Shown: positions 1 through 64,000 of the stretch, piece by piece
Position numbering within the stretch: the first letter of the stretch is position 1
Layout: every line of letters begins with the position of its first letter
Assembly (NCBI GenBank): GCA_965207445.1
Contig: CBDBLX010000002.1
Coordinates: 1,911,849 to 1,975,848 of the forward strand
DNA: 64,000 bases
DNA from: Nitrosopumilus sp.
Lineage (GTDB): Archaea; Thermoproteota; Nitrososphaeria; Nitrososphaerales; Nitrosopumilaceae
Reading direction: 5' to 3'
The notes under the pieces: generated by a model
The model's input: only the letters and a program-made list of their open reading frames with translations
The model's database searches: none
Told to the model about the DNA's origin: nothing
Position numbers and translations under genes: made by a program

Positions 1-484
1 GTAAAGTAGAATTATAGTGCGATTCCTAGGTTCACACGAGGCTTCCCGTAGCATGCATTGCAATGCGGAACCGCACAAGTATTATGTGCCTATATTATAA
101 AAATCTTAGGTAATACGTAACTATTTGGACCTTGAAAAAGTACATATTAATAAATAATTTCACGCCTAGGTAGTGCCTAACAATCATCCAAAAATCTTAG
201 CAAATAATTTGACAAAAAGCAAGGCATTTTTTGTCAAGAAAAGATGGGCAAAAAGATGAGTTTGCCCAAAATAAAATCATAGGCCACTAAATCACCTGAG
301 TTCTAGATATCGATGTAAGTGATGTAAATACAAGTTTGGTGATTTTACAAACGCCTACCTTGGACAACTTCGCATACCACTGGATACAGTTTTACATCTT
401 GTATATCTGTTTGTTCTTGGAGTTCCTGCATACCAAATAAGATTCTATGAAGATGTTAGTCTTCGTATCATTGAGCAAACATTC

Positions 485-1056
485 ATGTTATTCAGACAGG
501 CCATATATGACACATCTCCAAAACTCATCTTTGATGTCAAAGTAGAATTGGATGAGACAATGTTTGGAGGTCATCAAAAAGGAAAATGTGTCCGGAGAGC
601 TGCAGGAAAAACACTCGTCTTTGGTATACATTCTAGAAATGGAGAAATTTGTACATTTATCGTGCCTAATTGAAAGCAAAAAACACTCAGACCCATAATT
701 GAAAAGCATACTATGTCAGGGTCATTGTACTATACAGATGAACATACTGCATACGGCACACTTGATGAGCTCGGTACAAATCAAGTGGTGATTCATAGTA
801 AGGATAAATATGTTAGAGATGATGTACACATAAACAGTATTGAAGGTTTTTGGAGTTTTGCCAAAAAAATTTGTATGCATACCATGATGTACCAAAACCA
901 TATTTCCCATTATATCGCAAGTATATTGAGTTTAGATACAACCACAGAGACGAAAATTTGTTTGAGTTCTTGACAGATATTCTGGTTAAAGATATTTCAA
1001 AGATAGAGTCAAGTATTCAAGTCATTCCCGACCCATTACATAAAAAGATCATTTAA
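485..1056 (+). pseudogene. IS1595-family (ISXO2-like DDE) transposase, fragmented
   Basis: Three ORF pieces carry the family motifs VELDETMFGG..GK..R.AAGKTLVFG, YTDE..AY, HINSIEGFWS and Y...IEFRYNHR. They are broken by a stop at 671-673 and a frameshift near 870. Confidence 0.85.
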
Positions 1057-1113
1057 TGTGTAATTAAGTGTTCAAATTATCCAAAAAATCAGGTCCAGAT
1101 AGTTACGTATTAC

Positions 1114-2986
1114 GGTTCTCTTGCAAACGCGGTTGATCGGTGTTTATATGAACTTTTTATCTGAATTTGGTATTTGAGGTTGAAAAAGTGTACGTTTTTA
1201 GTACTTTTTTGTATGACTATGACGATAGTTTGGAATAAGGATAGTTAGAGTCAGTATCAAAAAGACAAACGAGAGTGGTTCATCTTGAAGAAATTAGATT
1301 GTACACCAAAAATGATAGTTTGATTTGGCATCAAAACACAAACAGATGTAGAGTGTTTGTGTATATGATGTGTAATGTACAGAGTCTGGCAATTCAGGCA
1401 GAGGCACGTATGGATGCGTTTTGAATGAACGTTATCCAAGCATCACAACTATCTGCAAGATCAGAGTCTTTTACTGGTATAATGTCAATTCCAATTGCCT
1501 TGGCAGGCGTCATGTTGTTTTTGAGGCTTGTGTGTTTTCTAAAAAAGTTATGATATACTATGATCAGACGTAAGAGTCCGGGGTCCTCTGATTTTAGTCC
1601 ACGTACACACTTGAGTCTATCCTCAAATTCTCCATTGAGTCGTTCGTAGACGTTATTTTGATTAAAAAGATTCTGTATGTGTATCTCACGTATGTGTACA
1701 AACACCGATCCCGCCCGCCTAAAGAATACTTTTCTGGCAGGCTTTATGAACTCCTGCAGTCCGTCACTTACAAGTATGCGTGGTAGCCTACGCGTACGGG
1801 CAGCAGCCATTTGAAACAGGTTAGTGGGATCAGATCCCTTTTTCTTCTTGAGGATCTCGTGGGATAAAACAAATCGGCTTGCGCCATCCATTACACCAAA
1901 CAAATATCTGGTCTGTTTACGTATTTTAAATTCTAGTTCGTCGACATGCCACTGAAACCATGCATCAAGACACAACAAACTTGAGAACCGTAGCATGATT
2001 CGCGAATACTCATCAGTCCACCTATGTATTGTAGATGGGTTTATGATGATCTCATCCATTGCAAGCTGCGCACATACTTCTTCTGGAGACATTTTAGTTG
2101 CCATCATGGACAACGCTTTTGCTATTACGGATGCATCAAAATGCCGCCCCTTGAACCCTTCCATTCCAGAGAATGTACGGCCACATTTTTTGCACATGTA
2201 TCGCCTCACAGATCTTTTTCTCTTACACTTGCGCTCTCCCCATCCTACCACATCTTTGGATCTGCATTTTGGATACTGACATCTCAATTTTTTGCGCCTA
2301 ATCTGTATCCTTTTTCTACGCCCACACCACCACTCTTTGTCTAAGATCTTGTATACCCCCACCACATGCTTGCATATCTTTTTTCCATTTTGATTGGCCT
2401 CACACTGACATCTCATTCCAAGTGAACTAAGCGACACCACATACAATAGACCTTGCACAGTTTGCGATGCGACTGTCCATTTAATCGAGCTCAGTGTAGT
2501 TATGGCACCTGCAATGCATGCAATCTGAATGCCTGCTTTCTTAATTGCATCAATCTGAGCCTTGGAGCGCCTCTGCTTGCCAGGCTTTGGGTTGTCATTT
2601 TCCAATGTTTTTGATCTTGATTGAGTAGTTTCGCCTACCGCCTTTTCTTCCTGAACTGTTTTTTGTTTCATTATACATATATCACCAATTGGATATATAA
2701 GCATTCGTGCGCAATCCGATGTCAGTGACGTTATAACATTGTACTGAGAACAACAAACATGACTAAATGGGCTGCCAATGCCACTGAATTCCAAGTATCC
2801 ATAACCCACAACGTGAAAAGGGGTACTAGTTACTCGTACATTCCAAAGCCGGTCCTTGCCAAACTTGGTAACCCAGAGGGTTTGAAGTTTATCATACGTG
2901 GCGACAAAATACTAGTTACGTGTCCGGATTGACTGCAACGGTTCAAATCTGTATTAATTGCCACCAACCGCGTTTGCAGGAGAACC
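1114..2986 (-). mobile_element. IS6-family element, copy 1 (apparently intact)
   Basis: 22-bp IRs GGTTCTC(T/C)TGCAAACGCGGTTG at 1114-1135 and 2965-2986. 8-bp TSD CGTATTAC at 1106-1113 and 2987-2994. Confidence 0.9.
1394..2671 (-). CDS. IS6-family DDE transposase with N-terminal SWIM finger and zinc ribbon
   Basis: SWIM CQC..CKH, zinc ribbon CQYPKC..CKKC, and DDE motifs WHVDE, SDG and NNVYERLNG. Start placed at ATG 2671; the ORF is open up to GTG 2809. Confidence 0.85.
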   Translation of the reverse strand: MKQKTVQEEKAVGETTQSRSKTLENDNPKPGKQRRSKAQIDAIKKAGIQIACIAGAITTLSSIKWTVASQTVQGLLYVVSLSSLGMRCQCEANQNGKKICKHVVGVYKILDKEWWCGRRKRIQIRRKKLRCQYPKCRSKDVVGWGERKCKRKRSVRRYMCKKCGRTFSGMEGFKGRHFDASVIAKALSMMATKMSPEEVCAQLAMDEIIINPSTIHRWTDEYSRIMLRFSSLLCLDAWFQWHVDELEFKIRKQTRYLFGVMDGASRFVLSHEILKKKKGSDPTNLFQMAAARTRRLPRILVSDGLQEFIKPARKVFFRRAGSVFVHIREIHIQNLFNQNNVYERLNGEFEDRLKCVRGLKSEDPGLLRLIIVYHNFFRKHTSLKNNMTPAKAIGIDIIPVKDSDLADSCDAWITFIQNASIRASA

Positions 2987-3012
2987 CGTATTACCAAATC
3001 TTATTTAACCGG

Positions 3013-4785
3013 GTAGCGTGTTGCATAACTCGTAAATTTATACTCCTCTGGGGCCGTGGCCATGTGGTCTGAGCCGCGCAACCTACGTTACACGATTCGA
3101 AGCCACTCAAATGCTCTGTAAACTGGACAGGAAGACTGTCTGCCTCAAGCTACGATGCCAGCGGGTGTGTCAAGTCACGCCTACAACAAGCCATAAGCAG
3201 GCCGTGCTTCCAAGCCTACAAAGTGTACGCGCAAAACATGGCGTGGTAGACGCCTTGGTATTTTGTTAGTACATACACACATCTCCATATTTTTATTTAA
3301 TCTATACAATGTCCCATTATACAGCAGTGTAGATGTGCAAATAGGTTAAATACGCATGACGTGAGATCTCATCGATCACAGAAATGATGAGATCAAAACA
3401 TCAGCAATGCAATATTGTAAAGGATAAATTTAACACTACTTGTGTCCCGCGCACGCAGACCAGAGGTGAGGTTGTATCATGAACAAAAGTGCAGAGCAGG
3501 TAGACAAAACCACCAGGCAGCGAAAACCAGACAAGCGATCATCATACGAATACAGTGACAAGTATGTCAAACGTTCACACCATCTGTTTGATATGATAGC
3601 AAACCTACTTGAAAACTGTAATGATCCAGAGGAGCTAGCTGCCATGAACCGCAACAAGCAAGGGCGTCCATTCGTGTACACACGCAGCCTAATAGCAATT
3701 GTATCGCGTGTACGTGATATAATACGACTACCATACAGATCATGTGAGGGTATGTGTGAGGCGGCTATGAAGGAGGGATATCCAGATTTCACCACACTGT
3801 TTAGACGAATTAATACACAAAATGTATCTATAAAGGACAGCCTCTCAAAGACTACTTGTGAGAACTTTTCAATCAATATGATACCTGATGGTACTGGGCT
3901 GACACCTTTTACACGCAGTGAGTACATCCGTATCGTACACAAGGTGCGACGCGGATTTATCCGACTAGTCATAATGATTAATAGAGACACCCAAGAGATT
4001 CTGTCATTTAGCATCACAGACAGTTCAACAGGTGAGCAGCCCGTATTCAAGGGACTTTTAGAAGACGCCCTCAGAAATATGGATATTGAACCTGGCGCGC
4101 GACGCAGACAGGTCAAAGAGCAAAAAAATCACAAGAGCAAGACATATCCTAAAATTACTATGACTGCTGATGGTGGTTTTGATACAAGAAAGATATTCTC
4201 AATGTGTAGAGAATTAGACATTACGCCAAACATTAGAGTTCAGACAAACTCAAATACCAAAGCTCGTGGCGTTGACCGCGCTAGATCCAATGTGGTACTC
4301 GAGCAGCTCGGGGGCCCAGATGCAACACCAATGAAATTTGCATCACTTCCAGAATCCGAACGTGAGGCAAACCGCAAAGAGTGGAAAAAACAAGTAGATT
4401 ATGGACTACGGTTAGCTTGTTGAGATTGTGATATCTGCATTCAAGAGAACATACGGTGGTGCGGTCATGGCAAGAAAGATGGAGAATATCTGCCAAGAGA
4501 TCAAATTAAAGATCCGCACCTATAATACAATGCTGCGAATTGGCCAAAAGGAGGCGACATCATAATTCTAACACCATAAACATAAACAACTATTTGTGCA
4601 CATAATTACGCACTAGATGCAAATAGAGTCCTAGTGCCGGATCAACATGCTTGGTTTTTGAAGATGTAAGGCTTCAAATCCGGTCATTGTGGCTTGCGCT
4701 CTTACACGTGTCACTGCAAGCCTGCTGAATCATATTGTAACGGTGTCATCCTATAGGATGCGCATTGAGTTATGCAACACGCTAC
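3013..4785 (+). mobile_element. IS5-family (IS903-like) element
   Basis: Perfect 19-bp IRs GTAGCGTGTTGCATAACTC at 3013-3031 and 4767-4785 enclose the transposase. Confidence 0.85.
3479..4565 (+). pseudogene. IS5/IS903-like transposase, frameshifted near the C-terminus
   Basis: Motifs GRPFVY, LPYR..EG, PDFTTL.RR, PDGTGL, ADGGFD and WK...YG.R. After ~4412 the homology continues in another frame (LVEIVISAFKRTYGG..ARK) to TAA 4563-4565, cutting off the catalytic Glu. Confidence 0.85.
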
Positions 4786-4890
4786 ATTGACCTTGCGATC
4801 TGATCTAGAGTACCAGTACACGTAGTGTGTGGGCAGATAATCAAGTCAAAGCCGCATCTGTGCTACTCTGGGTGGGAGGGTGATTGGAGG

Positions 4891-4905
4891 GGGTTGAACG
4901 GTTAC
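4891..4905. mobile_element. Orphan IS66-type terminal repeat
   Basis: GGGTTGAACGGTTAC (reverse complement begins GTAA). Identical copy at 7156-7170; similar to the IS66 remnant end at 62194-62210. Confidence 0.5.
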
Positions 4906-4951
4906 TATACTGAGCACAAAGTGATTAATATGCTTCATTTTTTTACTCACC

Positions 4952-5653
4952 TTGTTGTACAAGAAGGTGCTGCCATCAGCCGTATTGGCATTCTTGATAC
5001 TTGTGCTTGGCGTGTCACTTGCTCTCATGGAACACACGCTGGAAGCCCAGACTGCCTTTGCCCAGAACCGGACGAATTCTACGGAGATCTGTCCGTACGC
5101 ACATGTCATGATGGACGGTTCCTGCAAGCTGGATGAAGTAAGAAAGTACAAGATTGCCACCATTTTGTTGAATATGTACGACGAGTATGAAACATCCTTA
5201 AGATATGAGGCGTCTAAGGATGGAACTTCTGGCGCTACGGGTTCAAGCGCATCCACAGGCGAATCCGGCGAGCAGTTGGTGTCAATTGTAGTTGCCTTTG
5301 AGGACTATGACTGTAATCTGCCCGAGGACCTTGGCATTGTGGACAAAGGCCCTTGCTCCACGCACTATGAAAGGGCTAAGATAGGGGTGCTCATCCCTGT
5401 ATCTAGACTGTACGACGTAGCCTCCCTTGATCACGTGACCGGAATTTACCCCGAGGCCGATACCGTACAATTGTTTGAATCGCCTGTAGATGCTTACCAC
5501 GACCCCCCCGTAAACGATCTTGGCGTTGAAGGGCAGCCACGCACGTTAGCGTATGAAGACGGTCCCATTCACATTATTCTAGTAGGCGTTGTTGCAGTAG
5601 CGGTGGCAACTGTGATACTGAGCATCAAAAAAAGAGGTCGAATTGAAGCTTAG
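4952..5653 (+). CDS. Secreted, C-terminally membrane-anchored hypothetical protein, possibly with a subtilase-propeptide-like domain
   Basis: N-terminal hydrophobic signal. C-terminal TM helix IILVGVVAVAVATVILSI followed by a basic tail KKRGR. Internal motif VLIPVSRLYDVASLDHVTGI. Confidence 0.7.
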   Translation: MLYKKVLPSAVLAFLILVLGVSLALMEHTLEAQTAFAQNRTNSTEICPYAHVMMDGSCKLDEVRKYKIATILLNMYDEYETSLRYEASKDGTSGATGSSASTGESGEQLVSIVVAFEDYDCNLPEDLGIVDKGPCSTHYERAKIGVLIPVSRLYDVASLDHVTGIYPEADTVQLFESPVDAYHDPPVNDLGVEGQPRTLAYEDGPIHIILVGVVAVAVATVILSIKKRGRIEA

Positions 5654-5894
5654 GACTTTATTTGCAACAATGGCCATGGTTTCGACACTGGTGGCTGCTG
5701 GCAGCTATGCGTACGCGGATCATATAATGAGTCAAGTGGAAGAGACAAAGAATCACAGGCTACACTGTCACATGCGTCTGACCAAAAACAGAAAGCGGTT
5801 TGGTAAAATACTATCAATTGCATGGAATATCAACGTCCTGAACAGATTTATCTGCGCTCATGAAAAAGGACAAAAGATTCCACCATACAAATGA
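5643..5894 (+). pseudogene. Chimeric remnant: signal peptide of a secreted protein fused to a probable transposase C-terminal fragment
   Basis: MKLRTLFATMAMVSTLVAAGSYAYA-DH overlaps the upstream stop codon. Near 5723 the DNA becomes abruptly AT-rich and encodes a basic, transposase-like tail (RKRFGKILSIAWNINVLNRF). Confidence 0.45.
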
Positions 5895-5982
5895 TAGTGA
5901 CTGCCATCACACTTGCACATTTTATGGTCTATAATCTATGTCTGCCAAAACAACACACATGTATATTCAAAAACGAAACGCA

Positions 5983-6092
5983 TAATAGTTTCATTAAAGA
6001 TCCGATAGTTTTCTAATATTTTGTATTCATAATATGTGCTTAACTTCGAGATGAATATCAATCAAAATATCGGATCTTTAATCATATCAGTA
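5983..6092 (-). mobile_element. 110-bp MITE, copy 1
   Basis: Imperfect 25-bp TIRs with core ATTAAAGATCCGATA; 4-bp TSD CGCA (5979-5982 and 6093-6096). Inverted relative to copies 2 and 3. Confidence 0.9.
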
Positions 6093-6386
6093 CGCACTAT
6101 AGATAGATTTCAGTCTTCTTCAGATTGAATGTGCAATAAACCGAGTAAGTTCACAGAAGGGTCACAGGCAGGCTAATGTCAATTACGCACCAACCTCCAA
6201 CACATTAACACTCAAAATAGACAAGTCAGTGTATGTTGCATATGTTTGTATTATTTAGTGCATCACAAGTTTGTCACACTGTACTTTAAGTTGCGTCTAT
6301 CAAACTCACACCACATATTCATATGAATTGTCAATTAGCTTGAAAAAGAGTAAGAATGACGTGGTGCATAAATGTGAGATAATTAA

Positions 6387-6995
6387 TTGTATAATATGAA
6401 ATCTAAACATCCAACATCAGCAGAATCATCAGCATCGCACCACCTGCTTCCATTCTCTTCCATACCATCACCACCTACAGAGAAACCAGGTACAAAATAT
6501 ACACATACCACACCATCTCTATCTGCTTACCTTCAAGGATTGAGAAGAGATCGTGTTGAAGATCACATCGTGTGGATGTATCCTGAGGGTGTGGACTTGC
6601 AGTCTGCGCTCAAGAATCTGCACGCAGGCAAATGTTGGTGTGGTCGAGACCCTGTCACTACACGTAATTGGACTGACAACGGTTGGGCGTGTTCACAAGA
6701 GCATCAGCGTATATGGTGGAAACAGTTTGAGTTCTGGCACGATGTACGTTTGCGTGTGCTAGATAGAGATGGGTGGACGTGCTGTATGTGCAGTGTGGCT
6801 TTAAGCAAGCAAGCCCAAGTTGACCATATCAAATCAATAACGGATGGTGGAGATATGTGGGATCAAAATAACATGCAGTCGCTGTGTGTACAATGCCATG
6901 AGGCAAAGACACTAGCAGACCACAAGCGACGCGCATCCATCGAGCGTCAAAGACGCGCAGAGGAGATGTGTAAACTTGACCAGTATGACACATAG
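6387..6995 (+). CDS. HNH endonuclease
   Basis: VLDRDGWTCCMC...VDHIKSITDGG...NNMQSLCVQCHEAKT is the zinc-binding HNH signature. An extra CWCG..CS motif lies upstream. The start may be ATG 6396. Confidence 0.85.
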   Translation: MYNMKSKHPTSAESSASHHLLPFSSIPSPPTEKPGTKYTHTTPSLSAYLQGLRRDRVEDHIVWMYPEGVDLQSALKNLHAGKCWCGRDPVTTRNWTDNGWACSQEHQRIWWKQFEFWHDVRLRVLDRDGWTCCMCSVALSKQAQVDHIKSITDGGDMWDQNNMQSLCVQCHEAKTLADHKRRASIERQRRAEEMCKLDQYDT

Positions 6996-7155
6996 TGTTG
7001 CAAAAAAAAGATAGTAGAAACTGCATTTTCTTCAATCAAAGAGTGATTCACAAGTGCACGCGCAAAAGATTGAGTCATATTACATGTAGAAACTGTTTAA
7101 TCCATGGTGCCTGCGCTAGACGTTAGTCGGTGAATCTGTGCTTAAATTTGAGAAT

Positions 7156-7170
7156 GGGTTGAACGGTTAC
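7156..7170. mobile_element. Orphan IS66-type terminal repeat
   Basis: Identical to 4891-4905 and in the same orientation. Confidence 0.5.
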
Positions 7171-7461
7171 TTGTAAGTATATATATAAATATATATATAA
7201 GTATATGCGCAAGTACATGTACAGTCACCTATGCAAGTATCTAACAACTGCGCTTAAGACACACAAAGTTGATTTGTATCACCAGTAGATTGCGCACAAT
7301 TGCATTACACAAAACCATTCACATCAAAAATAGTATTTGTGTAAACTATATTCATCATACTTGCAAATATATATAAATAATCATATTTTGAATAGATTAT
7401 ATAATTATTAACCAAATATCACACATAATTATCACTTTTTGCATTTGCAGACTTGGCAAAA

Positions 7462-10400
7462 CTAACGGCACACTCGCGCACCAGGCACAACCTCACTGCG
7501 TACATCAGATGTATAATATCCTGTTCCAAATATCAATCCATCATATAGTATCAACCATGTCCGCTTTGACTCTATCTGATCTGTTACAGGTGATGTGTGA
7601 TTGTAATCTACCCACACCCCAGACCCAAGGCGCAATCTATCCAACAGTTCTTGTTTTGATAACACAGTAGTGATAGCACTCCAATCAGTAATCTCATTTA
7701 CATCGGCAAGTGTTACACCTTGTGCCAGCGTCTCATCTGAAATAGAGTTTACAATAAAAGAGTACCTCTTGTTTGCACTATCCAAAATCATACTTGCAGA
7801 TGAAATAGCAGCCTCTCTTCCCTCACGACCATACTCTAGTACTAAATTATGTGTGGCCGATTGTGCCTCTGCCTCTAAGATGTAATAACCAGAACCAAAT
7901 ATCAATTCGTCATTATGAATCTGTAAAAATGACCGCTTTAACTGCTCTACACCAGTGGCCGGATTGTGAAAGATATACGAGACCCACAAAGACCCCTTTT
8001 GATTTAACTCCAATATAACATCAGCCGGTGACCTATATGAGGTGTCAAGTATGGTCTCAGGCTGTCCTACCCTTGCAGGTACGACACCATCTGCCACTCT
8101 AGTCCAACTACTAGCATTGATGACAAACGGATACAATGCATCAGTTGTGAGTTGTTGGTCTGGTGTAATGATATCACGCCACGTGCCAGGATTTGATTCA
8201 TAAACCTCGATTGCTTCTCGGACCTCAAATATTACATCTGTTTCTAGTATGTCAGTTGAATAGTATCCTGCGCCAAATATCAGATCGTCGTGTAATACTA
8301 GCCACGAGTGTTTTAACTCCAAGTTGCCAGTTGCAGGTGATATATGCTCATAACTTGTCCACAGTCCACTTCCCAGACTCAGTTTATCTATTAGGATCTC
8401 TGATTCAGCATGCGTGTCTGTTATCGAATCCCAGTCATATGTATAGTTTAGAAAATAAGAGTTTACACCCTGAGCCAGTGTCTGTCCAGTAATGGTGTCA
8501 ACTATAAAAGTATATTTTGTATTTGGTGCATTATAATCAAATGTGTTGACAGAATTGATTGCATATCTCTTACCATCGCGCTCGTACTCTAGCACCACAT
8601 TGTGTGCCATTGACTGCACCATTGAATCAAGTACATAATAGCCAGAACCAAACACCAGACCATCATGCAGGCGCAAAAATGACCGCTTTAGCTGCTCTAC
8701 ACCAGTGGCCGGATTGTGAAATATGTACGAGACCCACACTGAGCCTTTTTGCTCCAACTCTTCCAAGACATCATCAACTGTTCTCTTTGATGTATCCAAT
8801 ATGGTCTCAGGCTGTCCTACCCTGGCAGGTACGACACCATCTGCCACTCTAGTCCAACTACTAGCATTAATGACAAACGGATACAGTGCATCAGTCATAA
8901 TTGACTCATCAGGTGTGATGATATCAACCCACGATGAGGTACCGTTTTCTTTATTATTCTCATAAATCTCAATTGTGTTTTGCACTATAAACATCGAATC
9001 AGTTGCAGGTATGTCATGTGAATAGTATCCAGTACCTAGTATGGTCTCATCATGTAGCACTAACCACGAGTGTTTTAACTCTAATTCACCTGTAATCGGT
9101 GACACATGTTTGTAACTTACCCATGTTCCTGTTCCACGACTCAGTATATTTAATAGATCTTGTTTTTCATATTCCATTATTATAGAGTTCCAATCGTATT
9201 TTGCATTATTGATGCCTGTCATAAAATCAACACCTTGCGCCAATGTAGTGTCAGTTGCAGGGTCAGCTGCAAACGAATACGTAGAGATTGGCATCTGCAA
9301 CGTTTGGTTTATCGATGATAATGCAGAGTCTCGGCCATCTCTGTCATATTCAATTATAATGCTGTGTGTATCTGACTGTATCTGCGAGTCAAGTATGTAA
9401 TAGCCAGAACCAAACACAAGTCCGTCGCGTAGTACAAGATATGTGCGTTTTAACTGCTCAACACCAGTGGCCGGATTGTGAAATATGTACGTCACCCACA
9501 CTGAGTCTTTTTGCTCCAACTCTTCCAAGACATCCTCAACTGATCTTGATGAGGTGTCAAGTATGGTCTCAGGCTGTCCTACCCTGGCAGGTACGACACC
9601 ATCTGCCACTCTAGTCCAACTACTAGCATTAATGACAAACGGATAATATGCATCACTAGTGATTGGTTTATCAGGTGTAATGATGTCAATCCAAGCATCA
9701 TCTTCAATATTATCATAATAGATGTTTATTGCATTGTACACAGCATATCGCGTGTCATATGCTGCTATATCCGATGCATAGTATCCCGTACCAAATATAA
9801 TGCCATTGTGTAAGGTAAGCCATGCACGTTTGACTTCATATTCGCCTGTAATGGGATTCTTGTGCATGTAATTTATCCACATTCCAAGATCATCTCTTAA
9901 TGTCTCATGTATTACATCAGGTGACACTACATCTGTAATTGCATCCCAATCATATACGTGATCTATCAGTGCAGGGTCGACTCGTTGCGCCAAGGTCATG
10001 TTTGTTTGTGCATCAACTGCAAACACATATGTGGTGTATGGACGACTAGGCACACCGTCTAAAAAGTCAATTACAGAATCTCGTCCAAAGTAGTCTAACC
10101 ATATGACATAAGCATGTGACACGGCCTGTACATGAGTGTCAAATATGTAAAAACCAGATCCAAAGACAAGTCCATCTTTGAGTTGCAGATATGTGCGTTT
10201 TAACTGCTCTACTCCCGTAGCAGGGTTTTGAAACTTGTACGAGACCCACACACCGCCGGTCTCTCTGAGATCATCTAGCACCTCATCGACTGTTCTGCTT
10301 GATGTATCTAAGATTCTCTCAGGCTGTCCTACGCGGGCAGGTATCACGCCATCAGCTAGTCGAGTCCAACTATCAGCATCAATAACAAACGGATACAGAT

Positions 10401-12147
10401 CACTAGTAGTTATGGCTCTATCAGGGGTAATGATATCAACCCAACTGTCATCATCACGGTTTGACTCGTAGGTGAATCTTGCATAATCGGTTACGGACTG
10501 TACATCTGCATTTGCAATGGCATAATAGCCAACAAAGGCAAGTGCATCATAAAAATAGATCAAACCTCGTGACACTTGTAGTATACCAGTACTCGGATCG
10601 CGAAACACATACTCATCCCAGTATGTAGTCCCATCAGGAACATCTTCGAACTCCCGTCCATCAGGGGCCCTGAGAGCCTGCCCAGATGGGACCGGTCCTA
10701 CAAAGTGCGGTGTTGCACCATGAGCTATGATATGAGTCTGATTTAGCACCACAGGATATACACCCAATCTGTTGAGCACACCAGAATTAATTACATCAAG
10801 TCCATTTTGCGGATCATGTCTGTATGTGTATAATGCCTCATCAAGTACTGCATGCAGTCTAATGTCAGGCAGAAATATACTTGCCCCAAATATCAGCCCA
10901 TCATAAAGAACCAAGTATGTATGTGTTAATTGATCTGTTCTAGTTGCAGAGTTAAAGTCCATATGCCATACCCAGATACCATCCTCGCCGGCATCTTGCA
11001 ATTGTGTCATAATTTGATCCAGAGGCATATCTGCCATCTCTAGTTGCTCAAAGCGCTCACCTACATTCATCGGCAGTCTTCCGTGCGCCAAAATGCTCAA
11101 TGTGTCAGCATCTAGCACAAAGTTTGATTTCATTGTAAATCGATCAAATGTATCAGGAGTTATTGAATCAAATGCATCTGTTTGGTGTGCCTTGTATAAT
11201 AGCAGTGCAGAGTGTGCTTGTGATTTTGCCTGAGAGTCAGGGGGATAATACCCAGACCCAAACACATAGCCATCATAGAGATATAGCCAAGTGAGTTTAA
11301 GTTCTATAATGTCATTTGCAGGATTATGAAATGTATACGTGACCCATGCAGAGCCTGTTGACTCTAGTTCTGCTTGAACATCTTGAACTGATCTAACAGC
11401 AGTGTCTAGTATGCGCTCTGGTTGTCCCACCCTTGCAGGCACCACACCATCTGCCACTCTGCTCCAATTTGCAAAGTCTATCACAAATGGATACAACTCA
11501 TCAGTTATAATGGCAGTATCAGGTGTTATCATATCAAAGGCATCCACACCATACATCTCATATGATAGTACCGTATTTTCTACTAGTAGTTGAACCTCAA
11601 AGTCTTCAATGTAGTAACCTGCAGCAAATATGTATCCATCATCATGCAAATAAAGCAGCGATTGTTTTGATTGCATTTGTCCGTTTTCAGGATTCGTCTC
11701 CATGTGCCTTAACCATATCTGCCGGTCTTGCTCCAAGTTTGATCGGATTTGAGCAGATGTTAGCTCTGCTATCTCAAATGCAGTTTGGCCCACGTATTCG
11801 TTGCCATTGCCGTGTGCGACGATCTCAAATGTGACATTATCAATTACCAGAGGGAAGGGTGCATCAGAGTTTGGCATGGTGTTGCCACTATTGGTAATCG
11901 TATCAAATGCTGTTTGTCTGTCTTGCTCGTAGATTGCAAGTGTATTGTTGACTGTCAGTTGCACTAGAGTGTTTATGTTGTTTTGGTCGTATTTGATTCG
12001 CTCTTGTGAATTATCATCTATTGCCCATGCTACGGGAATCATACATGCTATAGGAATCATACATGCTACAAATGCAATTAACATTATGTTACTAGTGATC
12101 AAAATTTTATTCTTTTGTCTGCTTTGATCATTTTTGAAATTTATCAT
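7462..12147 (-). CDS. Secreted poly-Cache-domain protein (~12 single-Cache repeats)
   Basis: Signal peptide, then 12 repeats of ~120 aa, each ending in W..Y...NP.TG..E.K.......DG.(I/V)FG(S/T/A)GYY (sCache_2-like). No second TM helix, kinase or MCP domain is visible. Confidence 0.8.
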   Translation of the reverse strand: MINFKNDQSRQKNKILITSNIMLIAFVACMIPIACMIPVAWAIDDNSQERIKYDQNNINTLVQLTVNNTLAIYEQDRQTAFDTITNSGNTMPNSDAPFPLVIDNVTFEIVAHGNGNEYVGQTAFEIAELTSAQIRSNLEQDRQIWLRHMETNPENGQMQSKQSLLYLHDDGYIFAAGYYIEDFEVQLLVENTVLSYEMYGVDAFDMITPDTAIITDELYPFVIDFANWSRVADGVVPARVGQPERILDTAVRSVQDVQAELESTGSAWVTYTFHNPANDIIELKLTWLYLYDGYVFGSGYYPPDSQAKSQAHSALLLYKAHQTDAFDSITPDTFDRFTMKSNFVLDADTLSILAHGRLPMNVGERFEQLEMADMPLDQIMTQLQDAGEDGIWVWHMDFNSATRTDQLTHTYLVLYDGLIFGASIFLPDIRLHAVLDEALYTYRHDPQNGLDVINSGVLNRLGVYPVVLNQTHIIAHGATPHFVGPVPSGQALRAPDGREFEDVPDGTTYWDEYVFRDPSTGILQVSRGLIYFYDALAFVGYYAIANADVQSVTDYARFTYESNRDDDSWVDIITPDRAITTSDLYPFVIDADSWTRLADGVIPARVGQPERILDTSSRTVDEVLDDLRETGGVWVSYKFQNPATGVEQLKRTYLQLKDGLVFGSGFYIFDTHVQAVSHAYVIWLDYFGRDSVIDFLDGVPSRPYTTYVFAVDAQTNMTLAQRVDPALIDHVYDWDAITDVVSPDVIHETLRDDLGMWINYMHKNPITGEYEVKRAWLTLHNGIIFGTGYYASDIAAYDTRYAVYNAINIYYDNIEDDAWIDIITPDKPITSDAYYPFVINASSWTRVADGVVPARVGQPETILDTSSRSVEDVLEELEQKDSVWVTYIFHNPATGVEQLKRTYLVLRDGLVFGSGYYILDSQIQSDTHSIIIEYDRDGRDSALSSINQTLQMPISTYSFAADPATDTTLAQGVDFMTGINNAKYDWNSIIMEYEKQDLLNILSRGTGTWVSYKHVSPITGELELKHSWLVLHDETILGTGYYSHDIPATDSMFIVQNTIEIYENNKENGTSSWVDIITPDESIMTDALYPFVINASSWTRVADGVVPARVGQPETILDTSKRTVDDVLEELEQKGSVWVSYIFHNPATGVEQLKRSFLRLHDGLVFGSGYYVLDSMVQSMAHNVVLEYERDGKRYAINSVNTFDYNAPNTKYTFIVDTITGQTLAQGVNSYFLNYTYDWDSITDTHAESEILIDKLSLGSGLWTSYEHISPATGNLELKHSWLVLHDDLIFGAGYYSTDILETDVIFEVREAIEVYESNPGTWRDIITPDQQLTTDALYPFVINASSWTRVADGVVPARVGQPETILDTSYRSPADVILELNQKGSLWVSYIFHNPATGVEQLKRSFLQIHNDELIFGSGYYILEAEAQSATHNLVLEYGREGREAAISSASMILDSANKRYSFIVNSISDETLAQGVTLADVNEITDWSAITTVLSKQELLDRLRLGSGVWVDYNHTSPVTDQIESKRTWLILYDGLIFGTGYYTSDVRSEVVPGARVCR

Positions 12148-12536
12148 TTGTTATTACCATCCGTTATGAATTTACACGTTATACTTTTTGAACATTACGG
12201 TCTCATACAACTGCCGTCTCACCTGTTTTCTTCATTTTATTTATGTATAAGAATATTTGGTTCTCAGGTTATTTTAAAGGTAGTTGACGTATAGTTATCT
12301 GTAAATATATTAAATTTTGATAGTAAAAGACAATGCAAAATAAAATATGATTTTTTTCAAAAACTAGATAAAAATCACAGGTGGTTTTTTAATTCGTGTG
12401 ATCCAACCGACTCACACTTATCATCATTACATAATGGATACATACTAACAGTACAAAGGTCACAAGTCAGGTTTCTTTGGCCTGGACAGATCAACATCAG
12501 ATGGTTCGCTTGCGCGTTGATACCTGAGACGTTGCG

Positions 12537-15500
12537 TCACCCCACAGTAGACGTTGCAGTGACCACAATCAGTATGATTGCTTCATCCTCCCCACCTCTG
12601 TTGTCGTGTACACCAAACCACACATAATGTTCTCCAATGTCGCGGCCGTGTGGCAACCAGACCAGTTTTCCGGTATCGGAGTCAAATGTCGCATCAGTCA
12701 TGTTCGTGGAAAACACAAGCTTGTCAATTGGTTGATCCAAATCAACTACATCTAGATCAATCTCAAACATTTTTCCGACCGTGACTTTTATGTCCTGTTC
12801 AATAGGTAACAAGAGTACAGGAGGCTCGTTTGACTCTGCTACCTCAATTGAGACAGTCTGGCGTACGGGATCGGCTCTATGGTCAGATACTAATATGCTA
12901 AATACATGTACACCTTGCTGAGTCTCACCTGGCGTCCACTCAAAGACGCCCGTATCAGGATCGAGTGTTGCATTTTCCGGAGGTGAATCATATTTAGCAA
13001 ACGAGTAGACAAGTACATCACCATCTGCGTCAGTCGCGGCAAGATCAAGTCGTAACGGTATGTGCTCAGACACGACAACATGGTCCAGTGGATCAAATTT
13101 AGGAGATGTGTTTTGAATCGTGGTGACGTTGACTATGAGCGTGACCGTGTCAGTACCACCTGCAGGATCAGATACAGACATCTCCACATAATTCATACCA
13201 AAGTCCGATGCATGAGGCATCCAGGTAAAGCGTCCAGTATCAGGACTCATCCATGCATCAGTCATGTTTGTGCTAAACTTTAGTTTGTCACCGTCTGCAT
13301 CATATGCATCAAGATGCACAGTCACCGGAACGCCTAGTGTAGCGTTTCTTGGAGGTACATGCTCAAGTACAGGATTGTGGTTTTGAGTATGGTGTGGTTG
13401 TTCGTCTGCGGGTAGTGGTGTTCTCAGGGAAGATTCTGGTACGTTGTTGTCTGCAGGTAGTGGTGTTTCAGCAGGGGTGGTGGTGGTGGTAGTAGTAGTA
13501 GTAGTAGTGTTTTGGTTCTGTTGTGGATTATCTAGGGTAGGCGGTATTTCTGGACTAGTAAGCTCAGTGTCCGGACTCGTAATGTTGCCAGACGTGTTGT
13601 TATCATCTGCAGGGATTACCACTAGAGGTGTATTTTCAGTAGTAGTCGAGTCACTTGATTCTGCAGGTGATGGTGTCACAATAGCAGGTCCATCATACAC
13701 AGAATCAGACGTCCCATATGTACCATCATCAATTTCAGAGGACACATCAAATATTGACTGGAGTAGTTTCTCAAGTATTACATCAGGTAGGATTGACACC
13801 ACGCCATCATAAATGGTGTGTTTTGCATCATCAGTGTCGCCGGACTCACTAGGGCCAATACTCTCATAGGGTACATCATCACTAGTAGGTACATCTGGAA
13901 CTTGTCTTGTAGGTGCGTCTGGAACTTGTCGTGTAGGTGAATCTCGTATGTCTGTATCCGGGGCCGGTGGCGTGTACACACGTTCTGAATCATCTGCATC
14001 AGGTGGACTGATACTCTCTGTTCCTTTGGGTGTAGGTGTCACATCAGGCGTCGCTTGTGGATCAACTATTGTAGTATCTGGAGTATGTTCCATGTCATCG
14101 AGTCCATCTTGTGTTGAGTCAGATGCACTGGCAGGTGTGTCTTCTTGCGACATATCCCTTGTATCTATATTGGGCAGTATGTCAACAAGTGAGTCCCGTA
14201 CGTTTATGCCAGGAAGCACTCTGCTATGTATATCCGCAAATCGGATCACATCAGAGCATTGGTCTGATGTCAGGAGGAGAGGTGTGTTTACCTCCTTGCC
14301 GCTCCGATCACGTATGCTGATCTCAAATGACGTAGTGTCAGCAGGGAGTCCGGCATAGACAAAGACGTACAAGTTCACTGGTACACTTGAGAGAATATGT
14401 TCATCAAGGTTCACAAAGTTTGTAATATCTGACCCTGGGGTTGTAGTGTTGTCATATGTGATCGACGAGGAGAGGTTGTCACCGTATGTAGCAGCAAGTA
14501 GCGCAAGATATCTCTCGGGGCCGCACAAGTCATACGCAACGGCTATGGGGCTCAGTGTAAGGACCGAGCGGCCGCCATCTCCTCCGCCACCGCCGCCACC
14601 GCCACTCGATCGCGCGCCGTCTCTGGAATCTTGTCTTGGCTCATCGGACACGCGTACCGTACGCTTTGCGCCATCGGCTTCGTTTCCTGCAGTGTCTGTA
14701 CAGCTGTATGTAATTACATATGTTCCTGATACTGAGGTGTCAACGGGGTTTGACACGACAGGATTGATCGATCCATCTGTCTCATCAGTACATATAGCAC
14801 CCTCGTCTGCATATGACTGACCTCTTGTCACGGTGACATCTTGTGGGCCTACAAGTGAGATGATAGGTGGAGTAGTATCAGGCGCGGATACTATGACAAT
14901 GTCCCCGTATGCCACGGCATTTATCAAATTGCCCGCGGTGTCAGAGAACGCACCGGCACCCACCGCGAGTAGATGCGATGAGAGTGCCTCTATGTCAGCG
15001 CGCTGTTGTTCTGTGATTATAATCAGGATACGGGAGTCGTCCTCTGTAGTGACGACCATGGCGCCCGCCAATCCCACGCCGCCGGAGCCATCAGTATGGG
15101 ATACCGAGAGTTTGGCAGGATTAGTTGCAGATACATCCACGTGTTCGTCAAACGTAATTTCAAGTGTACGGTTGTTGTGGTCCAGGTTTAGCCGGGCAGA
15201 CAATACAATCGGGGGTGCTAGATCCTGCACGACTATTTGAGAAGTGGCAGAAATTTCATTGCCTACAATATCCACAAACGCCCCCGACTCCACTCTAAGA
15301 AGAGGAGAGGTCATATTCTGGATGACGGCAGCTTGCGGCCCCGTGAGGTTTATGACGACGACCGGTCCGTCCTCAACAGTGACGATAGTGGCGCCAGTTA
15401 GAACGACGTCTGGCAGTCCGGCGCTCTGTACGTATCGCACACCGGGCCCCTGCGACGCTTCCCACGTTGCGTGCTTGATTGTAGGTAAAGATATGTTTAC

Positions 15501-18500
15501 GCCTTGCGCGTGCCATACGCCCGCGGTAAACAGAGTCCGTTGCGAGCCTGCCACCGTCGGTGTGATGCTGGCAGTAGGATCGGTGCCTTCTGTGATGTAT
15601 ATCTCAGAGAGGTTTATGGCAGATATGTCGACTGGCCCATCAAACGTGATCGTAAGGGTACGTATCTCTGGATGCAGGTTCATCTCAGCTGATATGACCA
15701 CTGGAGGTTCTGTGTCCTGATCAGTTCCTGTCAGTATGGGCGTGGTAGATGCGGTGTTGGATGCGGGGCCCGTGCCCGCTATGTTAGTGGCATTGACGCG
15801 GAACTGGTATGCATTACCGTTAGTCAAGCCCGTGACAGTAGCAGAAGTTGTGCTCGTGACTGGATTGCCTGCAAACGCAGTCCACGAGGCGGCGCTACTC
15901 TGCTTGTATTCAACTGCATATCCGGTGATCTCAGAGTTGCCGTCATTTTCAGGTGCAGACCACGCCAGTTCTGCACGCGCGTTGCCCGCAGTGGCAGTTA
16001 GTCCCGTGGGGGCGTCAGGAGTCGTGTATACTTTGACTGTCCGTTGTATCTGGGCCGCTACGTTGTTAGAGTCATCCCGGCACGAGTATGTTACTGTATA
16101 ATCCTGGACAACAGACGTGTCTACTGAGCTGCTGTCGTCAGTTAATGTGGGTGCGGTGTCAAACGAGTCAGTACAAGTGGCACTTGCATCAGTATAGGTG
16201 GCACCGCGCTGCACAGAGACCGTGGCGGCACCAGTCAGTGTGATGACAGGTGCAGTGGTGTCTGTCACCTCGACGCTGCGCGACACTTGCGTTGCAGCAT
16301 TGTTTGCAGCATCAGTACAGTCGTATGTAACTACATAGGTTCCAAGCGTGCTTGGGTCTACAGTTTCACCGCCGACTGTGGCTGCCTTGTTCGGGTCGAT
16401 GTTATCTTGACATATAGCGCCAGGTTCAGTGTACGTGCCGCCTGCCTCGACGCGTACAAGCGACGGGGTGGTGATGGATATGGTGGGTGGGGTGGTGTCA
16501 GGTACGACGGGTGCGGTGGGCGTGGCGGACGCTACATTTGAGGTAGGTCCCGTGCCCGCTATGTTAGTGGCATTGACGCGGAACTGGTATGCATTACCGT
16601 TAGTCAAGCCCGTGACAGTAGCAGAAGTTGTGCTCGTGACTGGATTGCCTGCAAACGCAGTCCACGAGGCGGCGCTACTCTGCTTGTATTCAACTGCATA
16701 TCCGGTGATCTCAGAGTTGCCGTCATTTTCAGGTGCAGACCACGCCAGTTCTGCACGCGCGTTGCCCGCAGTGGCAGTTAGTCCCGTGGGGGCGTCAGGA
16801 GTCGTGTATACTTTGACTGTCCGTTGTATCTGGGCCGCTACGTTGTTAGAGTCATCCCGGCACGAGTATGTTACTGTATAATCCTGGACAACAGACGTGT
16901 CTACTGAGCTGCTGTCGTCAGTTAATGTGGGTGCGGTGTCAAACGAGTCAGTACAAGTGGCACTTGCATCAGTATAGGTGGCACCGCGCTGCACAGAGAC
17001 CGTGGCGGCACCAGTCAGTGTGATGACAGGTGCAGTGGTGTCTGTCACCTCGACGCTGCGCGACACTTGCGTTGCAGCATTGTTTGCAGCATCAGTACAG
17101 TCGTATGTAACTACATAGGTTCCAAGCGTGCTTGGGTCTACAGTTTCACCGCCGACTGTGGCTGCCTTGTTCGGGTCGATGTTATCTTGACATATAGCGC
17201 CAGGTTCAGTGTACGTGCCGCCTGCCTCGACGCGTACAAGCGACGGGGTGGTGATGGATATGGTGGGTGGGGTGGTGTCAGGTACGACGGGTGCGGTGGG
17301 CGTGGTAGATGCGGTGTTGGATGCGGGGCCCGTGCCCGCTATGTTAGTGGCATTGACGCGGAACTGGTATGCATTACCGTTAGTCAAGCCCGTGACAGTA
17401 GCAGAAGTTGTGCTCGTGACTGGATTGCCTGCAAACGCAGTCCACGAGGCGGCGCTACTCTGCTTGTATTCAACTGCATATCCGGTGATCTCAGAGTTGC
17501 CGTCATTTTCAGGTGCAGACCACGCCAGTTCTGCACGCGCGTTGCCCGCAGTGGCAGTTAGTCCCGTGGGGGCGTCAGGAGTCGTGTATACTTTGACTGT
17601 CCGTTGTATCTGGGCCGCTACGTTGTTAGAGTCATCCCGGCACGAGTATGTTACTGTATAATCCTGGACAACAGACGTGTCTACTGAGCTGCTGTCGTCA
17701 GTTAATGTGGGTGCGGTGTCAAACGAGTCAGTACAAGTGGCACTTGCATCAGTATAGGTGGCACCGCGCTGCACAGAGACCGTGGCGGCACCAGTCAGTG
17801 TGATGACAGGTGCAGTGGTGTCTGTCACCTCGACGCTGCGCGACACTTGCGTTGCAGCATTGTTTGCAGCATCAGTACAGTCGTATGTAACTACATAGGT
17901 TCCAAGCGTGCTTGGGTCTACAGTTTCACCGCCGACTGTGGCTGCCTTGTTCGGGTCGATGTTATCTTGACATATAGCGCCAGGTTCAGTGTACGTGCCG
18001 CCTGCCTCGACGCGTACAAGCGACGGGGTGGTGATGGATATGGTGGGTGGGGTGGTGTCAGGTACGACGGGTGCGGTGGGCGTGGCGGACGCTACATTTG
18101 AGGTAGGTCCCGTGCCCGCTATGTTAGTGGCATTGACGCGGAACTGGTATGCATTACCGTTAGTCAAGCCCGTGACAGTAGCAGAAGTTGTGCTCGTGAC
18201 TGGATTGCCTGCAAACGCAGTCCACGAGGCGGCGCTACTCTGCTTGTATTCAACTGCATATCCGGTGATCTCAGAGTTGCCGTCATTTTCAGGTGCAGAC
18301 CACGCCAGTTCTGCACGCGCGTTGCCCGCAGTGGCAGTTAGTCCCGTGGGGGCGTCAGGAGTCGTGTATACTTTGACTGTCCGTTGTATCTGGGCCGCTA
18401 CGTTGTTAGAGTCATCCCGGCACGAGTATGTTACTGTATAATCCTGGACAACAGACGTGTCTACTGAGCTGCTGTCGTCAGTTAATGTGGGTGCGGTGTC

Positions 18501-21500
18501 AAACGAGTCAGTACAAGTGGCACTTGCATCAGTATAGGTGGCACCGCGCTGCACAGAGACCGTGGCGGCACCAGTCAGTGTGATGACAGGTGCAGTGGTG
18601 TCTGTCACCTCGACGCTGCGCGACACTTGCGTTGCAGCATTGTTTGCAGCATCAGTACAGTCGTATGTAACTACATAGGTTCCAAGCGTGCTTGGGTCTA
18701 CAGTTTCACCGCCGACTGTGGCTGCCTTGTTCGGGTCGATGTTATCTTGACATATAGCGCCAGGTTCAGTGTACGTGCCGCCTGCCTCGACGCGTACAAG
18801 CGACGGGGTGGTGATGGATATGGTGGGTGGGGTGGTGTCAGGTACGACGGGTGCGGTGGGCGTGGCGGACGCTACATTTGAGGTAGGTCCCGTGCCCGCT
18901 ATGTTAGTGGCATTGACGCGGAACTGGTATGCATTACCGTTAGTCAAGCCCGTGACAGTAGCAGAAGTTGTGCTCGTGACTGGATTGCCTGCAAACGCAG
19001 TCCACGAGGCGGCGCTACTCTGCTTGTATTCAACTGCATATCCGGTGATCTCAGAGTTGCCGTCATTTTCAGGTGCAGACCACGCCAGTTCTGCACGCGC
19101 GTTGCCCGCAGTGGCAGTTAGTCCCGTGGGGGCGTCAGGAGTCGTGTATACTTTGACTGTCCGTTGTATCTGGGCCGCTACGTTGTTAGAGTCATCCCGG
19201 CACGAGTATGTTACTGTATAATCCTGGACAACAGACGTGTCTACTGAGCTGCTGTCGTCAGTTAATGTGGGTGTGGTGTCAAACGAGTCAGTACAAGTGG
19301 CACTTGCATCAGTATAGGTGGCACCGCGCTGCACAGAGACCGTGGCGGCACCAGTCAGTGTGATGACAGGTGCAGTGGTGTCTGTCACCTCGACGCTGCG
19401 CGACACTTGCGTTGCAGCATTGTTTGCAGCATCAGTACAGTCGTATGTAACTACATAGGTTCCAAGCGTGCTTGGGTCTACAGTTTCACCGCCGACTGTG
19501 GCTGCCTTGTTCGGGTCGATGTTATCTTGACATATAGCGCCAGGTTCAGTGTACGTGCCGCCTGCCTCGACGCGTACAAGCGACGGGGTGGTGATGGATA
19601 TGGTGGGTGGGGTGGTGTCAGGTACGACGGGTGCGGTGGGCGTGGCGGACGCTACATTTGAGGTAGGTCCCGTGCCCGCTATGTTAGTGGCATTGACGCG
19701 GAACTGGTATGCATTACCGTTAGTCAAGCCCGTGACAGTAGCAGAAGTTGTGCTCGTGACTGGATTGCCTGCAAACGCAGTCCACGAGGCGGCGCTACTC
19801 TGCTTGTATTCAACTGCATATCCGGTGATCTCAGAGTTGCCGTCATTTTCAGGTGCAGACCACGCCAGTTCTGCACGCGCGTTGCCCGCAGTGGCAGTTA
19901 GTCCCGTGGGGGCGTCAGGAGTCGTGTATACTTTGACTGTCCGTTGTATCTGGGCCGCTACGTTGTTAGAGTCATCCCGGCACGAGTATGTTACTGTATA
20001 ATCCTGGACAACAGACGTGTCTACTGAGCTGCTGTCGTCAGTTAATGTGGGTGCGGTGTCAAACGAGTCAGTACAAGTGGCACTTGCATCAGTATAGGTG
20101 GCACCGCGCTGCACAGAGACCGTGGCGGCACCAGTCAGTGTGATGACAGGTGCAGTGGTGTCTGTCACCTCGACGCTGCGCGACACTTGCGTTGCAGCAT
20201 TGTTTGCAGCATCAGTACAGTCGTATGTAACTACATAGGTTCCAAGCGTGCTTGGGTCTACAGTTTCACCGCCGACTGTGGCTGCCTTGTTCGGGTCGAT
20301 GTTATCTTGACATATAGCGCCAGGTTCAGTGTACGTGCCGCCTGCCTCGACGCGTACAAGCGACGGGGTGGTGATGGATATGGTGGGTGGGGTGGTGTCA
20401 GGTACGACGGGTGCGGTGGGCGTGGTAGATGCAGTGTTGGATGCGGGGCCCGTGCCCGCTATGTTAGTGGCATTGACGCGGAACTGGTATGCATTACCGT
20501 TAGTCAAGCCCGTGACAGTAGCAGAAGTTGTGCTCGTGACTGGATTGCCTGCAAACGCAGTCCACGAGGCGGCGCTACTCTGCTTGTATTCAACTGCATA
20601 TCCGGTGATCTCAGAGTTGCCGTCATTTTCAGGTGCAGACCACGCCAGTTCTGCACGCGCGTTGCCCGCAGTGGCAGTTAGTCCCGTGGGGGCGTCAGGA
20701 GTCGTGTATACTTTGACTGTCCGTTGTATCTGGGCCGCTACGTTGTTAGAGTCATCCCGGCACGAGTATGTTACTGTATAATCCTGGACAACAGACGTGT
20801 CTACTGAGCTGCTGTCGTCAGTTAATGTGGGTGTGGTGTCAAACGAGTCAGTACAAGTGGCACTTGCATCAGTATAGGTGGCACCGCGCTGCACAGAGAC
20901 CGTGGCGGCACCAGTCAGTGTGATGACAGGTGCAGTGGTGTCTGTCACCTCGACGCTGCGCGACACTTGCGTTGCAGCATTGTTTGCAGCATCAGTACAG
21001 TCGTATGTAACTACATAGGTTCCAAGCGTGCTTGGGTCTACAGTTTCACCGCCGACTGTGGCTGCCTTGTTCGGGTCGATGTTATCTTGACATATAGCGC
21101 CAGGTTCAGTGTACGTGCCGCCTGCCTCGACGCGTACAAGCGACGGGGTGGTGATGGATATGGTGGGTGGGGTGGTGTCAGGTACGACGGGTGCGGTGGG
21201 CGTGGTAGATGCAGTGTTGGATGCGGGGCCCGTGCCCGCTATGTTAGTGGCATTGACGCGGAACTGGTATGCATTACCGTTAGTCAAGCCCGTGACAGTA
21301 GCAGAAGTTGTGCTCGTGACTGGATTGCCTGCAAACGCAGTCCACGAGGCGGCGCTACTCTGCTTGTATTCAACTGCATATCCGGTGATCTCAGAGTTGC
21401 CGTCATTTTCAGGTGCAGACCACGCCAGTTCTGCACGCGCGTTGCCCGCAGTGGCAGTTAGTCCCGTGGGGGCGTCAGGAGTCGTGTATACTTTGACTGT

Positions 21501-24500
21501 CCGTTGTATCTGGGCCGCTACGTTGTTAGAGTCATCCCGGCACGAGTATGTTACTGTATAATCCTGGACAACAGACGTGTCTACTGAGCTGCTGTCGTCA
21601 GTTAATGTGGGTGCGGTGTCAAACGAGTCAGTACAAGTGGCACTTGCATCAGTATAGGTGGCACCGCGCTGCACAGAGACCGTGGCGGCACCAGTCAGTG
21701 TGATGACAGGTGCAGTGGTGTCTGTCACCTCGACGCTGCGCGACACTTGCGTTGCAGCATTGTTTGCAGCATCAGTACAGTCGTATGTAACTACATAGGT
21801 TCCAAGCGTGCTTGGGTCTACAGTTTCACCGCCGACTGTGGCTGCCTTGTTCGGGTCGATGTTATCTTGACATATAGCGCCAGGTTCAGTGTACGTGCCG
21901 CCTGCCTCGACGCGTACAAGCGACGGGGTGGTGATGGATATGGTGGGTGGGGTGGTGTCAGGTACGACGGGTGCGGTGGGCGTGGTAGATGCAGTGTTGG
22001 ATGCGGGGCCCGTGCCCGCTATGTTAGTGGCATTGACGCGGAACTGGTATGCATTACCGTTAGTCAAGCCCGTGACAGTAGCAGAAGTTGTGCTCGTGAC
22101 TGGATTGCCTGCAAACGCAGTCCACGAGGCGGCGCTACTCTGCTTGTATTCAACTGCATATCCGGTGATCTCAGAGTTGCCGTCATTTTCAGGTGCAGAC
22201 CACGCCAGTTCTGCACGCGCGTTGCCCGCAGTGGCAGTTAGTCCCGTGGGGGCGTCAGGAGTCGTGTATACTTTGACTGTCCGTTGTATCTGGGCCGCTA
22301 CGTTGTTAGAGTCATCCCGGCACGAGTATGTTACTGTATAATCCTGGACAACAGACGTGTCTACTGAGCTGCTGTCGTCAGTTAATGTGGGTGTGGTGTC
22401 AAACGAGTCAGTACAAGTGGCACTTGCATCAGTATAGGTGGCACCGCGCTGCACAGAGACCGTGGCGGCACCAGTCAGTGTGATGACAGGTGCAGTGGTG
22501 TCTGTCACCTCGACGCTGCGCGACACTTGCGTTGCAGCATTGTTTGCAGCATCAGTACAGTCGTATGTAACTACATAGGTTCCAAGCGTGCTTGGGTCTA
22601 CAGTTTCACCGCCGACTGTGGCTGCCTTGTTCGGGTCGATGTTATCTTGACATATAGCGCCAGGTTCAGTGTACGTGCCGCCTGCCTCGACGCGTACAAG
22701 CGACGGGGTGGTGATGGATATGGTGGGTGGGGTGGTGTCAGGTACGACGGGTGCGGTGGGCGTGGTAGATGCAGTGTTGGATGCGGGGCCCGTGCCCGCT
22801 ATGTTAGTGGCATTGACGCGGAACTGGTATGCATTACCGTTAGTCAAGCCCGTGACAGTAGCAGAATGTGCTCGTGACTGGATTGCCTGCAAACGCAGTC
22901 CACGAGGCGGCGCTACTCTGCTTGTATTCAACTGCATATCCGGTGATCTCAGAGTTGCCGTCATTTTCAGGTGCAGACCACGCCAGTTCTGCACGCGCGT
23001 TGCCCGCAGTGGCAGTTAGTCCCGTGGGGGCGTCAGGAGTCGTGTATACTTTGACTGTCCGTTGTATCTGGGCCGCTACGTTGTTAGAGTCATCCCGGCA
23101 CGAGTATGTTACTGTATAATCCTGGACAACAGACGTGTCTACTGAGCTGCTGTCGTCAGTTAATGTGGGTGCGGTGTCAAACGAGTCAGTACAAGTGGCA
23201 CTTGCATCAGTATAGGTGGCACCGCGCTGCACAGAGACCGTGGCGGCACCAGTCAGTGTGATGACAGGTGCAGTGGTGTCTGTCACCTCGACGCTGCGCG
23301 ACACTTGCGTTGCAGCATTGTTTGCAGCATCAGTACAGTCGTATGTAACTACATAGGTTCCAAGCGTGCTTGGGTCTACAGTTTCACCGCCGACTGTGGC
23401 TGCCTTGTTCGGGTCGATGTTATCTTGACATATAGCGCCAGGTTCAGTGTACGTGCCGCCTGCCTCGACGCGTACAAGCGACGGGGTGGTGATGGATATG
23501 GTGGGTGGGGTGGTGTCAGGTACGACGGGTGCGGTGGGCGTGGTAGATGCAGTGTTGGATGCGGGGCCCGTGCCCGCTATGTTAGTGGCATTGACGCGGA
23601 ACTGGTATGCATTACCGTTAGTCAAGCCCGTGACAGTAGCAGAAGTTGTGCTCGTGACTGGATTGCCTGCAAACGCAGTCCACGAGGCGGCGCTACTCTG
23701 CTTGTATTCAACTGCATATCCGGTGATCTCAGAGTTGCCGTCATTTTCAGGTGCAGACCACGCCAGTTCTGCACGCGCGTTGCCCGCAGTGGCAGTTAGT
23801 CCCGTGGGGGCGTCAGGAGTCGTGTATACTTTGACTGTCCGTTGTATCTGGGCCGCTACGTTGTTAGAGTCATCCCGGCACGAGTATGTTACTGTATAAT
23901 CCTGGACAACAGACGTGTCTACTGAGCTGCTGTCGTCAGTTAATGTGGGTGCGGTGTCAAACGAGTCAGTACAAGTGGCACTTGCATCAGTATAGGTGGC
24001 ACCGCGCTGCACAGAGACCGTGGCGGCACCAGTCAGTGTGATGACAGGTGCAGTGGTGTCTGTCACCTCGACGCTGCGCGACACTTGCGTTGCAGCATTG
24101 TTTGCAGCATCAGTACAGTCGTATGTAACTACATAGGTTCCAAGCGTGCTTGGGTCTACAGTTTCACCGCCGACTGTGGCTGCCTTGTTCGGGTCGATGT
24201 TATCTTGACATATAGCGCCAGGTTCAGTGTACGTGCCGCCTGCCTCGACGCGTACAAGCGACGGGGTGGTGATGGATATGGTGGGTGGGGTGGTGTCAGG
24301 TACGACGGGTGCGGTGGGCGTGGCGGACGCTACATTTGAGGCGGGGCCCGTGCCGGCAGTGTTCATGGCATTGATGCGAAACTCGTACGTGACATCGTTT
24401 GTCAATCCCATGATGATAAGAGAACTGATCCCGGTAGTGAGGATGTTGCTGCCGGCAGGTGTGGTCCACGCGCCTCCGCCGGACCGTTGTTCTACCACAT

Positions 24501-27500
24501 AGCCGGTGACCGGAGAGCTGCCTTCATTTCTGGGTGCAGTCCACGACAATTCTACCCGCCCGTCGCCCGCTACGGCGGACAATCCTGTGGGCGGCCTGGG
24601 GGCAAGCGCCGAGTATACATCTAGTTCCAGTATGTTGGACTCGGCGCTCGGTATCCCATCATCGCTATGCGCCGAGCCTTCTGGTATGCTGATGCTCAAC
24701 AGTCCCGTCGCAGGATTGCGCACCTCAAAGGTATACACGCCGCTGCCAATCACCTGGACGCGTGTGTTGCCGTTTTCTGTCACATATATTCGACCAAACT
24801 CATCAACTGCGATCCCCTGGAGGGTATTGAACTGTCCCAGATTCGAACCCGGATTAGAGTCAGTCTGACCTATACTCGTGCCACTAGGATCAAACATGAG
24901 AACTCGGTTCCTAGAGTCAATTACAAATACATGACCAGTTGAGTTTACGGCCACCCCCCATGGGATCCATATGCCAGGTTTGACAGACTCGCCAAGCAGA
25001 CTGACAAATGTTCCGTTTGGGTGAATTATCTGGATACGATTGTTGGATTGATCAACTACCAAAAGACGGCCTGCAGAGTCTACGGCAACATCAACGGGTG
25101 CTCGGAATCGACCGTTCTCCGTTCCCTGCGTGCCAATCGTCTCTAGATACTGGCCTGTCGAATTAAACACGGCAATGTGGTTTTTTCGTGAATCTGCAAC
25201 AAAAATGTGGCCAGTAGAGTTTATGTCAAGTCCCAGGGGAGAGTCAAACGTATGGCCCCTGAGCTTGCCCAGATATGAGCCATCGGGGGAAAATATTTGG
25301 ACGTTTTTGTTGTCCCTGTCAGACACTAAAATGCGGTCAGTCGTGTTCTCCACAGCAATGCCATAAGGATAAGTGAATTCCCCGTTGCCCGTGCCTGTCT
25401 CGCCAAAGTAGCCAACGTATGATCCTGCCGAGTCGTATATCAGAATACGGTCCAATTGTAATTCTGCGACAAACACGTGTCCCGTAGAGTTTACTGCAAC
25501 ACCACGCGGAAAGTTAATTGAGACGGTGCCGTTTCCTAATGTGCGCGTCTCGGGCGCTACCACATTGTGAGCCATACCAGAAGATACAGATATATCAGAT
25601 GCATCAAACCCCGTGACACGCTCGTCAAATCTAGCTCCTACCAATATGATATCCTGCTGAACAGGACTCGTCACATGTGTAAATATATCCACCATGGGGC
25701 TGTTCACAGGATCAAATACGGTTACAAGCACATTTTCGTGCGCCGTGCCTCCCGTCCGGCCGTCATCGACGGTGAATCTTATTGTATGCTCTCCCAGATC
25801 AGTGACGGCGGGGGTCCACCTGAATGTGGCAGTCCGGTCAGATCCCGTTATCGTTCCCACAGTCCCGTTGCGCGCCCAAGACAACGTATCAGGCGGATCG
25901 TCGGCATCCTCAGCAGACATTGTAATGACCAACTCGCGACCATACCCGACAAAACGGTCCTCGATATCCTCAATTACAGGGGCCTCGTTTGTCTCTGATA
26001 CTGTAATTACCAGATTCTGAGTGCCTGTGTTGTTATACGGGTCGGTGGCAGATATCGTTATACGATATGTGCCGCCGCCATGCTGCTCTCCGGGCGTCCA
26101 GGATAACGTGCTGCCTGATATTGCAGGTACAACAGTAGTGTCCACCACGTTGTGCGATAATATGGCAAATGAGACGCCGGGCTCGTCTGCCTCCAAGGTA
26201 TGGGTGCCCTCAGTGTGCTCTTCAAACGTCGCAGTGGCAGCAGACGTGATTATAGGCGCCGTGACATCAGTGACCGTTATGGTGACATTTTCGCTGTCGG
26301 TGCCACCGTTGCCGTCGTCAACTGTAAACATGACCACAGTCGTACCCACATCAGCATGCACGGGTGTCCATGTGTACGTACTACCCTCAATTGTACCGGC
26401 CGTGTGGTTGGAAGTGTATGTCAACGTATTGGTAGGGACGTCGGCGTCAGTGGCAGATAGTGAAATTGAGAGTTGGTTGCCGACTGTCGCGGACTGATCG
26501 TCAATTGTAATAATTTCAGGAGGCTCGTTTGTCTCCGATACAAGAATTAAGAGTTGCTGAGCGCCTACATTGTTTGATGCATCACGAGCAGATATCGTTA
26601 TACGATATGTGCCGCCGCCATGCTGCTCTCCGGGCGTCCAGGATAACGTGCTGCCTGATATTGTCGGTACAACAGTAGTACCCGTCACGTTGTGCGATGA
26701 TATGGTAAATGCGACGCCGGACTCATCTGCCTCCAGAGTGTGGGTGCCTTCAGCGCGCTCTGCAAACGTGATGGTAGCAGCAGACGTGATTGTAGGGGCG
26801 CGGTCGTCACCAGTAAAGGCCGGCGTGGCAGGTACGACGGCAGATGCTGGACCCGTGCCTGCCGCATTTGTGGCATTTACGCGGAACTGGTACATTTGAC
26901 CGTTTGTCAGGCCCGTGACTACAACGTCCGTATCAGTAGAGATATCGTCTGCAAATGTAATCCACGTTGTACCAGAGTCCGAGCTGTGCTGTATAATGTA
27001 ATCAGTTATCGTAGAGCCACCATCACCTGCAGGTTCACTCCAGGTCAACAAAACCTGCTCGTTGCCTACAGCGGCGACCAAATTAGCGGGAGCCAGCGGG
27101 ACCGTGATCGGGATGGCAGATGCCGTACCAGAAGCTGGACCCGTGCCTGCCGCATTTGTGGCATTTACGCGGAACTGGTACATTTGACCGTTTGTCAGTC
27201 CCGTGACTACAACGTCCGTATCAGTAGAGATATCGTCTGCAAATGTAATCCACGTTGTACCAGAGTCCGAGCTGTGCTGTATAATGTAATCAGTTATTGC
27301 AGAGCCGCCGTTATCTGTGGGCTCAGTCCATGTCAGCTCGACTTGCGCGTTGCCCGCGACGGCAGCTAGCCCCGTGGGGGCCGCCGGGATGATTCGCGGC
27401 GTGGCAGGTACGACGGCAGATGCGGGACCCGTGCCTGCTGCGTTTGTAGCGTTTACACGAAACTCATACTGTTGCCTGTTTGTCAGTCCCATAACTACAA

Positions 27501-30500
27501 CGTCAGTATCAGTAGAGATGTCGTCTGCAAATGTAATCCACGTCGCATTGACTCTTCTGTACTCTATGGTATAATCAGTAATTACAGAGTTGCCATCATC
27601 TGTGGGCGCAGTCCACGACAGCTCAACTTGCCCATTACCAGATATGGCAGATAATCCGGTAGGCGCGCCCGGCGTCGTATATACGCTGACGATTCTAGAT
27701 ATGTCAGGGGACTGGTTGCCAGAAGCGTCTCGGCACGAATATGTAATTGTATAATTTCCAGCGGCCGACGTGTCTACTGTACTGTCAACATCATCTGTCA
27801 GTACGGGCGATGGGTCAGACACATCCACACACGTGGCGCCCGCATCAGAGTATGTCTCACCCACGACTAAAAAGACAGAGGGGATACCGTCAAGTGTCAG
27901 TGTGGGAGGTACGGTATCAAATACATTGACGAGTTGGTTGGTAGTACCGGTGTTGCCCCAGGGATCCGTGGCTGTCCATCGTATCAGATGGGTACCGACT
28001 ACAAACTGTGCCGTAACGTCTTCTGTTGCCTGTTGGGGTGCACCAGTAGCATTATGTGTCACGACATAGGGGCCCCCGTAAACGTCAGATATGCCCGGAA
28101 ATCCGAGTGGGACATCTGTCACAGTTCCCGTGGACTCTACTGTCACATCAGATATGGAGATTGCAGGCGACACATTGTCAAAGTCAAATTCAGAGAGTTT
28201 GATCTTGACCACATATGGAAGATCGCGGTCGGCCACAAGCACATAATCACTAATGACCACAACGTCAAACGGATCGCCAAACGGCTTGATTCCGGCGCCT
28301 TGCCCACCCCACGAGGCGCCAAAGACACCCGCAGGGGAGAATGCCGATATACGATGGTTTTGACTGTCTGCTGTAAACAGGTGAGGCGATCCGGATACCA
28401 TACCCCGCACGGCGGCAAACTCACCTTGGCCGGTGCCGCTGCGACCAAACTCTGATATATAATCTCCAGAATGATCAAACACCTGCACTATATCCCGGTT
28501 GCGGTCTGCCACGTAGATGTGCATGTCATTGACTGCAATGCCCGTGGGGTTTTGGAACTGGCCGTTGCCAAAACCGTTGCCGCCGAACTTTGTGACAAAT
28601 GTGCCGTTGGTGTAAAATATCTGAACATCGTCTCGTGTGATATCCGATACAAAGACGTGCGTAGAGTTGGCCGCGATGCCAGTGGGATTTCGGAACGTAC
28701 CGTTGACAGTGCCGGTGCCGGTGCCGCCGAACTTTGTGACAAATGCCCCAGTGTCGGCTCGGAACACATGGATGAGATCCCGCACGTTGTCTGACACAAA
28801 GACAAACTCAGAGTTGGCCGCGATGGCAGTAGGACTTTGGAACTGGCCATTTGCATTACCCTGACTGCCAAACTTTGAGAGATAGTTGCCATTATAATCA
28901 AGTATTTGCACGTCCCGGCGCTGAGAATCCAGCACAAATATCTTCTCAGCATTGGCCGTAATTGAGCGTACAGTCTGGAACTGCCCTTCGCCGCTACCCT
29001 TGATTATATCCCCGGCAAATGCGTGCGGATAGTTATCAAACACTCTGACCTCGTTGCCACCTCCTGTATCTGCCACAAATGTGTGGAACCTGACAGTTGC
29101 AACGCCCGTCGGATCATACAGTTGTCCTGCGCCGGTGTGGTCTAGTGTGCCCACATAGTTTCCTGACAGGTCAAACAGCTGTACGTCTTTTCGGACGGTA
29201 TCCATCACCGTGACGTGCAGTGGGTCGACTGTTATGCCTGCAGGTTTTAGGAACTCTCCAGGTGCAGTACCGTTGCCGCCAAAACTTGATATGTGATTTC
29301 GCGTGTCAGCATCAAATATGTGCACTCTGTTGTTCTCAGTGTCCGTCACAAAGACATATGTGGGACTGGCCGCGACTGCGCGTGGTTCTTCGAGAGATGA
29401 GTGTGCAAGGGTTCCAACAAATCTGCCGGCGTGGTTAAACACCTGCACATCATCCTGCCGGCTGTCAGTCACAAACAGATGATTTTCGTTGGCCGCCATC
29501 TTCAAAACTTTGCGAAAAGCCCCGTCAGGAGAGTCCCTGGTAGCCAGGTCTACAGACGGTATACGTTTTCCTTTAAATTCTTTTATTTTAGAACCAGAGT
29601 GATCAAATATTCCTATCTCATAAAAGAAATATCCAATTTGTGCATTGCCTTGCTGTCCCCCGAGATCGCGCGATACGAACACTTTATCTGAGGAGACTGC
29701 GATGTTGCGCGCGTTAGAAGGGGTGTTGTATTCATGGACGGGTTGGCCGCGCTCATCAAATATCTCGACACGTGCGCCATCCAGCACAAATACGTGCGTA
29801 GAGTTGGACCCCACGTCACGAGGGTTTTTAAATGTGTTGGCAGTATCATCAACGTTGTATACGAACTGCGGGATTACCAAATTTGCACGCATAATGTCAC
29901 CAATTCCAGGAGATTCGGACACTGTTATCGTAACGGCTACTGCGTCAGTGCCTCCGGCTCCGTCATCTACTGTAAATTGAATAATATGATCAGCAATGTG
30001 CGCAGACGACGGGGTCCAGGTGAACATAGAAGTTCTGGCATCTATGGCAGTTATCTCACCGAGATTGCCGGTGCGCGTGTATGTTAGGGTGTCTGCCGGG
30101 GTGTCCGGATCGGCGGCTGCTAGTATAAGCACAAATTCTCTGCCGGATACGGCGTTTTGCGGTCCTATCTGTGAAAACACCGGATGTGTATTTGTCTCAG
30201 ATACCATAATTGTCAGATTCTGAACGCCCACGTTGTTTGCCGCATCGGTGGCAGATATTTCTATGTGGTATGTGTTACCACCGTGCAGCTCGCCGGGCGT
30301 CCAGGATAACGTGTTGCCTGATATTGTCGGTATAATGGTAGTAGTGTTGCCCATCACGTTGTGCGATGACGTGATGGCAAACGTGACGCCTGGCTCGTCT
30401 GCCATCAAAGTGTGGGTGCCCGCAGTATGCTCTGCAAACGTGATTGTAGCAGCAGACGTGATTGTGGGTACGATAAAGTCACCCGTGCTGACAGGCGTGA

Positions 30501-33500
30501 CAGATACGATATTAGATGCGGGGCCCGTACCCGCTATGTTGGTAGCATTTACACGAATCTCATACTGACGGTCGTTTTGCAGTTCCGTTATAATGACAGT
30601 CGTACTAGAGGCAGGTATGTCATCATCAAATATAACCCACGAGGAGACGCCATCAGGTCTGTACTCGACTGTATAGTAAGTTATCGCGGAGCCCCCGTCA
30701 TCGACAGGCTCAGTCCACGACAGCAAAACGTGCTTGTTGCCCGCATTGACAGTCAGTATGGTCGGGGCTCCCGGAACGGTACGCGTTATGGAAGTTATCA
30801 CATCAGATGCGGGGCCCGTACCTGCTGCATTTGTAGCACTCACGCGGAACTGATACGGTATCATGTTTGCCAGCCTCGTGACATTGACATTGGTCTCATC
30901 AGAAACTCCGTCTGCAAATATGGTCCACGTCACGCCTGCATCCGCACTATACTCTATGGTATAATCAGTAATTACAGAGTTGCCATCATCTGTGGGCGCA
31001 GTCCACGAAAGTTCAACTTGCTCATCGCCTGCAGTGGCAGATAATCCAGTAGGCGCGCCCGGCGTCGTATATACGCTGACGGTTCTAGATATGTCAGGGG
31101 CATGGTTGCCAGAAGCGTCTCGGCACGAATATGTAATTGTATAATCCCCGGCAGCTGACGTGTCCACAGCAGCAGCACCGTCGCCCCTGACTGTCAGTAT
31201 GGGTGAGGGGTCAGACACATCCACACACGTGGCGCCCGCATCAGAATATGTCTCACCCACGACTAAAAAGACAGAGGGGATGCCGTCAAGTGTCAGCATG
31301 GGAGGTACGGTATCAAATACATTGACGAGTTGGTTGGTAGTACCGGTGTTGCCCCAGGGATCCGTGGCAGTCCATCGTATCAGATGGGTACCGACTGCAA
31401 ACTGTGCCGTAACGTCTTCTGTGGCCTGTTGGGATGCACCAGTAGCATTATGTGTCACGACATAAGGTCCCCCGTAAACGTCCGATATGCCCGGAAATCC
31501 GAGTGGGACATCTGTCACAGTTCCCGTGGACTCTACTGTCACATCAGATATGGAGATTGCAGGCGACACATTGTCAAAGTCAAATTCAGAGAGTTTGATC
31601 TTGACCACATATGGAAGATCGCGGTCGGCCACAAGCACATAATCACTAATGGCTACAACGTCAAACGGATCGCCAAACGGCTTGATTCCAGAGGGGCCTT
31701 GTCCACCCCACGAGGCGCCAAAGACTCCCGCAGGGGAGAATGCCGATATACGATGGTTTTGACTGTCTGCTGTAAACAGGTGAGGCGATCCGGATACCAT
31801 ACCCCGCACGGCGGCAAACTCACCTTGGCCGGTGCCGCTGCGGCCAAACTTGGATATATAATCTCCAGAATGATCAAACACCTGCACTATATCCCGGTTG
31901 CGGTCTGCCACGTAGATGTGCATGTCGTTGACTGCAATGCCCGTGGGGTTTTGGAACTGGCCGTTGCCAAAGCCGTTGCCGCCGAACTTTGTGACAAAGG
32001 TGCCATTGGTGTAAAATATCTGAACATCGTCTCGTGTGATATCAGAGACAAAGACGTGCGTAGAGTTGGCAGCAATGCCAGTGGGGTTTCGGAACGTGCC
32101 GTTGACAGTACCGGTGCCGCCGAACTTTTTGACAAATGCCCCAGTGTCGGCTCGGAACACATGGATGAGATCCCGCGCGTTGTCTGACACAAAGACAAAC
32201 TCAGAGTTGGCCGCGATGGCAGTAGGGTTTTGGAACTGGCCATTTGCATTACCATGACTGCCAAACTTTGAGAGATAGTTGCCATTATAATCAAGTATTT
32301 GCACGTCCCGGCGCTGAGAATCCAGCACAAATATCTTCTCAGCATTGGCCGTAATTGAGCGTATATTCTGGAACTGCCCTTCGCCATTACCCTTGATTAT
32401 ATCCCCGGCAAATGCGTGCGGATAGTTATCAAACACTCTGACCTCGTTGCCACCCCCAGTATCTGCCACAAATGTGTGGAACCTGACAGTTGCAACGCCC
32501 GTCGGATCATACAGTTGTCCTGCGCCGGTGTGGTCTAGTGTGCCCACATAGTTTCCTGACAGGTCAAACAGCTGTACGTCTTTGCGGACGGTATCCATCA
32601 CCGTGACGTGCAACGGGCTGACGGCTATGCCTGTCGGGTTTAGGAACTCTCCGGGTGCAGTACCGTTGCCGCCAAAACTTGATATGTGATTTCGCGTGCC
32701 GGCATCAAATATGTGCACCTTGTTGTTCTCAGTGTCCGTCACAAAGACGTGCGTGGGACTGGCCGCGACTGCGTACGGCTTTCCCAAAGATGAGTTTGCA
32801 AGGGCTCCAACAAATCTGCCGGCGTGTTCAAACACCTGCACATCATCCTGCCTGTTGTCAACTATAAACACGCGGTTTTCATTGGCCGCAATATTCAAGA
32901 CCTCCCGAAATGCCCCATCAGGCGAGTCGCGTGTATCCAGGTTTATCGAAGGTATGTTCTTGCTGCGAATCTTACCCGAATCGGAGCCTAAATGATCATA
33001 CACATTAATCTCAGAGAATTGGTAGCCAATCTGAGCATTACCTATTCTGTTTGGAAGGTCGCGCGCCACAAACACTTTGTCTGAGGAGACTGCGATGTTG
33101 CGCGCGTTAGAAGCGGTGTCAAATTGATAGGTGGGCTGGCCGCGCTCGTCAAATATCTCGACACGTGTGTTATCCAGCACGAATACATGCGTAGAGTTGG
33201 ACCCCACGTCACGCGGGTTGTTAAATGTGTTGGCAGTGTCATTGACATTGTATGTAAATTTTGGTACTAACAGGGCAGGATCTGGAGAGTCAGGGCCTGG
33301 ACGTGACACTGGTATTGCAACATGTATTGTGTCAGTGCCGCCGGACCCGTCGTCTACTGTAAATTGTATAGTCTGGTCAACTACGGACCGGGGAGTCCAG
33401 GTGAACATGGCGGTCCTGTTATCCGTAGCAGTTATTGTACCCAAACTGCCAAAGCGCGTGTATGTCAAGGGGTCGGCCGGAATGTCTGGATCGGCGGCTG

Positions 33501-36500
33501 CCAGTACGAGGGTAAACTGCCTGCCAGATACTGCGTTTTGCGGTCCTATCTGTGAAAACATCGGACTCGTATTTGTCTCAGATACCATAATTATCAGATT
33601 ATGATATCCCACGTTGTTTACCGCATCGGTGGCAGATATTTCTATGTGGTATGTGTTGCCACCGTGCAGCTCTCCGGGCGTCCAGGATAACGTGTTGCCT
33701 GATATTATCGGTACGGACGTACCCGTCACGGTGTGCGATACGATGGCAAATGTGACGCCTGGTTCGTTTGCCATCAAGGTGTGGGTGCCCGCAGTATGCT
33801 CTGCAAACGTGATGGTGGCAGCAGACGTGACAGTCGGCGGTGTGGCATCGGCCGTGGCAAGAGGGGTGGCAGATACCGTATCAGATGCGGGTCCCGTGCC
33901 TGCCACGTTTGTGGCGTTGATGCGAAACTGGTACTGTATGCCGTTTGTCAGATTTGTGACGGTGGCATTAGTGTCAGTCGAGACGTCATCGGCAAATATA
34001 CGCCACGTTGTGCCGGCATCTGAGCTGTACTGTATAATGTAATCAGTTATTGCAGAGCCACCGTCATCTGTGGGTTCAGTCCACGTCAATACGACGCGCT
34101 CGTTGCCTATGGTAGCGGCAAGTGAGGTCGGGGCGCCCGGAGCGCCGCGCGGTGTTGAAGACACCACATTAGAGGCGGGGCCCGTGCCTGCCACGTTTGT
34201 GGCGTTGACGCGAAACTGGTACTGTATGCCGTTTGTCAGATTTGTGACGGTGGCATTAGTGTCAGTCGAGACGTCATCGGCAAATATACGCCACGTTGTG
34301 CCGGCATCTGAGCTGTACTGTATAATGTAATCAGTTATTGCAGAGCCACCGTCATCTGTGGGTTCAGTCCACGTCAATACGACGCGCTCGTTGCCTATGG
34401 TAGCGGCAAGTGAGGTCGGGGCGCCCGGAGCGCCGCGCGGTGTTGAAGACGCCACATTAGAGGCGGGGCCCGTGCCTGCCACGTTTGTGGCGTTGACGCG
34501 AAACTGGTATGATTGCTCTTTGGTCAGATTCCGTGACGGTGGCATTAGTGTCAGTCGAGACGTCATCGGCAAATATACGCCACGTTGTGCCGGCATCTGA
34601 GCTGTACTGTATAATGTAATCAGTTATTGCAGAGCCACCGTCATCTGTGGGTTCAGTCCACGTCAATACGACGCGCTCGTTGCCTATGGTAGCGGCAAGT
34701 GAGGTCGGGGCGCCCGGAGCGCCGCGCGGTGTTGAAGACGCCACATTAGAGGCGGGGCCCGTGCCTGCCGTGTTTGTGGCACTTGCTCGAAACTCGTACT
34801 GTATGCCATTTGTCAGATTTGTGACGGTGGCATTAGTGGTGCCGGTGACCGGATTGCCTGAAAACGTGGTCCACGAGGTGACTCCGCTTTGCTTGTACTC
34901 GACTACATAGCCAGTTATTGCAGAGCCGCCGACATCTGAGGGGGCAGTCCACGACAGCTCAACTTGCTCGTCGCCCGCTACGGCGGACAATCCTGTGGGC
35001 GGCGCGGGGGCAAGTGTCGGGAAGACCTCTAGTTCCAGTATGTTGGACTCGGCGCTCAATGTTCCACCGCCCCCTTGTGCTGAGCCTCCCGGTATGCTGA
35101 TGCTCAACAGTCCCGTCGCAGGATTGTGCACCTCAAAGGTATACACACCGCTGCCAAACACCTGGACGCGAGGGTTGCCATTTTCTGTCACGTATATACG
35201 ACCAAACTCATCAACTACGATTCCCTGAGGAGTAAAAAACTCTCCCAGATTCGAACCCGGATTAGAGTCAGTCGGACCTATACTCGTGCCACTAGGATCA
35301 AACATGAGAACTCGGTTCCTAGCGTCAATTACAAATACATGACCAGTTGAGTTTACGGCCACCCCGTATGGGATCCATATGCGAGGTTTGACAGACTCGC
35401 CAAGTAGACTGACAAATGTTCCATTTGGGTGAATTATCTGGATGCGATTGTTAGACTGATCAACTACCAAAAGACGGCCTGCAGGGTCTACGGCAACATC
35501 AACGGGTGCTCGGAACCGGCCGTTCTCTGTTCCCTGCGTGCCAATCGTCTCTAGATAATGGCCTGTCGAATTAAACACGGCAATGCGGTGTTCTCGTGAA
35601 TCTGCAACAAAAATGTGGCCAGTAGAGTTTATGTCAAGTCCCAGGGGGATGCCAAACGTATGGCCCCTGAGCTTGCCCAGATATGAGCCGTCGGGGGAAA
35701 ATATTTGGACATTTTTGTTGTCCCTGTCAGACACTAAAATGCGGTCAGTTGTGTTATCCACCGCAATGCCATAAGGATTATTGAATTCCCCGTTGCCCCT
35801 GCCTGTCTGGCCAAAGTAGCCAACGTATGATCCTGCCGAGTCATATATCAGAACACGGTCCGATGCCACTTCTGCGACAAACACGTGTCCCGTAGAGTTG
35901 ACTGCCACCCCGCGCGGATGGAGAATTCGTGGGGAGGTGTCATTTCCAAGCGTGTGCGTCTCTGGTGCTGCCAGGTTGTGCACGATGCCAGAAGATACAG
36001 ATATGTCAGATGCATCAAACCCCGTGACACGCTCGCTAAACCTGGCGCCTACCAATATTATATCCTTCTGGACTGGGCTCGTCACAGGGGTGAAGATAGA
36101 GACAAGAGGAGTGCTCTCAGGGTCATATACGGTTATAGTCACATGTTCGTGTGCCGTTCCTCCCGTCCGGCCGTCATCGACGGTGAATCTTATTGTGTGA
36201 TCTCCTAGATCAGTTATGGCGGGGGTCCACCTGAATGTGGCAGTCCGGTCAGATCCCGTTATCGTTCCCACAGTTCCGTCGTGCGACCAAGATAGCGTGT
36301 CAGCAGGCTCATCAATGTCCGTAGCAGACAGGGTTATGACAATCTCATGGTCGTATCCGATAAAACGATTCTCAATATTCGTAATTATAGGAGGGTCGTT
36401 TGTCTCCGATACTACAAGTGTCAGATTCTGAGCATCCATGTTATTAGACAGGTCAGTAGCAGTTATCTCCACGCCGTATATGTTGCCGCCATGCTGCTCT

Positions 36501-39500
36501 CCGGGCGTCCAGGATAACGTGCTGCCTGATATTACCGGTACATCATCATCATCATCATCAGCAACGGTGTCTGTTACATTGTGCGATACGATGGTAAATG
36601 TGACGGGCTCGTCTGCTTCCAAGGTGTGGGTGCCCTCAACGTGCTCAGTAAATGACAGAGAGGCAGCAGAAGATGTGATAGTCGGCGGGGTGATATCGGC
36701 CGTGGCAAGAGGGGTGGCAGATATCGTATCAGATGCAGGGCCCGTGCCTGCCACGTTTGTGGCGTTTATACGGAACATATATAACTGATCATTTGTCAGG
36801 TTTAAGACGGTAGCATCAGTGTCATTAGATATGCCGTCGTCAAATGTAATCCACGTTGTACCCGCATCTAAACTGTACTGTATAATATAATCAGTTATTG
36901 TAGAGCCACCGTCATCTGTGGGCGGTATCCACGTCAGTTTGACCTTTTCATTGCCGATATCGACAGACAAATCTGTGGGCGCGCCCGGCAAACCGCGCGG
37001 TGTTGAAGATATCACATCAGAGGCGGGGCCCGTGCCGATCACGTTTGTGGCATTTATGCGAAACAGGTGTTCGAGTTTGTTTGTCAAGCCCACGACTATA
37101 ACATAGGTGTCATCAGAGGTGCCGTCGGCAAATGTACGCCACGTAGTGCCGGCGTCTGAACTGTACTGTATAATGTAATCAGTTATTGTAAAGCCGCCGT
37201 CATGTATGGGCGGCATCCACGTCAATACGACGCGCTCGTTGCCCGGGATGGCGGCAAGCGAGGTCGGGGGGCCCGGAGCGCTGCGCGGGATGGCAGATGC
37301 CACATTAGAGGCAGGGCCCGTGCCTGCCACGTTTGTGGCGTTGACGCGAAACTCGTACGGTATACCGTTTGTCAGATTTGAGACGATAGTAGAGGTGGCG
37401 GGGCCCATGTCATCATCAAATGTAATCCACGTTGTGCCGGCGTCTGAACTGTACTGTATAGTATAATCAGTTATTGTAAAGCCGCCGTCATCTGTGGGCG
37501 CTGCCCATCTCAGTGTGACCCGCTCGTTGCCCGGGGTGGCGGCAAGCGAGGTCGGGGCGCCCGGAGCGCCACGCGGGACGGCAGATGCCACATTAGAGGC
37601 AGGGCCCGTGCCTGCCTCATTTACGGCTTTGATGCGAAATTCGTACGGTAGACTGTTTGTCAGATTTGAGACGGTGACAGTAGTGTCACTAGATATGTCA
37701 TCTACAAATACATCCCACAGAGCGGCGCTGCTCAGCTTGTACTCTACGGCATAATCCGTAATTGAAGATCCCCCGTCGTCTGTAGGTGCAGTCCACGTCA
37801 GTCTGGCGTGCGCGTCGCCGGCGACTGCAGATAGTCCCACAGGGGCAGCCGGGACCGTACGCGGCGTGGCAGATACCGTATCAGAGGCGGGGCCCGTGCC
37901 TGCCACGTTTGTGGCGTTTATGCGAAATTGGTATTCCTGCCTGTTTACCAGGCCCGTGACGTTTGCAAATGTGGCATCTGTAGGGTCGTCTGGATACAGG
38001 TTCCACGTAGAGCCGCCGTCATCACTGTATTCGATGGTATAGTCAATGACACGTGAGCCGCCGTTGTTTAAAGGCGCGCTCCACTCTAGCTCAACGTACG
38101 TATAGTCCGCAGTAGCAGTCAGCATTCTCGGGGCGTCTGGAATCGTCGCCATAGCGGCAACATCAGGTGCTTTAGATATTACATCAGATGCGGGGCCCGT
38201 GCCTGCCACGTTTGTTGCGTTTACACGAAATTCATATAAAACTCCGTTTGTGAGCTTTAAGACTGTGGCTTTGGTAAATGTGCTGATGCCATCATTAAAC
38301 AAGATCCACGTCGTGGCGTTGACTATTCTGTACTCTATGGTATAGTCAGTTATTGCAGATCCGCCGTCATCGCCACCACCATCAGCCCACATCAAGTCCA
38401 CCTGCCCGTTGCCTGCAGTAGCAGTCAGTCCAGTGGGCGCGCCCGGAGCGCCGCGCGGGGTGGCAGATGCCACATTAGAGGCAGGGCCCGTGCCTGCCTC
38501 ATTTGTGGCGTTGACGCGAAACTGGTACAGTATGCCGTTTGTCAGGCCCGTGACGGTTCCAGCGGGGAGGTCGCCGCTGCTCGGAAATATGTTCCATGTG
38601 GCTCCGCCGTCGTTGCTGCGCTCTATGACATAGTCAAAAATCACAGAGCCGCCGTCGTCACCAGCAGTCCACATCAGGTCCACTCGCCTGTCGCCTGCAG
38701 TAGCAGTCAGTTCGGTGGGTGCGTCAGGGAGTGTATGCGGGGTGGCAGATACCGTATCAGAGGCTGGGCCCGTGCCTGCCACACTTGTGGCGTTGACGCG
38801 AAACTCATACTGTATACCGTTTGTCAGGCCCGTGATGGTGGCAGTGGTGCCATCAAAGGGGCCACCAGTCAGATACTCTGACCATGCGCCACCAATCGGC
38901 CTGTACTCTAATGTATACTCAATAATGTCGGATGCTCCGGCGCCCATAGGTGCGCTCCACGCCAGCTCAACTTGCGCGTCTTCTGCAGTGACAGTCAGTT
39001 CTGTGGGCGCTCCGGGAATCATAGTCGGGGTGGCAGATGCCACATTAGATGCGGGGCCCGTGCCTGCCACATTTGTGGCGTTTACGCGAAACTCGTACGG
39101 TATACCGTTTGTCAGGTTTGATATAATGGTGTTAAGGCCGGCGCCGGCGCTCAGAAAAGTGTCCCATGCAGAGCCGCCGACTCTGCGATATTCTACAGTA
39201 TAATCAGTGATCGTAGAGCCGCCGTTGTCCTCAGGCGGATTCCATACGAGCTCAACTCTAGTGTCGCCCAGCAGGGCTCTCAGTTCCATGGGTGCGCCCG
39301 GAGTGCCGCGCGGGGTAGCAGATGCCACATTAGATGCGGGGCCCGTGCCTGCCACATTTGTGGCGTTGACGCGAAACTGGTACAGTATGCCGTTTGTCAG
39401 GCCCGTGACGGTAGTGTCAGTGCCGGCGCCTGCCACAGGGTGGGCGCGCCACGTGGCGCCCGCATTTGAGCTATATTCTACTATATAACCTGTTATTGCA

Positions 39501-42500
39501 GAGCCACCATCGTCACTACTAGCAGTCCACGACAGCTCAGCTTGCGCGTCTCCCGCAGTGACAGTCAATCCGGCAGGCGCGTCAGGTGTCGTGTATACCA
39601 TGACTGTCCGATGCACCTGCGGGGCCGAGTTGCCAGAGGCATCCTGACACGAGAACGTGACAGTATATGTCCCGGCAGTAGACGTATCAACAACGCCATC
39701 GCTACTGCTATCATCTGTTAATGTGGGGGCGTCATCAAAAGTATCAGTACATTCGGCACCCGAATCTGAATAGGCAGAGTCAGTTGGAATCAGGACTAGA
39801 GAGCTGCCCATCAGATTAATCACGGGCGCAGTCGTGTCGGCCACCAGGACGTACCTTATCACGCGGTCAGATCGCATGTCGTCGGAGTCAGTGCATATGT
39901 ATGAGACCTGGTATGTTCTGATTACATTTGGGTTGACTGCGTCACTACCCTCAACATCGGCAGGCTTGTCCGGATCTTTGTTATCCTCACACGTGGCGCC
40001 CTCCTCAGTGTACGTGCCCGTACCCGCCTCAACGCGGACAATTGACGATCCGCTGAGGATGACGACAGGCCTCAGAGTTTCATGTACGGTGATCTGTGCA
40101 TTCACAGAGTGGGTGCCACCCATGCCATCAGATACGCTGAACCGGATTATATGCTGCCCTATGTCGTCGTTGCCAGGCGTCCAGGTAAACGTGCTGCCCG
40201 TAATTGTACCGTTTGTGGCATTAGTAGAGTAGACTAGCACGTTGGCAGGAATGTCCTCGTCGCTTGCGTAAAGTGAGATTACACGCTCTTGGTCTACAGC
40301 TGCTGCCTGCTGTCCCGGACTGTCTATAACCGGGGGCCGGTTGACCTCGCGTGCAGTTACCTTGATTGTCTGATTGAGGCTTTCCCGGAAGAGATCCACT
40401 GCAGTGATAATCACGTCGTGTGTGTCACCGTGGCCGCCCTGAGATTCGGTGGCATTCCACACCAGCCGGCCGTCGTCTGATAGTGTGGGTAGCGGGCCGG
40501 TCCTGCCATTTTTGTTCTCTCCGGGGTCTGCAAGCGACAGATTGGCAAGTCTGTTGAGGGTGATGCGGTGCTGCAACTCGACATGCTCATCAACTGACGG
40601 TGTAGCAGACGATGTGAACGCTAGTTCGTTTCTGGAGGCCAAATTGCTAAAAAAGACCACCTCAAACGGCTTATCTGTCGCCTCGATCACGATTCCCGTC
40701 ACGTCTCGGAACGCTCCGCGCTCTACGCGAAGTACAACATCATCAAAGTCTCCGAGCTGCCACACCAGAGGCATCAATGACTCTGGTATGCGTATCTTGA
40801 TTGACAAAGAGTCAAAGTCTGTCACTATATCAAAGTTGTCAAATACGAGTTGCCCTCCAGTAGAGTTTGTAAATGACAGTAGCGTCAGGTCGATTTGTGA
40901 CACGTCGATTTTGTGTAAGAGCTCGTTTAGTGGGGGTCCGGCGTTCTCTTTAAAGTGTATCGTAAACGTCCCGTCCTGTACTATGTTGCCAAGCTCACGT
41001 ATCTCAGGCGCCATGGCAGTACGGCTGCCGACGTCGAGTTGTATCGTACTCTTTGCGATCGGGTTTCCTGCAAGATCTCTGAACGCGCCGCGCTCCACGC
41101 CTAGATATAACTCAGAGTCAGAGGAAAAGTCAAGGTTAAATATTTCAGTGGCCACGCTACTCGGGAGCTTTATGGCAACGTGTGCATCATCAGATGTCGT
41201 CACGAGTGTGCCGCGTGCGAGGCTTATCACGACGTGCGCAGAGTCCCCGGTTCCGTTTGATACGGACAGCCCGGCAAAGTCGGCCTCTGATACGTCTACT
41301 GTTTCATCAAAGTCAAGGAAGAGTGTTTGTGAACTTCTGTGCGCGTTTAATGCGGCGACTGTGAGGGATGGCGATTGTCCGTCATTAATGACGCTGATCG
41401 GCAGCGTCACGGCCGCTCCTGGCACGGCAGACGGGCTGACAAACGCCCCCTCCTGAACCCTGAGCAATATAATGTCCCCTAGGGCATCTATCTGTGAGAT
41501 CTGTGCAGGTGTAAGTGTGATTAAGACGCCCATACCACCACCCGTTGCTTGCGCCATCTCTGCGCCGCCAAGTGACACGTCCCGGCTCGTGTCATCTATA
41601 CTGTCGGTGACGGAGAGTTTTTCAAGGTTCGTCAACTCTGCAACGACTGCGTTGCTAAAGCTGACAAGCAGCGTGCGCACGGCGGGCGCCACGTTCATAG
41701 TGGCATTTGACGCATGGGGCGGCGGCGTGGTGATCTCTGCTGTGTCCAGTACGACGGAGGTTTTGTCCATAGGATTTCCTGACACGTCAGAAAACGTGCC
41801 CTCTGATGCTACCAAATACAACACGGACTGCCTCAGGTTCAATATGTCTCTGCGTTGCGTGTCGGTGATCTCCAACACCACGTCCTTGCCGTCAGATATA
41901 GTACGTATGGTGGAGTTGGCAAGCCCCACAGCAACCGTGCCATTGGAATCACCTGAGACTGCCAGTCCCCGTATTGCAGTAGCAGAGACGTCGACTGTTT
42001 CATCAAAGGAGATCAACAGAGTGCGTCCCTGTGTGTTTATGGTAGCGCCCGTAATTATAGGCGGGGCCGTGTCGTTGCGTATAATTATCGGGTTATTAAC
42101 GTCTTCTGCGCTCTCAATGCCATTTACAGTGATGACTGCGCCGGCATCCAAGTCGAGCTCAAGTGGGCGAGTCATATCAAGAACCTGTAGCCTCTGCTCT
42201 TCTGTCATCTCTATTACAAGGATTGGTCCGTCGTCTTGCGATGACGATACTGATGCCTCTGTCAACTGCACGCCGCCAGACGACGCGCCGCGCTCGCGTA
42301 TGTAAAACTTTGACGTGTCGACGTGATCAGCAGGCGTTGCATCAACTGCCACACTGAATGTAACACGGAGTTCTCGGCTGCCAGAGTCCAGATCAATGAC
42401 TGCCAGGTCAGCCTCTGTCGGCGTTATGTCCTCCACAGTTATCATAACAGACGCGTCCACCTTATTTTGCGCCATATCCGTAGCAGAGACCGTGACCGTG

Positions 42501-45500
42501 TGCGTGCCGGCCGCAAGTTGATGCGTGATGCTCATCTGGTTGTCATACTGTGGCAGTTCAGTGCCGTCTGCGCTCCAGGATATAGATGGTATCTCAATGT
42601 TGTCAGATATCTGGGCCTCAAACCGTATGGGCTGCAGCGAGTGGAATGAACCGTCGGCAGGCGATATGATGTCTACAGAAGGCAATATCCCGTCAACAGA
42701 TATAGTACTGGTAAACGCCAGCGGTCCGGACTTGCTAACAGGCGGCTGCGGGTTTATCTGCATTGTCAGCTCGGGGGGCGGGAGGTCAGGTAGTACGTCT
42801 CTGAATGGATGTGATGCTGCCTTTATGGCAGCACCGTCAGGAAACCTCAGCGAGTCAGCAGACACATAGTTGAGATCCATAGTATAGTCACCGTCTTGCA
42901 CCAAATATGAAAAGACGAGTTGCGCAGTACCGTTGCCACCATCATATCTGGCAGTTCGGTCAGCCGCGCCCGTCTCCAGATCTAGCACGGGTGTGCCCGT
43001 GACATGTACAGGCTCAGAAAAGTGAACATTAATGAACACCTGCCTGCCTGCGCCATACGTCTCCTCAGTCTGGGCGCCTGACACACCATAAGCAAGGATG
43101 TCTCTGTCCCAGAACAGCACGTACACGGCCCCCCTCGCGCCCACGGCAACCTCGGGGGCGCCGTCGCGGTCCAAGTCACCTATAACAGCAAAGGATAAGC
43201 CAAACTCGCGGACGTCATCGCCTATTGCATGCATCGCCCGGTTAATCTCATATGAGCCCTTTATACTCCCATCTGAGTTCAAAAGTAGCATGTGGACGGT
43301 ACCGGCGTTGTTCACACCATCTCTGTCTGCCCCAGGGGCCCCTACTGCGACATCCGGCGTCCCGTCGCCGTCCAGATCGCCCGCGGCCCCGACGGACAGT
43401 CCAAAGTCGTCGTTTGCCCGTATCGCCGGGGCATTTTCTGACGAGGCGTCTAGTTTTAGGACAGACTTTACAGATATCGTGCCGCCACCGCCACCACTGC
43501 GCTCAAGCAGTATTACATGCACGGCCTCATCGTACCCCGAGCTCACATTGTCGTGGTTAAAGGAGCTGTCCGAGGGATGCGATCCGGACACCAAATCTAT
43601 CATGCCATTACCGTCGATGTCACCGACGGCAGCAAGCGAGAATCCCAACCCTGCGCCGTCTGCGAGGTCAAAGCCGCGTGCGCTGTCGCGGTTTATCTCG
43701 GCCACGTGCTGCGCGCGCACCTGCTGGCCGCCTGACCCACGGTCCAGCGAAAGTATATGTATAGCGCCACTAGCACGGGGGCCGTCCCCGTTGGCTCCGA
43801 CTGCCACATAGACAGTCTTGTCAAAATCCAGGTCGCCCAGAACTGCCAGCGCGGACCCAAAGTTGTCGCTCACCCTTATGCGACCCTCCTGGCCCCGGAC
43901 GCTGGGATCAAGGCCTGCCAAATTCTGCGGGCCAAAAGAAGATGTATGGTTTACCGTGCCGTCTGGGTTTAGCAATCGCACCTGGATCTCTCCGCATGTG
44001 CCAGGATTGCATACGGGGTTACCAGCTTCCGGGACGCCCACCAATATATCCGTGGTGCCGTCACGGTTGATGTCTCCTATGTTGACAGCGGATCTTCCAA
44101 ACCCCGCAGAGTGAGTGGCTTGACCGACGCTGCTCTTGACTGTGCCGTTTGGGTTCATAAATGCGATGTGAAATCCAGAAGGCGTACGGTCAAAAATATT
44201 CCGAGTGCCGTACGATCCCACGGCAAGATCCGGGGTGCCGTCGCGGTTCAGGTCTCCTAGCCCAGCCACTGCCGTATTGTACACCGGAGCCCTTTTACAG
44301 ATATTTATGTCCAGGGAAAAGCATTCATACCCTCTATGATGTAGTATTCGGTGCACCTCAAACAGTTGTATCTCAGTGCTGTCGCCCAACTCTTCGCTGG
44401 GCCCCGGCTTTGGGGCATAAAGCGGGATCAAATGCACCACACCCAGTTTAGCGCCCGTATAATTGTACGTGGGCTCACTGACTACAAGGTCGGTCACACC
44501 GTCGCCGTTAAAGTCAGCGGCCGCTATCTCGGTGCCAAACCCGTCTCTCTGGTCCATTATCATGATGTGCTCTGTGTCGTTGTTGATTGTAATTGTGGAC
44601 TTTGGGACACCGTCGCCGCCGAGGTACACCAGATGTATCGAGTTGTCATCCACAGAGGTCGCTTCACCCGGAGCCCCCACGGCTATATCGTAGAATCCAT
44701 CGCCGTCCAGATCGCCCATTCCCGTCACAGAGCTGCCAAAGTTGGAACGAGAGGTCTGGCGCGGGCCAAACTCGTCGCTGCTAGTTATTTTGTGCAACAG
44801 GTTCAACGACGGGGAGCCGTTTGCATATCCTAGTGACAGTAAGAATACAGAGCCGTCCTTGCTTCCGTTGTGAGGTTCACCCGGTGCCCCTACTGCAATC
44901 TCCGTGGTGCCGTCGCCGTTGACATCACCCACGTTTGCAACTGACGTGCCAAATTTGATATCAGGTCCAGTAGTATCTCCACCCACCGATCTGTAGGTGA
45001 ACTTGTATGTAGATTTGATAGAGTTTGCGCTGTTCATTAAAATTACATGTATGGCGCCCTGATTTGCCACCGTCGAACCGAGCGGGTCATCAAAGTCATC
45101 ATTAGGGGTGCCCACCACCACATCAGGAACGCCGTTACCATCAATGTCGCCAGCAGACGCCACAGAGGCGCCAAATTCATCAAACTGTTCAAGGATGGGT
45201 CCTCCGTTCGCATTGTGTATCGCAAATGAGGACTTTAGTGTGCCGTTGCTGTGAAGCAGTACCACGTATACGGTGCCCGTATTAGGTCCACTATCGTCAT
45301 CTCCGGTAGCGCCCACCAGTATATCCATAACACCGTCGCCGTCCATGTCGCCGGCAGGTGCCACAGAGGTGCCAAAATAGTCATGTGAACCCCGGACCGG
45401 CTGCTTTTGGTCCAGTATGACTTGTACTGATTTTATAGCATACCCACCATCTTCCATCAGTATTATAAACACGGCGCCCTCGTTCTCATCACTACTGTCT

Positions 45501-47512
45501 TCAGTTGGGTCATAGTCCTTTGCCCCCACTGCAAAGTCAACGGCACCGTTGCCGTCTATGTCCCCTATGGATGCCACAGATGAGCCAAAGTCACTGCCCC
45601 TCTCAGTCGGAAAGAGAGAAGAGGACGTCACATTGATGGTAAACGTGCCGGCGGCAATAGGGGCGGCAATAGGGGCGGCAATAGGCACATATCTGGGCGG
45701 CGCGGTGTCTATTCCAAACTCCGAGAGTCCGACCTTGACTACATACGGAAGATCGCTGTCGGCCACAAGCACGTAATCACCAATAACTGCAATATCATAC
45801 GGGTCTCCGAACAGATCGAGTCCTGAGCCTTCATCTCCGAACTGCGAGATGAATAGTCCCGAGGGTGTAAACACCGACACCCGTTGGTTTGAGGAATCCA
45901 CGGCAAATACGCGCGATCCGTCAAATGCCATACCACGCACGGCGGCAAACTCACCTTGGCCGGTACCGCTACGACCAAACTCGGATATATAATCTCCAGA
46001 ATGATCAAACACCTGCACTATATCCCGGTCGCGGTCTGCCACGTAGATGTGCATATTGTTGACTGCAATGCCAGTGGGATTTCGGAACTGGCCGTTACCA
46101 AAGCCGTTGCCGCCGAACTTTGTGACAAAGGTGCCATTGGTGTAAAATATCTGAACATCGTTTCGCGTGATATCCGATACAAAGACATGCGTAGAGTTGG
46201 CAGCAATGCCAGTGGGGTTTCGGAACTGGCCGTTGACAGTACCGGTGCCGCCGAACTTTGTGACAAATGCCCCAGTGTCGGCTCGGAACACATGGATGAG
46301 ATCCCGCGCGTTGTCTGACACAAAGACAAACTCAGAGTTGGCCGCGATGGCAGTAGGGCTTCGGAACTGGCCATTTGCATTACCCTGACTGCCAAACTTT
46401 GAGAGATAGTTGCCGTTATAATCAAGTACTTGCACGTCCCGGCGCTGAGAATCCAGCACAAATATCTTCTCAGCATTGGCCGTAATTGAGCGTACAGTCT
46501 GGAACTGTCCATCGCCGCTACCCTTGATTATATCCCCGGCAAACGCATACGGATAATTGTTAAACACCCTGACCCTGTCGCCGCCCCCTGTATCTGCCAC
46601 AAAGGTGCGGAATTTGATAATTGTAATGCCAGTCGGATCGTGTAGTTGACTCGCGGTGCCGGCAGTATTGTTAAATGTGCGCACATATTTTCCGGACAGA
46701 TCAAATACCTGAACGTCGCCGCGGCCAGAGTCCATCACCATAATGTTCGCCGAGTCTACCTCGATGCCCGTGGGGTCTTGGAATTGGCCGTTAGCGGTGC
46801 CGGTGCTGCCAAAGCTCGAGAGATGTTTTCGCGTGTTGGCATCAAAGATGTGCACCATGTCGCCGGCGGTATCCGTCACAAAGACGTGAGTGGCGTTGGC
46901 CGCGACCGCGTGTGGATCGCGCAAGGAGGAGTGGGACAAAGTACCTGCCGATGATCGGATTTTATCTTCATTGTTGGTGGTTACGTCGAGTACCGTGACG
47001 TAGTCCCGTTGTGTGTCCGTCACAAAGATGTGCGTGCCGTTGGAGGCCATGCCTAGAACATCATTAAAGTAACCTCTCGGAGTCTCACCCGCCTTCTGTC
47101 CAATCTTTGGGTAAACGAACAGTTGTTTCCCTGAATGATCATATACTTCGAGCCGCTCATAAAGGACGAAATTGAAATTAAGTGCACTGTAGTCGGTCAT
47201 CACAAACACCTTATCGTGGGTGACTGTAAGGACTCGTGCTTGTGCAGAGACGTCAAACTCCGAGACGAGTGAATCGCGTTCGTCAAATATGAAGACTTTG
47301 CCGGTGGATTCTGTTTTGAGGGCATCTAGCACAAACACATGCGTTGAGTTGGAGTCAATATCCTGCAGGTTTTCAAAATTACGGACAAAGTTGTACTCAA
47401 ATGAGGATGCGTGCGCCTCATTACTACCACCACCACCACCACCAGTATCATCATACATTACAAACAGAGCAGACGTAATGATAATAACAGACATCATAAC
47501 TAAGAGACTCAT
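12537..47512 (-). CDS. Giant multidomain surface protein/adhesin (~11,658 aa after repairing two indels)
   Basis: The 4351-, 3918- and 3485-aa ORFs overlap and join mid-domain. Sister repeats reveal a 1-bp insertion at ~34531 and a 2-bp deletion at ~22867; the corrected 34,977 bp is exactly 11,659 codons. Domains: N-terminal hydrophobic segment, NHL repeats, FG-GAP, FN3, DUF5011-like and cadherin/Ig-like domains, and a Pro/Thr/Asp linker. Confidence 0.85.
15737..24354 (-). repeat. Coding tandem array: 11 near-identical 780-bp units (260 aa = 2 DUF5011-like Ig + 1 FN3)
   Basis: Units start at 15738, 16518, 17298 ... 22758, 23536 and 24316. The unit carrying the deletion is 778 bp. Confidence 0.97.
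24570..25900 (-). repeat. Internal duplication (Ig + NHL propeller block); partner copy at ~34970-36290
   Basis: Near-identical DNA and protein (TDRILVSDRDNKNVQIFSPDGSYLGKLRGHTF; GVAVNSTGHVFV). Boundaries are approximate. Confidence 0.85.
27560..33830 (-). repeat. Duplication of a ~2.9-kb block at ~3.39-kb spacing (Ig + NHL propellers + HYR/DUF5011 + FN3); third copy of the NHL core at ~45720-46900
   Basis: ACTCTATGGTATAATCAGTAATTACAG at 27561 and 30951. The peptide ITANAEKIFVLDSQRRDVQ occurs three times. Confidence 0.88.
33893..34770 (-). repeat. Three 288-bp tandem FN3 units
   Basis: CCCGTGCCTGCC at 33893, 34181, 34469 and 34758 (spacing 288, 288, 289). The 289 spacing marks the 1-bp insertion. 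Confidence 0.93.
43100..45600 (-). repeat. FG-GAP (integrin-alpha beta-propeller) repeat region of the giant protein
   Basis: About a dozen FG.SVA..GD(I/L/M/V)(D/N)GDG..D..VGA(P) motifs, in two clusters. Confidence 0.9.
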
Positions 47513-47642
47513 GACGCGCCTGACACAGTCCGATGTGTTGCCCAGTTCTAATCACCTTTTTCCCAACAGCATGCAAATATCCCACCAACTACATAGCATA
47601 ATATAGTCAGATGTATTACACATTTAGGTACACCTTCCATTT

Positions 47643-47655
47643 CCCCCCCCCCCCC
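47643..47655. repeat. C13 (G13 on the coding strand) homopolymer ~130 bp upstream of the giant gene
   Basis: 13 consecutive C in otherwise AT-rich intergenic DNA. Confidence 0.9.
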
Positions 47656-48066
47656 AACACACACATCCTATACAGACCAATTTGTTTAATAACATAAAAA
47701 GTCGTATATAAAATAACATTTCAATTTTTCTGTTTACTACAGATGTAAAATACATATAGTAAAATACTATACCCGAATTTTGCGAAAGTCGTATAATCAC
47801 CAACATAGTTGCTACCAAATTGTTTGTATTAATAAATACGCATAATTAACTGTCATGATTTTTAGATTCTCCAAAAGCACGAGCTCAGGTCAAATCAGAT
47901 ACATTGACATCCATACGTACCTGACCGCAAGACGTCAATAAGTGAAAAATAGAGTACAGTAATTCATAAATCATATACATACAAGTCACCGTATTGTACA
48001 ATGATGTACAATACACAAGAGTTTAATCATCAAAAACATGTAAACTTTAGAATTTGACTGATACAG

Positions 48067-48307
48067 TGGTAATACATCGAGGGTATGGCGGGTACCCATG
48101 TAGTATGGTTTCAGCGCGTGTCTCTTCGCTCTGGGGCATGGTAATACATCGGGGTTATGGGGTGTACCCATAGCTACAGAATGTGGTTGAAAAGGAGTGT
48201 GAACAGTTCAGTGTTATACTTGCAGAGTCACAGGTGATGATCTCTGCATGGACTCGGTGTGATCTGTATGGTAAACAGTTCAGTGCCATGCTGTAGAATC
48301 ACAGGTG
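48067..48307. repeat. Two pairs of imperfect 33-35-bp direct repeats, each with a 72-bp period
   Basis: TGGTAATACATCG..GTACCCAT at 48067 and 48139; AACAGTTCAGTG..TCACAGGTG at 48202 and 48274. Confidence 0.8.
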
Positions 48308-48712
48308 TGATCGAGATTCTAGAGGCATCCGGAGATATTTAGGGAAGTATTGTAGTAACAGTAACAGTAATAGTAGAATTTTGTAAAAACAAGACTTGAT
48401 CGATGTGTACAAACAGCGTGCAACAAGTATCAGTTCACTTGCAAACGCGGTTGATCGATGTTTATATGAACTTTTTATCTGAATTTAATATTTGAGGCTG
48501 AGAAAGTGTAAATTTTTAGTACTTTTTTGCGTGACTATGGCGGTAGTTTGGAATAGGGATACAGTTAGAGTTAGGATCAAAAAGACAAACGGGGTGGTTC
48601 ACCTTGAAGAAATTGTACTGTACGCCAAAAATGATAGTTTGATTTGGCATCAAAACACAAACAGATGTAGAGTGTTTGTATATATGATGTGTAATGTGCA
48701 GAGTCTGGCAAT

Positions 48713-50104
48713 TCAGGCAGAGGCACGTATGGATGCGTTTTGAATGAACGTTATCCAAGCATCACAACTATCTGCAAGATCAGAGTCTTTTACTGATATA
48801 ATGTCAATTTTAATTGCCTTGGCAGGCGTCATGTTGTTTTTGAGGCCTGTGTGTTTTCTAAAAAAATTATGATATACTATGATCAGACGTAAGAGTCCGG
48901 GGTCCTCTGATTTTAGTCCACGTACACACTTGAGTCTATCCTCAAATTCTCCATTGAGTCGTTCGTAGACGTTATTTTGATTAAAAAGATTCTGTATGTG
49001 TATCTCACGTATGTGTACAAACACCGATCCAGCCCGTCTAAAGAATACTTTTCTGGCAGGCTTTATGAACTCCTGCAGTCCATCACTTACAAGTATGCGT
49101 GGTAGCCTACACGTACGGGTAGCAGCCATTTGAAACAGGTTAGTGGGATCAGATCCCTTTTTCTTCTTGAGGATCTCGTGGGATAAAACAAATCGACTTG
49201 CGCCATCCATTACACCAAACAAATATCTGGTCTGTTTACGTATTTTAAATTCTAACTCGTCGACATGCCACTGAAACCATGCATCAAGACACAATAAACT
49301 TGAGAACCGTAGCATGATTCGCGAATACTCATCAGTCCACCCATGTATTGTAGATGGGTTTATGATGATCTCATCCATTGCAAGCTGCACACATACTTCT
49401 TCTGGAGACATTTTAGTTGCCATCATGGACAACGCTTTTGCTATTACGGATGCATCAAAATGCCGTCCCTTGAACCCTTCCATTCCAGAAAATGTACGGC
49501 CACATTTTTTGCACATGTATCGCCTCACAGATCTTTTTCTCTTACACTTGCGCTCTCCCCATCCTACCACATCTTTGGATCTGCATTTTGAATACTGACA
49601 TCTCAATTTTTTGCGCCTAATCTGTATCCTTTTTCTACGCCCACACCACCACTCTTTGTCTAAGAGCTTGTATACACCCACTACATGCTTGCATATCTTT
49701 TTTCCATTTTGATTGGCCTCACACTGACATCTCATTCCAAGTGAACTAAGCGACACCACATACAATAGACCTTGCACAGTTTGCGATGCGACTGTCCATT
49801 TAATCGAGCTTAGTGTAGTTATGGCACCTGCATACTAATATGATTAAAGATCCGATATTTTGATTGATATTCATCTCGAAGTTGAGCACATATTATGAAT
49901 ACAAAATATTAGAAAACTATCGGATCTTTAATGAAACTATTATGCAATGCATGCAATCTGAATGCCTGCTTTCCTAATTGCATCAATCTGAGCCTTGGAG
50001 CGCCTCTGCTTGCCATGCTTTGGGTTGTCATTTTCCAATGTTTTTGATCTTGATTGAGTAGTTTCGTCTACCACCTTTTCTTCCTGAACTGTTTTTTGTT
50101 TCAT
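48713..50104 (-). pseudogene. IS6 transposase interrupted by a MITE
   Basis: ORF pieces 49940-50137 and 48713-49777 match the N- and C-terminal parts of the copy-1 transposase. Confidence 0.9.
49833..49942 (+). mobile_element. 110-bp MITE, copy 2
   Basis: TSD TGCA at 49829-49832 and 49943-49946. The empty site CCTGCAATGC is present in IS6 copy 1 (~2508-2517). Confidence 0.95.
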
Positions 50105-50580
50105 TATACATATATCACCAATTGGATATATAAGCATTCGTGCGCAATTCTATGTCAGTGACGTTATAACGTTGTACTGAGAACAACAAACATGACTAAA
50201 TGGGCTGCCAATGCCACTGAATTCCAAGTATCCATAACCCACAACGTGAAAAGAGGTACCAGTTACTCATACATTCCAAAGCCGGTCCTTGCCAAACTTG
50301 GTAACCCAGAGGGTTTGAAGTTTATCATACGTGGCGACAAAATACTAGTTACGTGTCCGGATTGACTACAACGGTTCAAATCTGTATTAATTGCCCCCAA
50401 CCGCGTTTGCAGGAGAACCTGACAACAGAATACACATGTCACACAAGAATCAGGATGCATCCATACAGACAACGCCTATAAACCACCGCCATAAGACATA
50501 ACCATCGAAGAGTTGGAGAAGGATCTAAGATAGAATCTAAGAGCAAACTACTTACGAATAGAATAAGGGAGTAAAGATGT

Positions 50581-53049
50581 ATGTCGTACCAAAGTTTCGA
50601 TCTTTACAAAGAGATCATAAAAGACACGGACCACGATTATCACAAAAAACAGGTAAAGGATAGGTTAGAGCCATACCTGAAATATCTCCAATTGGTAACC
50701 AAACACTACAGAGAAAATCCCATAGTGTTTAATTACATATATGATCAACCTCAGGGAATCAAACCAAAGCGAAAGATACGACAGGACGAACCCGTATGGA
50801 TTCAACTGGGTGAAATGAGCGATGAAGATCGACGATATATTCTAGACGGGGACCATGTAAAACATGTGCATGAGGATGTGGACAAAGATCAGGATGATGA
50901 AGTAAAAATAAGTGTCATACAACGCGACGTTGCCGGAAGATTGCAGCTGGCGCGCAGGCCGAGAACTAAAAAGCTGAGAGTATATCGCATTATATACACG
51001 ATAATGACGCAGATAAAGGCCGTAAAGTCTTTGCTGCATCGACCAAAACCGGAGAATTCCCCTCTGCTAAAGCTCTTTTACGACAGAGACCACGTGGCGT
51101 TGGAAGACATGGAAGAACAACACATAGACAAATGGTTTGTTTTGGACGGGCGCGATGGCTCTGACCGGCAGAAGGAATTCGTGGAAAAGGCTCTCGCCAC
51201 TCCGGACTTTGGATTTTTGGAAGGGCCGCCAGGCTCGGGCAAAACTACCGTACTCTGCGAGCTGGTTCACCAGCTCGTGCATCAGGGAAAACGCGTGCTG
51301 TTCTGCGCGTCAACCCACATAGCGGTGGACAACCTGCTGGAAAAGATCACCAACGAGTACACAAGAAAACCTACAGACTCCAACATCATCCCACTGAGGG
51401 TGGGTGTCTCGGAAAAGATTTCCGACCTCGTACGCGGGTACACGTACGACACCTGCATAAAGACCATGCAAGAAAAGATATCCAACCATCTTGAGGACGT
51501 TTCCGACAAAAGCGAGGCGCAAAAGGCCCTGTATGAGCAGCTCCGATCGGACGATACTATAGGAAACATAGCACGTGACTGCGCAAACCTTGTGTGTGGT
51601 ACGACCATGGGCATACTCCAGCATCCCGACATCAAAAACGGCAACGCGGGTATGTTCGACGTCATGATAATTGACGAGGCCTCCAAGACCACGTTTCAGG
51701 AGTTTCTGGTTCCGGCTATGCACGCCAAGCGCTGGATAATAGTAGGCGATACCAAGCAGCTTGCACCCCACACAAGTTCGGAAGAGTTTGGCCTGCATGT
51801 CAACGCATGCATCGGGCGCGAGGAAGGTCAAGCGTGCCTCGACGCGTTTCTAGCCGCCAGTCAAGACCAACGCATCATAGCAACTGTGGAAAGCCAATCT
51901 GCAAAGAATGCCTACAGTCGCCAATGCGACAAACACGGGGTCGCCCTGCATGACGCCGATGACAAGCCGCCGGAGCGCGCATGGAAAGGAATCGTAGTGG
52001 GAACAGCAGATTCCATATCGAAGGCAGACGACGGATTTTTCCAAAGTGTCAATCCCAAGCGCGACATAATCCGAGGGTACGACGAGATACGTGCCCATTT
52101 AAATCGACAAAAGCGTAGAATACCGCGGGTGATACATCCTATGAAGAATGGTTTGGACAAAGACCTGACATGGGGGGCGCAGATGGCGTGGCGGATCATA
52201 TCACTGTCCGGACACGAGAGCGGCTCGGAACACTATGCCAGTCAAGCGATCGAAAAGCTCATGCCGGCAGACGACAAGGATACACGTCTCAGACTGGAAG
52301 ATGTCAAAAAGATCGCGCTACCGTCGATTTTACATCTGCTTCAGCATGGCTATGGGACAGGAGAGAATACGATCATGACGGAAGGTATTCCGGAACAAGA
52401 CTTTGCAAAACGGCACGTGCTTTTGCAGCAGCAGTACAGAATGCACCCGGAGATAGCAAAATTTCCCAGGACATACGTGTACAAGGGACGAGCGCTTGAG
52501 ACTCCAAAAGCAGTAGGATTCGAACGCGAATGGTCATACAGGGAATACGAAAAAAGATCCGTCTGGATCGACGTCAAGGATGCATCCCAGAACAGCTCTG
52601 AAGCCGAGGCCGAATGTATAATGAATGAGCTGGAAAAGTTTTACGGATTCGCGATCAAAACCAAGCCAGGCCGCGGCCTGCCGTGGGAGGTGGCAATATT
52701 GACGTTTTACACAAAGCAACAGCAAACCATACTGTCCCACATCAAAAAGATCGCTCGGGCCAAGAACGGGTACGAATTCGCGCTGATGGATGACAGGAAG
52801 GAGATCGTGACCGTCCAATGCCGCACGTTGGACTCCTTTCAGGGATACGAGGCCGACGTGGTTTTCTTGAGCATCGCAAACAACCACCCGACACTCTTTC
52901 TTGAAAATCCCAACCGCATCAACGTCGCGATAACAAGGGCACGGTACCAGAACGTGATCGTGGGGGACAAAAAAGCCATGAGTAGTTCGAGATCGTTGAT
53001 GGGCAGGTTTGCCATGAACACGCGTGTACACAGGGGCTGCAAATCATGA
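50581..53049 (+). CDS. UPF1/DNA2-like superfamily 1B helicase (AAA_11/AAA_12)
   Basis: Motifs EGPPGSGKTT, ASTHIAVDN, IIDEASK, VGDTKQL, QYRMHPEI, TLDSFQG.EAD and NRINVAITRAR. Large insertion between motifs III and IV. Confidence 0.93.
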   Translation: MSYQSFDLYKEIIKDTDHDYHKKQVKDRLEPYLKYLQLVTKHYRENPIVFNYIYDQPQGIKPKRKIRQDEPVWIQLGEMSDEDRRYILDGDHVKHVHEDVDKDQDDEVKISVIQRDVAGRLQLARRPRTKKLRVYRIIYTIMTQIKAVKSLLHRPKPENSPLLKLFYDRDHVALEDMEEQHIDKWFVLDGRDGSDRQKEFVEKALATPDFGFLEGPPGSGKTTVLCELVHQLVHQGKRVLFCASTHIAVDNLLEKITNEYTRKPTDSNIIPLRVGVSEKISDLVRGYTYDTCIKTMQEKISNHLEDVSDKSEAQKALYEQLRSDDTIGNIARDCANLVCGTTMGILQHPDIKNGNAGMFDVMIIDEASKTTFQEFLVPAMHAKRWIIVGDTKQLAPHTSSEEFGLHVNACIGREEGQACLDAFLAASQDQRIIATVESQSAKNAYSRQCDKHGVALHDADDKPPERAWKGIVVGTADSISKADDGFFQSVNPKRDIIRGYDEIRAHLNRQKRRIPRVIHPMKNGLDKDLTWGAQMAWRIISLSGHESGSEHYASQAIEKLMPADDKDTRLRLEDVKKIALPSILHLLQHGYGTGENTIMTEGIPEQDFAKRHVLLQQQYRMHPEIAKFPRTYVYKGRALETPKAVGFEREWSYREYEKRSVWIDVKDASQNSSEAEAECIMNELEKFYGFAIKTKPGRGLPWEVAILTFYTKQQQTILSHIKKIARAKNGYEFALMDDRKEIVTVQCRTLDSFQGYEADVVFLSIANNHPTLFLENPNRINVAITRARYQNVIVGDKKAMSSSRSLMGRFAMNTRVHRGCKS

Positions 53050-53762
53050 ATAGGATAGAGATAGACACGGAGATCAATCTGAAATGCTACATAGTATATG
53101 CCGAGATATCCGTACCCGCACGCCGATATATTTTACCAGTGCTATTACATGTGAGGGATATGGAAGACGAAGCCGATGCAAAATCACTCTCATCTGAGCT
53201 CTTTCCTGGAATGGAGTCGGTAAGCAAGAGGCTACTCGAGATTTGCAAAAAGGAGAAGATGGTAGAAGAGTATGATGGTCAATACTCCATATCACGGGCA
53301 GGCGAGAATGCCATCGAAGACGACAAGGTCTTTGTACGTAGCCCGGGTCGGATGTACAAGATATACTATACCGACTCTACAATAATCCCGGAAGAAAGCA
53401 GAGTGGTTCGACTAGATACGGATCCGGAAGAGGCAGGATACGACCCGAACAAAACAGTAGGGGTGTGCGACCTACCGTGGCATCTGACAGATCTAAAATG
53501 CAGCATCCTAAAACCCCTGTTTGGGTGCATGCAGGGCGAGTTTAGAATCGATAGCATACACCACCGGGCCAAGGAACTGGAACCGGATCACATGACACTG
53601 TCGCTCCGCCTCGTGGATGACTCCGTGACGGGCCCTGATCTATATGAAAGAAGGAATGACCATAACATCTCCGGAAGATTCCACGTTTCGGCCAAGATGG
53701 CTGGGGAGACCCGCGAGATGTCCGACCGCGACGGATCTATTGTACTTCCCCCCACCCCATGA
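53046..53762 (+). CDS. Helicase-coupled hypothetical protein with probable winged-helix domain, possibly 3'-truncated
   Basis: ATGA overlap with the helicase. The segment KRLLEICKKEKMVEEYDGQYSISRAG is wHTH-like. The 3' end runs into a direct repeat and a MITE. Confidence 0.65.
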   Translation: MNRIEIDTEINLKCYIVYAEISVPARRYILPVLLHVRDMEDEADAKSLSSELFPGMESVSKRLLEICKKEKMVEEYDGQYSISRAGENAIEDDKVFVRSPGRMYKIYYTDSTIIPEESRVVRLDTDPEEAGYDPNKTVGVCDLPWHLTDLKCSILKPLFGCMQGEFRIDSIHHRAKELEPDHMTLSLRLVDDSVTGPDLYERRNDHNISGRFHVSAKMAGETREMSDRDGSIVLPPTP

Positions 53763-53795
53763 GGAGGCGTTCCCGCGAGATGTCCGACCGCGACG
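53710..53795. repeat. Perfect 24-bp direct repeat pair
   Basis: CCCGCGAGATGTCCGACCGCGACG at 53710-53733 and 53772-53795. Confidence 0.9.
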
Positions 53796-53814
53796 CTATC
53801 ATCTATCTGGTGCA

Positions 53815-53924
53815 TACTGATATGATTAAAGATCCGATATTTTGATTGATATTCATCTCGAAGTTGAGCATATATTATGAATACAAAATATTAGAAAACT
53901 ATCGGATCTTTAATGAAACTATTA
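53815..53924 (+). mobile_element. 110-bp MITE, copy 3
   Basis: Near-identical to copy 2. The flanks TGCA and CGCA do not match each other. Confidence 0.9.
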
Positions 53925-54243
53925 CGCACCAACCTCACGAAGACCACCTAAAGAGTAATGCGTCCAATTGTCAAATTAGAAGATGAACTGAGTTTTGAAG
54001 TAAAGGAATGCAACATAACCATCCCGATAGCAGCAACAACAACAACAACAACAAAAAGAAAAAGATAAACTAGTAATATAAAATCACATTATTTCTCAGG
54101 TACATCTTCTCTCAACATGGTTATCGCTACGTGTAAGTACACATCGTAGCCATCCATCTCAATCTTGAATTTTATTCCATTCTTTGGTGTATGATCGTAC
54201 ATATTGCAACACACCACCATAATTTTGAACATAAAAATACACA

Positions 54244-54351
54244 TATTGTGATCTCCTGTAACGTTTTCACAATTGGACTTTGCCACATGTGATTATTTCA
54301 GGCACGAAATCACAAAAATTCACTGTACAGAAATTTATGCCCGTCGCTATA
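54244..54351 (+). repeat. 108-bp inverted repeat, left arm (partner 60378-60485)
   Basis: TATTGTGATCTCCTGTAACG...CGCTATA; 7 mismatches (all transitions) against the reverse complement of the right arm. Confidence 0.93.
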
Positions 54352-54473
54352 CGCCCCATCCAGACCACAGAGTTGGCACGTTTGTTGATTGTTTAATCTG
54401 GTTTGTGAGACCGTCTAACTCTGATCCCGGCCCAAAGTCTGCAGGGCGGCAGAAGCGCCGCGGCGGTGAGATC

Positions 54474-54678
54474 CTAGTGGATGACGACGTTACTGACTGC
54501 GACCTGTCCAGCACAAGGCCGGGCACACCACCTGTGAAGTTTTTTGCGCGGCCAGCCAACCCTCTCCATTTCCTCGTCCAGATATGTGAACAGGTTTTTT
54601 CTACTGCGTCTCAGGCGCGCCGTGTTTATAACGATGAAGTGGACACCGGAATCAGCGTAGTGCCTGTTCCTCCTTCTG
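54474..54678 (-). pseudogene. C-terminal half of the viperin-associated PD-(D/E)xK nuclease, separated by IS66
   Basis: Read from the TSD it gives RRRNRHYADSGVHFIVINTARLRRSRKNLFTYLDEEMERVG. This matches the paralog at 63470-63982 (RLRNGHYAKAGIPCVVLKSSEIRSSRTCMAERLDRELERLG). Confidence 0.85.
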
Positions 54679-55183
54679 GCAAGCGTTCACCCCCCCTCCC
54701 CCTAGCTAGGTACAGGGCAGCCACTTACGGTGAGCGAATGCGTGGCTATGCGTGCTCATGGCACGTAAGGTGGAAGAGAGGTTACGCGTGTGTCATTGCA
54801 GCTAGAATACGTAGGGTTTGATTGACTTGCAAATGTTCTCGACCCGATTGGTGGTGTAGTGGTGGTGTAGTTGTTGTGTAATTTGCCAGCTTGTCATACC
54901 CTATCAAAAATCTGTATGTTAGTGGATCTACAGTGCGCTTTGCACCCGGACAATTCCAATAAAATCGCTCATACTTAATAAATGTAACTGCGCTCTTACC
55001 AAAAGTTACATATAGGGCCATCCAAATGGAATTATTATGATTAGAACCAAGAGGATGACATTATGAATTTACTGAGGGCTGTTATCAATCTATTGTTTTC
55101 AAAAAAGCGAACCATTCAGTTTCAGAGGCGATGGGACATGCAGACAAGAAAGGCAGAGTTGCATGATATGACGATGAGAGGGT

Positions 55184-57325
55184 GTGAGTGTAATGAGTAA
55201 TGCTTCTGCCACCGCACGTGAGAATAAGATTTTACGCGATAAACTCGCGCACATGTGGAAGTTTGTAAACGTCATAATGGAAGCATGGGGGGAGCAGGCT
55301 GCCATGTTCATCGATGAGATCAAGAGACTTGAAGGCAAAGTCGAGAGTCTGAAAACATACTGTGATGAACTCAAAGAACAACTGCAAGATGCAAAAAGGC
55401 TTTTAGCAATGCATGAGAACTATAACAACCCCGACAGGGGGACGAAGACTGCCCATGATAGGCAGAAACACAGACAGGCGTTGAGAGTCGAGAGTGAAGA
55501 GAATGTGCAGTGCGCCATGGATGTGGAAAAGGAAAAAAGCAGTAGAAAATCCGGCCTGCGGCATCGCGGCGGCCAGCCCGGTTCAAAGGGCATGTCGTGT
55601 GGCCTAAAACCAGACAGGAAACTAGATGATTTATGCGCGCCCGAAACATGCGTCCGGTGCGGCAGAACTGACATCATACATTTAGGATTCCTATGGAAGA
55701 TGGTACTTGAAATACGCGAGTATGGCGACCGGTTCTGCACAGACCCAGGACCATTTGAGAATCCCAAAGAGATGGTGGAGAATTTGCACATGAACGGCGC
55801 ATTGTTTGCCTATATGGAGGCATCAGTTCCTGCAATCTGCTTGCAGTGTGAGGTGATCATCTACCCAGAGACGCCGTCGATCCCAGGATCGTCGTGCGGA
55901 CCGATCTTGCGCGAAAAGATCATGAACCTGCACGGGCAAGTGCCACCCGTGCAGCGCATACACAATATACTTGCCGCAAACCATCATACTGAGATCGGCA
56001 CAGGTACCATCTCAAAGTGCCTAAAGGCGATATCACAACACGCTACGCATGACTGTTTGTGGGTAAAGGCACCCCGTGATATGATCGAGGATGTAAAGGC
56101 GGCCTATGGTACTGATACAAAGAACTCAGAGACATCTACTAATGAAATGGTCGCATATACTGAACAAGATGATAATGGTACAGAGACAATCATAATGACT
56201 GCACACTCTGAGCCTCCTGTTGCCATGTTCTGTCAACAACCTGCAGCAGCAAAACCACCAAAACTAAAATCCGAAGACTCTCCCCTACCTGAGATGGCGC
56301 CTGTACCGGATACTATACCTGACACACACATGCACAGCGTCCTCCCGCCACTATTCACCCAGATATACGAGATGATCACAATGGCCCCCAATATTATGTG
56401 GGACGAGTCAAATGCAAAGGTAGCAGGACACCGTCGGCAGACGCTCGTACTGCTCTGTCCCGGAATTGCCACCCTGATAAAAATTACAGACAGTAAATCA
56501 AAAAATCTTATACAATACATGTTCCCGGATCTGCTTGGCAGACCTCTCCAGGCCGACATGTATCTTGCAGGCAATGCGTTTGATGGTGACATACAGACAT
56601 GCCGTGTACACTTGTGGCGTCGAGGCGAGTCGTTGGCAGTATTGCATGGCATCCACTCACCAGAGCAGACGTACTCTGAAGAGCATCTCAATATATTCAG
56701 ACTCTCAAAACGCGCAGGTGAACGCATAACCCAGCTGGCCGGCGGCCCGCTCACATCTATCTGCGAGGTTGACAGTGTGATTCGAGCCATACCTGGACTT
56801 TCACAAACAATAAGTGATGAGGTCGACGTACTAAACACCCGCATGCTCAAATTGATAGACGCGTACCGGTATGGTGAGGTCTCTGATGAAGACACGCGCA
56901 AATACGCCACCTCACTTGAGAACGCACTACCATACATGTTTACATTTCTGTGGCATCCGGGCATGCAAGGTCACACAAATGACATTGAGCGACTCATCAA
57001 GAAATGTAACGTATTGCCGCGCAAGATGCAAGGGGGGCTTCCAGACTGGACGGCTGCAAAAACGCAGGCCAACCTGCAGACCATACATGCAAACTCTGCC
57101 CTGTGGGGCGTATTCTCAGGACAATTGGTATCAGGATATCGCGGCAGTTGGAAGCCGCCGCCATCAAATTCAATCACAATAATGTCCCCGTCGTCGTCAC
57201 CATCACAGAGACCGCGTCCACATGTCACCGAAAAATGTATCACGAAATCATCTGATCCATTAATACAGGCACACGACCTCATCTGCATACCAAAATCACA
57301 AAATGTCAAGGTCGCTGCCGCATGA
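55184..57325 (+). CDS. IS66-family transposase (TnpC-like)
   Basis: N-terminal coiled coil, GGQPGSKG, CxxC..CxxC zinc finger, and motifs WDES, QAD, QTCRVHLWR and TNDIER. Confidence 0.85.
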   Translation: MSVMSNASATARENKILRDKLAHMWKFVNVIMEAWGEQAAMFIDEIKRLEGKVESLKTYCDELKEQLQDAKRLLAMHENYNNPDRGTKTAHDRQKHRQALRVESEENVQCAMDVEKEKSSRKSGLRHRGGQPGSKGMSCGLKPDRKLDDLCAPETCVRCGRTDIIHLGFLWKMVLEIREYGDRFCTDPGPFENPKEMVENLHMNGALFAYMEASVPAICLQCEVIIYPETPSIPGSSCGPILREKIMNLHGQVPPVQRIHNILAANHHTEIGTGTISKCLKAISQHATHDCLWVKAPRDMIEDVKAAYGTDTKNSETSTNEMVAYTEQDDNGTETIIMTAHSEPPVAMFCQQPAAAKPPKLKSEDSPLPEMAPVPDTIPDTHMHSVLPPLFTQIYEMITMAPNIMWDESNAKVAGHRRQTLVLLCPGIATLIKITDSKSKNLIQYMFPDLLGRPLQADMYLAGNAFDGDIQTCRVHLWRRGESLAVLHGIHSPEQTYSEEHLNIFRLSKRAGERITQLAGGPLTSICEVDSVIRAIPGLSQTISDEVDVLNTRMLKLIDAYRYGEVSDEDTRKYATSLENALPYMFTFLWHPGMQGHTNDIERLIKKCNVLPRKMQGGLPDWTAAKTQANLQTIHANSALWGVFSGQLVSGYRGSWKPPPSNSITIMSPSSSPSQRPRPHVTEKCITKSSDPLIQAHDLICIPKSQNVKVAAA

Positions 57326-57485
57326 CTTTTTAATATAATCAGATTATTGTAAAACTTGCCCCATATTATGCCATTTTTGTACCGTCCACACACTCCCCAC
57401 CGTTGACACTACTAACACAATAAACAAACTGGCCGTGCCGCCACCATCCAATCCGATGTTTTTGCCTTGAACAACGTGACGCTGT

Positions 57486-57521
57486 ATGTTACCTGCATGT
57501 TACCTGCATGTTACCTGCATG
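57486..57521. repeat. 11-bp tandem repeat (ATGTTACCTGC)x3 inside the IS66 right end
   Basis: Three perfect copies followed by ATG. Confidence 0.9.
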
Positions 57522-57620
57522 GCCACCATATCACATACCATAACGCCTGTCCGATATCTGTCTAAGGTGGCAGCGTAAGTGGGTGAGAGTTGAGGGGAGG
57601 GGGAGGGGGTGAACGCTTGC

Positions 57621-57981
57621 TCCTTCTGTCCCTTGCCGCAACGTCCCTTGATTCATGTATGCTGCCGTCCAGCTCAATTATCAGAACCAGTTCTCCGTCT
57701 TGGTCGGTCACTACTATGTCTGGAGTGTGGATGAGGCGCGTTTTTGACAGGGCGGATATGTCTATGCGGTTCATGTGCTCCCCATGTATCTTACGGCCGC
57801 GGCGGGTAAACTCCACGGTACACTCTTGTCTTATCTGACCCATCCGTATTCTGTAGTATTTCCTAAGATGCTTTACAATGGCGAATATGGGGCCGCTGTC
57901 ACTGTATCTCTCATCCACGTGCGCGTCGCGTGTGCGCTTGTTCCTCCTAGTCCCAGTCGTAAAGACCCCCCCTTTCCTCAA
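57621..57981 (-). pseudogene. N-terminal half of a PD-(D/E)xK (DUF559/Vsr-like) nuclease directly downstream of viperin
   Basis: Motif HTPDIVV...IIELDGSIH, cut at the IS66 TSD. Start uncertain (TTG 57981 or GTG 57918). Confidence 0.8.
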
Positions 57982-58816
57982 ATTTGTTTGTGTCGATCCT
58001 CACGTCCTTCAGGGCATCGGCTATTCCGACTTCCAAAATCGGGCGACTGTACGAGTACCTGCCGTCCACGTTGTCAAAGAACCGCCCCAATGGATCTACC
58101 ATAGCATAGCTGCCAGTCATCATGTCGTTGTCCTCCGGTATGACTACTATGCCCTCCCGTTCTATCCGCCTGTGCCGTTCCACATACGCCTTGAACTGGT
58201 TCGCTGTTACTTGGAAGCTGTGCATGGACTCGTCGTTCTGTCCCGCCACCGTCAACGCTTGCATGATCTTCCACCTTTCTGGCTCTGCTGCCCTGATGAA
58301 CCCGGACATGTCCTCCTCGTGGTTGTATAATGTGACCACGGTGTTGATCTTTAACCTGACTCCGTGCATCTTTATGGATCTGGCAGTCCAGAGGTACTCT
58401 TCTGCAGTTATGGAGCCCAGACTCGTGGCGCGTCCGGACATCTCATTTGTTACGGGCCTGATACTGTCTACACTGAGCGCAACCCAGTCCAAGCATCGGT
58501 GCATGCTTTTAAGCCAGTCCTCCGTCATCCTGCTCCCGTTGGTAACTATGGATGTGGTCATGCCACCGTACTTGGCTTCCTTGATTAGATCATCCAGCCC
58601 GGGATACAGCATAGGCTCTCCACCTGCAAAGTTGATCTTTTCATATCCCGCGTCTGCAAGCAATCTGACGATCTCCACGACCTCTTCTGATCCGAGATTC
58701 TTGTGTGACAGATTCGCGGCATAGCAGTGGCCGCAGCTCATGTTGCATGCTTGCAACAGATGATAGTTTACCGACGGAATTGCCACTGTTGTCCGGTCGG
58801 ATATCTTTTTATTCAT
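57947..58816 (-). CDS. pVip: Prokaryotic viperin (RSAD2-like antiviral radical SAM enzyme, ddhNTP synthase)
   Basis: SVNYHL...CNMSCGHC, KINFAGGEP, SIVTNGS, SVDS, KINTVV, RWKIMQ.L...GQN, EDNDMMTGSY.MVDPLGRF and C-terminal FEERGGLYDW are all viperin-family hallmarks. Confidence 0.93.
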   Translation of the reverse strand: MNKKISDRTTVAIPSVNYHLLQACNMSCGHCYAANLSHKNLGSEEVVEIVRLLADAGYEKINFAGGEPMLYPGLDDLIKEAKYGGMTTSIVTNGSRMTEDWLKSMHRCLDWVALSVDSIRPVTNEMSGRATSLGSITAEEYLWTARSIKMHGVRLKINTVVTLYNHEEDMSGFIRAAEPERWKIMQALTVAGQNDESMHSFQVTANQFKAYVERHRRIEREGIVVIPEDNDMMTGSYAMVDPLGRFFDNVDGRYSYSRPILEVGIADALKDVRIDTNKFEERGGLYDWD

Positions 58817-58850
58817 ACATGATATCTAACACATACAGCTTGATGTATAT

Positions 58851-59155
58851 TCTCAAGTGGGCCACATAGTGTAAAATCGTGCGGAACTTGTATACCTGTT
58901 CATTTGACCCGCACCGCAATTATCTCAAGTGGGGCCACATAGTGTAAAATCGTGCTGAACGGCAAATTTGCCCAATCCAAGTTGCGCTGAGGCGCTTGTC
59001 TGTATTCGTCACAGTCAGACTCTAAGCCTACTACCCGTGTGTACGGATTGGAATGTGCCGTGTGTGCCAGAGTTATTTCTACAACCCCAAGCAGACGAGG
59101 CCGCGACCATGAAGAACAACTGAGAATGTGCTATGTATGCCAGAGTTATTTCTAC
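58851..59155. repeat. Two pairs of direct repeats (37-38 bp, period 72; 32 bp, period 73) in the viperin/wHTH divergent intergenic region
   Basis: TCTCAAGTGGG(G)CCACATAGTGTAAAATCGTGC(G/T)GAAC at 58851 and 58923; GAATGTGC..TGT.TGCCAGAGTTATTTCTAC at 59051 and 59124. Confidence 0.88.
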
Positions 59156-59325
59156 GAGGGTGTTGTACTACAGGCTGTCAACCATGTGGTTGTCGCGTAA
59201 TTCGCCTCCATACTGACTGTGGTGGCTTTACATCCGGGCCGCTGAAACCAGTCTGAAGGCATCTTACGTACCGGCCTTACCAATATCGTAAAATTTTTAG
59301 ATGCTGCGAATCTGGCAATGGTGTA

Positions 59326-60369
59326 ATGGATGAGTCTCCCGCATATTATGACCATATAATGGAATTGCTGAAAACGCATGATGAACATCTGACCGTAGCC
59401 GACATCGTAAAACTGGCCGACAAGAATACCTTTTCAACTCGCAGGGCACTTAAGCGATTAATAAAAGACGGCATAGTTATGCGTGAGAGAATAGGCAAAA
59501 CAGATCATTACTACCCGGCGGAAGATTCTGCCGTCGAGATGGACAAATTTAATAACCTGATGAAAAAGCTAGATGATACTGTAGAAAACCTGAAGAAAGA
59601 TTTTCCAACATATCCTTCCAACATGTTGTATTTCATAAACGAGATAAGCTCTTCCGGTGTTACCAAGATAGAATCCATAAAAGACCATGTGAAGGTTGTA
59701 ACAACCGGTTACAAAGAACAACGGATAATATATGAAAAAGTCACTAGAGACATCAGATCTATGTGTCATAGGCACGTAAAAAATCCTCTTCTGATGAAGC
59801 GTCTGCTCTCATACGAGTCCGACGCCTACCAAGTCTTTCAAGAAACCGTCAAAAAGCGCCTAAGATTGGCAAAGAAACGAGACAATCTACACGCAAGTTC
59901 CCGAAAAAAAATCGCGAATCATATCGAAAAACTAGCCTACATAATGGACACGTTGGTTTATGATGCAGATCATGTAAAAGAATGCTTGGAGTTTGGTGAG
60001 GAAGTTCCCTACGACTACAAAGACTCGCGTGATGAATCAAGGGGAATACTGATCAACCTTGAACAAAAACGCGACATGCTCCGAGACAGTCTAGAGTCTG
60101 CAAAGCGATGGACAACTGCCTACAGGAAGGGCCACTCCGATGCAGTATTGGAAAACAAGCATCCGTCAAGTGAATTTGATGAAGCGGCCGGAAAACTGTC
60201 GGAGATGCAACAAGGCTTGAGAGACCTTGACATACTGATCCGGACAGGTATTGAGAAATCCATAGCGGAGGAAAAGGATTACGAATTGAGCGCTGTGCTC
60301 ACGGAAGTAGAGAAAAATCTGCAGGAATATAAGCGGAACTTGAGAGAGATTGCAGACGATACCGGTTAA
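59326..60369 (+). CDS. Winged-helix protein with long coiled-coil C-terminus (putative regulator)
   Basis: N-terminal IMELLK...LTVADIVKL..KNTFSTRRALKRLIKDGIVMRERIG..DHYY wHTH pattern, followed by heptad-rich helical sequence. Confidence 0.75.
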   Translation: MDESPAYYDHIMELLKTHDEHLTVADIVKLADKNTFSTRRALKRLIKDGIVMRERIGKTDHYYPAEDSAVEMDKFNNLMKKLDDTVENLKKDFPTYPSNMLYFINEISSSGVTKIESIKDHVKVVTTGYKEQRIIYEKVTRDIRSMCHRHVKNPLLMKRLLSYESDAYQVFQETVKKRLRLAKKRDNLHASSRKKIANHIEKLAYIMDTLVYDADHVKECLEFGEEVPYDYKDSRDESRGILINLEQKRDMLRDSLESAKRWTTAYRKGHSDAVLENKHPSSEFDEAAGKLSEMQQGLRDLDILIRTGIEKSIAEEKDYELSAVLTEVEKNLQEYKRNLREIADDTG

Positions 60370-60377
60370 AACCCAGT

Positions 60378-60485
60378 TATAGCGACAGGTATAAGTTTCC
60401 GTACAGTGAATTTTTGTGATTTCGTGCCCGAAATAATCACATGTGGCAAAGTCCAATTGTGAAAGCGTTACAGGAAATCACAATA
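60378..60485 (-). repeat. 108-bp inverted repeat, right arm
   Basis: Reverse complement of 54244-54351; ends 1 bp before the ISH3-like element. Confidence 0.93.
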
Positions 60486-60486
60486 A

Positions 60487-61864
60487 CAGTAATTCGCAAT
60501 GTATTTTATATGATTTTATTTGAATAATCTACAATGTCGTTAAACGTTGATGATCATACTTGATCAGATCAAATAGAAAGTATAATATGTGGGAACATTT
60601 TAGTACCTCTGATTAAGTATGAAAAATGAGATACTAGAACATCAATATGAATTAGGACAAGTAAATTATAAAGTTTTACGAAAACGATTCAACGATCTCG
60701 GATTAAACATATCAACCAGATATAACCGCAAGTATGTGGTGGATGATTATCTTGGTACTTACTACCTTGTCGCTCAACAACATGTGCGTAAATGCAACAA
60801 CTCACAAAAGAAAACGCGATAAAACTAACTGTTTTAGAAAAAACGAGCGTATAAGCATACCATCTGAAAATACTGTGCTCAAATGCCTAAAGAGTGCAGA
60901 TCTAGAGCAAGTAAAACAATGGAGTGACGAGAACGTCAAAACTGTTTAACAATGCCAGAAAACACAACATGCTCAAAAAAGGCAGGCACTATTGTAATTG
61001 ATATGGCCGGATAAAAATATTATGGCAAGGCACTCAAACCTGAGATGCTAAAAACAAAGCCCAAAAATGGCACCGCGATTTCATTCATTTATGACAACAC
61101 AAATGCCAAATCAAGCAGGTAATTGTTTGCGCATCGTGTGACCAGTAATGACAAAATGGTCACAATTATGCGTAAAATCATTGAAAAATTAATTCGAGAG
61201 GATGCACGTCCGGAACTTGGCCTCTTTGATCGAGGTTTTTACAACGTTGCATGCATAGATGAACTTTTGCGCCTGCGCCTGTCTTTCATAATGTGGGCAA
61301 TCAAAAATAAGCGCATACAAAAACACATTTTAAAAGTTCACAACAAAAAGAGAAAAACTGCATCCGTCATTGAGATGCGTGACAAAAACAAAAAAGCAGT
61401 CAAATTTACATTACTTGTCGTCAAGAAAAAAAATAATGCCAAAAAAACTGATGACATAGTTGATCAGTATGTAGCATTTGCCACAAATATGAAAATCACT
61501 AGCAAAAGCAAACTCATCAAAACCATCCCAGAGACTTATTGTAGGCGTCAGATAATAGAGACGAGACATAGTGATAAAAAACACGACTTCAAAGACAACT
61601 AGCAACGCCTTGCAGCTTCGATTACTGTTGATATTTTTTGAATGTTATTATATGGTTTATGGGTAATGGCAATGTACGAAAATTACGGCTGACTTGTAGA
61701 TGAAAAATTATTCACAATGGATTATTTATGGATTCAATTGCCGGATCAATCAGAAGACTGCTTCGGCGGGAATTGGAGCACGGTGGTTCCTTGCCATTGT
61801 AAATCTATCGCACTGCATAATTAGAAATAAGATCATTAAAAATTGAGCACATTGCGAACTACTG
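60487..61864 (+). mobile_element. ISH3-family (archaeal IS4-like) element with decayed transposase
   Basis: 16-bp IRs CAGTA(A/G)TTCGCAATGT at 60487-60502 and 61849-61864. Fragmented ORFs with LFDRGFY, FATN and IPETY.RR..IET motifs; several stops and frameshifts. Confidence 0.82.
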
Positions 61865-62210
61865 ACATACAAAACTAGAATACTCGTTTGGGGGCAAACT
61901 ACATAATGCGGCGCCAGACCTGTTTACATTTGTCAAATATCCGGGCATGCCACCTACCAACAACAAATTCGAACGAACACTGCGGTGGCGCGTCGTGATT
62001 CACAAAAAGATTCGTCAGATGTTTCGCAGTACAACAGGAATGGAAGTTTATGGCATATTGATGTCGTGCATGATGACAGGTTATTATCAGGACAAGGATC
62101 TTGTAAATAATATCCATGACATTATCATGGCAAGCTAAATCATTCACCAAATTTCATCACATAGCAGTAGATGTGTGTCGAGGTGTACATGTAGGGGGTT
62201 TAACTGTTAC
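61865..62210 (+). pseudogene. 3' remnant of a second IS66-family element
   Basis: MPPTNNKFERTLR.RVVI.KKIRQ.FRS..G is an IS66 C-terminal motif. Right IR GGGGGTTTAACTGTTAC ends at 62210. Confidence 0.75.
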
Positions 62211-62228
62211 GATCTAAAGCAGAGTACA

Positions 62229-63467
62229 TCAGATCAGACTTGAGGCAATATCTGCCATTCTAGAATGTTCACTACGCGAGAACCAGCTGCTCTCCACGAC
62301 TATAGGGATGCGCGCCCCTGTAGACTCGACGTACCCCCATTTCTCCCGTTCTGTGTGGATTTTTGTGCCCCGAAGTAGCATCAGCGGCCATGCGCGCACC
62401 TTGGGCACTCCCCGTTCCAAGCACCACTCTACAGAGTCACGAAAGCGCTCCACCGTCTGGAAGGGAAGCCCGTAGATCAGGGAGACCTCGTAAGGTATCC
62501 GCCGCCCGTTCAGTTTTGTGATGACATTCTCCACCGAGTCCATGTTGTTTGGCCTGCCGACGGCCCACGCCTCGTCGTCATGAACCGTCTGCAGGCCGAA
62601 CTCAAGCGTGACATCAAGCGGTTCGACCGCGTCCAGAAAGACGTCGGTAACCAGCTCAAAGCGACACTGTAGCGACAGATGAGCCCTAATGCGAATTTCC
62701 TTCAGACAGTCCAGTAGTTCCATCGCTCGCTTGACATCTGTGTTGAAGATCGGATCCAGCACGGCAATCTTGCGCGTCCCGGCATCGCGAAACGCGGACA
62801 TCTCGCGCCGCAGGCGTCCCGTCGCCAGATTTGCGTTGCGAAGGCGGGCTCCGGGCTGCTTGTGCTGGCAGAACGTGCAGGTAAACAGACAACCGCGCTG
62901 AGTCTCCCACCGTACAAAGTCGCTTATCGGAGAGGTGCCGTCAAGGTGCGGCGAGTGCAACGCGTTTAGCGGAAAGTCGGCCCTAGTGCAAAGGTCTGGC
63001 ATTCCTGCAACATGGATTCCATGCAAGCCATTCTCCGCGTGTCCTACGGCCAGCGACACCATCGCAAGCTCTCCGTTCCCGCGTACAAAATAGCGGGCTC
63101 CGGGATACAGTTGCTCAAGTCGTCCCGGCCCTGTGTATGAGACCTGCGGCCCCCCGAGCACCACGTCGACCTTGGGGCAAAGTGCGCGCAAAAGCACATG
63201 TACCTCCGGCTCGCACCACACAAAGGCACTGATTCCGACCAAGACTTGGGCCCCAACCTCAGAGATGGCTTCCGTGACGCGGTCGAGGAAGGTATTCATA
63301 GAGAATTCCGGTTTATTTACCGCGTCCGTGACGATCCTGACATAACTCCCATAGGCACGGAGGGACGAAGCGATCGATGCGGCGCCCAGTCCGAAGGGTG
63401 GATCCCCTTTCCTCAACCAGTCCAGTGAGACCAGAATAACCGGACGCGGTGGCACTGATCGTGGCAC
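62229..63467 (-). CDS. Radical SAM enzyme with N-terminal B12-binding-like domain
   Basis: ETQRGCLFTCTFC (CxxxCxxC), VVLGGPQ, RGNGE, EFGLQT and LIYGLPFQT. Likely start GTG 63467, two bases after the upstream stop (412 aa). Confidence 0.87.
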   Translation of the reverse strand: MPRSVPPRPVILVSLDWLRKGDPPFGLGAASIASSLRAYGSYVRIVTDAVNKPEFSMNTFLDRVTEAISEVGAQVLVGISAFVWCEPEVHVLLRALCPKVDVVLGGPQVSYTGPGRLEQLYPGARYFVRGNGELAMVSLAVGHAENGLHGIHVAGMPDLCTRADFPLNALHSPHLDGTSPISDFVRWETQRGCLFTCTFCQHKQPGARLRNANLATGRLRREMSAFRDAGTRKIAVLDPIFNTDVKRAMELLDCLKEIRIRAHLSLQCRFELVTDVFLDAVEPLDVTLEFGLQTVHDDEAWAVGRPNNMDSVENVITKLNGRRIPYEVSLIYGLPFQTVERFRDSVEWCLERGVPKVRAWPLMLLRGTKIHTEREKWGYVESTGARIPIVVESSWFSRSEHSRMADIASSLI

Positions 63468-63469
63468 TG

Positions 63470-63982
63470 TCAGGGTCCTCCTGTTCGGTTTGACCTGGCC
63501 CGGGCGAGAATGGACTGGATGTGCAGTCCAGCCGGTTTTCTCATTCCGAGCCTTTCCAACTCCCGGTCCAATCTCTCGGCCATGCACGTCCGGCTTGAAC
63601 GTATCTCGGAGCTCTTCAGGACGACGCACGGAATGCCGGCCTTGGCGTAGTGGCCGTTCCGTAGTCTGTTCCTTATTGCAAGAGCCGCCGACTCGTGTAT
63701 CATGCCGTCCTGCTCTACCACGAAGAGTAGTCCACCCGCGCCGTCAGTCACCGCGAGGTCGGGGGTGTGGACTAGCCCTTTTATCCACTCGGTCTGTCCG
63801 ATCTTGTGCGTTCCGAGCAGCTTGTAACCTCCGGCACGAAACAGTACACGGCATTCGATCAGTATTTGGGAGGCCCGTATCTTGTGCTCCTTTCTCAGGT
63901 ACTTCTTGATCTTGAAGACTATGTCAGAGTCGAGTCGTTCGCCACCCAATCCGTTCCGAAATTTCTTTGGATTGACCTTCAT
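63470..63982 (-). CDS. PD-(D/E)xK (DUF559/Vsr-like) nuclease, intact paralog of the viperin-associated gene
   Basis: HTPDLAV...VVEQDGMIH...RN.HY..AGI pattern. A TGA lies immediately before its ATG, so the operon probably continues beyond the window. Confidence 0.78.
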   Translation of the reverse strand: MKVNPKKFRNGLGGERLDSDIVFKIKKYLRKEHKIRASQILIECRVLFRAGGYKLLGTHKIGQTEWIKGLVHTPDLAVTDGAGGLLFVVEQDGMIHESAALAIRNRLRNGHYAKAGIPCVVLKSSEIRSSRTCMAERLDRELERLGMRKPAGLHIQSILARARSNRTGGP

Positions 63983-64000
63983 TCACGCCTTGCCCTCCGT

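Follow-up and report, generated by a model that had tools for sequence, protein, structure and literature searches.

Here, we describe three giant open reading frames (ORFs) in a 64,000-nt window, the whole stretch of Nitrosopumilus sp. DNA that was analyzed, which we favor, with some reservation, as one gene that is split in the assembly only and encodes a non-catalytic surface protein of ~11,658 aa in a sponge-associated ammonia-oxidizing archaeon. Judged from its sequence, the giant protein is probably a secreted binding filament or shield, while adhesion to the host we infer only. It belongs among the already known giant secreted archaeal surface proteins and is not a size record. What is new here is a leader poly-G run that is common to the giant gene and its paralogs.

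The initial annotation had called the protein archaeal-type, which is borne out by amoA, showing the host to be an ammonia-oxidizing archaeon. A close strain is present in a sponge metagenome (one independent run), and read contigs show the population to be a strain mixture; contigs C1 and C2 are ~98.6-99% alike. IS, MITEs, and homopolymers (slippage-prone runs) abound in the genome. Two IS6-type copies in the window (1394-2809 and 48713-49777) were considered as a composite transposon, an idea that is unsupported because about 9 near-full copies are spread across the genome.

Gene structure and the two breaks

12537..47512 (-), whole giant gene, 11,658 aa once both breaks are accounted for
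47512-34457 / 34596-22840 / 22994-12537 (-), ORF1 / ORF2 / ORF3, in differing frames with overlaps of 140-155 nt
34509..34533 (-), break 1, a patch of 8 differences, net +1 base
33883..34838 (-), 288-bp FN3 array holding break 1, 3.3 copies, 95% matches (repeat analysis)
22866..22867 (-), break 2, lacking two bases that every sister unit has
15737..24591 (-), stalk of ~11.4 near-identical 780-bp units, each with two PF16403 Ig domains and one FN3
47408..47512 (-), Sec-type signal peptide, aa 1-35, from hydropathy and an A-x-A site; cleavage inferred

On the minus strand, ORF1, ORF2, and ORF3 encode 4,351, 3,918, and 3,485 aa. As the initial annotation had proposed, they join once two indels are corrected against sister repeats, a net +1 at 34531/34532 and two bases lost between 22867 and 22866. 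The corrected length (34,976 - 1 + 2 = 34,977 nt) is an exact multiple of 3, i.e., 11,658 codons plus stop, and a check of the joined in-frame pieces likewise agreed with the earlier claim in finding no stop codon within these 11,658 codons. Both indels lie in near-identical repeats, as was also stated: break 1 in the 288-bp array and break 2 in the 780-bp (260-aa) units, where two unit variants form a mosaic and 15 columns vary across 10 full units. Break 2 is the sole indel among the ten full units aligned, and each break is private to a single repeat copy.

Break 1 was described as +1 bp at ~34531; the net +1 held, but this is not a clean single insertion. Compared with the neighboring repeat copy, there are 8 difference columns within 24 and 1 difference in the other ~265. 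The patch deletes an Asn that is kept in 30/30 other FN3 hits, and a one-base fix probably restores the correct length with wrong residues over about 5 codons. Among the matches listed, read contigs over break 1 had no gap row at 34531, so the corrected sequence is not directly seen there, and the junction contigs were of the sister type only. Sister-type junction depth was ~2-3x that of single-copy sequence (X1, 32.4 vs 8-12; X2, 28.7 vs 7-16; X3, 50 vs 14-32), which is near the expectation for three intact copies, a weak indication. In read contigs over ORF1, every coding indel that was listed preserves the frame. A joint that skips 1,503 bases (37973 to 39477, side 24) and joints at 43381 were set aside as probable repeat or other-organism contigs.

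The signal peptide is the sole strongly hydrophobic 19-mer of the protein (KD 2.45; runner-up 1.71). Its A-x-A site stands directly before a mature start that the paralog at G000:C2:863338 also has, and the hydropathy scan showed the segment in ORF1, with no counterpart in ORF2 or ORF3. Hydropathy and domain scans found no other membrane segment and no C-terminal hydrophobic or sorting segment.

As a control, frame changes were sought in ordinary genes and found in 0/223 orthologs (204.7 kb); two frameshifts in 35 kb do not significantly exceed the upper bound of this control rate (P = 0.09). In-frame stops occurred in 5/223 ortholog hits, all with short queries (124-170 aa) that are probably shadow ORFs. 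A pair of paralogs that agree in both N- and C-termini has 38 vs 11 anchor-to-anchor units; in the long array 7/38 units are off-frame, in the shorter sister array 11/11 are in frame. Giant genes split by long-read indels are described in bioRxiv 2023.11.21.568195, and we consider both breaks probable consensus errors.

That the breaks are instead real, the gene having been recently inactivated in the dominant strain to leave a 4,351-aa truncated product or nothing useful, appears improbable to us. A 35-kb gene is costly, the population is a mixture of strains, and ordinary genes in the assembly are otherwise free of frameshifts; with so many IS copies and slippage-prone runs in the genome, genuine recent damage might have occurred. 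However, break 1 would demand 8 clustered events, or 10 substitutions plus 1 insertion, within 24 bases of otherwise identical DNA, and 11,658 codons without a stop, together with the sister-type junction depth (weakly), also speak against inactivation. Three separate genes, or programmed frameshifting with products of several lengths, would be a very improbable arrangement: a possible start codon exists in each ORF, but ORF2 and ORF3 begin inside an FN3 domain, lack a signal peptide, and overlap the preceding ORF. No slippery run was found at either ORF junction, which counts against programmed frameshifting, and the restriction of each break to one repeat copy speaks against both versions. 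Repeats, paralogs, controls, and the lone signal segment thus favor, as indirect sequence evidence, the single gene of the initial annotation.

Domain architecture

45695..47404 (-), NHL head 1, ~570 aa, probably a pair of six-bladed propellers; the TRIM71/TRIM2 NHL domains are its nearest solved relatives
43103..45679 (-), FG-GAP region, probably a pair of integrin-alpha-like propellers, in which 11 calcium-loop motifs occur (domain and structure-relative scans)
40643..42427 (-), five ~118-aa repeats of Big_5-type Ig fold, for which the Pfam chunk scan gave no match; an SbsC S-layer domain is nearest
36711..39581 (-), diverged FN3 repeat run, 65-80% DNA identity (repeat and domain scans)
35063..35932 (-), single NHL propeller, recurring at 24655-25524 (domain scan)
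31561..33261 (-), NHL head 2, ~82% DNA identity to head 1
28165..29868 (-), NHL head 3
12540..15821 (-), conserved C-terminal block, without membrane anchor

The domain content named in the initial annotation (NHL, FN3, cadherin-like, integrin FG-GAP) was recovered by the domain scans, with Ig domains in addition, as NHL and FG-GAP propellers on about 90 FN3/Ig domains. The scans yielded binding and scaffold families only and no enzyme domain; SGL matches were weak and below the cut-off. From the joined sequence, a mass of ~1.22 MDa, a pI of ~4.3, and 130 N-glycosylation sequons were computed. The FG-GAP propeller resembles that of integrin alpha-IIb (E 1.5e-13) and shares the calcium loops of integrin alpha, but it lies inside a secreted archaeal chain that has no C-terminal transmembrane helix. 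Among the ~118-aa repeats, 8/19 match Big_5 and 0/19 match PF13753; their hit to the Atlas SWM_repeat cluster at 0.94 has a low recognition score and is a lead only. A single repeat with a 19-row alignment was modeled at pLDDT 92.7 (34.7 for the 600-aa region as single sequence), and because this model gave a known Ig-type fold, the possibility of a new fold for these repeats was abandoned. In the C-terminal block, two Big_5-type repeats are followed by PF16403, a Gly linker, a ~120-aa domain with no Atlas match >=0.9 (best 0.80), a Pro/Thr/Asp-rich linker, and three cadherin-like domains.

The claim that these domains are enriched in sponge symbionts does not apply to these archaea according to section 20 of PMC7848895, where NHL, cadherin, and Ig domains are also reported from free-living ammonia-oxidizing archaea and FN3 does not differ from sponge-associated ones.

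Leader poly-G run

47643..47655 (-), G13 run, presumably within the 5' leader; its end is 131 nt upstream of the ATG
47705..47713 (-), putative TATA-like box, read from sequence

Because the G run is located upstream of the ATG, which is preceded by stops in all three frames, a change in run length would not shift the reading frame; a short upstream ORF is not coupled in frame to the giant gene at any G-run length. Read contigs from one sample contain G11, G13, G14, and G15, a spread that homopolymer sequencing error would also produce. Leader poly-G runs precede 5/5 gene starts with NHL/FG-GAP heads (paralogs), compared with a baseline of 19/1,179 ORFs, although the five include two duplicates and one run that is part of a repeated element. 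No G run of at least 9 was found at the 5' end of the genus giants whose start was covered.

Relatives and known systems

Intact open frames in the same genus span 10,061-18,683 aa (18,683 and 15,627 aa in G159; 13,079 in G161; 10,061 in G171), with a further 4,066-aa frame in G145. The protein is very large, but the description as one of the largest of archaeal type is only loosely true, as frames of 18,683, 15,627, and 13,079 aa occur in the same genus; an ORF of ~11,900 aa is known from Cenarchaeum symbiosum. Between them, the genus giants share with the giant protein NHL modules (33-38%), FN3 runs (G171, 38.7% over 1,034 columns), or the FG-GAP/Big_5 block (G145, 39% over 1,328 columns). 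P0003 combines modules of ORF2 type (55% identity) with the C-terminal block of ORF3 (48.5% identity over 1,115 columns, up to the last residue) in one chain; its locus was not found among the genome contigs searched. This P0003 chain and the intact genus frames of >10,000 aa also favor a single gene. Neither P0003 nor the genus giants match along the full length, however, and 150 genomes of the genus yielded no full-length ortholog. Near-identical repeats also set the giant gene apart, multi-copy 31-mers making up 33% of it vs 5-11% in the genus giants. Public protein sets hold pieces only (P0012; searches spanning up to 3,000 or 5,000 aa).

Among described systems, halomucin of Haloquadratum walsbyi (9,159 aa) has a Sec-type signal and was shown to be secreted and loosely attached (passages of PMC4378361). 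Compared by description, both are megadalton-scale archaeal proteins with a Sec-type signal; the giant protein is 27% longer, and against the single ORF of ~10,000 aa typical of the halomucin-like kind stand 11,658 codons counted after two corrections. Halomucin has mucins as best matches in the same passages, whereas the giant protein is an ordered NHL, FG-GAP, FN3, and Ig chain from a marine ammonia oxidizer. Huge Thaumarchaeota proteins (>5,000 aa) with SGL/lactonase propellers, described in part of PMC11573180, are likewise beta-propeller-rich and from the same phylum, but here the propellers are NHL and FG-GAP on an FN3/PF16403 stalk. SwmB of Synechococcus WH8102 (10,791 aa), which resists protistan predation (excerpt of PMC9387257), is a repetitive, non-catalytic surface protein of comparable size; it is bacterial with another domain set, and the link is a feature-level lead (Big_5-type vs SWM repeats). 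The bacterial Periscope Proteins have N-terminal heads, a tandem beta-sandwich stalk, and usually a C-terminal cell-wall anchor (PMC9704523, the main text of which lacks the word 'archaea'). Their tandem repeats, which exceed 50 residues and show very high DNA identity, have a counterpart in the 260-aa units, and N-terminal heads are present, but the opposing C-terminal anchor is absent. Periscope repeat number also differs from strain to strain; here, a difference (38 vs 11 units) was seen between two paralogs. A search of literature listings and main texts turned up no paper on genes of this kind in Nitrosopumilaceae, and likewise none on sponge archaea with FG-GAP proteins or poly-G switching.

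Proposed function

In the mechanism that we propose, the protein would be exported via Sec, cleaved after residue 35, and N-glycosylated. At about 4 nm per domain, about 90 FN3/Ig/cadherin-like beta-sandwiches could form a semi-rigid tether of roughly 0.3-0.45 micrometers. A multivalent grip on host matrix, host cells, or neighboring cells may come from the propellers (about eight NHL, two calcium-binding FG-GAP), which occupy the tip and are spread over the first two thirds of the chain. The conserved C-terminal block might hold non-covalently to the S-layer, and the near-identical 780-bp stalk could change in length by recombination.

The gene might also be intact and its product a steric coat or anti-phagocytosis shield rather than an adhesin, which we regard as rather unlikely. 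Ten propeller-type heads and a defined stalk fit specific binding better than a mucin-like coat, and the lack of PF13753 matches also argues against a shield, even though the missing anchor, acidic pI, and 130 sequons would suit one. The shield role proposed for the loosely attached halomucin (PMC4378361, in part), the action of SwmB against a protistan grazer (PMC9387257, in part), and the SWM_repeat lead point toward a shield as well, as does the 10,061-aa FN3/NHL frame of G171, which sits in a small 1.6-Mb relative. Returning to the adhesin, we tentatively suggest, while doubting that all of it holds, an archaeal contingency adhesin, a megadalton filament binding the host, in which poly-G slippage switches expression and 780-bp stalk recombination tunes reach (Periscope-type). 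Shuffled surface proteins of 4,000-19,000 aa in host-associated ammonia oxidizers would then make up a lineage-wide family to which it belongs, and the longest recorded archaeal proteins may be among them.

The giant gene alone makes up 1.3% of the genome and, if it is intact, this share is spent on a single surface chain. Such a chain would be about as long as the cell. Annotation conceals such genes: only pieces stand in public protein sets, yet frames in the genus reach 18,683 aa. If true, bacterial-style surface variation would extend to an archaeal giant protein by way of the leader poly-G run and the near-identical stalk, a point as yet unproven. The giant protein, whose heads can be expressed and tested one by one, is a candidate means for ammonia-oxidizing symbionts to attach to the sponge or to escape being eaten.

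Integrity of the giant gene

Within 12537..47512, the minus strand carries three mutually overlapping ORFs of 4,351, 3,918 and 3,485 aa in different frames (ORF1 to ORF3, 5' to 3'). Alignment to sister repeats places a net gain of one base at 34531/34532 (break 1) and shows two bases missing between 22867 and 22866 (break 2); the corrected gene is 34,977 nt long (11,658 codons and a stop), which confirms the coordinates and arithmetic of the initial annotation. It is likely that this is a single intact gene whose breaks are assembly errors.

Against its neighbour copy, break 1 shows 8 difference columns in 24 and a single difference across the other ~265; with one base removed, 10 substitutions remain in the patch and Lys stands in place of an Asn conserved in all 30 other FN3 hits. 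The patch looks, judged from sequence, like a read-error burst rather than evolution. Break 2 is the sole indel among ten full 780-bp units, which have 15 variable columns in total. As a control, 351 ORFs were taken from 400 kb of a relative (G012) and 223 passed the ortholog filter; their orthologs in the source genome contained no frame change over 204.7 kb (0/223), and stop codons interrupted the frame of five short ones. Compared with the upper bound of this control, a total of two frameshifts in 35 kb is not significant (P = 0.09). Only ORF1 has a signal segment, and the starts of ORF2 and ORF3 fall inside an FN3 domain. In protein P0003, a single chain combines modules of ORF2 type (55%) with the end of ORF3 (48.5% over 1,115 columns).

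The coding indels listed over ORF1 in read contigs of three runs all keep the frame, and a single 6,448-base read contig covers 39518-45964 gap-free. The corrected base at 34531 occurs in none of the read contigs listed. Sister-type junctions have depths of 32.4, 28.7 and 50, versus 8-12, 7-16 and 14-32 for single-copy pieces, which only leans towards three intact copies. Among the 40 population variants considered (159 more exist), 12 of 21 substitutions in the unique region are synonymous, exceeding neutral expectation and falling short of strict conservation. A long-read artefact of the same kind is set out in the giant-gene preprint (bioRxiv 2023.11.21.568195).

Two paralogs with common N- and C-termini (C2:1477660-1500106 and 1528382-1539862; L033-L035) have 38 and 11 stalk units. 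In the long one (~7,480 codons), seven of 38 units are off-frame and break the frame, whereas all 11 units of the shorter sister are in frame; indels thus accumulate in long near-identical arrays. An NHL/cadherin paralog (C2:1374138-1376474 and 1370672-1374244; L036) is split into 785 and 1,191 aa inside a cadherin-like repeat.

Domain architecture

From N- to C-terminus, the protein comprises:

signal peptide, aa 1-35
NHL head, ~570 aa
FG-GAP region containing 11 calcium-loop motifs
Ig domains, followed by five repeats of Big_5 type
cadherin-like and PF16403 domains, then an FN3 run
single NHL propeller
two further NHL heads inside a ~3.4-kb duplication (83% DNA identity)
second single propeller, between this duplication and the stalk
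stalk of 780-bp units, 8.85 kb
conserved C-terminal block

Counting with seeds gave 31 FN3 (the two broken copies were in part missed), 27 PF16403, seven Big_5-type hits, three NHL heads and 12 cadherin-like hits (two seeds). No catalytic domain passed when 32 of 51 chunks, and then all three frames in full, were scanned. A repeat blank in Pfam has a confidently predicted fold (pLDDT 92.7) and is modelled as an Ig-type domain, nearest to SbsC (Z 10.5, rmsd 2.7, 103 aligned); eight of its 19 members match Big_5, and the idea of a new fold was dropped in favour of this Ig-type fold. The nearest solved structures are TRIM71 for the NHL heads (E 8e-54) and integrin alpha-IIb for the FG-GAP region (E 1.5e-13), matches that denote fold kinship and make no statement on origin. 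GC3 of the gene is 0.51-0.56 (genome median 0.32, 95th percentile 0.55).

Giant frames in related genomes

Archaeal proteins over 10,000 aa are few and mostly Asgard according to the giant-gene preprint (bioRxiv 2023.11.21.568195), and in Thaumarchaeota very large proteins with propellers have been noted (PMC11573180). An NHL query of 150 other genomes of the genus, with at most nine candidates scored per genome and 145 further matches existing, found giant frames in at least three:

G159:C1 from 1066664 upward (L060-L062), uninterrupted, 18,683 aa
G159:C1:230825-288380 (L063-L066), 15,627 aa with a signal-like start, overlapping a 3,727-aa frame; joined, about 19,186 codons, one base off
G161:C1:1227893-1267129, uninterrupted, 13,079 aa, NHL-rich
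G171:C1:646594-676776, uninterrupted, 10,061 aa, FN3-rich

Three of the four were confirmed in full by sequence check and the fourth over 17,779 aa; the G159 frames are candidates for the longest archaeal proteins. The protein had been called one of the largest of archaeal type: at 11,658 codons it is large, but it holds no record. These relatives share modules with it and differ in overall architecture, and a search of the 150 genomes found no close ortholog of its C-terminal part (best 43% over 184 aa).

Poly-G runs and genomic surroundings

A G13 run ends 131 nt upstream of the giant ATG. The source genome has 35 G/C runs of at least 10 and 165 G11 windows, versus at most 29 in 60 relatives. 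Such a run lies within 500 nt upstream of 5/5 gene starts with NHL/FG-GAP heads, two of them duplicates and one run part of a repeated element, versus 19/1,179 ORFs; this link to the giant gene family is new here. Relatives' giants have no comparable run where their start sequence was examined. Leader runs of G11, G13, G14 and G15 in read contigs fit slippage or sequencing error alike. Its position rules out that the run shifts the giant gene's frame, and a switch, if there is one, would have to work through transcription or a short upstream ORF. That ORF (47548-47666, minus strand) contains the run: it has 16 codons with G13 and about 39 with G11 or G14 (lengths seen in read runs X1 and X3), then stopping 35 nt before the giant ATG. 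The boldest reading, and a doubtful one, is an archaeal adhesin that varies in both phase and length.

Elsewhere in the genome, a restriction-modification gene (C2:1298568-1302960, L043; Mrr_cat_2, ResIII, helicase, N6 methylase) is interrupted precisely at a G15 run, which divides it into two frames; it is a candidate for phase-variable defence. A secreted-protein family of 870-980 aa (L037-L042) has poly-G between start codon and signal peptide, in frame with G11 and G14 and out of frame with G19; two members scanned lack a Pfam match, and the family's C-terminal end recurs in a 3,743-aa NHL paralog (L032).

The window also contains:

1394-2809 and 48713-49777, IS6-type (DDE_Tnp_IS240) copies on either side of the region
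3479-4423, DDE_Tnp_1-type transposase
6387-6995, HNH endonuclease
7462-12147, minus strand, protein of 1,561 aa built from Cache-like repeats in tandem, immediately downstream of the giant gene
49829-49946, ~118-bp element with the upstream IS6-type copy, about 40 copies in the genome
50581-63629, Superfamily 1 helicase (AAA_11/AAA_12), 713-aa ORF without Pfam match, radical SAM and B12-binding radical SAM, resembling a defence or mobile island

Cache domains are enriched in some sponge ammonia-oxidising archaea (AOA), according to PMC7848895.

Host link and proposed function

The genome (2.61 Mb, two contigs, 39.6% GC, 96.4% completeness, 5.5% contamination) has one archaeal amoA. Its 121-kb second contig, C1, duplicates the start of C2 at ~98.6-99% identity and is probably a second strain haplotype accounting for the contamination. 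Of the sequence words in 40000-47500, a fraction of 0.87-0.94 is present in each of four runs of one sample; in a run from another study, labelled as sponge metagenome, the fraction is 0.06. That run yielded eight contigs across 35990-46543 (two at ≥99% and six at 95-99% identity), hence a sponge sample contained a close strain carrying the gene's 5' part or more.

NHL, FN3 and cadherin-like domains had been described as enriched in sponge symbionts. This does not hold for these archaea according to PMC7848895, in which free-living AOA have NHL, cadherin and Ig domains as well and FN3 is unenriched; domain content alone is therefore no proof of host interaction. The main functional rival is a shield, a role of the kind reported for SwmB (PMC9387257). 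We consider a non-catalytic tether bearing many propeller heads most likely, with domain roles taken from family knowledge. Such a tether would be exported via Sec, as family knowledge suggests, and glycosylated; the conserved C-terminal block may keep the chain on the cell, and the propeller heads may bind host matrix or host cells. With a per-domain length of about 4 nm, it would measure 0.3-0.45 micrometres. The feature is real, is probably one gene, and belongs with the giant modular secreted surface proteins.

Follow-up and report, generated by a model that had tools for sequence, protein, structure and literature searches.

A small nuclease gene stands beside each of two unrelated radical SAM (rSAM) enzymes, a viperin and a B12-binding enzyme, in the 64,000-nucleotide stretch of a Nitrosopumilus genome analysed here (the window). 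The arrangement raises the question of whether the nuclease is a dedicated partner of rSAM enzymes, and the locus a new defence architecture, as an earlier note on this DNA had proposed. The features concerned are collected in Table 1.

Table 1. Features of the locus, in coordinates of the 64,000-nucleotide window
Feature	Position	Strand	Marks or basis
Multi-copy IS/MITE end, left of viperin cassette	54235..54351	.	inverted repeat of 60378-60494, 91%; 16 copies in genome
nucA C-terminal part, NRHY motif	54474..54670	-	HMM match at G000:C2:1966400-1966525
IS66-like element, 2,942 bp, inside nucA	54679..57620	+	22-nt inverted ends; transposase 55184-57325
nucA N-terminal part, 120 codons, Vsr/EDxHD-like nuclease	57621..57981	-	HMM/ortholog comparison
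Viperin (pVip), 289 aa, intact	57947..58816	-	CxxxCxxC at 24-31, GGE at 65
Winged-HTH + helical protein, 347 aa, divergent from viperin	59326..60369	+	weak HTH matches
End of the same multi-copy IS/MITE, right of viperin cassette	60378..60494	.	repeat comparison
Degraded IS elements between both pairs	60487..62229	.	DDE fragment 61123-61602; ~27 related genome copies
B12-binding radical SAM, 412 aa, PDC-M51A homolog	62229..63467	-	CxxxCxxC at 193-200
nucB, 170 aa, uninterrupted Vsr/EDxHD-like nuclease	63470..63982	-	E43, D75, E90, D92, H96 kept, D105N

By its sequence, the viperin gene product is a member of the pVip family: it scores 297.9 bits (cut-off 180) in the profile search against NCBIfam NF038283, and the PADLOC pVip model PDLC02903 matches it at E 2.3e-87. 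Viperins convert NTPs into ddhNTP chain terminators, and ddhNTP synthesis together with antiviral activity would be expected of this member. The nuclease gene nucA (HTPD...ELDGSIH) lies directly downstream and shares 35 nt with the 3' end of viperin, its start being set at the TTG at 57981 because the intact orthologs P0154, P0404 and P0405 begin at the matching residue; intact orthologs comprise 166-174 aa at 80-83% identity. The gene order described in the earlier note, viperin and then a small HTPD..E.DG.IH nuclease, is thus correct, with the qualification that the viperin-linked nucA of this genome is a pseudogene. It is split by an IS66-like insertion at 57620, marked by an identical 8-bp target duplication (54671-54678 and 57621-57628); the transposase scores 58 bits against the IS66 model NF033517, under that model's cut-off, and a second full copy of the element (96%) is present elsewhere in the genome. 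With the IS removed, the empty-site frame is stop-free. In four runs, three of which represent one sample that may be the source of this DNA, 15 of 19 joints could be read, and none of these skipped the IS as an IS-less allele would. Viperin itself is intact beside the broken nucA.

The viperin-nuclease link recurs in two of the five viperin-bearing genomes of the family, with an identical overlap register in this genome (G000) and in G336 although their nucleases are only ~37% identical. Intact pairs in relatives are those of G336 and of P0278 with P0154, and when nuclease and viperin contigs were paired by equal size, 8 of 67 matched, against 0.2 expected. The remaining three viperins (G320, G135, G350) are without the nuclease. 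In these same three genomes, a gene is placed like that of the winged-HTH protein of Table 1, with no detectable sequence similarity to it. Fusion of the two functions was not seen, there being no nuclease-HMM match among the 240 rSAM and viperin homologues listed (lengths 0.55-1.75x); two viperin homologues of ~410 aa are likewise devoid of the nuclease domain. A nuclease partner of viperin was not found in the literature searched, and Shomar et al. do not use the word 'nuclease' in their main text. The observation that no kinase partner lies at the locus holds, the three kinase-HMM matches in the genome each being at least 53 kb from both pairs. For viperin the missing kinase is unremarkable, given that just 5% of archaeal viperins have one according to Shomar et al.

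The second nuclease gene, nucB, is a paralog (44% identical to the N-terminal half of nucA across 105 aa, and 43% identical to the empty-site frame across 145 aa), and the two are the only copies in the genome. Its stop precedes the GTG (63467) of the B12-type rSAM gene by 2 bp, just as the earlier note had it. The assignment of the nuclease to the PD-(D/E)xK class needs revision: the nuclease-like motifs are there, and the protein belongs to the His-containing Vsr/EDxHD branch, which is not canonical PD-(D/E)xK; nuclease activity would be expected of it. The nucB model (pLDDT 73.5, first 18 residues disordered) best matches the catalytic domain of the homing endonuclease I-Bth0305I (3r3p; VIA Z 8.9, rmsd 3.1, 96 residues aligned), a score tied with the 8.4 of a RAP domain, and matches Vsr (1cw0) at Z 6.6. 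A Foldseek search with nucB returned no structure below E 0.001. Residues D75, E90, D92 and H96 are conserved across the family (96-99% of 71 members), and comparison of nucB with L006 yields a dN/dS of 0.27, indicative of purifying selection. Residue 105 is Asn in nucB and Asp in 22 of 23 aligned close members, this last putative catalytic Asp being assigned by spacing only; L007, from a relative's nuclease and B12 rSAM pair, is one with Asp. Both nucA and nucB may be impaired in this genome.

The B12 enzyme matches Pfam PF02310 and PF04055 above cut-off and, over residues 8-411 of 412, the PADLOC model PDLC04689 (M51A) at E 7e-144, so that a PADLOC check of the locus, as the earlier note had advised, recognises both rSAM enzymes. 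PDC-M51 is a candidate system of PADLOC, composed of the B12 radical SAM M51A and a nucleotide kinase M51B, and is presented as a prediction by Payne et al. 2024 (10.1101/2024.01.29.577857). Next to the B12 enzyme there is no M51B; PDLC04690 matches only distant loci, among which a thymidylate kinase of 191 aa ranks first. The enzyme is therefore an M51A homolog and not part of a complete PDC-M51. The IS debris at 60487-62229 occupies the place usual for M51B. A kinase or other system gene past the end of the window was considered and rejected: the sequence beyond 64 kb continues with a gene of no known family (gene X), two small ORFs and then housekeeping genes. In metagenomes, where 80 loci of the B12 enzyme family were surveyed, a thymidylate-type kinase is partner in 29 and the nuclease in none, the closest outside loci (L061-L064) having neither; all four kinase partners scanned match PDC-M51B and VakA. 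Some relatives are embedded in BREX (L071, L076), stand beside viperin (L099) or beside RM genes; no relative was found in IMG/VR scans or in plasmids. At the three archaeal loci, the nuclease is upstream in each case and a kinase in none. Because of the PDC-M51A match, the kinase partner and these defence settings of its relatives, an antiviral, nucleotide-modifying role is plausible for the B12 enzyme, in agreement with the earlier suggestion; the enzyme is, as a PADLOC PDC-M51A, already catalogued. Searches for PDC-M51 by name, or for a pairing of nuclease and rSAM, returned no paper.

How closely the nuclease family is tied to rSAM enzymes can be judged from its distribution. The family is small, with members in 19 of the 401 genomes that represent the archaeal class, and its close clade comprises 14 loci in 9 genomes. 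An rSAM gene adjoins five of these (three B12 rSAM, two viperin); the other nine have NYN (twice), HNH, TIR, an Eco57I-type methylase, DUF3800 or genes of no known family as neighbours. None of nine distant loci read is beside an rSAM gene, and distant copies occur in provirus-like regions by MCM helicases and ParB-methylases. The neighbourhood analysis proposed earlier thus has a divided outcome: relatives preserve each of the two nuclease-rSAM junctions, and many other neighbours exist. The link of nucB to the B12 enzyme is stable in one clade (3/3 genome loci; 17 of 25 protein clusters and 41 of 73 contigs when paired by equal size), holds while the nucleases range from 54 to 89% identity and involves co-divergence of the two proteins (Mantel rho 0.55, p 0.0008, 14 pairs). 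Gene X, which has no Pfam match and no Atlas match above 0.77, adjoins the nuclease in five of its seven genome loci, three of them without any rSAM.

Based on these findings, we consider the nuclease, with a probability of about one half, a lineage-specific co-expressed add-on in an IS-built defence island that holds two separate rSAM defence enzymes. IS elements would have assembled the antiviral island of this Nitrosopumilaceae archaeon. Viperin would turn NTPs into ddhNTPs, while the kinase-less PDC-M51A would most probably turn a nucleotide into an antiviral analog with the help of cobalamin and SAM, a role suggested by the kinase that accompanies its bacterial relatives, with methylation the default for its closest folds. 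The lineage probably acquired the small Vsr/EDxHD-type nuclease from proviruses, given that its Atlas neighbours are viral (Vsr/DUF559 clusters, 0.92-0.94) and that distant members lie by MCM helicases and ParB-methylases; no relatives were found in the IMG/VR scans, nor any of nucB in GenBank phages. Each rSAM appears translationally coupled to the nuclease, consistent with operon expression. The nuclease would then most probably act as a stand-alone, DNA-nicking second layer of defence, not as reader of a modified nucleotide, co-expressed with whichever island gene it became fixed beside (B12 rSAM, viperin, NYN RNase, HNH, genes X and Y). The add-on reading is favoured because the neighbours vary, the B12 family does without the nuclease, three viperins lack it and viperin is intact while nucA is broken. 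Against it stand the five of 14 close loci next to an rSAM, presumably far above the expectation for random genes and involving two unrelated rSAM families, together with the stable nucB-rSAM link, the shared overlap register at viperin and the excess of length matches between nuclease and viperin contigs.

The same tight junctions suggest the dedicated partnership of the earlier note. In a worked-out form of it, the nuclease of these archaea would take the operon slot of the bacterial kinase, read the rSAM product and either nick analog-bearing or stalled viral nucleic acid or, in the manner of Vsr nicking at lesions, remove the analog from the host's own DNA. The 3/3 archaeal B12 loci, co-occurrence with viperin in several nuclease lineages and the Vsr-type active site are consistent with it. 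Nine close and nine distant loci without an rSAM, the absence from all 80 outside B12-enzyme loci and from three of five viperins, and the intact rSAM enzymes beside a broken nucA and a D105N nucB argue against it; moreover, ddhNTPs are ribonucleotides whereas Vsr-type enzymes cut DNA. We consider such a partnership unlikely, and about equally so its fuller form, 'modify then cut', in which one Vsr-like family was recruited twice as reader of rSAM-made antiviral nucleotides and the B12 enzyme is a maker parallel to viperin. With the B12 enzyme catalogued and a kinase as its usual partner, the claim of a new architecture is not supported.

Improbable to a similar or greater degree is that a free-standing, EDxHD-like homing-type nuclease spreads selfishly and drags island genes along, the rSAMs being cargo. 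The I-Bth0305I match, up to three intact copies per genome, and near-identical 2-3 kb nuclease-bearing segments at differing chromosomal sites (97.8% within G117; 96.1% between G336 and G117) would fit. However, I-Bth0305I is described as having an N-terminal DNA-binding domain that nucB lacks, its Z score is tied with that of the RAP domain, the segment borders read show neither conserved ends nor target duplications, the nuclease co-diverges stably with the rSAM, and IS elements suffice for mobility. That the B12 enzyme is a non-defence methylase of small molecules or macromolecules, moved by IS as part of a pair hitch-hiking beside a viperin cassette, is very unlikely: its natural-product methylase folds, clear defence neighbours in only 5 of 34 scanned metagenome loci and the predicted status of PDC-M51 are outweighed by the matching kinases, the BREX and viperin settings and a patchy occurrence (2 of 301 family genomes).

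The locus has importance in that the candidate PDC-M51A parallels viperin: some members of its family, too, are partnered by a thymidylate-type kinase. That the two enzymes share an island here, and that a nuclease of one family is fixed to each, provides independent guilt-by-association for an antiviral PDC-M51A. Should the nuclease read analogs, it would add a new step to viperin-type immunity; if not, the family would still be a new one among archaeal nucleases and a marker of cargo in defence islands.

Compared to known systems, the viperin agrees with pVip in its full-length match, its Fe-S and GGE motifs and in having no kinase, which according to Shomar et al. is the case for 95% of viperins in archaea, and differs in the Vsr-like nuclease gene overlapping its 3' end. 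The nuclease shares its fold with Vsr, I-Bth0305I and DUF559, and its residues can be aligned by spacing to an E...PD...ExD..xH...D series, in which the last Asp is Asn105 in nucB. It differs in scoring too low for the Pfam models DUF2726 and MTES_1575, with no hit to DUF559, in lying mostly at loci without a cognate C5 methylase, and, with regard to EDxHD homing endonucleases, in being a free-standing single domain with no N-terminal NUMOD/HTH and no association with an intron or intein. The B12 enzyme, whose model (pLDDT 93) finds its best folds in TokK, CysS and TsrM, has in common with these and OxsB a B12 domain ahead of the radical SAM barrel, at TM-scores by query of 0.68-0.79; it is 11-20% identical to them, much shorter, and without their C-terminal domain. 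OxsB, whose substrate is a deoxyadenosine nucleotide, ranks under the three methylases as fold match. With PDC-M51, finally, the locus shares an M51A matched nearly end to end, and departs from it in that here, as in two other archaeal loci, the nuclease stands upstream in place of M51B.

The window holds two pairings of a radical SAM (rSAM) gene with a small nuclease gene, as the earlier note described: viperin is overlapped at its 3' end by nucA, which an insertion element splits, and the paralog nucB ends 2 bp ahead of a gene for a 412-aa B12-binding rSAM (the B12 enzyme). By its sequence, the viperin is a member of the prokaryotic viperins (pVip). The nucA start, inside the viperin end, was set by intact orthologs (80-83% identity); the IS66-like element has inverted ends and is flanked by an 8-bp target duplication without mismatch, and the frame is open once it is removed (empty-site). 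Uninterrupted nucB is 43-44% identical to nucA; against locus L006, nucB has a dN/dS of 0.27 and the B12 enzyme one of 0.20, other pairs being saturated.

Features of the region (window numbering; L, loci read in genomes or metagenomes)
Feature	Position	Strand	Remarks
Surface-type protein, 4,351 aa	34457-47512	-	by eye, recurring segments like beta-propellers and fibronectin
Helicase, superfamily 1, 822 aa	50581-53762	+	best match Mokosh MkoA, E 6e-84
Exact 24-nt repeats	53710-53733; 53772-53795
Inverted ends of 16-copy element	54235-54351; 60378-60494		flank nucA-viperin-HTH
nucA	57981 (TTG start); rest 54670-54474
IS66-like element	54679-57620		splits nucA
Viperin	57947-58816	-	NF038283, 297.9 bits (cut-off 180); PADLOC pVip
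Viperin/HTH divergent gap	58859-59155		two direct-repeat pairs (29 and 32 nt), 73 nt apart within each pair
HTH-like-start gene	59326-60369		divergent, upstream of viperin
Its counterparts at other viperins	L142:2877-4145; L143:8813-10612; L144:8978-10762
B12 enzyme	62229-63467	-
nucB	63470-63982
Gene X, 416 aa	L001:4295-5545	+	~310 bp beyond nucB, past window end
Two small ORFs	L001:5385-6372	-	PIN-type toxin-antitoxin look, by eye; no Pfam match
~730-750 aa protein	L065:709-2955; L069:3489-5678		also L074, L137

Pfam matches of the nuclease are sub-threshold only, its family numbers 130 representatives (E<=0.001) among 1.84 billion, and its Atlas look-alikes are viral Vsr/DUF559. The model lies closest to the I-Bth0305I catalytic domain (Z 8.9, rmsd 3.1, 96 aligned), with further matches to RAP domains (Z 8.4 and 7.6) and Vsr (Z 6.6). 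D75, E90, D92 and H96, conserved in 96-99% of 71 members, fit by spacing the EDxHD/Vsr series in PMC3239194. In nucB alone (1/23 aligned), the last Asp of the series is Asn, so the window's second nuclease, too, is possibly weakened.

The B12 enzyme, earlier suggested to be possibly uncharacterised, is already a PADLOC candidate: the proposed PADLOC run returned pVip and, over the full length, PDC-M51A (E 7e-144). It is an M51A homolog, not a complete PDC-M51, whose neighbouring model, PDC-M51B, is a thymidylate-kinase-like protein. The 6E legend of Payne et al. 2024 (10.1101/2024.01.29.577857) includes radical SAM + dNK among its examples; the main text does not contain "M51", and linking this panel to M51 is our inference. 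The enzyme has 416 confirmed metagenome loci, of which the best 80, several nearly identical to one another, were taken further. A kinase HMM built from 11 of these 80 matches 29, or 26 of the 57 loci where 700 nt or more lie downstream. All four kinases scanned match PDC-M51B and, more weakly, VakA, which we take to be the viperin-associated kinase. The nuclease was found at none of these best 80, even with a broader HMM. Clear defence neighbours stand at five of 34 loci scanned (97 proteins; BREX at L071 and L076, type I RM at L073, viperin at L099, SoFic at L128), with weaker or generic matches at eight more, all as raw counts. At L099 the viperin lies ~0.8 kb from the B12 enzyme. Upstream of rSAM-kinase pairs a ~730-750 aa protein recurs, with ankyrin repeats in the L065 copy; it is possibly a third PDC-M51 component or a neighbour.

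Of 401 genomes searched in the class, 19 carry the nuclease, as do 9 of 151 searched in the genus. The nuclease's close group (>=125 bits) comprises 14 matches in 9 genomes. The earlier reading is partly supported, though not its idea of a nuclease dedicated to rSAMs: five of the 14 adjoin one, the B12 enzyme in three (G000, the window's own genome; G207; G227) and viperin in two (G000, G336), but nine adjoin neither, lying instead by NYN (G117, twice), HNH (G135), TIR (G259), Eco57I-type methylase (G117), DUF3800 (G317), or unknown genes or IS (G336, twice; G271). Nor does an rSAM stand beside any of the nine distant loci read (eight from the class search, one from the genus search); three carry an MCM helicase, methylase genes adjoin three, and they appear provirus-like. 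These counts omit two weak matches, G309 and G361, as well as two fragments. The proposed extension past 64 kb yielded first gene X, next a pair of small ORFs, and housekeeping genes further out. Gene X, without a match in Pfam or Atlas, occurs at seven loci in 6 of 301 family genomes, five with the nuclease adjoining, with or without rSAM, and may be its older partner.

The links are nonetheless real and inherited, though not exclusive. In archaea, B12-rSAM genes were seen at three loci, each with the nuclease upstream and without the kinase. Contig sizes of nucB-clade proteins coincide with those of B12-rSAM homologs in 17 of 25 clusters, and for 41 of the 73 sizes listed, an indirect and incomplete proxy for co-location, members being listed for some clusters only. 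Nuclease and B12-rSAM identities correlate over 14 linked pairs (rho 0.55, p 0.0008), which shared descent alone could also give. The nuclease gene begins over the Y-D-W codons of viperin in G336 just as in the window, though the two nucleases share ~37% identity. Eight of 67 nuclease contig sizes equal one of 120 viperin contig sizes (0.2 expected); nucA orthologs account for three of the eight, including a 2,852-bp contig, and nucB-type copies, possibly just in the same island, for two. The linked copies spread over several branches of the nuclease and viperin trees, whose supports are rough. Contig sizes 29775 and 134609 are both common to viperin, nucB-type nuclease and B12 rSAM clusters, and co-location of viperin and B12 enzyme in other genomes too is suggested.

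Five of the 301 family genomes carry a viperin that passes the cut-off, two with the nuclease beside it and three without. Four of these five viperins have a divergent HTH-like-start gene upstream, the window's showing no detectable similarity to the other three; the direct repeats in the intervening gap are possible operator sites. Kinases adjoin 5% of archaeal viperins according to Shomar et al. (10.1101/2023.09.13.557418), in whose main text the word "nuclease" is absent.

IS elements are dense across this region of the 2.6-Mb genome. The inverted ends flanking the viperin cassette are composite-transposon-like, and IS probably brought the two pairs together. Public-run contigs, possibly from the window's source, span 57574-60420 and 62288-63255, differing from the sequence here in 0-8 places. 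The MkoA-like helicase gene overlaps a 238-aa ORF that has no family assignment and ends between the 24-nt repeats; this may be a second gene that has been damaged.

At about even odds (0.5), we favour two independent rSAM defence enzymes, viperin and B12 enzyme, each expressed together with a nicking nuclease of provirus origin, which would add a defence layer and move along with varied island genes. Dedicated coupling of nuclease to rSAMs would account for its recurrence beside two unrelated rSAMs, and Vsr habitually nicks at lesions; the nine rSAM-free close copies, the lack of the nuclease across the wider B12 family, the lesions that its two copies carry in this genome and the ribonucleotide nature of ddhNTPs render it rather unlikely, and it is doubtful that the nuclease reads the modified nucleotides. 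A selfish homing-type gene, which the fold and near-identical moved segments would fit, is less plausible still for a nuclease without a DNA-binding domain. That the B12 enzyme, whose model (pLDDT 93) has methylases TokK, CysS and TsrM, then OxsB, as closest folds, serves some purpose other than defence seems improbable.

We found no paper on a nuclease-rSAM or nuclease-viperin pairing in searches of mostly open-access literature, and the accessible part of PMC12988326 mentions neither M51 nor radical SAM. The findings vary known systems: within one archaeal lineage, PDC-M51A lacks its kinase and is coupled to a nuclease, and pVip too has a nuclease coupled to it. Judged from sequence and model, the window's nuclease would act in the same way as the Vsr/EDxHD enzymes it resembles, whereas its architecture does not fit that of homing endonucleases.
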